A stretch of DNA of 64,000 bases. Origin: Haliotis cracherodii. Lineage: Eukaryota. The notes under the pieces were generated by a model. It did no database searches, had not been told where the DNA came from, and was given only the letters and a program-made list of their open reading frames with translations. Made by a program: the position numbers and the translations under genes. This document shows positions 1-64,000 of this stretch, in pieces. The stretch's first letter is position 1, and each line of letters starts with the position of its first letter. The stretch covers positions 35,588,001 through 35,652,000 of the forward strand of contig NW_027266308.1 of NCBI RefSeq assembly GCF_022045235.1, read 5' to 3'.

Positions 1-39
1 CAGCGAAACCTTGGTCTGTCAGCAAGGCATCAGTTGATT
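1..39 (-). CDS. Paralog 1, exon 2 (start only, runs off the window): ESTDALLTDQGFA...
   Basis: Acceptor TTTTCTTACAG| at 41/40. The phase-1 join gives E-S as in paralogs 2 and 5. Frame is open to the window edge. Confidence 0.7.
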
Positions 40-203
40 CTGTAAGAAAAAAGAGCAGTTCATAAGTAATTTTGTTCACTATAGGATCATTTTCAAAATT
101 ATATGCATAAGCACATGAAAAATGAATCATGTAGAAAACGTAAAATTTTTTTTTCATTATCCGTTACTTTTACGTTCAGATTCTGGTGACAACGTATACA
201 TAC

Positions 204-453
204 CTATAAGAGAGTATAAATCGCTTTCTAAGACACCGTCCGATTCATGGGAACTTGAAGCACTGTTTGCGTCATGTGTGACAAGCTGAGCGTCATGGTA
301 GACGTAGTCGCTCCAGTCAGTGGCTATCAACAGAGCAGGCTGGTACATATGTTGAGGGTCATCCAGACCTGGGAACTTGGACATATCCAGATCGTAGGTG
401 ATGTTGGTGTCGATACTTAGAGTTTGGAGGAGATGAGTAGGTACGTCCATCAT
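204..453 (-). CDS. LDMxKFPGLDDP-family paralog 1, exon 1 (MMDVPTHLLQTLSIDTNITYDLDMSKFPGLDDPQHMYQPALLIA...ESDLYSLI)
   Basis: Family motif in ORF 157..504. ATG at 453 matches the paralog 2 start (MMDVP). Donor ATAG|GTATGT at 204/203, phase 1. Confidence 0.85.
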
Positions 454-502
454 ATTGAAGGTGACACATGGGAATAATGCCACAACTCGTTTCACCCGGG
501 AC

Positions 503-640
503 ATATAGGCCTGTCAGTAGCGTGACTCTGTAAATGGACCAATCACATCACACGACACTAATCCTAAACAACCAATCAGACGTGAGTTGATATAATGAGA
601 AACGCGACGCCGTTAATTATAACGCGAGGAGAGCCAATGT
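503..640 (-). promoter_or_regulatory. Paralog 1 promoter: TATA-like (507-503), TALE-type CTACTGACAG (519-510), CCAAT at 539, 572 and 634
   Basis: Motifs read directly. Same order and spacing as the paralog 2 promoter. Confidence 0.6.
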
Positions 641-904
641 GTCAAGCGATTACCGAATTGACACGGAGCACCGTCTCGCCCCAGGGCGTCGCTTGTCAGT
701 GGGAGGAGATAAACAATACCCCCAAGATATTTACTCGGCTGGGGTGCGAGCTATTATCGGATCATTTATCATCTTATGATGTACACTGTTTATAGATGTG
801 CCTTGAAATAAACCCCAGACACTGGCGCTTCAGTTTTCTTTCGTTTAACAATAATTTTACATAAATGCGATTTTGAAGACATGTCGAAAACCACGTGGGC
901 AATA

Positions 905-1037
905 NNNNNNNNNNNNNNNNNNNNNNNNNNNNNNNNNNNNNNNNNNNNNNNNNNNNNNNNNNNNNNNNNNNNNNNNNNNNNNNNNNNNNNNNNNNNNNNN
1001 NNNNNNNNNNNNNNNNNNNNNNNNNNNNNNNNNNNNN
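905..1037. other. Assembly gap (N run)
   Basis: N bases. Confidence 0.99.
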
Positions 1038-2029
1038 TGTTATTTCATAGTGATACACACATAAATGCATATGATATAGTCGGAATTGTACAATGAACTT
1101 ATTAAAGATTTCTTAAGATAATGGAAATGATTTTTGTTGCTTTTAACTTTGATGAACCAGGAATACATGGTTTCAAATGTAGTGAGGTAATTTGATTTTA
1201 AGGTTATCTCTCATACAGACCCTCAAACAAACTATATGAAAACTACCATGCAAGTCTGAAACACCCTGTCAAGCCTACAAACTGACGCAATTCTCTAAGA
1301 ATCCTTACTATCATGTATTAAAAAGAAATTTCACCTAAACAATATTAAATATTTACATTTTAGGAGGTAAATGTTCGTCTCGCTTCCACGAATAAGAAGC
1401 AATACATTTAATGTACATCTTATCTGGAGATGATTATTTCAACAAAAGAAGTAAGGGCAATAAAAACTTCATTACTTTACTTATTCAGCGATTAAAAAGG
1501 AGGTATTGTTCCAATAATAGCACCGGTCACACTTTGAACTATAGACCTCCGAGACGCCATGTCCCTGATTACATTAACAAGGGCCATCTTTCACCTGAGT
1601 TCTATTTTTGCTGATACAAGTGGCTATTCATGCGTCGAACGAATTAATAACAGGATGTACACCTTACCTGGACATTATCATCATGTGTCACAACTGACCG
1701 ACCATCTGACCCCAGGGGACATTGGTCGGGACAGAGGAGTCCAACCGTGGATTAAGGGGGAAATTCAATTATGACTAATTTACACAAAATGTCACGTTAG
1801 GGGCGGAGGGGCTGCCCGGGATTAGCTTTTTGTCTTGTATTCATCGCTATTGGCGGTCCTTCTTTGAATTTAACGACAGATGGTAAATGATGCTTACGTG
1901 CAGGTCTTTTATGACATCATTGATGCCAGAGTAATGGTAGCCCTCGTCCGTAATTAACCGTCCCTGAAAGGATTGTTATAGCCCAATTGTTATAAATGAG
2001 ATTATGTAATAGGAAAATATTCTTTTTGA

Positions 2030-2270
2030 GTTTTGTGGGAGGCAACAAAATAATACATCCCTTCTCATCCCGCTACCATAAAACTCTGGCAATTCGCAAG
2101 TTATTGTATGTTTCAAAATTCCAAATTTGCTCTCCAAATTAAGTAAGTAATCCTAAAGGCCCCCCTTTGTTGCCTCACCTTTTCGGATATACCCTTTTCG
2201 ACCAATCACCGAATGGCCTGGCGGGCCCGTGCGCAAAATATGCATATGTCGGAAAGCGCACGTTAAATTC
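2030..2270 (+). repeat. Unclassified dispersed repeat ending AATGGCCTGGCGGGCCCGTG..GTCGGAAAGCGCACGTTAAA; copies at 7860-8095 and 43860-44115
   Basis: Three similar copies. Confidence 0.75.
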
Positions 2271-2885
2271 CCAGTTTACGCACGGACTTGCATAACCTAT
2301 TTATTTAGGTTATGTAGGTCAGTGATTTAAGTAATTAAAAAAAATATATTAACACCTCATTCTTCTGAACTTCCAGTGAACTTTGATCTGGAGTATATAT
2401 TTTTTTCTTGTTAAGCATTTTCTTAAATCCCATCAATCAAGCTCAAACGAATGAGAAGGGGTTAAATCCAAAAATGTGAACTTAATAATACAGACTCATA
2501 TTTCAAAACTAATTGACTTATTAGACATCAAAGTCATCCTTTAATAACCTAAAGCTGCCTGAACGCGGCAGTACATTTCAGATCAATATCGAAAACACAT
2601 CAATAACACGTGAAACATGTCTCCACTGTCATTGATAAACCATAATTATAACCAGTTGCCCATAAACCTATTGATTTACAAGTTGGTGTAATCTCTACTT
2701 TTTGTGTCTATACAAAAGTATGGTAGTTTTGTCCCTGAAACCTTACTTATTTACGTACGCTGTCACAGCTGGTATGTAGACAATCGGTATTCAAAAATAC
2801 TCTACCTATATCACGGCGGCTTGTCTTTGCACGGGTATGGATGTGGCAAACCCGTGACCAACAAGAGCAACGACCGATGCCATCG

Positions 2886-3042
2886 GTGAGTGAGTGAGTA
2901 TGGTTTTACACCGCTGAAGCAATATTCCAGCAATATCACGGCGGGGGACACCAGACATAGGCTTCACACATTGTACCCATGTGGGGAATCGAACCCGGGT
3001 CTTCGGCGTGACGAGCGAACGCTTTAACCACTAGGCTACCCG
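2886..3042 (-). mobile_element. Family B tRNA-derived SINE (A box TAGCCTAGTGG, B box GGTTCGATTCC, (ACTC)n tail)
   Basis: Pol III boxes and tail visible; multiple copies in the window. Confidence 0.88.
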
Positions 3043-3072
3043 ACAGAGCATGACCACATGACCCAGCACAGT

Positions 3073-3333
3073 TTGTTTCGTTTGTTTGTTGTTTAACGCC
3101 GCACTCAGTAATACTGCAGCAATGTGACGGCGTTCTGTAAATAATCGAGTCTGGACCAGACAATAAAGTGATTGAGCATCGATCCACGCAATTGGGATAT
3201 GATGACATGCTTCAACCATGTCAGCGAGCATGACCACCCGATCCCATTTGTCGCATCTTACGACAAGCGAAGTCGCCTTTTTCGACAAGCATGTGTTGCT
3301 GAAGACCTATTCTACGGCGGATCTTCACGGGTG
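3073..3333 (-). mobile_element. Family A SINE-like retroposon (5' GACCCGTGAAG...GCTTGTCGTAAGAGGCGACTAA...GCTGGAATATTGCTGAGTGCGGCGTTAAA(CAAA)n)
   Basis: About 20 full or partial copies in the window, each with a simple-repeat tail. Confidence 0.85.
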
Positions 3334-4057
3334 TGATCCGGCATAGGTACAGAAGGACAAAATGAAACAGTTCTTGTTGAGCGGGAAACTGTCTTACAGG
3401 ATGGGAGGAAACATCTAACGGTTTAGTAAGTGGGTCTGGTTAACGCAAATATGAACAGTATTTCAGTTATATCACGGCGTGACGATTTATGAGAAGAAAG
3501 CGGGAAGTGACGTAGGTTTTAAACATTTTACAATACGATGATTCCCACGCGCACAGGTCTGGTGTTGATCAACCGGGAATCATAATTGAAGCGAATCTGG
3601 TAATCGAACTCACGAATTTAGGTTTCAGGCACGCCCCAGAAGGACACCCTGTGCAGCATACGTCATCGACCTAGACAACTTGGTTACCATGCCTACAAAA
3701 CAGACCTAAATATTAAATCGTTCTGTCTTATATTATATGTGTTTGATAGGCATTACTTAGTAGTTGGCGGATGACAAAGTAGACACAATTTATGGATAAC
3801 AACTTCTTTAATACTGTAAAGGCGACGTTTCGGTATAGACCCTCAGACTGTTGTCCTTGCTTAAATAAGATGTTATCCATAAATTGTGTCTACTTTGTTT
3901 CATTATATCGTTCTCCAGTGACGGAAAAACTTGATGCGTGTACAGTTTAGAAAAAAGGAATATAACCGCATCGGAAACATGCATCAATAGATGCTAACTT
4001 ATCTGGAGATGTTCTTCAAGTGTCAAAGTCCCCAATCAAATACTTCATCAGCAAATG

Positions 4058-4220
4058 AAGTGAGTGAATTGGAATTTACGCCGCCTTTAGCAGTACTCCA
4101 GCAATATCAGGACGGGGGATTCAAGACATAGGCTTCACGCATTGTACCCTTGTGGGGAATCGAACCCGGGTCTTCGGCGTGACGAGCGAACGCTTTAACC
4201 ACAAGACTACCCGACCGCCC
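4058..4220 (-). mobile_element. Family B tRNA-SINE
   Basis: Matches 2886-3042. Confidence 0.85.
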
Positions 4221-4779
4221 CATAAGCAAATGGGTGAGCATTGTGTTAAAAGTATTTGCTTTAACAACTGTAAATAGTATCTACAGTCATATATATATTT
4301 ACTGTAAAAACGCAATGTTAACACTCACTGGAAGATAGACAACGTCATGAACAATCAATCAATACAGTATCGCGTTGACACAATGTGGCTGGAAATATAA
4401 ATGCTAATACCTTATGCAATTAGCAGCGAATACTGATGTTATCTGAAAACATAAAAACGATATCTCGCCCCAGTGATAAAACTGCGGGAACTACTTTCAG
4501 TATGCCTTAAAAACTATATGATAAACAATCACATGATGTTTATTGCATGAGATGACAAAGTATACATATACTTGAGGCTGCGCCATTAAGTAAATAGCAA
4601 TTCGCTTGATAAGATAAACATTTTATTTGACAGAGAAAAGCCAAATACTTCTTTAAACTTACAAGACAAATATAGAAATGATTCATGCATGTAATTCATA
4701 CATGAAATATTATAATTTCCTGTTTTCCACTTGTTCATGGATATAAGCTTTAACATAGTAATTTGTACCAAAATAATCT

Positions 4780-4887
4780 CTATGCTAGAGCTAGCTTAAA
4801 CTGGCTAGACTTGCTTTTGTATGCATTTCTAGATTATTATTTTTTCATAAAATAAATATATCCCACGGTCATGGTGCAGGACTATCA
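4780..4887. repeat. Dispersed repeat with an inverted copy at 46284-46385; 6128-6181 also matches 46419-46471
   Basis: Direct sequence match. Confidence 0.75.
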
Positions 4888-6769
4888 ATAAGTCTTTGAA
4901 AACATTTCTTTAAAATAAGTGTAAGTTTGTTCTTCAAAAGAACTTTTCCTCTTCTGCCGTTTGGTTTAGTTTCATCTAGACTTGCCAAGGTTTTAGTATC
5001 TATATATGTTAATTCCTCTTTCATTGCGCAGGACTAGCATATCACTAACTACTGCACATAACTATATGCTACTCACAAGACGTTAAAGAACACCCTATTG
5101 CTTCATATGACTATCGTTAATTTGTCAAGGCTGGTAGGTATTGCAACACGCATCCTTCCAATTGTGGGTGGTCTTTTACTTGTTTTGAGCAGTATATATT
5201 GGCTTTAGGTAATCTCGCATTGTTTGATGCAATGACGTAATTTTATCTCAAGCTTTAATAGAACGATGTAGCCGAGCAACAACTATCAAACTGTGTATTC
5301 TTTGTGGTCCCTTACGTACCATCTGTTAGCTGCAGTATTGGACGGTCTAGAGTAATTTTTGTCATCGTAAAGCGTTAAAAGATCATTATCTGGATGTGGT
5401 ATTATACAATAAACATCCCGAGGTATTTGTCTCACGCGGCGTTGAATTGCTTTGATCTTTTATCGAGTGCCAGACAATTCAAAGATAGTGTTATTTATTA
5501 CAGTTCCTTCTTTAATGCGATGATAAGAGGGAATGCATGTTTTATCAAGATCAAGGAGACATAAAGCATTTGTCCTTAACAAGAACCTGAATGGTTGCTG
5601 AACTTATTTACCATCAACTATTGACAGTGTAATTAATTACAGTGTTACAAACTATTTTGATTTAGAAAGAAAACATTCAAATAATTTAACGTTAATATTC
5701 CAGCTATTCACATGATTAATAACTGGTGAAAATACCGAGAGTTCTGTAAAGCTTATATGATTTAAACATATCTATTTTCCCCCAAAAATGTGAAAATGGA
5801 TTGGTAAATAAGCGAAGCGCTATGTTAATACCGCTCCATTGATACAATAAATACATTAATGAAGGTTAGATGTAACAAATAAATTGTACATGTCAAGCTA
5901 GATGTGTATACATATTAAAAATATTTGAAGTTTATATTAAACAATTCATTTACTTAATTGAAAATCTGCCAGTTTTTAATGTGAAGTTTTAAAGAGAATC
6001 TAATGTTTGAATGTGCTCTTCCTTACTCAAATGCGAATTTCCGCATAGCACTGTTGGTAAAAGAATAAACATGTTGGTAAAAATACATTTCATTTTATGG
6101 ATATAAACTTTAACATAGTTATTTGTAGTCAAGAAGGATATTGTGTAATATAAGATTTCAGAGACTAAATGTTAGTCTAACTTATTTTTTAGTCTAGTGA
6201 TATGCGTTCCTGTTTTCTATTTCTATCTTAGTCAACTCTTGAATTAAATTCGAATGTGCGTTGTTAGATTTTACTTTGTGAGCATATTAGCGTTGTACTT
6301 AAAGGTTGGATTTTTTATTTGTACGTTTGTCATGAGGCAAATACATTCATGCACATTAAGTATGTGTTGTATTATTTAACATAGAATTTTACAGTTTCGA
6401 ATCAACCTGAAAATACGGGACTGTGAAACGTTGAAAATACCGAACTGTGAATGGCACAAGATACGTAACTGATGAATATACGGGACTGTAAAACGTGAAT
6501 ATTCGGGACTGTCGAACGTTTAAACGATACCGTGAAACACGGCGGTAAGCTTTTATGCGGCATTGCATGTGCGTTATTCTACATAACCGACCATTTGATA
6601 TTCATACAGGGTGTGGTGTATGTGAGGCGCTGGAAATTGTAGTGAGACCAGATGTCTGGATACTTTTTATTTTAATTAAGACTTTGAGTCAAAATATTTT
6701 TTCGATATAAACACATATATTAGTACATGCTCATCTCGATGTTCATAAACTGTGAGAAAAATTTTCACA

Positions 6770-6930
6770 TGTAGCGGCAATAAAACTTCCGAGTCCCATA
6801 ATGGGATTCAAACCACGGACCTTCTAATCAGAAGTCGGACGCCATGTCCATATGGCAAAAGAGGTTAACCCCGTCATCAAGCTGACAAGGTGAGAATGTC
6901 ATCTGTGGGATGACTCCACGTCCTGCTACA
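6770..6930 (-). mobile_element. Short TG...CA-bounded element containing a tRNA-Arg-like pseudogene (6792-6865)
   Basis: Termini TGTAGC / GCTACA. Minus strand reads ATGGACATGGCGTCCGACTTCTGATTAGAAGGTCCGTGGTTTGAATCCC. Confidence 0.55.
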
Positions 6931-8502
6931 CATAATACGCACCATCACAGACAGTATGCGTCAGCGATATAGGCAACGTTCTGCATTGCTTCACGTTCAA
7001 ATGTATCGTGATCAAACAAATGAATAAGATGGTATCGCTGGCTATAAGTTACTTGTATAAATGTATACAGGCTAGGTATACAGCCTACAATTGTGACGGA
7101 CAAGTTTTGAGACTTACTTTGATGTTGGGGGCATGTGCCGCTAAAGCAGACACCATGTCATTAAATTAATATTTCTAGGTTTCTGATTCACTGAAGAACA
7201 TATCAAACGTAAAACTATAAACAATGTCGACAGGAAGAAAGACGACATATCAGCAACCGCGGTGCTAGTTGATGGTTGAATGGGGAGATCAACAATGAAT
7301 TGCAGCAAATTGCCATGTAACTCGCGGGTCGTCTTTGATGTCCGAGAACAATGTTTGCATGTAAGTATAAAACTGATTGGTGGGAGACCTTTTATGTAAC
7401 CGTCGAACCCAAATAGTAGGCGGTTTGGGGGATAATAATAGATCTTACGATCGTTTCATGAATAAGATTTCTGATTCATCATACACTATTGTTTGAGTAA
7501 CCAGTCATGCGATAACGAATGCACATTCGATATGCACTGAGCTTATGCATACCTTTATTGTTGCATGTCATATATAGATACCTCGAGCCAAGTCGGAAAC
7601 CCTATGCCAGGAATCCTTGGTTCAAGTTTCATCGGTTCAAAACACCAAACAGGTGATGCTCACGCCGTAACCTAGTAGAAACACCTGAACACGCACTATT
7701 ACACTGCTGCACACAACACCAAAAACGCAGAATAACCCCCAAATCCACAATAAACTGTAACAACCAAACATCTCTGGCAACACTCCTAAACCCACTAAAT
7801 GACCTGCAAAACTTCCTAATTATAACAGGCTATCACCAAGATATATTAAAAAACTACATATTTTAAAATAAAATAAAATAAAGAAATAAACACTACCTCT
7901 CAAAACTCCCTTAGTTTCCCCACCTATAGCACGGCATTCTTCAAAGTTCCATATTTCATATTATTTAAAGCAACCAACCCTAAAGTCCCACAGGTTGCCC
8001 TTCCTTTTCGGACATACCCTACTCGGCAAAACTACTAAATGGCCTGGCGGGCCCGTGTGCGAAAGACGCATTAAGTCGGAAAGCGCACGTAAAAACACCA
8101 TCTCTCTCCCTGAGGTCTCAAGTCTCTCATTTCAGAGCTGTGCATGTGTTACGAGGTTGCTTTGTACCCCTTGTCGAGAACCGGGCAGGGCAACAACAAG
8201 TACCATCTTTCGTATGACGCGGTCAGGGGAACGAAACCATCGGCCTTCCGTTCTCCTGGTGGATATTTACATCTACTTGATGTACTGTTTTCAGAATTAG
8301 AGAGTAGGGACGAGAATGGAATGGGTGGGATCTATAAGAAACTACGGGACATATATCAGTGGTCGGTTCCCAATTTAGCCCATTATGAATTACCAGTTGA
8401 TGTAAAACAAGAACATCCTAACCCTTGTAATACAACTTGCCATAACAATGCCTTGTCACACAAAAGGCATCAAACTGAGGCCACGTGTAAGGGAAGTGTC
8501 TT

Positions 8503-8525
8503 GGGGGGGGGGGGGGGGGGGGGGG
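8503..8525. repeat. Poly-G tract
   Basis: Read directly. Confidence 0.95.
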
Positions 8526-9064
8526 TCATTCTTACATGTGCCGCAAGATATCCCGTTAATGGGTACCAATCTGACGTCGTCCCAGGTGGTAGGTTGATCG
8601 GTCGTTCCCTGTGTTCGCAGTAGGCATTCATGCTGAATGGGTGTCGATTTCCCACTGTGATGTCAACCGCTTTGATAAAGAACAAGACCTCCAGGCTAGT
8701 CTACCACTGAGTCCATTTAACAACACATTCGTTCTAAACCCAACGGATTATGGTAATCTTGCGCTGCTGGGCTCCTTTTGACAAAAGTCGACTCCTTTGT
8801 AATACAGATTGGACATAAACAGAAAGTAGCGTAAGAGGGAATGTATACATTTTTAATTAAAACAAATATAACAAGCAAAACCATTTGTAAAAATGTGTAA
8901 CAGGATTTGGCACTATGTACTAAATATCAGTAATACGGTTATATTTGCATGAAAATAATTTCTTGGCACCAAATTGCTCAATAATTTCTCTGATTTGACA
9001 TAACATAGCACATCTCGTGTTTGACAAGGTCAAGTAATAAGTCTCTTTTTGGTTTCAACAATGT

Positions 9065-9417
9065 CTAAGAATCTCTTCCAAAGATGCAATTATTGGAAGT
9101 TGGGTACACAGAAACAAGCGATGGGAGCATTGCTGTATGCGTGTCAACTTCTGTCATTCTGTATTTCTTGCTGGTATACAAATGGTCAGTATCACTGGAG
9201 TGACGTCGCTTCTGGCCCCTTCCGCCTAGGGGCGATAACTGTGATTGGTAACAACAGTCTGTTGAGGATTTTAAATCCGACAAAGTGAAATCTGATTCAT
9301 CCCAAAGGTTGCCGCAAGATGCCGTTGAGGAGATCACTTCATCCAATAGAGCTTCGAAATTGGCATTTTCATCACTGCTTGAATCTGTAAATTCCGGGAA
9401 CAGGACCTCGCTGGATT
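9065..9417 (-). CDS. Paralog 2, exon 2 (ESSEVLFPEF...EALLDEVI...KRRHSSDTDHLYTSKKYR...); spliced protein about 190 aa
   Basis: Acceptor TTTTTCAG| at 9419/9418. Joins in frame with ORF 9065..9346. Bipartite basic motif. Confidence 0.82.
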
Positions 9418-9624
9418 CTGAAAAATGACAATGCAGATATAAATATATATAATATAAACGATTATTATGTTTTTTAATATCTGGTAATTATTTAGATTAG
9501 ATATATTTAGATTTAGCTGAAATATTTGCATAACCTTTGCATAATAATACTGGCTAAAGGATTGTATAAGATACACATAAATGTTTCTGATTCATGCAAT
9601 TTAATAGATTTGGTAGATACATAC

Positions 9625-9844
9625 CTATGAGAGAGTATAAGTCATCCTCAGGAATATCGGCGTCATGTGTGACAAGTTGTGCGTCATGGTAGACGTAGTC
9701 GCTCCAGTCAGTGGCTATCAACAGAGCAGGCTGGTACATATGTTGTGGGTCATCCAGACCTGGGAACTTGGACATATCCAGATCGTAGGTGATGTTGGTG
9801 TCGATACACAGAGGTTGAAGCAGGTGGGGAGGTACGTCCATCAT
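9625..9844 (-). CDS. Paralog 2, exon 1 (MMDVPPHLLQPLCIDTNITYDLDMSKFPGLDDP...EDDLYSLI)
   Basis: Motif in ORF 9554..9877. Donor ATAG|GTATGT at 9625/9624. TATAAA at 9903-9898. Confidence 0.88.
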
Positions 9845-9883
9845 GGTAATTGTAATACTGGGTATGAATGATGGCACAACCGA

Positions 9884-9984
9884 TTACATCACGTCACTTT
9901 ATACCCCTCGTGTCACTCAGGTCACTAAGACTCACTGTGGCAGCGTCCAATCAAATCACTTGGGACCGACTGTACTCATCCAAT
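9884..9984 (-). promoter_or_regulatory. Paralog 2 promoter: TATAAA (9903-9898), TGAGTGACAC (9919-9910), CCAAT at 9947 and 9980, TGATGTAA (9891-9884)
   Basis: Motifs read directly; TATA lies about 55 bp upstream of the ATG. Confidence 0.62.
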
Positions 9985-10443
9985 CAATGGAGGATTTAAT
10001 CAACCATGGCGCGCCGGTTAGAATTACCCACAGCGGTGCTCATTGTGTGACTGATGATTAACATAAGTGACACGATGTATTGCCTCACGCACCCCCACCC
10101 CGTCCCCCTCCAATCCCCCGAGGTTGAATACTTGTATACCCCGGGGTGTTTGTTTGACAATACCTGTGAAATACTCGCGGATTACAAATCAGCTTTGATG
10201 TTGTTTTTGTCTGGCAATTTATCTGAGGAGGTTGTAATTATTCACACGTTGAAACGCTTTCAATTCACCGCTGTGTAATCGTAGTAAATAGTAGGCTTTG
10301 TTGATTTAATGCTTCACCCATGGGTATTAAGTTCTGGTGAGACTACAAAAGTATTATTTTTTAATTTGGGTTATCGCGCCATCCCTGTGTAATGATGGCA
10401 TTTGGTTTTTCATTTGTTTTCTGTTGGCGGTGTCTCTGTCTAT

Positions 10444-10585
10444 GGGGGCGTAGCCTGATGGTTAAAGCGTTGGCTAGTAACTCAGAAGGCCCGGGTTCGA
10501 TTCCCCCAATACATGAACACGTACTGCGTGTGAAGCCGTGACATTGCTGGAATATTGCTTGCACAGAAACGCATATCACTCACTT
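10444..10585 (+). mobile_element. Family B tRNA-SINE, degenerate
   Basis: A and B boxes and tail. Confidence 0.75.
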
Positions 10586-13500
10586 ACTTCTTCATCTATG
10601 ATACTTACTGAAGATACGTCCCTTATAAATATTTGTCAAATTATTTTTACATATAATTTTCATAATTTTCATATGAATGATTACAATTACTATCACGTGG
10701 AAAAGATTGAGAATTGTGGAATATGTCTCTATTATGTAGAGAATATTGAGAAATGCAGTCAATGCACCTTGATTTTGTTATGAACGACACTGTCGCCAAA
10801 CTTCTATCATAGTGTATGTTTGGAATTGCCCAAAACCTTCTTTATTACCAGATGCGACCTATCATGTCGAGCACGGTATGTTTATGAAATTCTTCCTACA
10901 TTTAGTGAAAGAACCAACAAGTCATTCGTCATTTTAAATCTACAAAATCAAACACGCCACATTATATCAAGTACTGCGAAATAGGCTTGAAAAATGTGTT
11001 CATATGCGCTGCAGGGAAGTTTTGTTTGTTTATTTTTAAACGCCGCACTCAGCAATATTCCCGCTATATGACAGCGGTCTGAAAAGTGATCGATTCATGA
11101 CCAGACAAGCCAGTGATTGATTCTGCAGGTAGTAGCACTCCAACGTCCTGAACTATTTGGGATTGTGAATGATTTCGCTTTTTGTGGAAATGTTATACGT
11201 GTCCTCTGATGATAAGATGTATTGAAGTTTTGTAATTAATCTGTTACCGCATTAAATATTCTCGAGCACGTCGAAGAAAGCCCATTATTGGAAGAAATAC
11301 TTAACTATGAAAAATAAATAGATGTGGACATTGTTAACTGTAAGTCTCAAAAGTTTCATTTTACCCCGAAACACTATTTTTACATGTGTTATCCTACCTG
11401 TATACCTTCAACACGTCAAATATAATTTCGATTTACACTGCACCAGTATCTTTTTTTTTAGAAACCTCACATTAGTGAGTTGTGTGGCATGTAAATCATT
11501 CCAGACAATTTCTGAAAAATGAGTTTGTATTTACTTTTTTGAAACATTAGTGCGAACAATACATAAACGCGTAAACTTTATGACGTAATGTGTAAGCCAA
11601 GGAAAATTGTGATTAATGACCCTTGCGCTCTCTGTGATCAGTCAGAAATTAATTGACATCACAAGCAATCTACATGAGTGGATTACGTCAGTGTATTGAT
11701 GCCTGTCAAGATGGCATGTGCAATTAAACAAAAATCTAAGACGGATACGTTGGTTATTGATAATTAAACCTGCTGGTTGCTGGCGGAAATTGTTTTGACA
11801 CAGGATGCTTGATATATGTGAAAACGCCCTGTGAAATGATCATGAGCGGATATCATTTCAAGATCGATCAAAGTTTCAGAACATCGGGATATCTCGCTCT
11901 CAGTTAAAATTTTGTACGAAACCGTTATCGGTTGAATACATTGTTTCAGAGTAACAAACGGTGAAGCAAACATTTACCCCTGATACTTTTATGTAAATTA
12001 AAAGAACTGTTGTTTAACTTGATTGTTATAAGTTGTTTGTTTTGAAGCCATGTAGAAGACTTAGTATTCTTTGACGGTCAAAAAGCTATTCTTAAATGAA
12101 AATGAAACATACTAAAATCAATCGAGAGGAGCAGATTACCAAGGAGGATGCACATACAAAGGCTAATATATTGTTTTTTTCGACTATTTATCGTTTATGT
12201 CCTTCTTGGTACCATACATTGATAAGGTGAAAAGTTAAGACTGAAATTTACGTTTGTACTTCTTTATGACATTTCAATCAATCTTTATTTTCAACGTATC
12301 TTTTCTGTGCAAGTGTTATACGCATATTGTATTTTATTACATTTATTATACCGCTCGTCATCTTCAAATTTAAATCTCTGTACGTTGCATTTTTCAACTT
12401 TAAAAATGTATTATTAAAGCTCTAAGGCTAAATGATATAAGCGGCTTGTGAACATAGACGCAATAGAACCGGGTTCAACTGTCACCACACAATGAGTAAT
12501 ATCACTAAATCCAAATCTCCCACAGTCTACCATTATGGGCGCGTTGTAAAAATTGGCACCATCGCCCTGTAAGTGGGCTATAAAGCACGCTGTATAACAA
12601 TGAGCGTCAAAGGCTCTTTGTGTCTTTTTACCTAACTCGAGTAATAACTGATAACACTCACTGCGTCATAGCACAGGATTTACTGATATAATGTGTTAAC
12701 CGGAGCGAATTACTTAAGCCCAGGAGTCTCATTGAACGTCATCAGTTGAGTTGTTATCGGGTGCCACAGGGCAAGTTGACAACACCCATGTTTGAAACAT
12801 CTGTTTTGATGTCATAAAATTGACTCCAATCAATCACTTAGGCATTTACATACAGGCGACATGATAGGATTTTTATGAAGCAAAGAAAATATTATTCTCT
12901 TAAACTTTTTCTTAAAGATGGAAATTGTGGAAAGAGAGTCATTTCACGTCCGGTTTGAACAGGATGCATACATCATTCATGTTAATAGAACTAAAACCTC
13001 TGGGACAAAATACAAAAGAGACATAAATACATTATTTACAATGTACATACATGGTAGATATTGAATAAACCGTTAATAAACCAATGCATATTTTGTTAAG
13101 TAGAATCATGTATTATCATTGCGGAGGGCATGAATATCAGTAAAAGGTTGGTAATATATTATATGAAGTTTATATATGTCAATATAAACCTTCAAGGCAA
13201 TGCTAAAGGCAACAAATTAGTTGTCGCAATAATGGGAATGTTGAAATTTGAAGAATATTATTCACATTAACATGCAATTACATTTACCTAAACGTTTCAA
13301 GTTGATTTCGATGGCATTATCCTAAAGCGCACTGTTCCAAATGAAGAAGCATCTACTCTATTGTGTAACTACCTCAGATTCTCAAAACAGAGTAGGTTCA
13401 TCTCTAAGTGATAAATATTGCTCTGTAAATAAAGTACATATATATTATATATGAAATGTAAGAGGCAAGATTATACTAGTCGGTTAATTGATGGTATCAC

Positions 13501-14306
13501 TCAATTAACAATAACATATTACAAATTTAATTGTTTAACTAAAGGATCGTCGGAATAATATCATATAATAAATGGTATGCTCTAATGATACAAGTATTAG
13601 ATTGTCTAAATATTTCTAAACCAAAGGGTCAAATATAAAATATAACCTATATGACAATGATAAAAGGCGAAACGAAGATCCTTTCAAATACACGTCCATC
13701 CATCACTACATTATTGAATGAAACCGATTCAACTTAACATCATGTTAAAGTCTGATAAGTTGTCAATCGTAATGTTCTCCTCTTCATGGCTGAAAGGCAA
13801 CGTACACAAACTGTTGTTAATAGTAAAGTGTCTTTGTGGAGAGACATTTACATAGAGCAGGATGCCCTTTTACTGATTTACTTCCACAAATGTAAATTTC
13901 TGCTCATGCCAATTTACTTTCATGTTTGTACTATTGTGGAAATAGATTTTGTGTTACGATATCATTATGCGAGCTTACAGTGGGCCTGGGAGTTTTATAG
14001 ATGGATATATTTGAATTGTTTATATACAATACCTTACGTAGTGTGGATATAATTCTTAACTTTGGCAGTCTTTCCCATCGACGTACCGTCAACTTATTTA
14101 GTCTTTTTCCGGCATCCCAATGACGCCACCGCAGCCACAGGAAAGGACGAAGGCCAAATGGTACCGTGGATTTGGAAGATTAGTTGACCCTCCTTCAGTA
14201 ACTATTGGGGCTGCAGAAAGTAAGAACAAGGTTATACTATGTGTCGTTGAAGGAAATCAAACGACTCAATGTGAGTAAGGGCCCATAGTATTGACTAGAG
14301 AGTATA

Positions 14307-14491
14307 CAGTAAACTACGGTTATAACGAACTCAAAGAGACCACTAATTTTAGTTCGTAATAACCGTAGTTCGTTATAAGCATATATACAGCATATATACA
14401 GCATATATACATCAAATGGCCGGGACTAAAAATAAGTTCGCTATATCCGTCAATTCGTTATAAGCGTGTTCGTTATAAACGTAGTCTACTG
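14307..14491. mobile_element. Tc1/mariner-pogo-type MITE (CAGTA..TACTG termini, TA target duplication)
   Basis: TIR CAGTAAACTACGGTTATAACGAAC / GTTCGTTATAAACGTAGTCTACTG flanked by TA. Confidence 0.85.
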
Positions 14492-15105
14492 TAGTTTTGA
14501 TATTGCTTTGAAACATTTGGCCAAACCCGAAACAGACTCCACTAAATCACAAAAGATCGCATTTCCCTGAATTGGAAATTTGCAAACAAGGGAATTGATC
14601 TACACGTATCATTTTCACCGTTATTTTGCCTTTTACTTCCTATGGAATCTATTTTGGCAGATAATCGTCAGTTACTCAAATGTCTCCAAATATCAGCCTG
14701 CTACCACCCTGTAACTTTAATATTCCTATGGATCCTGTCAAAGAGGGTGCTAAAAATGGATCAAAGGAGAAGATGAACCGGACGGATGATTTTTCGGATT
14801 GTGTTAAGGCATTGTGGAGTGTGGTCATTGGAAGAATGCACAAACTGAAAAAGGAAACACAACAATTGAATAGAATAAACTCTTTCTATCCGTCATCCAA
14901 AGCCTGGCTGTCCAACATGAACAGTTTGCAGTAACTGTTGTCCCCCTGACAAAGCCTAAAATTAACATAACCATTATAATGTAAGCATCTATTGTTTGAC
15001 AAAAAAACAACCTTGGTACAAATGACATATCAAATAAATTGTTCAACAATCCCACTCGACAAACTTGCAAATTCTAATATACCCTGATTAGCTTTAGCTT
15101 TGGAC

Positions 15106-15310
15106 AAAAGGCGACTATGCTTGTCGCAAGAGGAGACTAAAGGGATCGGGTGGTCAGGCTCGCTGACTTGGTATGTCGTCGTATCCCAATTGCGTGGATC
15201 GATGCTCATGATATAAATCACTGGATTGTCTGGTCCAGACTCGATTATTTACAGACCGCCGTCACATAGCTGGAATATTGCTGAGTGCGGCGTTAAAAAA
15301 ACAAACAAAA
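15106..15310 (+). mobile_element. Family A SINE, 5'-truncated (3' fragments also at 11021-11122 and 15425-15500)
   Basis: Matches family A consensus. Confidence 0.85.
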
Positions 15311-16024
15311 AAACTTATGAATATGGAAAGGGTTCTGTCGCTTTTATATATCATGTGTGTATGGATGTATATTGCATGTAGCACATTCTGTGTAGAACTA
15401 AAGGTGTCACTGTTCTTCAAGACTTGAGTATTTACAGACCGCCTTTATAAAGCTTGAATATTGTTGAGTGCGTCGTTAAACAACAAACCAAACCAAAACA
15501 AAACATATCAGGCAACAGCAGCATTCGCCATTCAAAATCTTTTTCTTTTAGAATTCATTTCACGCCTAAAGTGGCATACCGGCACCGAAACATTGACATA
15601 TTCAATGTTTAAAGTAACTTTTAGAACAGAGCTGTACCTCAGTTTTATATATGATAAGACCTCAATTATTGGATCAAAGAACTTGGTATACGTAACACAT
15701 ACAATTTTTTTCACATATAAGGCAAGTATGTTCACTGGGGAAGAAATCTGCGAAATCACGCATCACTACTACAAACATTTGGACTCGAAAACCTGAAAAC
15801 ACATCCAATCCTTTTTGTGCTAGATTCCAGAGAGATGTTGCTGCGTCCACAAAATACACAAACAAAATTCTTGTCTCAAACATTAACTATAATCCTTCAC
15901 ACTATCACGAAAGGACTGTCTTTATATTCACAGAAGGTATATGAGACAAATGGAATTAACCGCCATTTCATATCTAATTTCAGGTTGAGGACAATTTGTC
16001 AAATATGAAAGCAAATGTGATCTG

Positions 16025-16420
16025 AAGTCTACTGAGAAAACAATATGTGAAATGGTGGACTTCCTCAAAGATTTCTTTGTGAAATTTGGGGACATAAAAT
16101 TTCGACACGAAGTACACAACTCCATGGGAACCAATGGTGCTGCCCTCCTTGCCGATCTTCCTCTTTATAAATCAGAATAGCAAAATCAATACCACAGCTT
16201 AAGCTTCAGGTATATCAATGACCGGATATCGTCCATTAAAGGTCAAGTAAACGTTTCCCTGATCATGAAATATGAGACCAGTGAAATCGCCGTATCTGTT
16301 TCATATTTAGATCAATGCGACAAAAATACTCACACGACTGTGCGACAAGAATGGTGCGTTCTATGTCCCTTTTATGTCAAGTAATATTACAAAATCGAGC
16401 ATGTTCTTTCTTCAAAAATA
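16025..16420 (+). pseudogene. Fossil Penelope-like element reverse transcriptase
   Basis: Reads KSTEKTICEMVDFLKDFFVKFGDIKFRHEVHNSMGTNGAALLADLPLY*, then FRYIND and VSYLD. These match the PLE RT motifs GIPMGTNCAPLLADLFLY, FRYIDD and SYLD. Contains stops and frameshifts. Confidence 0.75.
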
Positions 16421-19400
16421 TCAAAGTACGTCGGTGGGGCGTGATACGTTACCTTTTCGTAAATACCTGGTATCATCACTATTTGATAGTGATTCAATAA
16501 CACATGCTTGATATAGTCGTAATCGTAGAACCAACTCTGCTTTTAGCAGAGATTTCTCACTATTATGGAAAGGTCTTGTAACTATTATTAAAATATTATT
16601 AAAGATAATAGTCACATTATTTCATACCAGATGATAAAGAGGTGTGATAAATTATTAAATTTACGCTGAAGTTCAATATTGCAAAAGTGAGTGGAGTTAA
16701 TAAGTGCATGTTTATGTAAATTAAACACTAATCTTCTCCTATAAAACATACCTGTTACCAGTGTCCTTGCGCATGTATTGCAATTGAGACAAAGCATAGC
16801 TTGTCTGCTTTTGTTTTTTTGTCAAATTGGTATTTGTTTCTGTAGCAAAACCAATAATTTGCTGGAAGAAACATCAAAAGTACATAAATATGCAGGTACA
16901 GGTAAATATTTTTCTACAATTACCTAAATTAATAAATGAGTGAGACACATATTGTCACTGATTCTTCATTTGTTCCCCCAATCTTTCATATTGATTTTCG
17001 TTCTCATGTGTTGCATTCTGAATACATGTAGTTCATTTGATGCATGACCAACAGCTGATGAAAGTGATATGAAGCGTGAAATGTTCTACGCGGCCAATGT
17101 TTAATAATAAATGTAACTGAGGAACTTCACATGTAATGGTTTATTTGTCAGATATCCATCATATTATAATATGAAAATGTAAAATAGTCTGAAATTGTAA
17201 TCGAGTGTTTAGCATTTGCATGTGTTATTTCTTTTCCCGCCTAAATAGCCATACCAGTCACGCGTATATAACCATAAAAGGAATAGTTGTGGTACGTTCG
17301 TGACATAACAATGAGTAACATTGAAATGAGAGACAGTTAACTGATGGAGATTAACCAAGCCCCTAGTACATTTCAGAAAAGAAATACACGTATTTGTGTT
17401 CAAATGAAACAGGTCTTCATACTTATATAATACACATCCGTCACGTTTTACTCTTTATCATCCGTGGTTCTTACTTCAACAGACAAAGAATGCATCACAA
17501 TGGGAAGACTAACAGTATTGTGTAGAGACATTTGATGAATCCGGTGTCAACAAAAATGTTGTGGAACAATGGTGTATGAATGATAACACGAACGAATACC
17601 TGTCCACAATAGAAACTGTTTTCACTTTAATGTCAGCGTAGAAGACGAGGTCCATGTTTTGTTTCACTGCGTATTATGTGACGATATCAGGGCAACTCTT
17701 TTTAATGTATGTATTGCTAAATCTTATAAAGTTTTAGATAAACCTGATATCGACAAACTTTTCAGTGACTCCAGTGTTTGTTTTATACTTGCCAAAGTCT
17801 GCTTTTTAATTCTAAATCGTAGAAGGCATCTTATATATGGACAACGTTTTACTATATCATCTTTATATCATTTGTGTATAAATTTTATGATAATTTGTCA
17901 CTCATAATTCTTTTGAATGGTTCGGTACATTCTATCTATGTCAAGTTGTACAAAGCTGTTTTATGTATGTACAGAAGTGAGACATTAATAAACCATTGTC
18001 TGCCTGTCTGTGTCACCAGGAAGCCTATAATTAAAATTAACAACAAAGGCTGTCATATTTGGTGTGATGTTCGAAGTATGAATTATGTATTTACAATCAG
18101 CGGTAATATTCCATAAATTTATTATAAGGATATATTTTTGGGTGTTAAATATCATATAATTAGAAAAACAAATGAGTCTGTTACATGTCAAAGGAGCAAG
18201 GATTAAACGCAGTGCATTTGCCGTTACATGGAACCAGAATTTTGAACCTCCCAACCAATGTGGATGGCATTTCCAAATTTGACTTGAATCATATGTTCCT
18301 GTGATCTTACAGGTTAACAACTGATTTGCCTTTACATGTGTTTGTATAGGGTTCTACCAGTTGAACAAGATTTTTTTCGCGAACACCTGGTATCATGACT
18401 ATTTCATAATGACTCATAAACACATGCTTAACATATAGTCGGAATTGTAAACCAAACTATGCTTTTAGTAGTGTTTTCGTATGACCGTGGAATTTTTTTC
18501 TTTTGTCATTTTTATTTATTTATCGCCTTTGATCATATGATTTCTCCAGTCCTCTTGTAGTATCGTGAAATCTAGGGTTTTAGTTATTGTTCTAATTTAG
18601 AATGACTTAAGTTATTTTATTCATTAAGCCTCAAATTACGACGGAGCACATGCTCTGAGATGTTTTGTTTAAGAAAAGCACGTTAGGCTTTTGGTTTAAA
18701 TTGATGTTTCCAAAGCAAAAAGAAAATGGGTTTTCAGTTATTACATATAAAGGTTTATAAAGGACATTTGTTGACAGAGTACATTGTCTCCCGTGTTTTT
18801 TATGTAACAAACATATTTGGGATAGTTGTGGTTGGAATAACCTGTATATTCTCTAGGCAATGGTTGATGCTAAAGGATCCACCAAGATGTGGCCAATCTC
18901 CATGCTCTTATCATCAAAAGGTAGATATCATAGTTGCATCAAATCAAACTTTTGTTATAATAATATTTACTTCAGATTATCGTCCCTCGCTGTCCTGTTT
19001 TAAAATTCCATGCTTCGTATCATTCATTAACCACTGAAGTTAGGAGGTTGTTCAATAAACTTGTCAATGACAAAATGTCATTTACGCAACTCCTATCTTG
19101 GAGATCAAAATCTATGTTTGTTCCTGTGCCTTTTATTCAAACATGAGAGATTTCAATTTTTACACGGATATTGCTTCCAACGCCACAATATTATTATTAA
19201 CTTTTAACAGCGTTTTTGCCTCGTGTATTATATATTGTACTGTATCTGATGTACAGCTGTAAACGGGTTTCCGAATGTTTAATGTCTCTTATCATGCAAA
19301 TATACATTCAATTCAAAAATGTATGTTTTCATGATAAATATTTTGTTATGGAAATTTAAAACTGAGTATTCTTTGTGTGTATTATTCTATGCGCAGTTGA

Positions 19401-19800
19401 AATGTAAAGTACATAACATGGCAGTTAATAATATAATTTCGGAGAGAAACTAATCTGGACACTGTGTACATAAATATTGTTGAAAGCAAGGTTTTTGCAT
19501 GCATATAGCACGTTAACTTAATTGTGGCAATCTTCAATTATTTTGTTGTACATATATAATTATTTTCGATAAATGAATAAATACATATGTATTTCTGTTT
19601 AAAAAAAACAAATACTGCATTTTTTTGGAACCAATACATACATCTTATGGTACATGTGCCCAGATAAACACAAGAACAACGTAAAGAAATATTTTCACAC
19701 ATTTTGGCCTCTATGAAATTACCCACAGAATATATTTGACACTATATAAACATAGTTAGCTTACCATAAACTTCAGATTGCCAATTATGAATTCGGTTAA

Positions 19801-20025
19801 GTAGTACAACCCATCCATTATATTACGTCACGAAGGTGAATTAATTTTACTGCCTGTAACAACATTTGTGTAATGACCTGTCTCCGCGTGAGCCCCGCTG
19901 AGAATGTGTAGACAGGGTGATTGGGCAGTCATTGATGAGAGACCACTGTAAACATCACACGGCGTCTGTCAAAAGATGGCGATATGCCTAAGAAACCAAC
20001 CGTGACTAATAGGAAGCACATGTTT
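19801..20025 (+). promoter_or_regulatory. Paralog 3 upstream conserved blocks (TTACGTCA 19823, TGTGTAGACA, ATTGG 19920, CCGTGACTAAT)
   Basis: Colinear blocks shared with 26776-26990. Confidence 0.55.
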
Positions 20026-20202
20026 CCAGCTCAAATTTAAATTACATATTTAAACCGGCTTAGCTCCATAAACAGGTAGCACACCAGAGAAACAGACTAA
20101 TCAAGGGTTGATGGACCGGGCACATATGACAACTCAACAACTCAGTTCATTCAGAGCAAGTGTGCCTTCGAGCAAAGAAGTATATTGTAGATCTGCTTCA
20201 CC

Positions 20203-20554
20203 ATGTTACATCCAGCTGCTACAGTGTCTCCGCAACTAAAACAGCCGCTGTACATCGACACGGACATTAACTACAGTTTGGATATGTCCAAGTTCCCTGG
20301 TCTGGACGACCCTTCCCACCTTCAGCAGCCAGCATTGTTGATCGCCACAACGGACACACTTTCAAACTATTTCTATCATTGTGCACATGCCATTACGCCT
20401 AGTGAAGTTACAGATGCTGACAATGCCATGTCTACCTGTTGTGTGCAGTATCCTAAGCACGTGGATGCACCTTCCAAGTTTCCCGATAACAACATTAGCA
20501 ATCATTCTGATGCATCTTGTGGACATATCTTGGAGGATATTCTTAATGTGATAG
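20203..20554 (+). CDS. Paralog 3, exon 1 (MLHPAATVSPQLKQPLYIDTDINYSLDMSKFPGLDDP...LEDILNVI)
   Basis: Motif in ORF 20203..20577. Kozak-like CACCATG. Donor ATAG|GTAAAT at 20554/20555. Confidence 0.88.
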
Positions 20555-20824
20555 GTAAATATTTCGTTTATTGTTGACTACTGATGACTCCTTAATTATC
20601 AATTTCTGATGCTGCTGTTGATAACTAAGACAAAATTGTTATGGATGAGCAACTTCTTTATTACAATTGGGCGACGTTTCGGTGTAAATAAGTTGATAAG
20701 TTTGATCAGCATAAAAAATAACTAACGAAGTCAGTAACAATGGATAAAAAACGTTTATAATGTCGATTTTCTTGCCGGTATGTGCTTTACATTATCACTA
20801 AATCGAATTATTCCCTTTCTTCAG

Positions 20825-21282
20825 ATACCTGCGCGGACGGATTACTTGAACGATTAATGAAGATTCCAGAGAGTACAATCTCAAACAATACGATAGTACC
20901 AAACAGGAATACACCTCATCAGTGTCACTCTGATCTGTCACACCCACCTCTGTTATCAAGGAACTACCAGCAGAATGGACAAATACATTACAGATTCTTC
21001 CATGGTGCGAGACACGTCCAGAACAACACACCTTCATGTCCTACAGGTGATACTGGATTACGTCGGATTTCTGACTGTGTGCGTAATCTGCAGTCCTTGT
21101 CAGCTGTCAAAGATAGTGTATCTTACAAGAGGAAGCGAACACATGACGGGCTTGAATCTGACATACAAAAGCGACAATGTAAAGGACTCGATACTTTCGA
21201 TATTGGTCGTTACTATGGTTACCATGGATCGTATCTTGGATATCAGCAAGTGCCACCGTTTACAAGACGCGTTGTGACGTAA
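20825..21282 (+). CDS. Paralog 3, exon 2 (DTCADGLLERLM...VRNLQSLSAVK...KRKRTHDGLESDIQKRQCK...); spliced protein about 269 aa
   Basis: Acceptor CCCTTTCTTCAG|. In frame with ORF 20782..21282. Alignable to paralog 4 exon 2. Confidence 0.87.
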
Positions 21283-21857
21283 AGGCCTTATCTTACAATT
21301 TTATATGTAATTTATATCATCATATTTATATGAGAAATAATCTTTTTAAAGGTGCTATGAACAATCCCGGATGCCAAATGTATTTTACCGTATTGTTTTT
21401 TTCTGCACCAATTCACTATATGAAGAGGTAACAGTATGTTCATACAGATATGTTATGGATCATTCAACATTACATGAATATATACATATAAAGTATATTT
21501 TACTTATTTGCTTGGTAACAGGATGACTTACATTTCTATTTTCATGGATGTACGGGTTCCATCCTCCGAAACAAGAAAATGGTTTTGTCAAAGTACGAAC
21601 AATAAAAATCAACTGAAGAACGGATATCATATGTTTTTAGTTTCTTTTGAAATAACCTTAGTTGTGTGTGGGTAGTTTTTATTTTATTTTACGTATTAAT
21701 GTCCATGTCATACCTATATATCAGCAACAGTGGAGTGATGAACCACTAAGGTCATGTCATCGATCCCAATTGCGCGGATGGATGCTCATGATGTCAATCA
21801 CTGGATTGTCTGTTCCAGACTCGATTATTTACAGACCGCCGTCATATAGCTGGAATA

Positions 21858-22009
21858 NNNNNNNNNNNNNNNNNNNNNNNNNNNNNNNNNNNNNNNNNNN
21901 NNNNNNNNNNNNNNNNNNNNNNNNNNNNNNNNNNNNNNNNNNNNNNNNNNNNNNNNNNNNNNNNNNNNNNNNNNNNNNNNNNNNNNNNNNNNNNNNNNNN
22001 NNNNNNNNN
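21858..22009. other. Assembly gap (N run), preceded by a family A SINE fragment
   Basis: N bases. Confidence 0.99.
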
Positions 22010-23965
22010 GTTACCATGCTTTAACAAATATCCCAAAAAATGTTTTGCTACTTCCTTATGTATTATGTTAACTTGGACAGCTGTTGAAATGCAAACCAAT
22101 CAAGATGTATTCCATCATATATCAGGAAAGACCAAATCTGCAATACCACCTATGATAACAGGAAGCTCTCATCTTTGTCAGCGAGATTCCCACGTCTCTG
22201 TAGAGAATGCTTTACAATACGTGATGCAATGTTTACCAGTACGATTAAATATCTTCAAATCAAGGGCTTAGGAAGTCGGTAATTATCAACTCCTGTCAAA
22301 TCAGTTATCAGGTAATCTGCCAAACAGTGACATAAACTTGAAATACACCCAGGGGCTGAATACAATTAGATGGTGGGATTGGTCTATGTAGCAGTGCATA
22401 TTCCCTGTGTTAACAATGCCACTTATCGGACGACCTCCGCGAGAACCCCCATCAGGCAGCTCCCCGCGAGAAATTATTAGAAGTAGAAAGGTTGTGGTAA
22501 GATATTGCATAACGGGTTCATACAAAGATCATATACTTATGTAAAGAATTTACCGACATATTTACTTAGTAACTATGTGCTGACAAAGTGTGTTTATTAC
22601 TTGGATAAGAAGGTATATCAGTGGGGCTTTGTGATAAGTGCAGTTATATCAGGGATTATATATGAGGACGGTACTTTGACATTTTAATTTCCATCGCAAC
22701 ACACTATATCTCATTGTCGGTAGTTTTAAATGCAATCAAAGGACGAGGGACTTATTTGTCCCACTGGAAACGTCAAATATAAAGTTACAAGAAACTATAT
22801 TTCTTGTTACAAACAATATGTAACATGTTCAGAGTAACAGAGGTATGAGCATATTGGTTTGAATAAAGTGGGTGCAAAATCTTCATTTCGAACTTAAAGA
22901 ACAGATAACATAACTATTAATATGTCTCTGCTCCAAGATGATTTTGTTAAACATGTAGTGTTCTGTCTTCAACACCATCCAAAGAAAATCAACCTGCTCA
23001 TGTCGAAATGTTAAAAGGATCGTTCACAGAGAACATTTAAAATCAACAGTTTAGACTGACATGTATTTAGGGTTACTTATCTCAAACATGCACGAAAATG
23101 TTGCAGTGAACAAAGTGTAATTTACATGCATATGAACACATTTGATAACATTCGTAAGACGATTTGCTCATTTAAAAACATGCCCTTTTCATGCCTCGTT
23201 ATTTGATGTCATTTGTCTAAAGCTTGGAGCCAGGACGGCCACAACAATATACTCATGGGAAGGTCTTTCTCCATCAAGACGGACCGCCCTTCTATTGACC
23301 CACTAGTTTATCATTTTACCTTTGAAGGAAGGCAGGAAAGTTGCATGAAAGAAGAAATTATTGGAATAACTTCATCAATGCTGAAATGAACATTCTCAGA
23401 CAGCAAATGATTTTAAAAATATAATACTTTGGCACCAATTCACTACACGAAAATGAAACACATGTCGAAGAATATCGCTCATGAATGTATTTCAATCTGA
23501 TGATGTCATCATAGACATTCATTATTCAACAACCATGCATGAGGCCACACAAAAGACTTACCAGCGGTACACTTAATGCTGTTTGATTGGCATTCTAGTT
23601 CTAGCTTGATCTACATAGAACCGTCGCTATATGCAATAAACCAGAAGTTGTTATCCATAAAGCTGTACGTTTTCTTATTCACTTAATACAAGTACAATAA
23701 GTTTACTTTGTGCAGATTGTTTCCTTACGAGCATACACCGAAACACACAAAACACGCGTAATATTTAACGAAAACACGTCATAAACAAAAACTGAACTGT
23801 TGTGAGCATTGACATAAAACGATTGGCATTACGCTGTATTGTCGGACCACAAATACAATATGGAATACACCTCCCTTTACAAATTCTCCTCCACACTGCT
23901 GAGAAATTTTGTATCTCTGTGTGCGCTGGTTCATATTTGTATTAAATATGTTACTGAGTCCGTTT

Positions 23966-23968
<3 letters not shown>

Positions 23969-24030
<62 letters not shown>
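23969..24030. repeat. (CT)n microsatellite
   Basis: Read directly. Confidence 0.98.
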
Positions 24031-24032
<2 letters not shown>

Positions 24033-25113
24033 GCACACATTTGTGTGTTATAAAAAAATATATGTACCATATTCACCAGGATAAAGGGCGGTTCCTCTTG
24101 ATTACGTGTAAATCGTATTTTTCATGGGGGAGTGAGTCCTGGACTTCCTCATTGATACCATCTATATGAAAGGGATGAGACATTTAGACCAGAGGTAGGC
24201 ATCCCCAGGGCACCAATAATGCTTCACTTTTTGTTGATGATGATGTTGGGGATTTAACGAGCGCTTCCGGAAGACCCGTACTCATACTTAAGGTCTTGCT
24301 GGTTTTAATGGTAGACATGTGGAGGAGGTTTCCAAATTTGACGCGTTAGTGATAAAAATTATGTACGTTGCAATTCCCTGTTTTGACATGTACCATGTGT
24401 CCCCGTGATTTTTCATGAGTACAATTGACTTGTCTTTGCATGTGTTTGTGACGGGAGCACTCGGTGAGGCAGGAAATGCTCACCTTTTCACGAATACCTG
24501 CTATCATTAAACTTTGATAGTGATAGTGATTCATTACAAATATAGTCGAAATTTGTACAATAATTTCTTATGATTTGGAAACGGTCCCTTTTTGTCCAGT
24601 TCTAACAATAACACGACGGAAGACAGCAATAGGCTTCATACATTGTGAGAAATCGAACCCGGGTCTTCGGTGACAGGAGTGTTAGCTTTTATATAAAGAC
24701 TTCCCTGTCGCCTCTTGGGATTGTCAGGATGATTTGACTTACATTTGTACCTTTTGAAGAGGCATTTAGAAGTTAAGTACTAAGTATGGGATAAGATATA
24801 TGTTTGAACAACTTCTTTATAATGATTAGAGAGCGATGTCTCGGTGAAGGTCACTTGCTTGATAACTGTGTTAGAACCTACATCCAAATGTTGTTCCTAA
24901 TTGCAGTAAAAACGTTGTCATCCCTATATCTTATCCTTACTTAGGATGAACTGAGATTTATTAAATTTTGCTTCCTATACACGATAAAGATTAACACCCT
25001 GAAGTATTTTTCTGGTGTTGATAAGATGTATGGAATGCAGCAGAGGTTTCAAACATGGGCTGGACACCATGTATATGCGTTCAATTGGTCGAAGTTTGCA
25101 GGCTTCTTACAAG

Positions 25114-25275
25114 AAGTGAGTGAGTGTCGTTTTATGCCGCCTTTACAAATATTCCAGCACTATGAAGGCGGTGAAACCAGAAATGGGCCTCACGCATTGT
25201 ACCGATGTGCGGAATTGAACCCGGGTCTTCGGCGTGACGAGTGAACGCTTTAAGCACAAGACTCCCTCGTCGACC
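25114..25275 (-). mobile_element. Family B tRNA-SINE (degenerate copy also at about 24600-24714)
   Basis: Matches family B. Confidence 0.82.
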
Positions 25276-26775
25276 CTTTCCTACAAGAGGTAGCAGTGCG
25301 ACAGAAAAGTATGACAATCCAATGCTAAATATCTGCATGCGAGAGGGTATCAAATCAAAAACTAGTGGTTGATCCTTTTCAGTTTGTCTTCCCTTCATCA
25401 ACACACTAAGCGCACTGAAGAAAATATTTTTATTTATTGTATTTTAAAATGATCATGATAATGTTACATATGATGTGTGACACACAAAAAAAATCTTCTT
25501 CGGTATATATTTTCGACAAAACAATGACATACAATGACAACAATGACAGTGATGTATATATATAATGTCACATCCTTAAACATATGTTCCATCATGCAGT
25601 GCTACATCATAAACTCATAAATTAATTTGTTTTATGTATGGCGGGCAGATGTTTGTTGGTATGTTTTGCAATTATGATTAGTAAAATATATTACAGTGGC
25701 AACATTCTACGTTTAATATTGGAATATATATACAAATGAAAGGACACTTACAATGTAAATTGTATCAAATACATTATAGAACAAAAACATATATACCACC
25801 TTTTTTAAGTCCAAATGAAGTGATGATATCAACAGCGTTGTCAAATGATTCTCATTTCACTAACTTCCAGCTCTTGTATCCAGTTTGCTTAGGCAACGAT
25901 CAGAATATTACAATAGATAAATCTCATTTGAATTTCACTGGACCTAAACCGTCTGTATTAACTATATTAATGATCACCTTTTTCATAATTCAAACATGCC
26001 CACATAAACATTACTACAATAATATTTTTCTTTTCGATGTACTCCAGTGGACATATGCATTGGACAATGTAATGTAATTTTCTATTGATATCTTCTTATA
26101 TATTTGTGCGAATTTATTACATGAAGGTCCATGGTAGCATGAAACGAATTGTGTGTAGACACGTGACAGTAGTTATCGAAGTATAACGGGCCGTGGTGAT
26201 ACAAAATAGTTTATGGAGGTTTGCCCGTTACCTTCCATCGTGTCAGTTCTTGTTCTAGTGGCTCACTGAACAAACGTTTCTAAGAATCAATACGAAACAT
26301 GTGCTAGTGTTTTATTGTAAGCAGTAAATCAATAATGTTGAGTATTGGGAAAGCGGGAAATCGTTTAAGCTTGGCTCCGTCTCGACATTTCACAAGTTGT
26401 CGGAGCGTTCATCAAACTGGGATCCAGCGTCCGAAGTTTAAGATAGGGTCTTCCATTATACCATTATAGAAAAGAGTTTGAGACGAAAAGATCGATCATT
26501 CCTTTATGCGTTGATAAAACTGCACGTCTTCATTCATACATATTCAAAACAATCTACATCTAAATGTACTTCCTCATATACATAAAACGATTTAGTGCTG
26601 CACTTCACATTATCCTATCGAGATGAAAGTACACTTGATGCATTTGGTATGACTAATAAATACATAATATCATGTTACGAATACATTATTGGGATAATTT
26701 ACAAGCGTACATTGTTCAGACAAGAAGGGAATATTGCTCAAAATAACAACACGGATCCATTTATTGCCCCTTGAA

Positions 26776-27135
26776 GTAGTATACACCACCCATTAAATTA
26801 CATCACGGATTACAGTTCTTGCCCATCGAACAAAAACATTTGCATAATGTCCCTTAGTGTGCCGCGGGGAGGAGTTGTGTAGACATGGCGATTAAACTGA
26901 TGAGGGTTAAGTGCAGGTGAATGAAGGGGGCTTGTCCACCGCTGTCTATCTACACTCAATCCATCCGTGACTAATCCCCGCCACATGTTACAATTCAGCC
27001 GTAAATAGCAGCATTAGCGTGCACCTAACTGACGTAATTTGTTATCATAACTCACTCCAGCCCGCTACTCAATGAGACATCTGTTCTGATTGGCTTAGCC
27101 CTGATGGTGAAGTTACAGGCGTGTAACCTGATTGG
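26776..27135 (+). promoter_or_regulatory. Paralog 4 upstream conserved blocks, plus TGACGTAA (27030) and ATTGG at 27089 and 27131
   Basis: Colinear blocks shared with 19801-20025. Confidence 0.55.
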
Positions 27136-27200
27136 TCAAGCGAAGATGATGTACAGCTGAAACATGTTATGATATCATTGTCCATTCCACATCCACAAGC

Positions 27201-27594
27201 ATGAGGAGATATACTGAAATGGAGGTTGGTGTTCCTGTGCCCCTGCGACTGCAACAACCACTGTTCATCGAAACCGACATCACCTACAATCTGGATATGA
27301 CAAAGTTTCCAGGTCTGGATGACCCACAACAAATGTACGAGCCGGCTCTTCTAATTGCATCCCAAGAGAACCCATGGAGTTGTCCAGACTACAGTGGAAC
27401 CCTACCGACGGCAAGCAACACCAGATATAGTTCCCAGCCTTGCAGAAACAACCCTCTAACACAAACCCAATGCAGATTTGTGCCAATGAATAATGTTCCA
27501 AGCATCCTGAACAATACCTCAAGGGACAAGATGTTTCATGCGACAGAAGAATCTTCACCACAAAATCTCCTAGAAGACGTACTTTACATGATAG
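27201..27594 (+). CDS. Paralog 4, exon 1 (MRRYTEMEVGVPVPLRLQQPLFIETDITYNLDMTKFPGLDDP...LEDVLYMI); alternative start at 27219
   Basis: Motif in ORF 27201..27626. Donor ATAG|GTAACA at 27594/27595. Confidence 0.88.
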
Positions 27595-28022
27595 GTAACA
27601 TGGCTCATATTTTAAGCTCACTTTAACTCTTTTATAGAAATATATCGATAAAAAGCGTCCTCTGTTGAAGTAGTGACCATTGAATCTGTGACATGTGTTC
27701 TATTTTCATTACTTAACATAATATACACCTTAATATCCGCTCATAAGAATTCATTCCATAGGACTCCGCTGCAGTAGACTCTTCATAGAATATATTTAGT
27801 TAATGCTAATTCTCAGTTAAAGTAAAAAACTGTATCCATATTCAAACGAAATCTTTAAGAGCAGTTTCCATTGTAGGCTTTCGACTAAATGAGCTAGTGT
27901 TTAAACCATTGTGAAACCCCCAGCTTATGAAAGCTACTGAAGGTGTGGTGTGAATTTTTTTTAAATTGTGATATATTCAAATAGTTATATTATTTCTTTT
28001 AATGAAATTGTTTATATTACAG

Positions 28023-28486
28023 ATTCCTGTCCTAACGGATTACTTGACAAGCTTGTGGACACTAATGTGAGTTCAACCAGTTCTTGTGACTACACAGCCA
28101 ACCGGATACCTCATTGTCCTTCTTATCTGGCAAACGGACCGTGTCGACCACCAACGTACCTGGACAATGCACAACCCTTGTACATGCACAATAGCGTGGA
28201 TGGCACCAGACATTGGGAGTACAATACTCGCGTGTTTCCTTCAAGAGACGGATTAACTCACATCCCGGATTATGTTCGTAATCTCTCTGCTTTGTCATGT
28301 GTTAAGACCAACGCTTGTTCCAAACGAAAACGGAGCAATGATGAAGTTGAATCTGATTCTGTGAAGCGACGCTGTAAAGCTCCCCAATCTATGGGTGCAA
28401 TGTATCCCTATGGTTACAGTGTACCTTACTCGGGACAATATCAATCATTTCATGAGACAATGTTCGGTAGAAGCCTCATGACATGA
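28023..28486 (+). CDS. Paralog 4, exon 2 (DSCPNGLLDKLV...VRNLSALSCVK...KRKRSNDEVESDSVKRRCK...); spliced protein about 285 aa
   Basis: Acceptor TATATTACAG|. In frame with ORF 27968..28486. Homologous to paralog 3 exon 2. Confidence 0.87.
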
Positions 28487-28956
28487 TGACGTATTGAACT
28501 CTATTTATTGATGAACGGTGCTATGAACATTCCTCCCCAAGTGTCTTTCGCTGCAATCACCCACCCCGCCACATGTTACCGCCATGAGGTGCTGGTTTAC
28601 TTTAATGGCAGTTCTTCCAAATAAAAGTTTACAACATATTTGGTGTTCCGAGAGTCTTCATTTAGAAGTCGAGCATGTCTGTTTCACAATGCTATCAATA
28701 GTACTAATGGCTTTCGGACTTTTGTGTGTCTGTTTTCTCATGTCTTAGTGTGCGATAACGAAACCTGAGAAATGTAACAGATTTGTATCCTCTAGTTCTC
28801 AATCAAGTTGATAACTTTCGTTGATAATCTGATTATCTGACAAATATTATATTTGGACTGTAATATATAGAGAATACTTATTTTAAAGCCGTTAAAATTT
28901 GGTGTCAGAAAGTCATCACACAAGATAGAGCAGGTATGACGCAGGTTTTACCAGTA

Positions 28957-29122
28957 CAGTAAACTACGCTTATAACGAACTCAAAGGGACCACTAATTTT
29001 ACTTCGTAATAACCGTAGTTCGTTATAAGCATATATACACAACCATTGTCCGGGACTAAAAACTAAGTTCGTTTTATCGATCAGTTCGTTATAAGCGTGT
29101 TCGTTATAAACGTAGTTTCCGG
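28957..29122. mobile_element. Second copy of the same MITE
   Basis: High similarity to 14307-14491. Confidence 0.82.
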
Positions 29123-31791
29123 TATCTTAGTTGCAACAAGTCGTGTCAGCTCAATGGTCAAAGCTATACAAAACAGACAAATTTTCTTACTATAAGTACA
29201 GTTAATACATTTCAAATACAGGTAATAGTACACAAGCCGTAGAACTACGGGGGGACTTTGTATATACATCAACACATCAAATATTTACTTGCATAGGCAT
29301 TAAGTATATAACAATGCCCGCCGTCGAGTTACATGATAAAGAGTTCTGTCCCTGTTGGATATAAACAAAGCCAGAACTTTAGTACATCAGACAGAACACC
29401 ATATTTGTCTTTAAAATATATTGCTAAAAAGTATAAGTTCAAAAGTAGGTCTTATACATATGACAGTTGAGTAAAACGTGAAGCTCATCTTTAATACAAG
29501 TATTGCAGCACAATTATCTTTTCAACTGGTAGGTTTTCTTAACGCCCTGTTTCTGGTTGTGGCAGCTTCACTTTTGATCTTGTCCAGATGGCATCGATAA
29601 CCCGCGTCGTTGACTGCACTCCTTGAGTACTTTGAGTACCATGTGAACGAGACCAAGGAGGATAAGGGGTCATTTTGATATTAGTCAAGTACTTCCATCC
29701 TGAAAACTAAGGGACGCAGCTATCTATAATGAATTATTTCCCCTAAAAATGGCTCAAAATGGCTGGCCATTCAGGGTCGGTGTTACCACGGACGTACATA
29801 TGGACATCTTTTGTGATACCGATGAATATGAAATACCATAATGCTTGAAATGAGTATGCCGGATTTGAAATAAAGCAACATACGAATGTTTGATCAAGGT
29901 TACAACATTTTGTATGGTAGACATATGGAGGCCATTTCCACTGACGCGCCAGTGATAAAAATAATGTCCGATGCGATTCCCTACTTTGACTTGTACCATA
30001 TGTTCCCGTGTCTGAGCTATTGATTTATCTTGCCTGTGTTTGTGATGGGTGCCATTGGTGGGACAGGATACGCTCACCTCTTCGGGAACACCTTATATCA
30101 TTATTATTTGATAGTAGACCGCCTCCGTGGTCTAGTGGGAGAGCGGAAGGTCCTTGAAGATGGTACTTGTTGTTACCCTGTCTGGCGCTCGACATTAAGG
30201 GGCTAAACAAGGACTTGGTCGGCTCGGAGTCAGTATACTGTGACAAGCGTATTCGAAAATCGAAGTAAAGTTCCGTTTCCGGGTCTCCTAGATCATCGTA
30301 AACCTATGCAGTCTTTATTTATGATATATGTATCACATTTAGCGTCCGTTATTATCGATTCAAAAGTTATGGTTTGTACCACTGTCTTTGACACGTCTTC
30401 CTCTACGAATAGTATTCAACATAGTCTGTCTTACAGACCCTGATACAAATATATATATCAAATACAGCCCATGCAAGTCTATAATGTTTGGCAAGTCTAG
30501 ATCACTGCAGTATCAGTATCTGAAAATGAAGAGAGTCACTGGGCTCCTTTTCATTGTATTTTTATTAAGATAACTGAACAACTGTTTTTTTTATGTAAGA
30601 TGTGTTCATTTCAGAGACTAGATGCTAGTCTATATTCAACACTCAATCACCGGTAAGGTGACCCAGCTATTTTATAAATTGGGATTTGTCGAACTCTGGT
30701 TGTGCAAGAGAGCACACCTCTATCCAGGGAGTCTATATAGTCTTTGTATAGTGTCCCTGCTCCAACTAAGCTACCCAACAATCCATCATTTACAACAAAG
30801 AAACTCTCTTTCAACATCCCTTTGATCTGTGGACCTACATGTTGATGAAGCGTGAATGATAATACTGATATATGAGTGACGTTTATGATAATTGCTCTTA
30901 TTTTCACCTTGGTCCAAACCGAATTATGCAATAGTTTGTGACGTAACATAGGGGAACGTTGCTGTCCATCATCTAATCATGCTGTTAGCAAGTGGCCAAT
31001 TACCAAGTCATGTCAAATCAGATATGCCAAAACCTGCCAAACCGTGACAGTGAGATGTAACACAACCCCTGGCTGTTAATTTCAATAGACAGAGTATCAA
31101 TTAGAACTGAGAAAAGAGTCAAACTGATATACAAGCAGCTCATTCCCTTATCAACCAGACAACACAAGGCCTAATCTTACCATACTCCCCAGGGGTAGTG
31201 CGTGAAACAAATTGCATAATATATTTACTGATTGAAAATATTGCGATGACACATTTTCTTGAAAAGGACATCCGGTTATCAGGTGGGAATGGGAACACAC
31301 AGGATGCTTTTTAAAAAAAAAATTAAAAAATGCTTCACTTTATACACGTTGCTTTATTTCTGTTCATAAGTATATTAAAATGAATGTACGTTCCGAGTTC
31401 AAACACAAGGTATAGTTCCCTCAAGCGATGTGTATGAGGTGTACTAGGGCCAAAACGTGACAGATGGATATTTAATGTCCCATTTGTTTTTGAATAGATT
31501 AATACAACTCTTATTAATCATTCTAATATATGCTGTATCATACATATTAGGTTACATGTTGCAAATGCAATCGTTTGGAATATGCATATCGAATGGATTT
31601 GAAGTTGATCATATTTCATGTCTGGTTTCGGTTTTCAGAGTCTATTGTTTTCATTATAGCTTGACGGTTTTTATAATGATTATTATAACTTTAACAATAC
31701 AATGTCGCTTGGTTTGCAGGATATATTGACCAACGTGGTAATGTAAATTTATTAAGGATACAGTTTGGCATAACTCCATTGTGAATTATTT

Positions 31792-32057
31792 AGTTTGTTT
31801 GTTTGTTGTTTAACGCCGCACTCAGCAATATTCCAGCTATATGACGGCAGTCTGTAAATAATCGAGTCTGGACAAGACAAACCAGTGATTGATATCATGA
31901 GCATCGATCCACGCGATTGGGATACGGTGACATGTATCAAAAAAGTCAGCGAGCCTGACCACCCGATCCCGTTAGTCGCCACTTACGACAAGCATAGTCA
32001 CCTTAACGGCAAGCATGGGTTGCTGAAGACCTATTCTAACCCAGATCTTCACGGGTC
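31792..32057 (-). mobile_element. Family A SINE, full length
   Basis: Matches family A consensus. Confidence 0.88.
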
Positions 32058-32342
32058 GAATTATTTAGTAACCATATGATATAATGGGGTAGAGGAGGAG
32101 GGAGTGTATATATTTTTTTAATCTGATTCCTAATATGGTGGACGAAGATAATTTTCAGATCAAACCTGATCTCCTGACAAACTGGATGATCTAAAAAATG
32201 GGATGAAAATATGTTTGGTTCTTCTTGGAGAATAATATTGTTTTGATGCATTAACTGAAAAAAATCTTGCTATCTCAAACAGTCCCACCCAGAGTGGTCA
32301 ATGGCCGATCCGTCAGCATAAGTGACGGATGTTAACCCGTAA

Positions 32343-32610
32343 GGTTGGTTGGTTTGTTGTTTAACGCCGCACTCAGCAATATTCCAGCTATATGACGGCG
32401 GTCTGTAAATAATCGAGTCTGGACCAGACAATCCAGTGATTAATATCTTGAGCATCAATCCACGCATTTTGGATACGATGACATGCATCAACCAAGTCAG
32501 CGATCCTGACCACCCGATCCCTTTAGTCGCCTTTTACGACAAGCATAGTCACCTTTTACGGTAAGCATGGGTTGCTGAAGAATTATTCTACCCCGGAATC
32601 TTCACGGGTC
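32343..32610 (-). mobile_element. Family A SINE, full length
   Basis: Matches family A consensus. Confidence 0.88.
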
Positions 32611-33396
32611 TACTCCGTAAGGCAGGATGTGCTTACAATTCTTTCACGCGCACACACACGCACATGCGAGCACGTCGCTATATATGTGCAAAGATCTAGA
32701 TGAATTCACCCTAATTACGCTGTAACGTTAGGTCATGCATTTTAAATGCACATCGATATCACAGCTAATACAAATGTTAATTCGGAATGACATATATATG
32801 AAACCCAAGATAAACGAATATTAAATATTTGTTATCTACATACATCATTTTGTCTACAGCTGTGCGCGCGCTTGTCTATCATCTAAATACATTTGACAAA
32901 GGTTTTTGTTGGACTTTGTCTTTCATGCATGTATAATGTATTTCTATGGTGATCGTGTCAATTCTTGCATGAGTAGAAAAATATAATTACTATTAGTTGA
33001 CTATTATTTTGCAATAAATTTTGATATCTCACCCTGCGTAACTCAAACCGTCACAACATTTTAGCGCTATTTCTTCAGCCTTTTACAATGCTCTAATGGT
33101 CAGGTCCATATATATAATTAAATGACTTTGAGATACGGCTGATCCACATCCACACAACAAGAGGAGATTTTGAAAGATGTTTACAACGTACAAGTGTAAT
33201 TTGTTGTAAAATGTGCTTTACACTAATATATAGTCGGCCAGACGAAGAGATATCAAGAAAAAAAATCATAATAGATATCACGAAGCTTCGCACATACACA
33301 CTGAAGACATATATTCATTTGCGTTTAAACTGCATATTTTACATAGCCTCTCGCTCCTATGGCTAATAACGTATAGCCTTTTTTCAATACAGAGTG

Positions 33397-33652
33397 GACC
33401 CGTGAAGATCCGTGGTAGAACATGTCTTCAACAACCCATGCTTGCCGTAAAAGTGGACAATGGTTGTCAACTGAGGCGGCTAACGGGATCGGGTTGTCAA
33501 GCTTGCTGACTACGTTGATGCATGTTATCGTATCCCAATTGCGTAGGTCGATGGTCATGATCACTGGAATGTGATCATGGCCAGACTCGATTATTAACAG
33601 ACCGCCGTCATATAGATGGAATATTGCTGGATGCTGGATAAAAACAACAACA
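33397..33652 (+). mobile_element. Family A SINE, full length (3' fragment also at 34150-34240)
   Basis: Matches family A consensus. Confidence 0.85.
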
Positions 33653-36099
33653 ATTCAGTGTACAATGGTTTGAATAAAGCTTTCCGATTCGTGAACACTA
33701 TATACCAGTGTTTTCTTATGTTTTGTCACCCAAATGATGAATACATCATTCTTCTGAGGTATCATTAATACTTTAGACACAATGCAAGGAACAACTCTCC
33801 CTTTCACTTGATGTTAAGTAAGATACGGAATAAAGAATATTTGTTGTTCACTGGACGTTACATCATACAGTACCATCGCTCTATTTGATCTCTTTATGTA
33901 TTCCTGAAGTGAGTGAATAATTTCATAGGCACACCAGCAATAGCTCAGCGATACGCAGGTACAAACTATCATTTCCCGAGAATATCGTAATAAGTAGAAA
34001 TGTGTGTAGGTTTACGATGATTCACATGCAGATCTGTCTCCACCAAAACAGCCCATTTACTAAATACGTATGCTTCTTAAAAATCCTATTTAACATGTAT
34101 TTTAGTCATTAATGCACTGTCAGAAGTATATTTGTCAATGGATATCGATCCCAGGATTGTTGTCTGGTCCAGGCTCCATGTTCCACAGACCGCCGTCATA
34201 TAGCTGGAATATTGCTGAGTGCAGCGTTAAAAACACACAAAGAAACAGAGTGCCCCGGTTTGAATTAATGTTTCAGGTTCTTGAACACTATATTCATGGG
34301 TATTTTCATGTTTTGGCACCCATATGTTGAATACATCTTATTTGATATTGATTAATTAATATATTCTCTTCCTTATTAATACTGTAGACACAATACAATG
34401 CAATACAAGGTACAACTTTCCCTTCACTTCATATATATAAATTTCGTTATATTATCAATAAAGGTATTCGCAATGCTAAATTATGGCAATGTCAGTAGTA
34501 AAATGACTAACAAAGACTTGCAACTAACAAAACACCAAACTGGACTTAAAAAATTGTTTACAATTACAGAGAAAATAATAAATCCCGTTTCCATCAAATA
34601 TTAACAAAGACAAGCATCCCACCGCCTGATCCTTAGCTAAAGACGCCCTACCAGAAGGAACGGCGAGAAAGATAGTTGGGCGCAAGAGATTACATCAGTT
34701 CGCCCTCAGACTCATGCTGCAATTTACCACTATGCTGTCAGCATGTGGGGAGTATTAGTCACAGATGAGCCGCAGAGAGTGGAAGATAGACAGCTATTGA
34801 CAAGAACACACACCCACCCCACCCCGAGGTTGGACACCACTCGTCCGTTAGTGTCTAATCACCTTATGTATACAAGCCTACCCTCAGGTTATCTTGTAAG
34901 ACGCCATTACAGGCTTCAGAAAGGACGATGACGTAATGGGATGACCGCATGATGAGCCCCACTGCATGTTTATCATCACGGCTTTGTGATGACATTGTTA
35001 TCTGGTGTTGTGTTGTTGTGACTGGTAGCACTGTGGGTGTATCATTGTGTCTTTGTCTCCGTAAGAGACACATTGGATTTATGACATCATTGCCCTTGGT
35101 CTGCTGATACATATCCATTTGTGTAATGTAAATGACGAAATAACATTGACGTGGGTAATCACATAGCTTGAAACTGAATGTTTAAACGGGTAGGATTCAA
35201 TTCTGTGTCAAAAGGGTAGCGTTGGGGAAGTGCATCTTACAATCCGATATGCGATGATTTAAAACCAATGACTTAATTGCTGATAGAGAGTATGAAAGAA
35301 AAAGATTACACAGGGGTTTATTTGGATACGATCTAGAAGCCAATGGTCACCGCTGAGACACTCTCTGTTTGCCTCTTGGTGTTTTAGCTGAGGGGCTCCA
35401 TAGATTCACAATGATGACATTATGACAATTACAATCATCTGTTGTTCTTTAGACTCATTTACAGACCTCTACAATACATGCATTTATTTAATATATACTA
35501 TAATGTACACATATCAGCAGGTTATAACTTAGGGTTCTATATTTCCATGAATCTTGAACACATTCTACACAATTAAGCAAGCATTGATATTGTTTCCTCA
35601 TTATTTTATAAACAAATGGATCTTTTATCATGACAGTTCATAATATTTGAGGAAAAACACGAAGAGCGTATATAATTTCATAGGGGGCAGTGCAAGGGTA
35701 CATGTTCTTTATCTTCTAAATCTGAAATTTAATACAAAGAATATCCTTATCGTGTAGGGAACATAAGCCTTTCCTAAGTTTGGGAATGCTTAATGCATTA
35801 TACCCACTTCGAAATTTAAGCAGGACCTGCTTATGATTGATTACTTCTATGCAATATATATTTTATTCTCTATTCAAATCACTTTCAAAGGAGAATAGAA
35901 TGCTAAAGATGTACTATGAGCTTGTAATGCCGGCTTTGTGTATAACAATCAATCAATCCATCTTTGTTTGAAGACAAGAAATAGAGACATGTTACCGACA
36001 TCTTAAGCAATCCATACCTCGCCAAAATCACACAGACAAAGCGGATTTCTAATATGTGGAGCCAGATTTAGGAATGGTCCGTTACAGGATTGTTTGAGC

Positions 36100-37320
36100 A
36101 TATCATAGCATTGGAATGGATAGCTGTCATGTGGCATTGAAATCAGACGGAGCCAATATCGAATGCAATTCACTTAAAGGTGATATCTATAAAGGGACGC
36201 CCACAATCACTTAAGGTTTTTCTTGAAATGAGAGCTTTGCTGACCTGTGATGTACGAGTATGCCTTTGTCCAAACCATTTTGGGGGGTTATCCTTAATCC
36301 CAAATATTTACATGCGTTATCGTTAATCTCCCTCCGTTTTATAACCACTTCTCATATTTTGATAAATAGCCCCCATTCCTAAATACCATTTTATGTGTTT
36401 TATCATCATTGATTTCCATTCGCCACTCAATACACTGTTGGTGCTAACTGTCTAGTCTTCTCTGTAATCTTAATGTAGGATCTGCTGTAAGTATCAGGTC
36501 ATCGGCAAATAGTTGAGAAATAACGTTACACATTTCCTCAGATACACATCAGGCCCTATTATTGAGAAGAATTCACAATGTATAGTTACCATTATAAGGA
36601 GAGAATAAAACAACTTTCTTCTGTCAACCATATCGAACGCATTTTTTAAACCAACAAAGGCCCTGTCTTCTTGTTGTATGTTTTGTACCAGAGCTTTGAA
36701 TATAAAAACTATCAATTGTTAAGTGGTCCTTTCTGAAACATTTGATTTCCCAATAATTTGTTCTGTTTCCACAAAGGTGTCTAGTCTTTTATTCAGGGTG
36801 TATAAAAAAATCCTCCTCGCTGTATTCAATATCGAGACCACCCTGTAATTATTGTGATCCCATACATCACATTTCTTTCATATCGAAAAAATAATGACTG
36901 ATGTCCATGCCTTGTAGTAACCTATTGTGTAGAAATTCATTGCATGATATCTTTTAATATGTTGTTATGAAGTCATTTATATTTGGAAATATTCTAAAAG
37001 CAATCCATCATCTCCAGGATATTTATTACTTTTAGAATTCACGAGCTTCTTTAATGTCATCATAACCATTAATGTTCGACACCGAATCACATGAATCTGG
37101 GTAATGATCATGTAGAAACTCGTCAATATGCATTGAAAATGTATTATCCTTTTCATCTTCTCTTGTATGATTAAGGGGATGGTAATAGTACGCCTGCCAT
37201 TCCATAGCAGTAATATTGTTTGTAACGGATCTTTTACTGCAATGTTGTTTAATCAAATTCCAAAAACCTTCATAAGATATCTCTTCAAAAGAAGAGTCAA
37301 CTCTACGATTCCGACTATAT
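36100..37320 (-). pseudogene. Fossil non-LTR retrotransposon (LINE) ORF2 RT region
   Basis: Fragments PGDDGLLLEY, DHNNYRVVSILNT...LNKRL and FVGLKNAFDMVDR match the LINE motifs PGxDG, NYRxISLL and FxDxxKAFDxV. Frames are broken. Confidence 0.75.
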
Positions 37321-37344
37321 TGTGAACATGTGTTTACGAATCAC

Positions 37345-37560
37345 TATCCAATAGTAATGATACCAGGTGTTCGCGAAGCTGTGAGCGTATCCTGCCCCTC
37401 CGGTGGCATCCGCCACAAACACACGCAAAGGCAAGTAAAATGTTGGCCTAAAAAAACATGGGAACCTATGGTACACGTCAAAAGAGGAAATCTTAGTTTT
37501 GTAAATACTGCGTCATATTTGGAAATGGCCTCCACATATCTACCATAAAACCTTGAATGT
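37345..37560 (+). repeat. Unclassified dispersed repeat; reverse copies at 24300-24530 and 29890-30105, fragments at about 16460 and 18380
   Basis: Shared GTGAGCGTATCCTG...CACAAACAC...ATGGTACA..TCAAAA..GGAA. Confidence 0.7.
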
Positions 37561-37611
37561 ATGATGCCCTTTGAAGTCTTCGAAGACAGCATGCTCGGTA
37601 GTACCTCAAAA

Positions 37612-37869
37612 GTTGTTGGTTGGTCGGTTGGTTGTTTTGTTGTTTAACGCCACACTCAGCGACATTCCAACTATATGACGGCGGTCTGTAAATAATCGAG
37701 TCTGGACCAGACAATCCAGTGATTGATATCATGAGCATCGATCCACGCCATTGGGATTGATGACATGCATCAACCAAGTCAGCGATCCTGACCACCCGAT
37801 CCCGTTCGTCGCCTCTTACACCAAGCATGGGTTGCTGAAGACCTATACTACCCCGTATCTTCACGGGTC
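37612..37869 (-). mobile_element. Family A SINE, variant with a single GGCGAC motif
   Basis: Matches consensus but lacks the internal duplication. Confidence 0.85.
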
Positions 37870-38939
37870 TCTAAAGTTGTGAAATGTAGACACAAAAGGC
37901 TGGAGCGGTTGGAATATTGCTCGTCATGAAGGAAAAGGGCAATGTGAAAGATGAAGTGTGAATGTCGGGTACTACATGCTTGCCCTTTTCAGTGACCCAT
38001 TCCTATAATTCTCATCACTGTACTGCAATTTGCGTCTTTTGGAATCTGTTTCGCTAGATATTCGGGATTGATTATTCTCTTGCGTAGACGTTCTGAATAT
38101 ATGCCCGCTTGCAATAGTTCATATTCAATAAGTTATGTCACGTTACATTTGTCAATTTGAAGCTAATGCAACTAGAGCAGACACAATTTATGATAACAAC
38201 CAGCTCTAATGTGCTATTACGCGGTCGTCTGGAAGGAATGGCGCATGCGGATGGTGGGTTGTACAATTACCTTTAATGATTCGCATTCGTTCCAGATACC
38301 GATTATCGGTTGTGCTTGCCGTGCGGTATTCTCGACATAATACAAGTCAGATGTTGAGATGAATATACTGCTGTATTTCCAAGCAATGTACGATTCCTCT
38401 GAAACGTTGATTCCTTCCATTTTGATCAATATATTGCATCGATTATTATCTTCCCTATAATACTAAAGTCAAGCCCATATAACAGTAATGTCTCAAATGC
38501 TGAGCAAGAAACACAGCTCACTAAAGAGATAATTATTATATAGGATGCTGATACAGTTTGGGACATAATTATCATGGACTAGAAAACTGTAGGAAAATGT
38601 CACAAAATATCTGTCTTGACAAACAAGGTTACCAGGATATATCGCAAACAGAAGGAACCAACATTTTCCAGAAACCCAAGCGATTTTTTAAACAGATTCG
38701 ATGATGAAGTAACACACTTAAATGAATTTTGTGACTGATTTATCCGCAAAGAAAGTATTTTGTATGGAATGCCAAATGTTCCAAGCAATTAACATAACAA
38801 TGAACCGCGTGGAATAGCCAGAGTTAAATATAAACTCAACACCCAGCCAATCTAAAACTCTGACCTTTCACAGGTGGCCCAGGTATTACACACTGGTTAT
38901 CCGACTATGAATACACGCTAATGGAACCCTTTAGAACTA

Positions 38940-39216
38940 GTGAGTGAGTTGTGTTTAACGCCGCTTTTAACAGTATTCCAGTTATATCACGGCGCGTCAG
39001 CTTAATGTGGGAGGAAAGCCCGAAGTGATGCAGGTCTAAGACGTTTACCACTTCGGTGAAACCCACGAGCACGGGTATGGTGCTGACAAACCTAGAAACA
39101 TAATTGGGGCGAACCGGGATTCGAACCCACAATCATAGGTTTCTGGCGTACCCAAGGGACGCAACTCTGCACAGCGAATCGCGGCGCCTTAGACGACTGG
39201 GCCACCCGTGCCCCCC
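38940..39216 (-). mobile_element. Family C SINE: tRNA-Leu-like head and V-domain-like core (GTGGGTTTC...GGCTTTCCTCCCAC)
   Basis: Near-identical to 50806-51088. GTCTAAGGCGC and GTGGGTTCGAATCCC tRNA arms. Partial copy at 40215-40345. Confidence 0.82.
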
Positions 39217-39486
39217 TTTAGAACTAAAGTACATAACTATACAAGAGATACTATGCCTTTTACAAATTATTAAGTAGTAGTAAGTTTATTTCTGTTTTGT
39301 AGGCCATCAGCCCATGTACACAGTTGATACAACAATATCATACATATATGGCAATCAAATTATTTACCAGTCAACGAAGGAAATAACCAAATATATATAT
39401 AAATATAAGTGGAAAGTGTTCATGGCAGGTTTACAGTGTCACATATATTCAGAAAAGTATACATATTTGCTGTTGGTTTATATGCT

Positions 39487-39757
39487 TGTTTGTTTGTGTG
39501 TTTGTTTGTTTGTTGTTTAACGCCCCGCGATCCCCGCTATATGACGGCGGTCTGTAGATGATCGAGTCTGGACAAGACAATCCAGTGATTGACATTATGA
39601 GCATAGATCTACGCAATTGAGATCGATGACATGCATCAACCAAGTCAGCGAGCCTGACCACCCGATCCCGTTAGTTGCCCCTTACGACAAGCATAGTCGC
39701 CTTTTACGGCAAGCATGGGATTCTGAAGACCTATTCTACCCCGGATCTTCATGGGGC
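39487..39757 (-). mobile_element. Family A SINE
   Basis: Matches family A consensus. Confidence 0.85.
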
Positions 39758-40374
39758 GGGTATGTGAATGAAGCACATCAACCAAATATATCAGCAGCGT
39801 GAATCATTTACCTTTCCTGATACTACACAGGGCGGTGGTGGGATCCTAGCGGTTAAAGCGTTCGCTCGTCACGCCGTATACCCGGTTAATATAGCCACTC
39901 CGAAGCATGTAAGGCCACTAACGGTATCACAAGGCTGACGGGAACGGGTGAGGTTCAAGACGATTAATGCTTGATGCAGTGATTGTCTTGTGGAAATTGT
40001 ATGTCCGCTTCAGTTAACACTGAAATGATAGATTAAAAAGTGGCGTTTTCGTTCGTTATACCATTACTCTGCTCGATAACGATAGACGCACATTGATATT
40101 ATGTAGTCATTCTTGCATTTGCACCAACATGGTGTAACTTACGATTGCATTTACAAGCTGTGTGACTGTTATCCAACTGACTGTGTTAACAAAGTGTAAG
40201 AGCACGCTCGTGTGGGTTTCATTTAACGCCGCTTTGAACAGTATTTCAGTTATATCACTGCGTGTCAGAAAGATGCGGGTGTTGAGCCCGAAGTGATGCG
40301 GATCTAAGAAGTTTACCATGTTGGTGATACCCACGAAACGGTACCGTGTGATGGATTGATAAAGTACACGTCGA

Positions 40375-42990
40375 TATGATTAGTCGTGTAGGGATAAAGT
40401 ACATGGTGTATATGATTAGTCGTGTAGGGATAACGTACATGGTGTATATGATTAGTCGTGAAGGGATAAAGTATATGGTGTATATGATTACTCGTGTTAG
40501 GATAACATACACCATGTATATGAGTAGTCGAGAAGGAATAAAGTACATGGTGTATATGATTACTCTTGTCAGGATAAAATACATGATGTATATGATTATT
40601 CGTGTTTGGATAACATACATGATGTATATGATTAATCGTGTAGGGCTTAAGTACATGTAGTATATGATTACTCGTGTTAGGATAACATACATGATGTATA
40701 TGATTACTCGAGAACGGTTGAAGTTCATGGTGTATATGATTACTCGTGTCAGGATAAAATACATGATTACTCGTGTTAGAAAAATCTACATGGTGTATAT
40801 GATTACTCGTGTTAGGATAACATACATGAGGTATATGATTAATCGTGTAGGGATTAAGTACATGTAGTATATGATTACTCGTGTTAGGATAACATACATG
40901 ATGTATATGATTACTCGTGTAGGGATTAAATTCATGGTGTATATGGTTACTCGTGTTAGGATCACATACATGATGTATATGAATAGTCGTGAAGGGATAA
41001 AGTACATGATGTATATGATTACTCGTGTTAGGATAACATACATGATGTATATGATTACTCGTGTAGGGATAAAGTACATGGTGTATATGGATACTTATGT
41101 TAGGATAAAGTACACAATGCATATGGTTACTGTGTAAGGATTAAATACATGATCTATATCATTCCTCGTGTAAGGATAATTTAATGGTATATATGATTAC
41201 TCGTGCTAGGATAAAATACATGATGTACTTGTAGTATATGATGACTCGTGTAAGGATAATGTACATGGTGTATATGGTTACTCATGTTAGGATAAAGTAC
41301 GTTATGCACATGGCTGCTGTTGTAAGGATTAAGTACCTGATATCTATGAATACTCGTGGAGGGATAAAGAATACGATGTATATCATTACTCGTGTAGGAT
41401 AAAGTACAGGATGTATGTGGTTACCAATGTAGGATAAAGAACATGATGTACTAGTAGATGGTTACTCATGTAGGATAAAGAACATGGTGTACTGGTATAT
41501 AATTACTCATGTAGGATAAAGAACATGGTGTACTGGTATATGGTTACTCATGTAGGATAAAGAACATGGTGTACTGGTATATGGTTACGCATGTAGGATA
41601 AAGAACATGGTGTACTGGTATATAATTACTCATGTAGGATAAGGAACATGGTGTACTGGTATATAATTGCTCATGTAGGATAAAGAACATGATGTACTGG
41701 TATATGGTTATTCATCTAGGATAAAGCACAGGATGTACTGGTATATAATTACTCATGAAAGATAAAGAACATGATGTACTGGTATATGGTTATTCATCTA
41801 GGATAAAGTACATGATTTACTAGTAGATGGTTACTCATGCAGGATAATGCACGTGATGTACAAGTAGATGGTTACTCATGTAGGATAAAAAAACATAATG
41901 TACTGGTATATGGTTACTCATGTAGGATAAAAAAACCATGATGTACTAGTATATGATTACTCGTGTAGTATAAAAAAACATGATGTACTAGTAAATGGTT
42001 ATTCATCTAGGATAAAGTACAGGATGTGTATACTTACTCATATAGAATAAAGTACAGCGTGCATATGGTTACTCGTGTCGGATAAAAAAACCATGATGTA
42101 CTAGTTTATGGTTACTCATGTAGGATAAAAAACATGATGTACTAGTTTATTGTTATTCATATAGGATAAAGTACAGGATGTGTATAGTTACTCATATAGA
42201 ATAAAGTACAGTGTGCATATGGTTACTCATGTAGGATAAAAAACATGATGTACTGGTATATGGTTACTCATGTAGGATAATGAACATGATGTACTGGTAT
42301 ATGGTTACTCATGTAGGATAAAAAACATGATGTACTAGTATATGATTACTCGTGTAGTATAAATAACATGATGTACTAGTATATGGTTATTCATCTAGGA
42401 TAAAGTACAGGATGTGTATAGGTACTGATATAGAATAAGGTACAGTGTGCATATGGTTACTCGTGTAGGATAAAGAACATGATGTACTGGTATATGGTTA
42501 CTCATGTAGGATAATGAACTTGATGCACTGGTGTATGGTTACTCATGTAGGATGAAAAACATGATGTACTAGTTTATGATTACTCGTGTAGTATAAATAA
42601 CATGATGTACTATTTTATGATTACTCGTGTATGATAAAAAACTAGATGTACTAGTTTATGGTTACCCGTGTAGGATAAAAAACATGATGTACTAGTTTAT
42701 GGTTATTTATCTAGGATAAAGTACAGGATGTGTATAGTTACTCATATAGAATAAAGTACAGCGTGCATATGGTTACTCGTGTAGGATAAAAAAACATGAT
42801 GTACTAGTTTATGGTTACTCATGTAGGATAATGAACATGATATTCTGGTATATGGTTACTCATGTAGGATAATGAACATGATGTACTTATATATGGTTAC
42901 TCGTGTTGGATAAAATACATGGCGTATTTGATTACTCATGTAATCACCCGTGTTAGTACAAAGTACATGCTGGACATGATTAATCGCGTA
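40375..42990. repeat. Minisatellite array, unit about 33-34 bp changing to about 39 bp (GTATATGATTACTCGTGTAGGATAAAGTACATGAT)
   Basis: About 70 degenerate tandem units read directly. Confidence 0.95.
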
Positions 42991-44127
42991 GGGATACATG
43001 ATCACGGCGTCTGTGTTTACTGGAGGGGATCAACCACGTCCATTGAAAGTGTATGATTACTAATTTTTAATAAGAATAACCTAACAACGAGAAACACAAT
43101 CGTGTGATCCATTGGCATGAACCAGGCCGACAGTACAGTTACGTCATAAAGATGACAGAAATGCACACATCTGGTGACAATAGCATATAGGAGCGGCTTA
43201 AGACGAATCATAAATATTACTTCTCTTTTGTTGGGAGTGGGTAAGTATATTAGCTATAATCCCAAATAACTGAATGCAAGGAAGTATCACCGACTCCAAG
43301 TATTCCTGATTTGTCTCGGCATAAGCTCTAACTCTTTAATATCCCTTTCACAATTAACGAACTGTTTCTCGCAACTGCAGTGCAGTCAGTACATTCAGCT
43401 CATGGAAGATTGGGCTTGGCCAATTCGTGAGTAATCTCCACTCGGTTCAGCTTGGGATGGCGCAACGTTACGACTGAATCAATCAAACTATTGAAGAGAA
43501 TAATGAACAATGGGATTTATGTGTTTTGAATTGGAGTAAATGAGAAACACAGTTTTAAGTTCTAAATTGTAATTTGTACAAGTCCATTATATTACACTAA
43601 ACCCATTGACTCTACACCTTTCCTGGTATTGACATGGGGGACATATAGACACTGTAATCTTCAACTCCTCAACACGTGTACACAAAAATAGAATACAGAC
43701 AGAGCCACACATCAAATTACTGCACATTATTTGTGCATTATGTTATATAATATGTGACAATACTATTTCGTCTTCGCATTTTTAGAACAAAAGAAAGATG
43801 GGTCCATTGTTTGATAGGCATTACTTAAAAGTTGACGGATGACAAGGTAGACGCATTTAAACCCCAAATAAAATATTAAAACCAAAACTACCTTATTTGA
43901 TAACCACCCAACACACACAGCTCCCTTAGTTCGTCCCCCACCCACTCTTGGCATTCTTTCCAAATCTCAAAATTTCAAAATTACTATATAAGTAACCCCT
44001 AAAGCCCCCTCCTGGGTTGCACAAACTCACTTTTCCCCTTTTTGGAAACACATTAAATGGCCTGGCCGGGCCCGTGTGCGACATACGCTTGCAGTCGGAA
44101 AGCGCACGTTAAATCTCCAATATAAGT

Positions 44128-44301
44128 AAGGTAGACACAATTTAATGGATAACAACTTCTTTAATAATGTGAAAAGCGACGTTTTTCGGTAAAGATCCTT
44201 ATACTGTTGTCAGCCTTGCTTGACAACGGTATAAGGATCTGTACCGAAACGTCGCTTATTAAAGAATTTGTTATCCATACAATTGTGTCTAACTTGTCAA
44301 A
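44128..44301. mobile_element. Inverted pair of Penelope-like terminal repeats (CCGAAACGTCG signature); related copy at 3749-3900
   Basis: Palindromic arrangement. Fragments also at about 20640-20690, 23640, 24800 and 43815. Confidence 0.65.
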
Positions 44302-45527
44302 GATGGGTCCAACGAACTGAAATTTAATGAATTTACACATTAACAGCTATCTTTGTTTGTTAGGGCGGTGGTGAGACTATTTATCGTAAACAATACTTAA
44401 TCGATAGAAAGGATGCGATAACACACACAGTATGCTCTACCACATTTCACACATATCCACGTTAATGCGTCGGATTTGGGAAGACGTGTTTCAATTTAGC
44501 TTTCGGAAATCAGACACTTCTTTACGCGATAAAGGGGATTAATGTGGATCTGGTAGAGCGGAGAATCATCAGATATCAGCTAAAACACATTAACATGGTA
44601 ATTAATGAAGATTATTGGCTAAAATGAACAGAAAAACGGAAACTATCCAATTTCTTCAATACTTTGAAAATGATTGTGAAAATACGTAATGGCGAATGAA
44701 AATAATCACACATCGACGGTAAGTGGAAGGTAGACATTTATGAAATCACCCGGGAGTACCAAAATGCCATTATTTCCATTCGTTAGTCCAAGGGAAATCT
44801 ATCCCAGTGTCTATCAATGATATTGTCAGCGGGTCAATGGATGAAAAGGCAGACAGGCATATACGGCTTATCATGACTGTGATTCTTAAGATAAATTATT
44901 TGGAAATCGGTAACAGGGAAATAATGGAAATTAACTTTATAAGTAAATATAAAACCTCCACAGCAGTCTAATTAAAATCAGACCTTTGTGCTCGCTAATG
45001 CCACACAAACGATCTGAGGACATCCCATTACAGGTCAGGTCAGAACGACCTTTCGCGAATTATAACCGAACAATGAAATGATTAACAGGAAGTCGACATT
45101 AGCCAATCACAAATCAGCTTTGTCGAGCTTTAGAGCACATGTTCCAAATTGGCGTCCTCCAATCCAGACTACGCTTGAAAAATATTTTAACGAAATCCTC
45201 CATTCAAAATTTGAAACTGAACTAAAGGAAAATCTGGAATGCCTAATGGATTGAATCACAGTATTTCCCACGGGCTGTGGAGGGTCTTCGGTTTTAAATA
45301 TTTATCCCATTGACACGAGAGATAGACGATGTCTTCTATTCGAAATCAGTCGTGTGCTGAAGTTATCGAGGCTGCATAATTAGAAAGCACTTAAATGCGG
45401 ACTTTCACTTTCGCGATCTCGTAAGCTAATCTCTGATTGGTCGAATGAAAGGTCGTTCTAATGGTGAGGTGAAATGGGGTTTAACGTCGCGTTCAAGATT
45501 ATTGCACTTATATAGCGACGTGCATGT

Positions 45528-45528
<1 letters not shown>

Positions 45529-45612
<84 letters not shown>
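45529..45612. repeat. (GT)n microsatellite, the tail of a family D SINE
   Basis: Read directly. Confidence 0.98.
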
Positions 45613-45613
<1 letters not shown>

Positions 45614-45862
45614 CTGCTTGTTCTAGTCCGGACTGATGCCGATAGATAGTGCTAGCTCACTGAGATACCATGCCGCAGTTTAACATGAATACCCCACTCA
45701 GACACAGTATTCTGACTCCGAGCCGAACAGTCCTTGTTTTAGCCCCTTAATGCCCAGCGCCAGACAGGGTAACAACAAGTACCATCTTTTAACGTATTTT
45801 GGTATGACGCGGCCGGAGATCGAACCCCGGACCTTCCGCTCTCCTAGACCACCGAGGCGGTT
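45529..45862 (-). mobile_element. Family D tRNA-SINE with Meta-domain-like core (GTCATACCAAAA...GATGGTACTTGTTGTTACCCTGTCTGGCGCT) and (CA)n tail
   Basis: B box GGTTCGATC. Copies at 57018-57280 (+), 57420-57563 (-), 30118-30245 (+) and 8140-8258 (-). Domain naming is from memory. Confidence 0.78.
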
Positions 45863-45936
45863 TTGTCCTCTTATAGGATGTCCTCAGATCTATGTATAGC
45901 GGTAGGGAGCACAACTATCTCATTTTACGACAATCG

Positions 45937-46100
45937 GGACGGTCGGGTAGCCTGGTGGTTCAAGCGTTCGCTCGTCACGCCGAAGACCCGGATTCGATTC
46001 CGACATAGGTACAATATGTGAAGCCCATTTTTGGTGTCCCCTGCCGTGATATTGCTGGAATATTGCTAAAAGCGGCGTAAAACCAGTCAGTCACTCGCTC
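45937..46100 (+). mobile_element. Family B tRNA-SINE (3' half also at 50588-50675)
   Basis: Matches family B. Confidence 0.88.
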
Positions 46101-47573
46101 ATATATGACAATCAAGAACTATCACTTTCTATGCTAGGCTCATTAAATGTTCAAAAGCGCCCCTAAATTAAAATGTCAGTGAAACACTTTCCTCACACGT
46201 TACATATCTAGAATAAACCTTCCCCAATTGTCTAAACTTGTCATCGCTAAAGACTCCAGCTGCTCAAGGCTGCTGGAGAATGAGATAGTCCTGCACCATG
46301 ACCGTGGAATATATTTATTTTATGAAAAAATATTAATCTAGAAATGCATACAAGAGCAAGTCTCGCCAGCTCAAGCTAGCTCTATTCCACAGCATAGGGA
46401 TTTTTAAAAATATTTTAGAGTCAAGAAGGATATTGTGTTATATAAGATTTCAGAGACTAAATGTTAGTCTAGAGAATGAAAGTTCGAGAGCATTCATGTC
46501 ACTCGAGTATGGCACTGTACAAGCCTTTCATCACATCACATGGCTTGTATTAATTGCATGATAAACCCGTGGGTTCACAAGGCTTAGGTCAGTCATGAGC
46601 GAGCCTAATGACAGTATTATCCATGAAACACGTGACAGAATGTCCAACGCTCTCTTTTGACAACTGTAGCTTGCTTTTCGCTATTGTTCTGGCACAGCTT
46701 TCACCAAATGACAATGTAACCGTAGACGATTGTTCTTGTTGTACGAACGAAACACATCCTTGGTGCATTAAGTCCCTGCTGAATAATTATATACAACTAA
46801 ATTGGAGTTAAAGAAAACCAGATGTTTTCATAGGACAATAGTTATTCTGTCATGGGCCTTTTTCATAGGACTATGGTTAATCTGCCATGACCTTTTTTCA
46901 TAGATCTAAAGTTAATCCGTCATGAGATTAACTGGAGTCCTATGAAAAAATCGGGTGTTGTTTAACTTCTCTTTAATAGTATTTGTATGGGATAATGCGC
47001 TAATGTTCAGTAACGCTACCAATATTTGTCGTATGTCAGGGCAGCCAGTAAATAATCAAGTTTGGGCCAGGTGAATGACAAGCTGGTGATCAGAGTGCCA
47101 TTGTACAAAGCGATCTTAGCGCTAAGGTGATCGTAACTCCCATACCTTAACATAGACTTACGACAGTCGTAGCGCCAAGTTGTTTCGTACGGAACCCTGG
47201 TCGACAGCACAATCAACGCCGGAGTAGTAGGTATACGACAATAACCATCTACTAATGTTTGGACTCAATGAGTCACTTGCTCCTTCTTGTGAAAAATAAA
47301 TGTCTAACATTAAAATAAGTATGAAGGCAGCTTTCATAGCCTGCATCGGCGAAACGCCCAGTCATGTACTAATTTTGCGCGAAATACATTTGTTAGGCTC
47401 GTCAAGCGGACTCTGATTGTCCATTTCAGTTACATCATTAAGACGAAATGATCATCTAAAGCAACTAAGATCGGCTTCACAAAACTTGATAAAAGGAGTC
47501 TGGAATATCACTACTCTCTTGTTGGCAGAGGAAAAGTAAATAAGCTATAATCCCTTATAACTGAATGCAAGGT

Positions 47574-47965
47574 GACCGTAGTTATGCCGGGTTAGAATAG
47601 GTCCCCAGTAATCTCTGCTTGTCGAAAGAGGCGACCAAATGGATCGGACGGTCAGGCTCGGTGTCTTGCTACATGGCGTGTCATCGTGGCAAGACGTATG
47701 CCGGAAAACAGCGAAGGCATGTTGGTATCAACAACCAATGTTTGTTTGTTTGTTTGTTGTTTAACGTCGCACTCAGCGTTATTCCAGCTATATGACTGCG
47801 GTATTCAAATAATCAAGTCTGGACCAGATAATCCAGTGATTGACATCATGAGCATCGATCCTCGCAGTTGGGATACAATAACATGCATCATCAACCAAGT
47901 CAGCGAGCCTGACCACCCGATCCCGTTAGTCGCCGCTTACGACAAGAATAGTCGCCTTTTACGAC
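47574..47965. mobile_element. Divergent family A head (+, 47574-47690) followed by a family A body (-, 47740-47965)
   Basis: Matches family A consensus in both orientations. Confidence 0.78.
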
Positions 47966-49653
47966 ATAACCAATGGCCTTGCGGGTATATGTTCTTGTAT
48001 ATACTGGTAGAATTTCCGGAGGCTCAGTTCTTTACACCACTAGCTGACCCTTTGCTGGTCAGTAGATTTGTTTTTATCTGAGCCAGTGTGTGGATTGTAT
48101 ATTCTTTAACCTTCAAAATTTTGAATATGTACCGTTGGCATTGTCTTTGCCCAATAAACCTCATATCCTGCAGGGTTAACAGGACAGCCTAGATATCAAC
48201 ACGTTGGCCCATTCCTTCAAAATCCTGGAATCGTTTCTGCAAATGAGTAATAAATGTGTCTCCTGTCAGGATAATGCAACACTAATGTTGAAATCGGTGT
48301 ATGACCACTTGATTCCGGGTTCGAATCAATCCCACGGAACCTATGCTGGCCAAGAGGCGACAGGTTCGGCGGTATGGTTAAGGGCTTGTCAGCAAACTCC
48401 AAAGGTGTGGATCTTTGCTCACAAAGTCGCTCACTGGATTGTCTGGTTCAGACTCGATTATTTGCAGGCTGCCGTCATACAGCTGGAATATTGCGACTTT
48501 AAAAATAAACACTTGACAATGGTAACTATTAACACCCTCGTTAATCTGACATATTTTTGGTATGTTTCAGAAATGTTTCAATAATATGAATATGAAAATA
48601 GATTAACATCACCGAACAAGAAAACCACATGCAGTCAATTATATAAAACACAAATTATTCCTTTATTATTCATCCATCTTTACCTTAAAACTAAATTATA
48701 ACTTTTATAGAAAGATATTACGTTATATGTCGTCAACATGTCATTTGTATACACAATAACATTATCAGAAACACATTGAACCGTATTGTAGTCAATATCA
48801 CATGACAATAGTTTTCCAAAACAAAACTCTTAATTTCCAATTCTCACAATACTTACACAGATACATGATTATACACATACAACTGTAGAAATAATAAATG
48901 AATGACGCATAAAGTGGCAATGGTTCTCCATGATCACTGTATGAGGAAGAATTCTCCATGAATGGCAATACGTTTCCATCCGTTACTCTCGTGTTGCACG
49001 TGCATCGGCTGACTTGATCGATAAAACACCCTGCACGTACATCACGAATAAACCTTTGACCTTGTCAATTTAAAAGATTATCCCAATTTTGATTTTATAA
49101 ACCTTCTGCATTTTTAATGTACTATTTTGTGTACAACTATACCACATTAATTATAACCAGTAGTACAAATAATATTGTGGAATTAAAAATACATTAAACT
49201 ATTTTCTCTCGGTAACAGCCCATTCTTCAAACGTTATTTATAATATTCGTGATATTGAGAGCAGGTTTAGGCAGGCTCCCTTCCGAACAGTTTCGAATGA
49301 TCAGTTAGATACAAAATGTGATTTATTCGTCATTTCTGCTTAACCAGTTAAACACACATATTCATTTATTGGAAAGGTACACCTAAGTAATTGTATATTC
49401 TGTGGAGGTTTTATCTTCAAAAGAACTGGTGATTATCAGAAACATCAATTTATCATCCTAACAATTCACATGAATATAAATTTCCTCAAATTTGCATTTT
49501 TACGCTTCAAACTGAGTCAATACAATAATGGAATGAAATGTTATTTCAAGCCATATAAAAATAAACTGAATTCATCATCTGGAATAAACATGTATACATT
49601 TTGTTGTTTCTCATCACATGCAGACAACGCTTTGGTGGTCTCCAGATTAACGC

Positions 49654-49767
49654 CCAATGGCAAAAATATACGCGAACATTGGTGTGATTGGCTACTGGTT
49701 ATCCACGAAGTGACTGACAGGCCTCGTGAGCTGAAATCGACACACAAGCTGAGTGGCAGGGTAAAAT
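49654..49767 (+). promoter_or_regulatory. Paralog 5 promoter: CCAAT/ATTGG (49654, 49678, 49687), TGACTGACAG (49711-49720), weak TATA (49762)
   Basis: ACTGACAGGCCT is shared exactly with the paralog 1 promoter. Confidence 0.6.
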
Positions 49768-49808
49768 GCGCGTGAAGTTGTGAAGCAATAGTCACAATGC
49801 CATTCACC

Positions 49809-50055
49809 ATGCAAGACGTTCCTTCCCGCTTTCTTCAACCGCTGTTTATCGACACCAACATCACCTACGATCTGGATATGTCCAAGTTCCCAGGTCTGGA
49901 CGACCCACAACACATGTACCAGCCTGCTCTGTTGATAGCCACTGACTGGAGCGACTACGTCTACGGTCATTGTGACGCAAAGCGCGTCACGGGTGATGCT
50001 GTCATCAAACTGAACGAATCTACACGTTTCCAACAAAATGGACCCTCACCAACGG
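49809..50055 (+). CDS. Paralog 5, exon 1 (MQDVPSRFLQPLFIDTNITYDLDMSKFPGLDDP...GPSPT); alternative start at 49797
   Basis: Motif in ORF 49797..50069. CACCATG start. Phase-1 donor ACGG|GTAATA at 50055/50056. Confidence 0.85.
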
Positions 50056-50302
50056 GTAATAACATATAATTAACATATATCCTGATTATATTCACATTAA
50101 GTTATTCATGTAATTCTAAAATATATGACCTTTTATCTTGATAAAAAGAGGGAGATGGATGTCCCAGTCGCCACAATTAGCTTGCAGAGTTGCCTCCCTT
50201 GGGTGGGACAGCAAGAGATGAACTTTAGTTCGAATCCCAGATTCGACTTAATTACGATTCTTGGTTTGTTGGCACCATATCAGTGCTCGTTGGTTTTACC
50301 AA

Positions 50303-50555
50303 AGTTGTTGTTTGTTTGTTTGTTTGTTGTTTAACGCCGCATTCAGCAATATTCCAGCTATATGACGTCGGTCTGTAAGTAATCAAGTTTGGACCAGACA
50401 ATCCAGTGATTGACAACATGAGCATCGATCCACGAAATTGAGATCGATGACATGTATCACCCAAGTCAGCGAGCCTGACCACCCGATCCCGTTTGTCGCC
50501 TCTCACGACAAGCATGGGTTGGTGAAGACACATTCTACCCCGGATCTTCACGGGC
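50303..50555 (-). mobile_element. Family A SINE in the paralog 5 intron
   Basis: Matches family A consensus. Confidence 0.85.
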
Positions 50556-50805
50556 CACCAAAGTTGTAAACATCTTAGACATGTTGGGGTACAAAGTGTG
50601 AAGCCCATTTCTGGTGTCCCCCACCGTGATATTGCTGGAATGTTGCTAAAAGCGGCGTAAAACCATACTCACTCACTTAGACATGTTGACGCCATGCTGA
50701 CAACTGTTTAAAGCGACGTAAACCGAACTCACTCACACACACTGATAAGATGAAGTCAACAGATGTGACAGGAGTGGTTGAGATTAATAATTTCCATATT
50801 TCGGC

Positions 50806-51088
50806 CGGGGGCACGGGTGGCCCAGTCGTCTAAGGCGCCGCAATTCGCTGTTCAGAGCTGCGTCCCTTGGCCACGGCAGAAACCTATGATTGTGGGTTCG
50901 AATCCCGGTTCGCCCTGATTATGTTTCTAGGTTTGTCAGCACCATACCCGTGCTCGTGGGTTTCACCGAAGTGGTAAACGTCTGAGACCTGCATCACTTC
51001 GGGCTTTCCTCCCACATTAAGCTGACACGCCGTGATATAACTAGAATAATGTTAAAAGCGGCGCTAACCCAACCCGCTCACTCACTCA
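50806..51088 (+). mobile_element. Family C SINE in the paralog 5 intron
   Basis: Matches 38940-39216. Confidence 0.85.
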
Positions 51089-51179
51089 CATATTTCAGCC
51101 ATATCGTGATAGGGCTCATATTTGTATCGATGTTAATATTGTCATGCAACACTTTAATGACTGTCTATTATTTCTGCAG

Positions 51180-51565
51180 AGTCTCCATTTCGTCTTCTGT
51201 CCGGCCCTGGCTGCTGCGGACCATTAGATTCGGACACGTACAAGGTCATGCTTGATGACGTCATCAAAGACGCAGCACTCTCAAGTCACGTGTTTGACTT
51301 CGTTGATACAGACCCGGATGCTTGCAAATCTGATTTAACAGACATTACAGGTGTATTGACAGAAGGGATATTTGGAGAGGCTGACGTTTCTGGGGACAAT
51401 CAGAAATACGCAAATGATCGGAAACGAAACCGGCCATGTGATAGCGAGTTTGGTATCAGCGCAAACAAGAAATCCAAAATGGTGGACAGGTCTCTCGACC
51501 GTCTTCCGAGCCGTTTATCGGTATGTCTCACTTCAAGATCTTTGGAATCAAACCGAGGATCATGA
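51180..51565 (+). CDS. Paralog 5, exon 2 (ESPFRLLSG...VMLDDVI...RKRNRPCDSEFGISANKKSK...); spliced protein about 210 aa
   Basis: Acceptor TTTCTGCAG| at 51179. The phase-1 join reads stop-free into ORF 51248..51565. Bipartite basic motif. Confidence 0.8.
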
Positions 51566-51878
51566 AGACATTGAGAGCTGTGAACGAAAGAACAGCTACA
51601 TTCCTGTTACTGTATTTACCATTATACAGTTACCGGACTCTACTGTTGATAAGTGCCACAATATTTATGTTTTACACAAAACTGTTACTGAGTTGTTTGT
51701 TATTATATTGTTTTATTCAATAAACCTACAGAGAACGTTCGATGAATTTGTATTGTCCATGCACGTTACAGCATCCTGTCTTCGTACATATACTGCTCAA
51801 ACGAAGTTAAGGACCATCCGATTATATCATATATGTGTGTATGTGGAAGAACTGAACTGAATCACTGCTCAAACACTG

Positions 51879-54389
51879 AGTAAATAATCAAGTCTGGACC
51901 AGACAATTCAGTGGTTAATATCATGAGCATCGATCCACGCAATTGGGATACGATGACATGCATCATGCAATTCGTGTTATTCCGGGTCTTCTTGCAGGTT
52001 ACAGAAAGGGGCGCGTGGCCACCCGATCCCGTCAGTCGCCTCTTACGACAAGCATAGTCGCCTTTTACAGAAAGCATTGGTTGTTGAAGACCTATTCTTC
52101 CCTGGATCTTCACAAACCAGTGGTTGATAGCATGAGCATCGGACGACACCGTCGCGACATGATGACATCAGACTCATATATGGACCGCATCACCTGGTCA
52201 TGACGACACATACAATGGTGTAAATATATTGTACTCCCCATTGCCATGGATTTCGGAAACACGGGACATCAAATCCTGGCCAGTCTATCTCTGTGGTCAG
52301 TTTGTTAATGATATTTAACGCCGATTCTAACAATATTTCAACTATATAACTTAGGCTTCATGTTTTGTTCCCATTATGTTCTCGAATCCGTGTTTTGGGC
52401 GTGAAGTTGGTTTGTTGTTTAACGCCGCACTCAGCAATATTCCATCTATATGACAGCGGTCTGTAAATAATCGAGTCTGGACCAGACAATGCAGTGGTTA
52501 ATATCACGAGCATCGATCCACGCAATTGGGACCGATAACATGCATCAACCAAATCAGCGAGCCTGACCACCCGATCCCGTTAGGCGCCTCTTACGACAAG
52601 CATAGTCGCCTTTTACGGCACGCATAGGTTGCCTATTCTACCCCGGATCTTCAAGGGTCAGTTTTGTGAATGAAGCACATCAACCAAATATATCAGCAGA
52701 GTAAATCATTTAACTTTCCCGATACTACACAGGACGGTGGTGGGATCCTAGCGGTTAAAGCGTTCGCTCGTCACGCCGTATGCCCGGTTAATATAGCCAC
52801 TAGCCTGACCACCCGATCCCGTTAGTCGCCTTTTACGACAAGCATAGTCACCTTTTACGGCAAGTATGGGTTGCTGAAGACCTATTCTACCCCGGATCTT
52901 CACGGGTCTTGGGCGTGAAGCTTTCGCCGCTTTCACAACGACGTGGTTCGTTATATGTTTAAACCATTGTGATGAAGTCATACAATTGTTGCAGCTGATT
53001 TTGAGCCACGAAGTCACCAGCCATTCTAAATGTGCATTTTAATCAAGTAAAAGTGCGCAACGTGGTTTAAGAAATAACGAGAATCTGTTGGCTCGTGGAT
53101 TCTACTTCGGGAATCACAGATACTCATGATTACTCCATTACTTATTTAAATCCGTGAAAGGTAAGAATTGTTTTATAGCAACCTATGCTTGTCGCACGAG
53201 GCGACTGACGGGATCGGGTGGTCAGGCTCGCTGACTTGGTTGATGCATGACATCGTACCCCAGTTGCGTTGATCGATGCTATCACTGGATTGTGGAGTGT
53301 GGCGTTAAACAAACCAAACAAAAAACTTTTGCAATTGTTATTGACACCAAGATTACTATCAATCATATTTAGTTGATATTGGTATCTCATATAAAAAGAC
53401 GTTGAAAAAAAGAGCATATTTGAACAACACAAGTACTTATTTGATATATATAATTCACAAAATTCTCGAACTGTCTGGCGTCTAGAAAGAGAAACTTCCT
53501 ATGCTATAGCTGGTGAGTGCGGCGTTAAACAACAAACAAACAAAACATTTGTTGACGATGAAGTCTTCGTCAGTATCTGTCCAACAGCTTACGTTCAATC
53601 GGTGAATTCGATAAGCTCAACATGGTGTCTCTCGAAAAGATGACCAATGTAAAAATGTACTACGGGACACATGAAGTGTCCGACTAACTTGTGCTTTAAT
53701 TAAACAAAAGTAAGTTATAAATTTTACCCTTGACAGAGCTTGGTATTTAAATAACACAATGTATGATGTAATGTGACTTCCCTCTGGTCAAAGCGCTTGT
53801 TAAAGTCATATTACACAACTTCAAGTCCACATTCATCTGATCAGGGATGGCCACATGTTATCAGGTCAGTGTGTGGACACATATCAAGACAACGTGTACA
53901 CATATATAAAGTCAACATTTCAGCCTATATCAAGTCAACGTTGTCATATTTATCAAGTCAATGTGTCTATATATCAGTGAGTGAGTAAGTTGGGTTTAAC
54001 GCCGCTTTTAACAGTATTCCAGTTATATCATGGCGTGTCAGCTAAATGTGGGAGGAAAGCCCGAAGTGATGCAGGTCTCAGACGTTTACCACTTCAGTGA
54101 AACCCACGAGCACGGGTATTGTGCTGACAAACCTAGAAACGTAATCGGGGCGAACCGGGATTCGAACTCACAATCATAGGTTTCTGGCGTGCCCAAGGGA
54201 CGCAACTCTGCACTGCGAATCCAGTGATTTCAGCATGAGCATCGATCCTCGCATTTGGGATACGATGACATGCATCAACCAAGTCAGCGAGCCTGACCAT
54301 CCGATCCCGTTAGTCGCCTCTTACGACAAGCATAGTCGCCTTTTACGGCACGCATAGGTTGCCTATTCTAACCCAGATCTTTACGTGTC
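51879..54389. mobile_element. Pile-up of family A copies (51879-52112 -, 52406-52659 -, 52801-52897 -, 53178-53322 +, 54220-54389 -)
   Basis: Repeated matches to the family A consensus between the convergent paralogs 5 and 6. Confidence 0.8.
53976..54220 (-). mobile_element. Family C SINE, 5'-truncated and fused to a family A copy
   Basis: Matches family C. Confidence 0.82.
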
Positions 54390-54805
54390 CAATGATAATT
54401 ATGAAGACACACAATACGTAAATCCGTTTCTAGAGCATCTCGTCTGTGATTATGGGAGAATATTATTGTTTTCGTTCACACCTTGAAAAGACATATTCAC
54501 CAGATGTGCCAACTAAAGAGATTCACTCTTTTGTTTAGGAAATGTCACCACTGCGTCATGCAAGAACTGACTATTGAGAATTGGATGGTTACAATGTGGG
54601 TCTGATTGTGGGTCATCGTGACCCGACTACGAGGATCAGTGCTCATGCTATCAATCATTCATTTCTTTCGACGTGACTAAAAACTGATTTGACCAAAAAC
54701 GTACAAATGTCATCAAAACGTAATTTGGCTGAAAACATGCGCCAAAACTCGACAAACAAATACATCACCATCGAAAAACCATTTCGTGTTTGTTTTATCT
54801 AAGAT

Positions 54806-55331
54806 CATCTTCCCGAGGTAAGGGAGTTGGATGACCGTAAAAGTCCAGTTTCCACCCTTGCCGAACAAGGTTTGAATTTCTGGGCTCGGTCGTAGCGCAG
54901 CCAGTGGCTATGACGAGTTATGTGCCTCTCTCCTACTGACCAACCGATTCCAACTTTCATATCACTTGCATTTGCTTCAAACAAATGGCGGCGCCCAGAC
55001 AAGACGTTCAGATCTATGATAAAGATCTGTATTGTAATAAAATGAGCCTTACTTCGCGAAGTGCATCAAATCCCTCTGGCATCTTGATTAGAAACATGAA
55101 AGGCTTTGGATATCTGTTGACGCCGAGTTGGCGGTATACATGCTTTACAAATCCTGCAATCGACGTAATCTGCACAACAGTTGACGAGCCGGATGTCGAT
55201 TTCGATGGGACTATTATTAGTATGAACAGACTCGTAAGTAGCCCAAATACAAATCCATAATTTCAGCCTAGTTCGGCAAGGATGGAAACTGGACTTTTAT
55301 AGACTGTTAACTCCCTTACTTTGATAAGATG
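54806..55331. mobile_element. MITE with about 70-bp imperfect TIRs (GTAAGGGAGTT...TAAAAGTCCAGTTTCCA..CTTGCCGAAC)
   Basis: The two ends are reverse complements. Confidence 0.78.
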
Positions 55332-55748
55332 TCGAACCTGGGCGTATACTTTCTTTTGTCCGATAGTGTACACGTAGATGTAATGGTGACTACAAAATAA
55401 AACACCATTCAGTCACTCGCACCTTGTAACCAACTAGTAGATCTAATCGTCATTTTATCCGGGTTCGTGAGAGTTCACGTCACGTTAAACGATTCACCCT
55501 TCTTATGGGGATTTCTTTTTACAAAGAAAATAAATGAAAAAAAAGACATAGATCAAAATATTTATTCAACATATTTAACATAAAAATAACAATAAAACGG
55601 TATATATGTTTACACAGCAATTCAAAATCGCTGGAGCAAAACCGCTCGATATATAAACTGCATATAAAACTGCACAGCATTTCAAAATCGCAGGAGCAAA
55701 ACTGCTCGTTATATCCCCACAAATGCAGACATTTAGTGAGGTTCGGCC

Positions 55749-56167
55749 CTACGACTCTCTTCGACTTCGCGTTCCGCATTCATCTGATGACATTCTTGGG
55801 GTAGCGTTTGTCATTTCATCACCAAGGCGTAGGTGATGAAGACAAGTTCCAAGGTAAGCAGCATACATGCTGCAAGACTGACACACACCTTCTGTGGCAC
55901 AGGGTTCCCGGAACAAAGCTGCAACATCATCACAAGAGGATGCTGTGTGTCGCCACTGGTTCCCATGGTGATCGTTGCTCAGATAGTAATTGTCTTGGTG
56001 GTACACACTGTCGAAACAGCCTGTCCTATTAAGCATATGGACATCCGTATTGGGAGAATCATATACCATCTCCAGTAGGTCCAGTTCGTCATCAGATGGC
56101 ATGGCATATATGACGTCATTCGGGGGACCTTTTGTGGCGTCGCTAGGAGGTGACAAATTGCAGGAAT
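55749..56167 (-). CDS. Paralog 6, exon 2 (DSCNLSPPSD...DELDLLEMV...TRSRRES); spliced protein about 232 aa
   Basis: Acceptor TTTTTCAG| at 56169/56168. The phase-1 join gives D-S, in frame with ORF 55749..56201. Confidence 0.75.
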
Positions 56168-56202
56168 CTGAAAAATTGAACATACGAGGTTTTACGCACA
56201 TA

Positions 56203-56700
56203 TGCGTAGTGTGATGATCATGATGTCAATCACTGGATCGTCTGGTCCAGACTCGAGTATTAACCAACTGCCGTCATATTGCTTGAATATTGAGTGCGGC
56301 GTTCAAAAACAAATAATCAAACAAACAATATCACTTAAATGTGGACATACGAGGTTTTACGCATATATATTCAAAAGGTCCATATCCTTCCCAGCGTTCG
56401 GAGAATGAAATTTTCATCGAAGTTTCATTTTTGTTATTTCCATCTGAATTCCTGTCTCGTCACAAGTTATCAATAAACCTATTTGCAAAATAAATCTCAA
56501 GAGGCGACTAACGGGATCGGGTGGTCAGGCTCGCTGACTTGGTTGATGCATGTCATCGTATCCCAAATGCGTAGTGCGATGCTCATGATGTCAATCACTG
56601 GTCCAGACTCGAGTATTAAGCAACTGCCGTCATATTGCATGAATATTGAGAACGGCGTTAAAGAACAAATAATCAAACAAACAATATCACTCAAATGTGG
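56203..56700 (+). mobile_element. Two family A fragments in the paralog 6 intron (56203-56330 and 56498-56685)
   Basis: Match the family A 3' portion. Confidence 0.8.
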
Positions 56701-57017
56701 ATCGGTTGGTTAAATGTATGGTCTGGTTTTGTGAGTGAGTAAGTTAAAGTTTTACGTCACATCGGCAATATCTCGGCCATATAGTGACGAGAACAAATTG
56801 AAAGATAACTCTGGTTTTGTGTATGTGATCGCACCCGAGTGTGTCCACCAATAATATGCCACTGGTTTTCTTGGTCCAAACTGTATTATTACAGGTAAGA
56901 TGAGGTGGGGTGAAATTCCGTGTCTCATTATTCTGACTCCCAGCCGACGGTGGTCCGATCAACGGGCGTATCATACCAAAAGACGGTACGGGTTGTTGCC
57001 CCGCCTAGCGCTCGGCG

Positions 57018-57563
57018 ACGGCCTCCGTGGTCTAGTGGTAGAGCGGAAGGTCCGGGGTCGATCCCCGTCACACCAAAAGACGTTAAAAGGTGGTACTTGT
57101 TGTTACCCTGTCTGGTACTCGGCTTTAAGGGGCTAAACAATGACTGGTCGACTCATATACTGTCAGTATATTGTGTATGAATAGGGTGTCATGCTAAACA
57201 GCCAATCTCTGTGGGCTGACATTACAAAATCGGTAAAGTCCGGACTACTACAAACAGCCACACACGTGCATACACATCGATACAAAAGCGCAATAACCCC
57301 ATGACGTTGAATCCCTTTCAACCTCACCGGCCCAACCCGGCCTTGGCTTTTTTGCCGTAAAGAGATGAGGTGAGATTGTGTTCAACGTTACTTTCATGAG
57401 TATTTTTTTTCTCTCTCTCTACTGAGTATACTGACTCCAAGCCGACCATTTCTTGGTTCAGCCCCTTATTGCCGAACGCCAGGGGATATGACGCAGCCGG
57501 GGATCGAACCACCGACCTTCCGTTCTCCGATCAGACGCTCTATCCACTAGACCACGGAGGCGT
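57018..57563. mobile_element. Inverted pair of family D SINEs in the paralog 6 intron
   Basis: Plus-strand copy 57018-57280 and minus-strand copy 57420-57563. Confidence 0.75.
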
Positions 57564-57769
57564 TGGATCATTGCCAGCCCCGTGATTAACTTGTACACTG
57601 CCGACAGCGGAGCAAAACAACAATCACTTTACTGCTGTTGGTAGGTCCGTCTTTATGAATAAAGTCTGAATTTGACAAGAGTTATATTTTTGACTGATAG
57701 CATTAGGGCTAAGCAAACACTAAAATAGGTTTCAATTCCATACAAGGTACCAGTATTTCATGTACTTAC

Positions 57770-58049
57770 CGATCAATGTGTACAAATCCTCTTCGATGCT
57801 GTGGCTGTGTCCGGAATATGTGTAGCCAATATCGTCGTCGACATCCGACGTTGCCCAGGCGTCTTCTACAACGTCGCCATGCTCTGACAACACGGAGATC
57901 CACGAGACGCGGGACTCTGGGGATTCTATCAACAGAGCAGGCTGGTACATATGTTGTGGGTCATCCAGACCTGGGAACTTGGACATATCCAGTTCGTAGG
58001 TGATGTTGATGTCGACGACGAGGGGTTGAAGTAGCGGCGACGACATCAT
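57770..58049 (-). CDS. Paralog 6, exon 1 (MMSSPLLQPLVVDINITYELDMSKFPGLDDP...EEDLYTLI)
   Basis: Motif in ORF 57732..58052. Consensus donor ATCG|GTAAGT at 57770/57769. Confidence 0.87.
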
Positions 58050-58819
58050 CACAACGAAGGCGATAATAACTATCTAACTATTTTTCTAACTAAATATCCC
58101 CATGGCCGTCATTCAACACGCTGTATGTCAATCCCCCGAGAAATCATCTTGTTATTACGCAATGAAAACTATGCCTATCTCGCTGAAACTCTGCCAGCTG
58201 AACTTGTGAATTTCAGCTATCACGATTAACAAAGCAAGGAAAATGTCCGTTACATAGGGTGGCTAATGCTAAATTAAACGACAAAAGATCTCGCCGAACA
58301 ATCAAGCGACTATCATTGATGCTCCTGTCAATTATAGCGTGGGAGAGCAAGCGTTGCTATTTGTCTTTGTCACAAATTATTGCATAGTTTCAATTCAACC
58401 CGAAAACATCAAAGGGTCTGGTTACTGAATTGAATTCTATTGACACAACTTTAACATCATATGATGTTCAATAACTGATAGTATGTTTGATAAAAAGTTC
58501 GTTTTTGATAAAAATTGAAAAGATCCATATAGCATTGATGCCAGAAGAAAAAGTTTACTCATGTTATTTGGTTCGTGTTTAGTGACACCGTAACACAAAT
58601 CAGGATCCTTATCAATTGTCCCTTTTCAGTTGGACCCCGAGGGCAAGTCTGGTGTGACTAGCCCCGAGCGTCCCTGCATCATAAATGTCAATTAAAATAA
58701 AGTTTGTGTTGTTATCAGAGCCGAAGCTCGTTACACTCAGATCGCTATCAGCGGTATAAGGGGTGCATCGGTTCCATAAATATATATACTTCATGTCACT
58801 ATAGTTCATCTACCATGTC

Positions 58820-58960
58820 CAGTTAAAGAACACCCGACTATTTTATATTACTATAGTAAAGCTGTAATGCACAGTTAAAGAACACCCAACTATTTTATAT
58901 TACCATAATAAAGCTGTAATGCACAGTTAAAGAACTCAAGATTCTTTTATGTTACTATAT
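58820..58960. repeat. Tandem repeat of about 52 bp, about 2.7 copies (CAGTTAAAGAACACCC...)
   Basis: Units start at about 58820, 58872 and 58924. Confidence 0.85.
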
Positions 58961-58994
58961 TACTCATGCCATAACCGATTAACTAGTAATAGGA

Positions 58995-59262
58995 TTTGTT
59001 TGTTGGTTTGTTGTTTAACGCCGCACTCAGCAGTATTCCAGCTATATGACGGCGGTCTGTAAATAATCGAGTCTGGACCAGACAATCCTGTGATTGACAT
59101 CATGAACATCGATCCACGCAATTGGTATCGATGACATGCATCAACCAAGTCAGCGAGTCTGACCACCCGATCCAGTTAGTCGCGTCTTTACGACAAGCAA
59201 AGTCGCCTTTAACGGCAAGCATGTGTTGCTGAAGACCTATTTCTCCCCGGATCTTCACGGGT
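58995..59262 (-). mobile_element. Family A SINE, full length
   Basis: Matches family A consensus. Confidence 0.88.
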
Positions 59263-60060
59263 CTAGTAATGTGAAAGAATTGGGCGTTCTTAACTTCTAT
59301 TGAGTTGTGTTTACAGATCCAAATCAAACTTTAAGATGATTAAAAACAAGTTCGTACATAAATCAATCTATAAAATATACCCGAAAAAGTAAAAAGTATA
59401 TAAAAATATGATCCGGAGGGGAGACGTTATTGTAACGAAAATATAATGTTTATTTCAATAAATAGCATGATTTTCAAACAAATATCAAGATGATAATAAA
59501 TATGTTTTCTGTATAATACATGTAATTGATACTCATAAATAAAAACGTATAACAAATATGTGAAAATGACAATACATGTATATAGATGAATGCAGAACTC
59601 AAAAATGGTTTTGATCACTGCACTGTGTTTCCTTGGAATATCACAATGAATATATTTATTCATATATTCGTAAGTAAGAAATCTAGTACGTCTTGGTGTG
59701 AGGGTGGGATGTTGTTTTACGCTACAGGCACTGACTTTTCATGGCGGCCAATGAATAATCGAACCTGGTCCAGACAAACCAGTTGTTGACACAGATGTTG
59801 GGGCGGTGGGGTGCGATGTCATTCTTTCGGCCAAGCCATTCGGAGTTTCCATCCTGACCTCAATATGTCGACTCGTACAATATGCTTGGTGTTCTGGGGA
59901 ATGTTTCTACCCCGGAATCCACAAAGAAGAGTGCATCTTGGGAGAGGATAAGGGCATCTGTGCGCACCCATGATTCGTGTGAGGCAGTTCTTCCAGTGAA
60001 TAAGAATAATTTGCGTCCCCTTTTATTCTCGATCACAAATAGTGACTCTCCTGTTCCCCT

Positions 60061-60587
60061 TTATGATCCTCTGGGAAATATTGTGGCGTTTTTACAGTTC
60101 TTGTGACTAATTGATGTATTAGACGTGTCTATTGTCATCAAACCCTCATCGGATGCAAGAAAGTATCTAAATTCATCGTCACTGACCGACTGGTCCATGG
60201 AGTTATCTCCCTTCCGTGATCTAACATGGCCGCTTGGGGAGAGAAAGGGAGATAACTCGTCCACTAAGTCAATGAAGAGAGGAAGCTGTTCCGTTATGCA
60301 TGTGTCCATATATTGAGACTGATGTGACGAATTTGAATCCGACACATACTGACAGGGAGTAAGCTGTGTGTATGAAGTGTCCTGTAAGTCGGTAATAACA
60401 CATTCAGCTGGCTCATGTTCTGAGGGTTGGATACAATTGTCTTGGTTAGAGCTATTCAACCAATATGTCTTTTCGTCAGTTGTACACTCGAATTCCTGTC
60501 CTTGACCTTCGTGTCCTTGATGTATTGATTCTGTTGGATGCTCACCTTCCATGATCTCCACAGTCTCATATTCAATCAAATGGGAAT
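60061..60587 (-). CDS. Paralog 7, exon 2 (DSHLIEYETVEI...LFIDLVDEL...); spliced protein about 294 aa
   Basis: Acceptor CCTTTACAG| at 60589/60588. D-S join in frame with the acidic ORF 60061..60600. Confidence 0.78.
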
Positions 60588-60866
60588 CTGTAAAGGACAA
60601 AGATGATTTAAATACACGTGGTAACAGCCATCCGAAACATGCATGCGATTAACGCGCTTAAATATAAAACGTCAACGGCAGATATCCCCAGTCTCGATTA
60701 TCCCCCGAAACAGATTCCATTAGGCGTAACAGGTACGATAGCGGTGAAAATTACTAGTATATGACTGGATCACCGAAAATCAGGGTATGCATATCCAACC
60801 TACCGATAGCCCCCACCACTGACCTAATATATAGTTATTCACATAAAACGAGTCATCACTCTTTTT

Positions 60867-61120
60867 GACCAGCGATGATTCCGGTATAGAATAGGTCTTC
60901 AGCAACCCATGCTTCCCGTAAAAGGTGACTATGCTTGTCCTGAGCGGCGACTCACGAGATTGGGTGGTCAGGCTCGCATGTCATCGATAAAATATTGCGT
61001 TGATCGATGCTCAGGATATTAATCACTGGATTGTGTGGTCCAGACTCGATTGTTTCCAGACCGCCGTCATATAGCTGGAATATTGCTGAGTGCGGCGTTA
61101 AACAACAAACGAACCAACCA
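60867..61120 (+). mobile_element. Family A SINE in the paralog 7 intron
   Basis: Matches family A consensus. Confidence 0.82.
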
Positions 61121-61399
61121 TCATTCTTTTGGATCAGTTAGTGACAGACTGTCATCATAATAAACTGGTCTGAAACTTATATGAGCAAATCAAAACGACA
61201 TTATTTAATTTTGATCGTCAGAAATAAACATATGTAGTCCATTTTAACACCCACCACTATTGACTATAAAATAACGTTACAATTTGAAGAAAATATTAAG
61301 TCAGCACAATCTACATCAGATACCATTCGAACTAAACTGAAGGGGAAAAGAAAGTATACAGTTGGATTGGATTTCACCAAATAATTACAAACATTATCA

Positions 61400-61560
61400 G
61401 AACGTTACTAGGCTGAAAACAGTCACCGAAACAATGCAAACTTAAGGTCCAAAACAGAAATATGAGACCCGTATCAAATACATCACCATCCAAAAAACAT
61501 TTCTTGTTTGTTTAATTTTTAGCCACCATCAAACCTGGTGTATGATTTTCTTGCCCTGCA
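61400..61560 (+). repeat. Dispersed repeat (CAAATACATCACCATC.AAAAAACATTTCTTG...); copies at 62965-63090 and around 54715-55360
   Basis: Three similar copies. Confidence 0.7.
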
Positions 61561-61758
61561 GTTTACATCATGGCGCATGCAAAGTGTCGTCCTTCCGCCT
61601 CAACACATAGCTACTTTTCTGGGGTGGGGTGCTTTTGTATTGTGCTGCACTCACTGCATACACATTTGGATTTAAATTAGACTGTTTCCTGTCAGTGTTG
61701 CACTTAACCGTAAATCCTACTATTAGTTTTTAAAACACAAAATAAAGGCAAATCTTAC

Positions 61759-62116
61759 CGTTGAAAAAGTACAACATGCGCGGCGAATTGTGCGTTGAGT
61801 AACATGGCTTTGTCGTAATAGGATCGCTGTCGTTGTCTTCGCCAGATACCAGAGCGTCACAGAAAACGCATCCATCGTCGCCAGGTTCCGTGTCACTGTC
61901 GTCAACGTCGCACTCCTCTTCGTCAGACTCGGGCTCATCATATTGTGTAATCGCATCAAACCAGGCTTCGTTCATCTTCTGAGACGGTAACAGTAGCGTA
62001 GGCTCCTGAATACAATCCGGATCGTCAACACCAGGGAACTTGGTCATATCCAAATCATAGTGAATATCGATGTCCACAGTTAAAACGCCAAGCGTTTCAG
62101 TCACTCCTTCCTTCAT
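61759..62116 (-). CDS. Paralog 7 (most divergent), exon 1 (MKEGVTETLGVLTVDIDIHYDLDMTKFPGVDDPDCIQEPTLLL... then acidic tract)
   Basis: Motif in ORF 61730..62176. First ATG (AAAATG) at 62116. Donor AACG|GTAAGA at 61759/61758. TATATAA at 62248-62242. Confidence 0.85.
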
Positions 62117-62205
62117 TTTCACACACAGTAACCTGGATGTTCTCCAAATCCCTTTACAGTTAGAAATCGGTTCCACTTGGTACCAACAGTATATGTATTA
62201 TCTAC

Positions 62206-62263
62206 TGACGTAATGATATTAACCCGGTAGTAATGTTTTACTTATATAGCCCTTCGTCACGTG
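62206..62263 (-). promoter_or_regulatory. Paralog 7 core promoter: TATATAA, E-box CACGTG (62258), ATF/CRE-type site (62206)
   Basis: Motifs read directly upstream of the ATG at 62116. Confidence 0.5.
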
Positions 62264-63298
62264 ATTTAACGGGCTATTGACCACGAATAAAATGGCTATC
62301 GAAAACCCTAGATCAAGAATCCCTCTTGAATAACGTCCTTTTTAAAGCGATTATCTTTAATTACAAGCATTGTTTTCTTGTAATCATATAATGCATGTAG
62401 TTATGCGATATTAAGTACGTTTGGATTTAGTCTCGATAAACTGTTTGGATCTAAGAAGCTCAGCGACACGTCATAAGGGCTTGACGTGGTTCGGGGGTAA
62501 TGCGGATAATTACATTGTGATATAATAGGGTTTGAATGAGCACGTAATTAGCTTCGAGGGACAATCAAGCGTCGCCGAAGACGTGATTTATGGGAAGATA
62601 ATGGACAATTAACAATCTGGCGATTGTAGTTTACGGATAGATAACTGTGCGAGGATACGGGCGGGTTTATGTTACTCAATTAACAAATAAGACAAAAATG
62701 TATAGGTTTTGTTTTGGAAATATCCCCATGGACAGAAACAAGGAAACACTGAAGATATTACGAATGCGTTCAGTAGGTAGGATTCATATCAACAAAATCA
62801 ACGGCTAAGCGTTATGTCTTTGTATGCTGTATCAAATAAATAGAAGCGAAGAATTCATTCTATACTTAGAAATCTCTGCTACAAGCAGAATATATCGTAC
62901 GATTCCAACTATATCATGAGCATGTGTTTAATCAATAATAAAAAGTCGTGATATAGGTTGTTCGCCAAAAGGTCCAAAACACAACTTTGATACCGGTAAC
63001 AAATACCTCACCATCGAAAAAACATTTCTTGCTTGTTTAGCTTTTAGCCACCATCAAACATGGATGTATGTTTTCTTTTACCGGGCAATTTAATGTGAAA
63101 ATGGAATTTTTGACTGAATTCCGTCGCTATGAGTTCGACATTTTCTTTTATCTTTTGATATTTCTATTATATGTTCATGCTTGTATCATGTTGTATCAAC
63201 ACGAAAATTAATACCGGATTATTTACCTGACAAAACCAAACATTATTCATCACCCTGTAAATAAATAGTTAAAACAGCAGTAATTACTGACTCGAATG

Positions 63299-63727
63299 GG
63301 TCCTCCCATTTGTCAGACACTCAGTTGTCAGACAGTGGAATATTTTTTAACTACCACGCACCCCTTCACTCATAATGTTATGATCCAGACATTGGCAAAC
63401 GGCTTGGTTAAACTGTAATTATGTTTGTTTTCACTTCATCTTTTATTTTTTCACAGTTTGTTGTTTCATCCTAGTTGTTCTTACTGAAATTAGTAGCTAT
63501 ATGATATAAGACACGTGATTAGATGATGGAATAAACACTGATTTGTATAAATTTTGTTTTATTTTGTACCAGTTTTCAGACAGTTGTTGACGACAGGACC
63601 AGTCTATTCGGATTTAAGGGAATATATCACACACCTGATGTGCCCTCAACCATAAAGGTTGTTGTTTTAAGCTGTCTGACAAGTGGGGAGTATGACAAGT
63701 GGGGAGTCTGACAAGTGGGAGATGACC
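63299..63727. mobile_element. Mutator-like MITE with GGTC..GACC termini, subterminal CCCACTTGTCAGA repeats and a 10-bp target duplication
   Basis: Flanks GACTCGAATG (63289-63298) and GACCCGAACG (63728-63737). Confidence 0.75.
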
Positions 63728-64000
63728 GACCCGAACGATGGGGGGAATTTATTAGACATCTAACCCAGCCTTATGTCACGTATGAGCAAAAACTTCTGAT
63801 CCCGACCTCAGACTATTATCCCAACTGTCTCTGTGTTTTTGTTTTAAATAAATGAAAAATGATAAAGCACAAATCAAAGTTTGTTTTTATTAAATTAACA
63901 AAGTCATACTTGAGCATGTTTTTGCTTGTATTTACTTATTTCAGGTTTTACTTAAAAGTAAATAAACCACAAATCAATAAGATTTTTAATTATGATTCTT

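What the first reader, a model, noticed from the sequence alone, without database searches (positions are those of the whole stretch)
1..62116. Tandem cluster of seven two-exon genes defining an unrecognised protein family (LDMxKFPGLDDP motif)
Seen in sequence: seven ORFs share LxI[DE]T[ND]IxYxLDM[ST]KFPG[LV]DDPx4[QE]P[AT]LL[IL] within about 10-25 residues of the N-terminus. All seven have a phase-1 GT donor, and the downstream AG acceptor joins in frame to give [ED]-[ST]. Complete products are 190-294 aa. Outside the motif the proteins are acidic, Ser/Pro-rich and mostly unalignable, with no signal peptide, TM segment or DNA-binding fold that I recognise. Inference: an expanded family of mostly disordered nuclear adaptors or co-regulators. 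A constant docking motif would bind one partner, and the variable tails would supply different outputs. Short genes with TATA boxes, bZIP sites and AU-rich UTRs resemble inducible immediate-early genes.
Basis: partly seen in the sequence, partly recalled or inferred. Interest (0 to 1): 0.9.

Follow-up and report, generated by a model that had tools for sequence, protein, structure and literature searches.

The report
Mollusc orphan family of disordered nuclear proteins
The seven small two-exon genes are real members of a 25-copy black-abalone gene family, also found in limpets, mussels, scallops and pearl oysters, whose mostly unfolded proteins share one strictly conserved N-terminal motif. 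Their function is unknown; they look most like nuclear transcription co-regulators.

Summary
All seven ORFs carry the motif, and all have canonical phase-1 GT..AG introns joining to [ED]-[ST]. Neither assembly gap touches a coding sequence. Three models (g1, g5, g6) are letter-identical to Haliotis cracherodii RefSeq proteins, all named "uncharacterized protein".

- There are 25 intact copies on one chromosome, in two clusters.
- Relatives occur in four Haliotis species, Lottia, Patella, Mytilus, three scallops and Pinctada. The intron position is the same in Mytilus.
- I found no Pfam, PDB or literature match.

Selection and structure:
- The motif is under strong purifying selection (dN/dS about 0.05-0.2). 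In distant paralogs 80% of residues are kept while third codon positions are randomised.
- Among closer paralogs a roughly 110-nt motif-coding block is homogenised, most likely by patch gene conversion.
- AlphaFold finds no fold (pTM 0.22). It predicts a confident but coil-like motif and two acidic amphipathic helices.
- 23 of 25 copies have a bipartite NLS, and 20 of 25 have activation-domain-like composition.

Promoters carry NF-Y CCAAT boxes and TATA-like elements, not conserved bZIP or SRE sites, and AU-rich elements are weak. The immediate-early reading is therefore unsupported. The binding partner is unknown.

The parts
1..453 (-). g1. Exon 1 is 204-453 (an upstream in-frame ATG lies at 504), the intron is 40-203, and exon 2 is 1-39 and continues beyond the window start. 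The full product is 216 aa.
   Evidence: The model completed from L004 is identical to XP_071080488.1 (P0045).
9065..9844 (-). g2. Exon 1 is 9625-9844, the intron is 9418-9624 (207 nt), and exon 2 is 9065-9417 including the stop. Product 190 aa.
   Evidence: It is 74% identical to the H. asinina protein XP_067680175.1 (P0006).
20203..21282 (+). g3. Exon 1 is 20203-20554, the intron is 20555-20824 (270 nt), and exon 2 is 20825-21282. Product 269 aa.
   Evidence: It is 64% identical to the H. rubra protein XP_046567068.1 (P0004).
27201..28486 (+). g4. Exon 1 is 27201-27594, the intron is 27595-28022 (428 nt), and exon 2 is 28023-28486. Product 285 aa.
   Evidence: It is 72% identical to the H. 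asinina protein XP_067682190.1 (P0007).
49797..51565 (+). g5. Exon 1 is 49797-50055, the intron is 50056-51179 (1124 nt), and exon 2 is 51180-51565. Product 214 aa.
   Evidence: It is 100% identical to XP_071080486.1 (P0002).
55749..58049 (-). g6. Exon 1 is 57770-58049, the intron is 56168-57769 (1602 nt), and exon 2 is 55749-56167. Product 232 aa. It has no NLS-like element.
   Evidence: It is 100% identical to XP_071080485.1 (P0061).
60061..62116 (-). g7, the most divergent copy. Exon 1 is 61759-62116, the intron is 60588-61758 (1171 nt), and exon 2 is 60061-60587. Product 294 aa, net charge -50, no NLS-like element.
   Evidence: Its motif is closest to the Lottia member (55% identity over 31 aa).
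9713..9814 (-). Motif-coding block of g2 (PLCIDTNITYDLDMSKFPGLDDPQHMYQPALLIA). The equivalent blocks are 322-423 (g1), 20245-20346 (g3), 27258-27359 (g4), 49839-49940 (g5), 57924-58025 (g6) and 61985-62086 (g7).
   Evidence: Y, F and P are invariant in 57 of 57 sequences. dN/dS is 0.05-0.2. The block is 89-98% identical in DNA among g1, g2, g5, g6, L008 and L016, with sharply divergent flanks.
9947..9986 (-). Paired inverted CCAAT boxes (TGATTGG, NF-Y type) of the g2 promoter, at 9980-9986 and 9947-9953. The equivalent pairs are g1 572-579 and 539-545, and g4 27086-27093 and 27128-27135. For g5 there are boxes at 49678-49682 and 49685-49691.
   Evidence: The 7-mer is present in 12 of 16 diverged family promoters, against 4.8% of random 350-nt windows.
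9897..9903 (-). TATA box (TATAAAG) of g2, 59 nt upstream of the ATG. Paralogs outside the window have TTTAAAT, TTTAAAA or TATATA at -40 to -60.

Best explanation
These are functional genes of a mollusc-wide family that has not been characterised. They encode small (about 190-310 aa), intrinsically disordered and mostly very acidic proteins.

Each protein has three working parts:
1. An N-terminal linear motif of about 35-45 residues: P-L-x-[IV]-D-T-x-I-x-Y-x-L-D-M-[ST]-x-F-P-G-[LIW]-[DN]-D-P-x4-[QE]-P-x-L-L-I. It does not fold on its own. I infer that it docks onto one conserved partner protein, still unknown.
2. A central acidic, hydrophobic-studded region that forms one or two amphipathic helices around the conserved phase-1 intron ([DE]DLxxLI|[ED]S, then LLDDVI). 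Its composition is that of acidic transcriptional activation domains.
3. A C-terminal bipartite nuclear localisation signal (KRKR-S-x-D ... KRxK).

The most likely mechanism is a nuclear co-regulator. It is tethered through the constant motif and delivers a variable effector tail, usually an activating one.

In black abalone the family grew by tandem duplication to at least 25 intact copies, seven of them in this window. Repeated patch gene conversion keeps the motif-coding block nearly identical among otherwise diverged paralogs. Transcription probably runs from compact NF-Y (CCAAT) plus TATA-like promoters.

Shown here: gene structure, conservation, selection, predicted disorder, the NLS pattern, composition and promoter motifs. 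Inferred: docking, nuclear action and activation.
For: Gene reality:
- All 25 genomic copies have intact two-exon ORFs with phase-1 GT..AG introns.
- At least five models are identical to H. cracherodii RefSeq proteins.
- The intron position is shared with Mytilus. P0022 is exon 1 of P0018 read through into the intron at ...ELI|G.

Conservation:
- A profile search of 1.84 billion representatives gave 44 hits. Every named one is molluscan and uncharacterised.

Selection:
- Motif dN/dS is 0.05-0.2, and tails are 0.2-0.7 in young pairs.
- Between g2 and L022/L023 the motif keeps 80% of its residues while third-position identity is only 0.46.
- Between Haliotis species the motif differs at 0-15% of residues and the rest at 3-38%.

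Disorder and helices:
- AlphaFold gives pTM 0.22-0.23. The motif has pLDDT about 80 but is coil. Helices fall at residues 72-92 and 99-112 of P0045.

Nuclear signal and charge:
- A bipartite NLS pattern is present in 23 of 25 copies. pI is 4.1-4.7 in most, and there are no hydrophobic segments.

Activation-domain composition:
- 20 of 25 copies have 39-residue tiles with net charge of -9 or lower and at least 7 W/F/Y/L residues.

Transcription link:
- The relative P0029 carries PIDLSQEPLDLSQ, two textbook CtBP-binding motifs, in place of the acidic helices.

Gene conversion:
- The motif block has sharp edges in the DNA alignment.
- The block shows no RNA structure signal (z = 0.24).

Promoter.
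Against:
- The partner is unknown, and no known short linear motif fits the invariant Y..LD...FPG core.
- g6 and g7 lack the NLS pattern.
- The long subfamily (g3, g4, L022-L025) is near neutral in charge, and four of its six copies (g3, g4, L023, L025) have no tile that passes the activation-domain composition rule, with only one tile in L022.
- The composition rule is recalled from the published activation-domain screens and is not specific.
- The ESM Atlas look-alike (a CIITA N-terminal fragment cluster, score 0.76) is below the level at which hits are meaningful.
- P0029 is a single sequence of unknown taxon.
Confidence: 0.5

Rival explanations
1. The constant motif is a docking site or degron for a nuclear enzyme such as a phosphatase, kinase or ubiquitin ligase. 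On this reading the proteins act as adaptors, regulators, decoys or short-lived substrates, in the way IER proteins use a conserved N-terminal segment to recruit PP2A, and not as transcriptional activators.
For: The architecture is the same: a conserved N-terminal segment, a disordered tail and an NLS. The junction motif L-x-x-[LIV]-I-[ED] partly fits the PP2A-B56 LxxIxE pattern, which I recall from memory. The tails evolve fast, as expected for linkers. Pro28 is invariant, in a phi-P-x-phi..DD context loosely like the HIF oxygen-dependent degron (recalled, not tested).
Against: Pfam finds no IER domain or any other domain. Position 6 of the junction motif is D or A in many members, which weakens the B56 fit. 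The acidic-hydrophobic helices and the CtBP motifs in P0029 point to transcription.
Confidence: 0.2
2. The motif is chiefly a CRM1-type nuclear export signal. Together with the C-terminal NLS it would make these proteins nucleocytoplasmic shuttles.
For: 49 of 57 family sequences fit the class 1c NES spacing phi-x3-phi-x3-phi-x-phi at I14, I18, L22 and M24. The NLS is present in 23 of 25 copies.
Against: Export signals tolerate wide sequence variation. They do not explain the invariant Y, D, F-P-G, D-D-P and P-x-L-L residues kept across gastropods and bivalves. The phi-4 position is T, K or A in some members.
Confidence: 0.1
3. The motif mediates self-association or association between paralogs, so that the 25 proteins form mixed oligomers.
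For: All paralogs share one motif, and gene conversion keeps it identical. The motif has an alternating hydrophobic pattern that could form a strand.
Against: AlphaFold predicts coil, not strands. I have no positive evidence for this reading. The motif carries many aspartates.
Confidence: 0.05
4. The ORFs are non-functional: annotation artefacts, pseudogenes or repeat-borne frames.
For: No expression data could be obtained. No domain is known.
Against: All 25 copies are intact. Purifying selection acts on the motif while synonymous sites are saturated. The motif, the intron phase and the NLS are conserved between gastropods and bivalves. No transposon domains were found.
Confidence: 0.02

Closest known systems
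Vestigial / VGLL cofactors (TONDU motif)
   Same: Small, largely disordered nuclear proteins defined by one short conserved docking motif that tethers them to a DNA-binding partner. Outside the motif they are poorly conserved and exist as several paralogs.
   Different: There is no sequence similarity. Pfam Vg_Tdu does not match any member. The partner here is unknown. The motif is longer (about 35-45 aa) and N-terminal.
IER (immediate early response) family
   Same: A conserved N-terminal segment, a disordered remainder, an NLS and short genes.
   Different: No IER Pfam match. The promoters carry NF-Y CCAAT boxes and a TATA-like box instead of SRE or CRE elements. These genes have a conserved phase-1 intron.
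Acidic activation domains (VP16, CITED, CIITA N-terminus type)
   Same: Strongly negative net charge interspersed with L/F/Y/W residues, and predicted amphipathic helices in a disordered context. The weak ESM look-alike is a CIITA N-terminal fragment cluster.
   Different: This is a similarity of composition only. There is no homology, and activation was not tested.
CtBP-recruiting co-repressors (PxDLS motif)
   Same: The distant relative P0029 carries two adjacent canonical PxDLS motifs. The family core contains x-L-D-[ML]-S-K, which looks superficially like the HIC1 variant GLDLSKK (recalled from memory).
   Different: In the core motif the defining Pro is absent, and the Leu position is M, T, K, A, F or I across members. 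The core is therefore not a CtBP motif.

Membership tests
Any Pfam-A family (including Vg_Tdu, IER, CITED, SERTA, Myc_N) | A profile HMM match at or near the gathering score | tested here: not met
   Ten exon peptides from the window, 20 full-length homologues and 6 distant relatives were scanned at E up to 1. Only scattered single-member hits appeared, all below cut-off.
Proteins with a solved structure | Sequence-profile similarity to any PDB chain | tested here: not met
   The exon-1 profile against 177,635 PDB sequences gave one chance-level hit (E = 0.14, a bacterial TRAP receptor).
CtBP-binding PxDLS motif (as a reading of the core LDMSK) | Pro at position 1 and Leu at position 4 of P-x-D-L-S | tested here: not met
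   Column counts over 57 sequences: position 1 is D/E/S/N and never the rule's Pro. Position 4 is M in 41, L in 6, T in 3, F in 2 and others.
Myc N-terminal region (lead: c-Myc PLNVSFTNRNYDLD, recalled from memory) | The same motif at the N-terminus of the species' own Myc, or a Myc_N profile match | tested here: not met
   The abalone Myc_N exon (L026, E = 1.9e-11 to PF01056) starts MAKIHSLEEMDESS... and lacks the motif. Family members do not match PF01056.
Classical bipartite NLS | Two basic residues, a spacer of about 8-14 residues, then a basic cluster | tested here: met
   The pattern is present in 23 of 25 copies, for example KRKRSNDEVESDSVKRRCK in g4. It is absent in g6 and g7. Nuclear import itself cannot be tested here.
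Acidic activation domain (a functional class, not a homology family) | A disordered or helical segment with strong net negative charge plus bulky hydrophobic residues | tested here: met
   20 of 25 copies have 39-aa tiles with charge of -9 or lower and at least 7 W/F/Y/L residues. AlphaFold predicts helices at the same place. Reporter activity cannot be tested with these tools.
Immediate-early genes | Conserved SRE, CRE or AP-1 promoter elements | tested here: not met
   No such element is shared across the promoters. The shared elements are inverted CCAAT boxes and TATA-like boxes.
Immediate-early genes | AU-rich destabilising 3'UTR | tested here: inconclusive
   There are 0-2 ATTTA pentamers before the poly(A) signal and no UUAUUUAWW nonamers. 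The background is about 1.6 pentamers per 600 nt.
Immediate-early genes | Rapid induction that does not depend on protein synthesis | not testable with these tools
CRM1 nuclear export signal, class 1c | The phi-x3-phi-x3-phi-x-phi spacing | tested here: inconclusive
   49 of 57 sequences fit, but the pattern is loose and does not explain the invariant residues.

The most novel reading that the evidence does not exclude
The motif is the docking module of a molluscan class of transcription cofactors that has not been described. Under this reading, one conserved nuclear partner is addressed by many paralogs whose tails deliver different outputs: acidic activation helices in most, and CtBP-recruiting PxDLS motifs in at least one relative. 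Patch gene conversion keeps the docking module uniform across a 25-gene array while the tails diverge freely.
Probability: 0.35. Interest if true: 0.6.

Novelty: new variant of a known kind. Interest (0 to 1): 0.45.

Why it matters
Molluscs are a large phylum, important in ecology and aquaculture, and much of their gene content is unnamed. This family has a 35-45-residue motif that has stayed nearly invariant since gastropods and bivalves split. It is present in 25 copies in black abalone, an endangered species, and has no annotation anywhere.

The motif gives a concrete handle for finding a conserved partner, through peptide pull-down or AlphaFold-Multimer screening. The array is also a clean natural example of patch gene conversion confined to the functionally constrained part of a gene.

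It is not a new kind of biological system. Motif-defined disordered cofactors and lineage-specific tandem families are both familiar.

Tried and rejected
Searches that found nothing:
- The search for homologous proteins with g4 exon 1.
- The same tool with the 20-sequence alignment found only five known members, because the prefilter was saturated.
- The same tool with P0029 found only itself.
- ESM Atlas: no usable hit for exon 1, and a sub-threshold 0.76 hit to a CIITA fragment cluster for P0045.
- The PDB profile search found nothing.
- A viral contig scan found no relative.
- Paper searches for the motif string, six LOC or locus tags and six accessions all gave 0 papers. A general abalone stress search gave nothing relevant.
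- Rfam and tRNA scans of the window were empty.

Tests that gave no support:
- Complex prediction for a homodimer of g2 residues 1-52 returned no verdict (score 0.01). This is no evidence either way.
- An RNA structure in the conserved motif-coding block was rejected (z = 0.24).

Leads rejected:
- The core motif as a CtBP PxDLS site.
- Similarity to the c-Myc N-terminus.

Leads considered from memory and not fitted to the column counts: engrailed eh1, the calcineurin PxIxIT motif, Notch RAM phi-W-phi-P, TRAF, LIR, EVH1 and the beta-catenin DxθθxΦ motif.

Tools not available or not used:
- Fold search was not run, because both models have pTM 0.22-0.23 and would give meaningless matches.

Handling of spliced models: joined sequences were built only inside scripts. 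Searches were done exon by exon by reference, or with database proteins identical to the spliced products (P0045, P0002, P0061).

Full report
**Observation**

A six-frame scan of the window finds the KFPG-centred motif exactly seven times, each in an open frame that starts 10-25 residues upstream. Every join is in frame: E-S for g1, g2 and g5, D-T for g3, and D-S for g4, g6 and g7.

The products are 190, 269, 285, 214, 232 and 294 aa for g2 to g7. g1 leaves the window after 13 codons of exon 2 and is 216 aa when completed from locus L004.

I tested the two assembly gaps first, as asked. Gap 905-1037 lies about 400 nt upstream of the g1 start. Gap 21858-22009 lies 576 nt downstream of the g3 stop, beyond its poly(A) signal. 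No exon, intron or junction crosses a gap.

**Organism and existing annotation**

Earlier notes of the scan call the genome an abalone. I confirmed and narrowed this. The spliced g5 and g6 products are letter-identical to XP_071080486.1 and XP_071080485.1 of Haliotis cracherodii. g1, L019 and L024 are identical to XP_071080488.1, XP_071080509.1 and XP_071081095.1. NCBI's pipeline therefore predicts the same two-exon models. All of them are named "uncharacterized protein".

**Handling of spliced models**

Joined spliced sequences were built only inside scripts. They were never sent to a search tool. Searches were done exon by exon by reference, or with the identical database proteins.

**Size and range of the family**

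A profile of the seven exon-1 peptides finds 25 copies in this genome, all on contig C45. Twenty-one lie in a 250-kb cluster at 35.40-35.65 Mb, which includes the window. Four lie at 6.72-6.74 Mb. A broader profile finds the same 25. All 25 give intact two-exon ORFs with a phase-1 intron.

The same profile, run against 1.84 billion representative proteins, gives 44 hits at E of 1e-3 or better. Every hit that carries a name is molluscan and uncharacterised:
- Haliotis rufescens, H. cracherodii, H. rubra and H. asinina
- Lottia gigantea and Patella caerulea
- Mytilus edulis, M. trossulus and M. galloprovincialis
- Mizuhopecten, Argopecten and Pecten
- Pinctada imbricata

Many short hits are exon 1 read through into the intron (...LIG|K). 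In Mytilus, P0022 is the read-through form of P0018. The phase-1 intron position is therefore shared between bivalves and gastropods.

No member matches any Pfam family or any PDB sequence. None of the motif strings, locus tags or accessions appears in the searched literature.

**Anatomy of the proteins**

Column counts over 57 sequences define the motif as P-L-x-[IV]-D-T-x-I-x-Y-x-L-D-M-[ST]-x-F-P-G-[LIW]-[DN]-D-P-x4-[QE]-P-x-L-L-I. Y, F and P are invariant. Eight further positions are at least 90% conserved.

Most members share three further elements:
- [DE]-D-L-x-x-L-I at the exon-1 end, joined to [ED]-[ST]
- a second L-L-D-D-V-I element
- a bipartite NLS-like element of the form KRKR-S-x-D ... 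KR-x-K

The NLS pattern is present in 23 of 25 copies and missing in g6 and g7. Most proteins have pI 4.1-4.7. None has a hydrophobic segment that could be a signal peptide or a membrane span.

AlphaFold2, run with a 54-57-row alignment, finds no globular fold (pTM 0.22 and 0.23). The motif has pLDDT about 80 but stays coil, which is typical of a segment that folds on binding. The two acidic elements are predicted as helices, at residues 72-92 and 99-112 of P0045.

Twenty of 25 copies contain 39-residue tiles with net charge of -9 or lower and at least seven W/F/Y/L residues. That composition is associated with strong acidic activation domains. The threshold is recalled from the published screens, so it is a lead and not a calibrated test.

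**Selection**

Nei-Gojobori estimates give dN/dS of 0.05-0.2 for the motif and 0.2-0.7 for the tails of young paralog pairs.

Between g2 and L022/L023 the motif keeps 80% of its residues, while third codon positions are only 46% identical. This is protein-level purifying selection on top of saturated silent sites. Between Haliotis species the motif differs at 0-15% of positions and the rest at 3-38%.

**Patch gene conversion**

Among g1, g2, g5, g6, L008 and L016, a block of about 110 nt that codes exactly for the motif is 89-98% identical in DNA. Its edges are sharp. The 5'UTR, the first codons, the downstream codons and the intron are unalignable or saturated. The block shows no RNA structure signal (z = 0.24). 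Recurrent gene conversion limited to the constrained block is therefore the best explanation. Another first-stage note on this same stretch (s1-829664) proposed the same thing, and my analysis agrees with it.

**Regulation**

Simple scans find no CRE, AP-1, SRE, HSE or NF-kB element shared across the promoters.

Alignment and k-mer counting do find two shared elements. The first is the NF-Y-type inverted CCAAT box TGATTGG, often extended to CTGATTGG. It occurs in 12 of 16 mutually diverged promoters, against 4.8% of random 350-nt windows. It is commonly present as two copies 31-42 bp apart, at -70 to -140 from the ATG. The second is a TATA-like box at -40 to -60. g6 and g7 have no CCAAT box within 300 nt of the ATG, and g3 has only one, at -285.

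3'UTRs are short, with the AATAAA 130-320 nt after the stop. They hold 0-2 ATTTA pentamers and no ARE nonamers. The immediate-early analogy is therefore not supported by the sequence. A double CCAAT box would fit cell-cycle, early-embryonic or stress genes equally well.

**Function**

I commit to a nuclear co-regulator model at about 0.5. In this model the invariant N-terminal motif docks onto one conserved partner, the acidic helices act as an effector (activation) surface, and the NLS brings the protein into the nucleus.

An independent hint comes from the distant relative P0029 (E = 3.6e-7, taxon unknown). It has two copies of the motif and the KRKR NLS. In place of acidic helices it carries PIDLSQEPLDLSQ, two adjacent textbook CtBP-binding motifs that are very unlikely to arise by chance. 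This is what a "constant dock, exchangeable output" family would look like.

The rival readings are listed here with my estimated probabilities:
- An enzyme adaptor or degron reading, in the manner of IER proteins (0.2).
- An export-signal reading: 49 of 57 sequences fit class 1c NES spacing, but that does not explain the invariant residues (0.1).
- Self-association (0.05). The homodimer job gave no verdict and is not evidence either way.
- Non-functional ORFs (0.02).

**Leads rejected**

The core LDMSK is not a CtBP motif. It has no Pro, and the Leu position is variable. The resemblance to the c-Myc N-terminus (PLNV...YDLD, recalled from memory) is coincidental. The abalone Myc_N exon lacks the motif, and family members do not match PF01056. 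No relative was found in viral contigs.

**Limits**

The partner is unknown. The taxa of the unnamed relatives could not be looked up.

**Verdict**

It is a new family of a familiar kind. Interest is moderate.

Noticed in passing
window 40358-42921: A minisatellite of about 2.5 kb with 36- and 41-bp units (about 33 and 39 copies, 74-80% matches). It has strong GC skew (0.33 in 40001-42000) and lies in the 21-kb gene-free interval between g4 and g5. The long ORFs at 40255-41122 are read through this repeat and have no real Pfam match.
   Followed up: partly
window 61759-62116 (g7) compared with P0019 and P0035: The Lottia and Patella members carry a CxxC-x13-CxxC insertion (CELC...CGFC) after the motif. 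g7 has a related C-x14-CVFC remnant, and its motif is the one closest to Lottia (DPDCIQE against DPECMQQ). g7 may represent the older type shared with limpets, possibly with a small zinc-binding knuckle.
   Followed up: partly
P0012, P0029, P0039 and P0043 (database proteins of unknown taxon): These relatives have the motif internally or repeated two to three times. P0029 also has two adjacent canonical CtBP-binding PxDLS motifs. P0012 and P0029 share an LxHYNxLLG element before the NLS. Their contigs are barely longer than the ORFs, which suggests they are transcripts.
   Followed up: partly
G000:C45:6724421-6739643 (loci L018-L021): A second, tight tandem array of four near-identical family genes spaced 3.5-4.4 kb apart. 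It sits 29 Mb from the main cluster on the same contig. In these copies Met24 of the motif is replaced by Thr (LDTTKFPGL).
   Followed up: partly
L004, L016, L018 and L021 promoters, about 110-140 nt upstream of the ATG: A TAATTA-type homeodomain site followed by GTCGCG(A/T) is conserved between deeply diverged subfamilies, upstream of the CCAAT pair. It may be a further shared regulatory element.
   Followed up: no

What the first reader, a model, noticed from the sequence alone, without database searches (positions are those of the whole stretch)
298..58015. Motif-coding DNA is near-identical between distant paralogs whose other sequence is unalignable (patch gene conversion)
Seen in sequence: the 117-nt block 9689-9805 (paralog 2) differs from 298-414 (paralog 1) at 1 site and from 49848-49964 (paralog 5, inverted, 40 kb away) at 2 synonymous sites. 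The 90-nt block 57926-58015 (paralog 6) differs from 9715-9804 at 2 sites. For paralogs 5 and 6, similarity collapses just outside the block, and the second exons cannot be aligned. Protein-level selection alone would not preserve synonymous sites. Inference: recurrent interlocus gene conversion homogenises only the constant cassette, or there is an overlapping DNA/RNA-level constraint. Paralogs 3, 4 and 7 have escaped this.
Basis: partly seen in the sequence, partly recalled or inferred. Interest (0 to 1): 0.75.

Follow-up and report, generated by a model that had tools for sequence, protein, structure and literature searches.

The report
Patch gene conversion in abalone paralogs
A cluster of uncharacterised abalone genes keeps one short stretch of its first exon almost letter-identical because the copies repeatedly overwrite each other there, a well-known process seen here clearly in a previously undescribed gene family.

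Summary
The window holds seven two-exon paralogs of a mollusc-restricted, disordered, NLS-bearing family with no Pfam match. The chromosome carries 26 copies.

In p1, p2, p5 and p6 a 90-117-nt block differs at 1-3 sites. Conserved residues just outside it, and in exon 2, use different codons about half the time. At identical amino acids, 0-3 of 25-28 block codons differ, against 5/8 to 28/40 outside (Fisher p 1.3e-8 to 1.5e-3).

- **Two-breakpoint mosaics:** three copies show them.
- **Variable tract ends:** the converted tracts begin and end at different places.
- **Normal synonymous drift:** where no exchange occurred, block synonymous sites diverge at the normal rate.
- **Species-specific states:** protein models from other Haliotis species share states across paralogs, including a p2-to-p1 event after the split from H. 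rufescens.

RNA structure, Rfam and antisense-ORF checks found nothing. Four independent runs recover the block-in-unique-flank arrangement, and one spliced contig confirms the p2 model. The N gaps touch no exon.

This is a new example of a known process, and the scan has noted similar cases elsewhere in this genome. No nucleotide data from a distant species were available.

The parts
204..453 (-). p1 exon 1 (ATG 453..451; phase-1 donor after 204); homogenised block at 298-414
   Evidence: translation identical to the N-terminal 83 residues of P0030
1..39 (-). start of p1 exon 2, cut by the window's start (acceptor AG at 40-41)
   Evidence: the rest lies in locus L002
9625..9844 (-). p2 exon 1; block 9689-9805
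   Evidence: a spliced contig of run X13 joins 9625 to 9417
9065..9417 (-). p2 exon 2 with stop codon (acidic region, basic KRR..KK NLS-like stretch, C-terminal tail)
20203..20554 (+). p3 exon 1; motif-coding stretch 20254-20343, diverged at DNA level (22 of 90 differ from p2)
20825..21282 (+). p3 exon 2 with stop codon
27219..27594 (+). p4 exon 1 (an upstream in-frame ATG lies at 27201); motif-coding stretch 27267-27356, intermediate divergence (13 of 90)
28023..28486 (+). p4 exon 2 with stop codon
49797..50055 (+). p5 exon 1; block 49848-49964
   Evidence: both exon translations are found in P0003, a named H. cracherodii model
51180..51565 (+). p5 exon 2 with stop codon
57770..58049 (-). p6 exon 1; p2-like tract within 57926-58016, followed by a 'SPxxxxSW' tail of another lineage
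55749..56167 (-). p6 exon 2 with stop codon
61759..62116 (-). p7 exon 1; motif-coding stretch begins at 62077, diverged at DNA level (30 of 90)
60061..60587 (-). p7 exon 2 with stop codon
905..1037 (.). assembly gap (N), upstream of p1; not part of any exon
21858..22009 (.). assembly gap (N), downstream of p3; not part of any exon

Best explanation
The window is part of a 250-kb tandem cluster on one abalone chromosome. The cluster holds 22 copies, and 4 more copies lie 29 Mb away. The genes belong to an uncharacterised, mollusc-restricted two-exon family. Each protein has a constant N-terminal motif of 30-39 residues (..LQPLxIDTNITYDLDMSKFPGLDDPQHMYQPALLIA..), a variable acidic middle, a basic NLS-like stretch and a short tail. 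It is predicted to be disordered. About a dozen copies, in both orientations and up to about 160 kb apart, repeatedly exchange short patches of about 70-175 nt of exon 1 by non-reciprocal, paralog-templated repair (interlocus gene conversion). Shown: near-identity confined to the patch, including synonymous sites; two-breakpoint mosaics; variable tract ends; and states that are species-specific but shared by paralogs. Inferred: protein-level selection on the motif keeps enough DNA identity there to seed heteroduplex, while the diverged flanks stop it, so conversion is self-confining. Copies whose block has drifted far (p3, p7 and others) no longer take part. Also inferred: the motif is a linear docking peptide for a partner common to all paralogs, and the variable part gives each copy its own activity in the nucleus.
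For: Codon mismatch at identical residues: among p1, p2, p5 and p6 the block gives 0-3 of 25-28, against 5/8 to 28/40 for upstream plus exon 2 (Fisher p 1.3e-8 to 1.5e-3). One representative of each of 8 lineages gives 86/743 in the block against 530/1193 outside (p 4e-56; pairs are not independent).
Mosaics: L003 is L005-like on both sides and p2-like from -19 to +143 (informative sites 12:1 inside, 3:42 outside, p 6e-9). p6 carries the tail of the 'SPxxxxSW' lineage but is p2-like over nt 16-87 (13:0 vs 18:39, p 4e-6 with L016; 5:0 vs 19:44, p 0.004 with L013). L010 is L009-like with a p1-like patch at +147..+219 (26:1 vs 1:38, p 4e-16), and the displaced old exon end lies in its intron.
Normal clock where no exchange occurred: L003/L011 vs L005-8 give 44/242 in the block and 126/827 in exon 2.
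Diverged copies encode the same motif with 13-35 of 90 nt different.
Cross-species proteins: exon-2 identity is 0.47-0.98 within ortholog groups and 0.17-0.38 between them. Block codon 22 is Q in 3 of 3 H. asinina paralogs examined and H in the 8 H. rufescens/H. cracherodii models examined. Codon 8 is E in H. rufescens p2, p5 and p6 but D in this genome's p2 and p5. p1 of this species has D and QL like p2, where p1 of both H. rufescens and H. asinina keep N and C.
Block GC3 is 0.54-0.71 against 0.39-0.46 in exon 2 of the same 12 copies.
Independent data: in 4 of 4 runs contigs pile up on the block (summed word depth 69-317 against 3-9 on the flanks). Contigs of X11 bridge both p2 block junctions. 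An X13 contig skips 9418-9624 (GT..AG on the gene strand).
There is no RNA structure (z +0.69) and no Rfam match.
Against: No nucleotide sequence from a distant Haliotis species could be obtained. The four runs laid are only about 1.5-4% diverged in the p2 flanks, so the test 'are the same synonymous bases fixed in distant species' was not done.
The cross-species argument rests on 1-3 amino-acid sites per event.
The block is also less diverged than exon 2 towards the second cluster 29 Mb away (234/1052 vs 870/1533) and towards p4 (79/261 vs 142/232). This may be older or rarer conversion, but some codon-level constraint would look the same.
Elevated GC3 is not specific: escaped p3 has 0.69.
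In run X14 no listed contig bridges a p2 block junction with 31 letters on both sides.
Donor direction is inferred only for the p2-to-p1 event.
Confidence: 0.85

Rival explanations
1. Nucleotide-level constraint. The block doubles as an RNA or DNA element (structure, small-RNA target, intragenic regulatory site or overlapping reading frame) whose sequence is selected, so synonymous sites are frozen.
For: The 5' edge of near-identity falls within a few nt of block position 1 in several pairs. The block stays less diverged than exon 2 even towards the distant second cluster. An open antisense stretch of 76 codons covers the p2 block.
Against: Tract ends vary between events and reach beyond the block. 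Block synonymous codons diverge at the exon-2 rate between L003/L011 and L005-8. Variable sites among homogenised copies are mainly synonymous third positions, as are the paralog variants seen in four other runs. p3, p7 and L021-L024 keep the peptide with 22-35 of 90 nt changed. Fold z-score is +0.69 with 155 of 200 shuffles as stable, and there are 0 Rfam matches. The antisense stretch is confined to exon 1 and has no other support.
Confidence: 0.07
2. Recent whole-gene duplication followed by very fast divergence of everything but the motif, with no exchange between copies.
For: Some copies are recent whole-locus duplicates: L005-8 are 88-97% identical over 1.7-2.6 kb, and L013/14 and L016-19 are similar cases.
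Against: Introns, promoters and exon 2 of p1, p2, p5 and p6 give no DNA alignment, and their conserved residues use different codons 45-75% of the time. Neutral sites cannot diverge that far while adjacent synonymous sites stay identical. The p1, p2 and L009/10 lineages each have an ortholog in H. asinina, so they are old. The mosaics have two breakpoints.
Confidence: 0.04
3. Assembly or polishing artefact. The identical block was written into several copies by collapse or by multi-mapped reads.
For: The window has two N gaps. The block is a repeat at which short-read contigs break. No long reads were available.
Against: Copies keep their own 1-10 differences per 117 nt. Contigs of run X11 bridge both junctions of the p2 block into p2-specific flanks, and 4 of 4 runs show the same pile-up and the same edges. 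Block words are held by 20 runs of 5 coded organisms in 12 studies. Protein models from separate assemblies of H. rufescens and H. asinina carry the same motif in several paralogs. The gaps lie outside all exons.
Confidence: 0.03

Closest known systems
Mosaic (domain-restricted) gene conversion between linked paralogs, e.g. the two Dlx genes of the annelid Capitella teleta (PMC3199776; passages read)
   Same: A tract of about 150 bp confined to the most conserved coding part of otherwise diverged, closely linked and partly inverted paralogs. Identity extends to the nucleotide level. That paper calls the 'mosaic' pattern within a gene well documented.
   Different: Here about a dozen copies take part rather than two. 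They span up to about 160 kb and both orientations, the gene family has no known function, and the homogenised part is a short linear motif rather than a folded domain.
Concerted evolution of tandem gene families (Drosophila Hsp70, amylase, trypsin; Nematostella Nv1 toxin genes), as listed in PMC3199776 (passage read)
   Same: Non-reciprocal exchange keeps paralogs alike within a species, so copies group by species rather than by ortholog.
   Different: In those families whole coding regions are homogenised. Here only 70-175 nt are, and the rest of each gene keeps its own ortholog-specific sequence.
Other conversion-homogenised clusters noted by this scan in the same genome (s1-829601 FoxAB forkhead box; also s1-829728, s1-845459, s1-823212)
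   Same: Same genome and same pattern: the conserved module is homogenised and the flanks stay diverged.
   Different: Those are other gene families on other pieces. They are AI notes that I did not check.
Concerted evolution of the abalone egg receptor VERL repeats
   Same: Abalone, with homogenisation of repeated coding units within a species.
   Different: VERL concerns tandem repeats inside one gene, not patches exchanged among separate genes.

Membership tests
Interlocus (ectopic) gene conversion / concerted evolution | Similarity at synonymous sites inside the tract far above that of neighbouring coding sequence | tested here: met
   Block 0-3 of 25-28 codons differ against 5/8 to 28/40 outside for p1, p2, p5 and p6.
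Interlocus (ectopic) gene conversion / concerted evolution | Mosaic copy with two breakpoints: flanks follow one lineage, the tract follows another | tested here: met
   L003 (p 6e-9), p6/L012 (p 4e-6 and 0.004) and L010 (p 4e-16).
Interlocus (ectopic) gene conversion / concerted evolution | Tract groups by species while the rest of the gene groups by ortholog | tested here: met
   Tested at protein level only. Exon-2 identity is 0.47-0.98 within ortholog groups and 0.17-0.38 between them. Codons 2, 8, 22 and the tail QL/C states are shared by paralogs within a species. There are few sites and no nucleotide data.
Interlocus (ectopic) gene conversion / concerted evolution | GC-biased signature (raised GC3 in the tract) | tested here: inconclusive
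   GC3 is 0.54-0.71 in the block against 0.39-0.46 in exon 2 for the 12 homogenised copies, but escaped p3 has 0.69.
Interlocus (ectopic) gene conversion / concerted evolution | Formal GENECONV/RDP test on a multi-species nucleotide alignment | not testable with these tools
   No collection here holds other Haliotis genomes. Triplet Fisher tests within the genome were used instead.
Any curated protein family (Pfam-A) | Match above the gathering score | tested here: not met
   Ten exon translations were scanned. No family reached its cut-off; the best was Crust_neurohorm at 19.5 bits against a cut-off of 25 on p6 exon 2.
Structured RNA element (Rfam, or a stable fold) | Covariance-model match, or folding energy below shuffles | tested here: not met
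   0 Rfam matches at E up to 1 in 9400-10000. z-score +0.69.
Folded protein domain for the constant cassette | Confident compact model | tested here: not met
   AF2 on p2 exon 1 with 26 aligned sequences: mean pLDDT 67.7, pTM 0.23, and no helix of 4 or more residues or strand of 3 or more in residues 10-47, which hold the cassette; the listed elements are helices 6-9, 48-58 and 66-72. The Atlas model of P0002 has pLDDT 0.43 and pTM 0.13.

The most novel reading that the evidence does not exclude
The constant cassette is a docking peptide that all paralogs present to one shared partner. Patch conversion would then be the means by which a change in that peptide (such as H22Q in H. asinina or D8E in H. 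rufescens) spreads through a dozen genes at once. The whole family would co-evolve with its partner while each variable, NLS-bearing tail keeps its own function. This would be molecular drive acting on a short linear motif rather than on a domain or a whole gene.
Probability: 0.15. Interest if true: 0.6.

Novelty: new member of a known kind. Interest (0 to 1): 0.4.

Why it matters
The cluster gives an unusually clean natural record of very short conversion tracts (about 70-175 nt). The events include datable ones that followed a recent species split. Exchange occurs between inverted copies and across up to about 160 kb. Partaking and escaped paralogs sit interleaved in the same cluster. The locus is therefore useful for measuring how much identity is needed for ectopic repair in a mollusc genome. 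It also warns annotators and phylogeneticists that exon 1 of this family does not follow the gene tree. Finally, it flags an unstudied mollusc-wide family (Haliotis, Lottia, Patella, Mytilus, Mizuhopecten, Pinctada) with a strongly conserved N-terminal motif. The process itself is textbook, and similar cases were noted elsewhere in this genome by the scan.

Tried and rejected
**Protein family searches.**
- Pfam on ten exon translations gave nothing above cut-off.
- A PDB profile search gave only Mex67 at E 0.1 and 0.47, rejected as chance.
- The Atlas gave a best feature hit of 0.81 to a CIITA fragment cluster, below the level the tool calls meaningful. I kept it only as a hint of an acidic disordered protein.
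- AF2 gave no fold.
- phmmer against 1.84 billion representatives gave 29 hits at E up to 0.001. One of them (P0016, TPR-like repeats) looks like a false positive.
- The search for homologous proteins with P0002 residues 1-70 returned only 9 proteins.

**Literature.** A search for 'Haliotis' + 'gene conversion' + 'paralogs' gave 7 papers, none on this family. A search for six LOC names of the H. rufescens models gave 0 papers. 'Not in print' rests on these two searches only. Supplementary files were not seen.

**Deep cross-species nucleotide test.** Not possible. The runs found and laid are close relatives, with p2 flanks about 1.5-4% different, so they cannot separate conversion from constraint. 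Table 3 also left 25 differences unlisted.

**dN/dS of exon 2.** The listed differences give 7 synonymous and 3 non-synonymous changes. The list is incomplete, so I make no claim of diversifying selection.

**Motif readings.** From recall I considered several short-motif readings of the cassette (SIM, LIR, B56, D-box, LxxLAP). None fits across paralogs and none was tested, so I claim none.

**Other checks.** The GC3 and gBGC test was inconclusive. The antisense open stretch has no support.

Full report
**What is there.** The window is G000:C45:35588001-35652000 of a 1.18-Gb, 80-contig genome. It carries seven two-exon genes on both strands.
- Every copy has a phase-1 intron after '...L(Y/F)xLI|G' (in p5 after '...SPT|G'). 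Exon 2 begins with 'ag|A(A/T/G)(T/A)C'.
- The p2 model (exon 1 9625-9844, exon 2 9065-9417, minus strand) is confirmed by a 590-nt contig of run X13 that skips 9418-9624, with GT..AG on the gene strand.
- The exon-1 translation of p1 is identical to the first 83 residues of P0030. Both p5 exon translations are contained in P0003. Both are models that their source names Haliotis cracherodii.
- The two N gaps (905-1037, 21858-22009) lie 452 nt upstream of the p1 ATG and 576 nt downstream of the p3 stop codon. No exon or block touches them, nothing here depends on continuity across them, and I did not fill them.

**The family.**
- Pfam gave no family above cut-off for ten exon translations.
- phmmer of p2 exon 1 against 1.84 billion representatives gave 29 hits at E up to 0.001.
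- Every hit that carries a name is 'uncharacterized' or 'hypothetical'. The named species are Haliotis (asinina, rufescens, cracherodii, rubra), Lottia, Patella, Mytilus, Mizuhopecten and Pinctada.
- Members share an N-terminal motif with invariant L, Y, F, P, G, an acidic 'DDLxxLI' exon end, an acidic 'LLDDV'-like stretch, a basic KRKR..KRxK stretch and a short tail.
- The Atlas model of P0002 has pLDDT 0.43. AF2 on p2 exon 1 with 26 aligned sequences gives pLDDT 67.7 and pTM 0.23, with no regular secondary structure across the cassette.
- I read the motif as a linear docking peptide on a disordered nuclear protein. This is inference, not a shown function.
- The joined (spliced) proteins of the window were never built or searched. 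All work was done exon by exon.

**Extent in the genome.**
- The 117-nt block finds 20 places on this chromosome. The exon-1 peptide finds 26: 22 between 35.40 and 35.65 Mb and 4 at 6.72-6.74 Mb.
- Eleven copies carry the full 117 nt with 0-10 pairwise differences.
- p6 carries the first 90 nt with 3 differences from p2, and L013/14 have 5 differences in the same stretch.
- Differences from p2 in 90 nt for the more diverged copies:

| Copy | Differences in 90 nt |
|---|---|
| p4 | 13 |
| second cluster (L016-19) | 14-15 |
| p3 | 22 |
| p7 | 30 |
| L021-L024 | 28-35 |

- Diverged copies are interleaved with homogenised ones, and genes of both orientations take part.

**Is it more than chance or protein constraint?**
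- At residues identical between two copies I counted how often the codon differs.
- Among p1, p2, p5 and p6 the block gives 0-3 of 25-28. The 11-13 codons upstream plus exon 2 give 5/8 to 28/40 (Fisher p 1.3e-8 to 1.5e-3).
- Right next to the block, the conserved 'LLQPL' is written with different Leu and Pro codons in the four genes.
- One representative from each of eight lineages gives 86/743 in the block against 530/1193 outside. The nominal p is 4e-56, but the pairs are not independent.
- p3, p4 and p7 among themselves give 32/54 in the block and 60/111 in exon 2. So the peptide does not dictate the codons.

**Conversion or constraint.**
- Mosaics. Alignable flanks allow triplet tests.
  - L003 follows L005 on both sides (80% over -392..+786) but follows p2 from -19 to +143. 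Informative sites are 12:1 inside against 3:42 outside (p 6e-9).
  - p6 has the 'ESPESRVSW' tail of the L013/L016 lineage but is p2-like over nt 16-87. The counts are 13:0 against 18:39 with L016 (p 4e-6) and 5:0 against 19:44 with L013 (p 0.004).
- L010, outside the window, is L009-like up to +138 and p1-like from +147 to +219 (26:1 against 1:38, p 4e-16). The displaced L009-type exon end lies about 204 nt further on in its intron at 74% identity.
- Tract ends differ from event to event, which fits repair tracts and not a fixed element.
- Between L003/L011 and L005-8 the block codons differ as often (44/242) as exon-2 codons (126/827). Block synonymous sites therefore drift normally when no exchange happens.
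- Variable sites among L001-L011 are mostly third-position synonymous. The paralog variants seen at 10% or more in four other runs are GAT/GAC, GAT/GAC and ACC/ACT.
- The block RNA folds no better than shuffles (z +0.69) and nothing in Rfam matches. A 76-codon antisense open stretch has no other support.

**Across species (proteins only).**
- Exon-2-encoded parts group by ortholog. The p1 group shows 0.61-0.95 identity, p2 0.66, L009/10 0.47-0.74 and p5 0.98, against 0.17-0.38 between groups. So p1, p2 and L009/10 predate the split from H. asinina.
- In the motif, codon 22 is Q in all three H. asinina paralogs examined. It is H in all eight H. rufescens/H. cracherodii models examined.
- Codon 8 is E in H. 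rufescens p2, p5 and p6 but D in this genome's p2 and p5.
- p1 of H. rufescens and H. asinina both have N at codon 2 and C in the tail. p1 of this genome has D and QL, exactly as p2. That points to a p2-to-p1 conversion after the split from H. rufescens, spanning roughly nt 4 to 130.
- These are few sites, and species labels are those given by the sources.

**Artefact?**
- Block words are held by 20 runs of 5 coded organisms in 12 studies.
- On window:8900-10250 all 4 runs laid show single-copy depth on the flanks (3-9) and a pile-up on the block (69-317). Loose ends show many different flanks at the same edges.
- X11 contigs 9081-9724 and 9760-10187 bridge both junctions of the p2 block.
- In X14 no listed contig bridges a junction with 31 letters on both sides.

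**Limits.**
- The laid organisms differ from the window by only about 1.5-4% in the p2 flanks. They therefore cannot show whether distant species share the synonymous bases.
- The block is also less diverged than exon 2 towards p4 (79/261 vs 142/232) and towards the second cluster (234/1052 vs 870/1533). I read this as older or rarer exchange, but weak constraint would look the same.
- Block GC3 is raised (0.54-0.71 against 0.39-0.46 in exon 2), as GC-biased conversion predicts. However, escaped p3 has 0.69.

**Comparison and verdict.**
- Mosaic conversion limited to the most conserved part of linked paralogs is well documented. One example is a 150-bp tract in the two Capitella Dlx genes (PMC3199776, passages read).
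- This scan has noted similar cases on other DNA of this genome (unchecked notes).
- This is a clear new example in an undescribed mollusc family, not a new kind of process.
- Two literature searches found nothing on the family. Supplementary files were not seen.

Noticed in passing
window 40358-42921: A 2.5-kb minisatellite of about 70 copies of a 36-41-nt unit at 74-80% matches. It explains the GC-skew spike of +0.33 at 40-42 kb.
   Followed up: partly
window 10440-10510: A tRNA-like stretch (GGGGGCGTAGCC...GGTTCGATTCCCCC) upstream of p2, probably a tRNA-derived SINE. ARAGORN calls no tRNA gene in the window. Similar fragments recur as open stretches near p5, p6 and p7.
   Followed up: partly
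window 9880-10000 and 510-600 (gene-strand upstream of p2 and p1): Both promoters carry two CCAAT-type boxes (ATTGG on the gene strand) within about 150 nt of the ATG, although the promoters are otherwise unalignable.
   Followed up: no
window 9689-9694: The p2 orthologs in runs X11 and X13 lack 6 nt here. This matches the missing 'YV' in the H. rufescens p2 model P0043, an in-frame deletion at the 3' edge of the block.
   Followed up: partly
L010 = G000:C45:35565426-35568542 (outside the window): A chimeric paralog. A p1-like patch of about 75 nt supplies the exon-1 end and donor, and the older L009-type exon end lies about 204 nt downstream in the intron at 74% identity.
   Followed up: yes
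proteins P0015 and P0021 (unnamed ENA contigs): Two family hits carry the N-terminal motif two or three times in tandem inside one protein, followed by the same KRKR..KR stretch.
   Followed up: no
window 55752-56165 (p6 exon 2): Weak sub-threshold Pfam match to the crustacean CHH/MIH neurohormone family (E 9e-4, 19.5 bits against a cut-off of 25) over a Cys-rich stretch. Probably chance.
   Followed up: no
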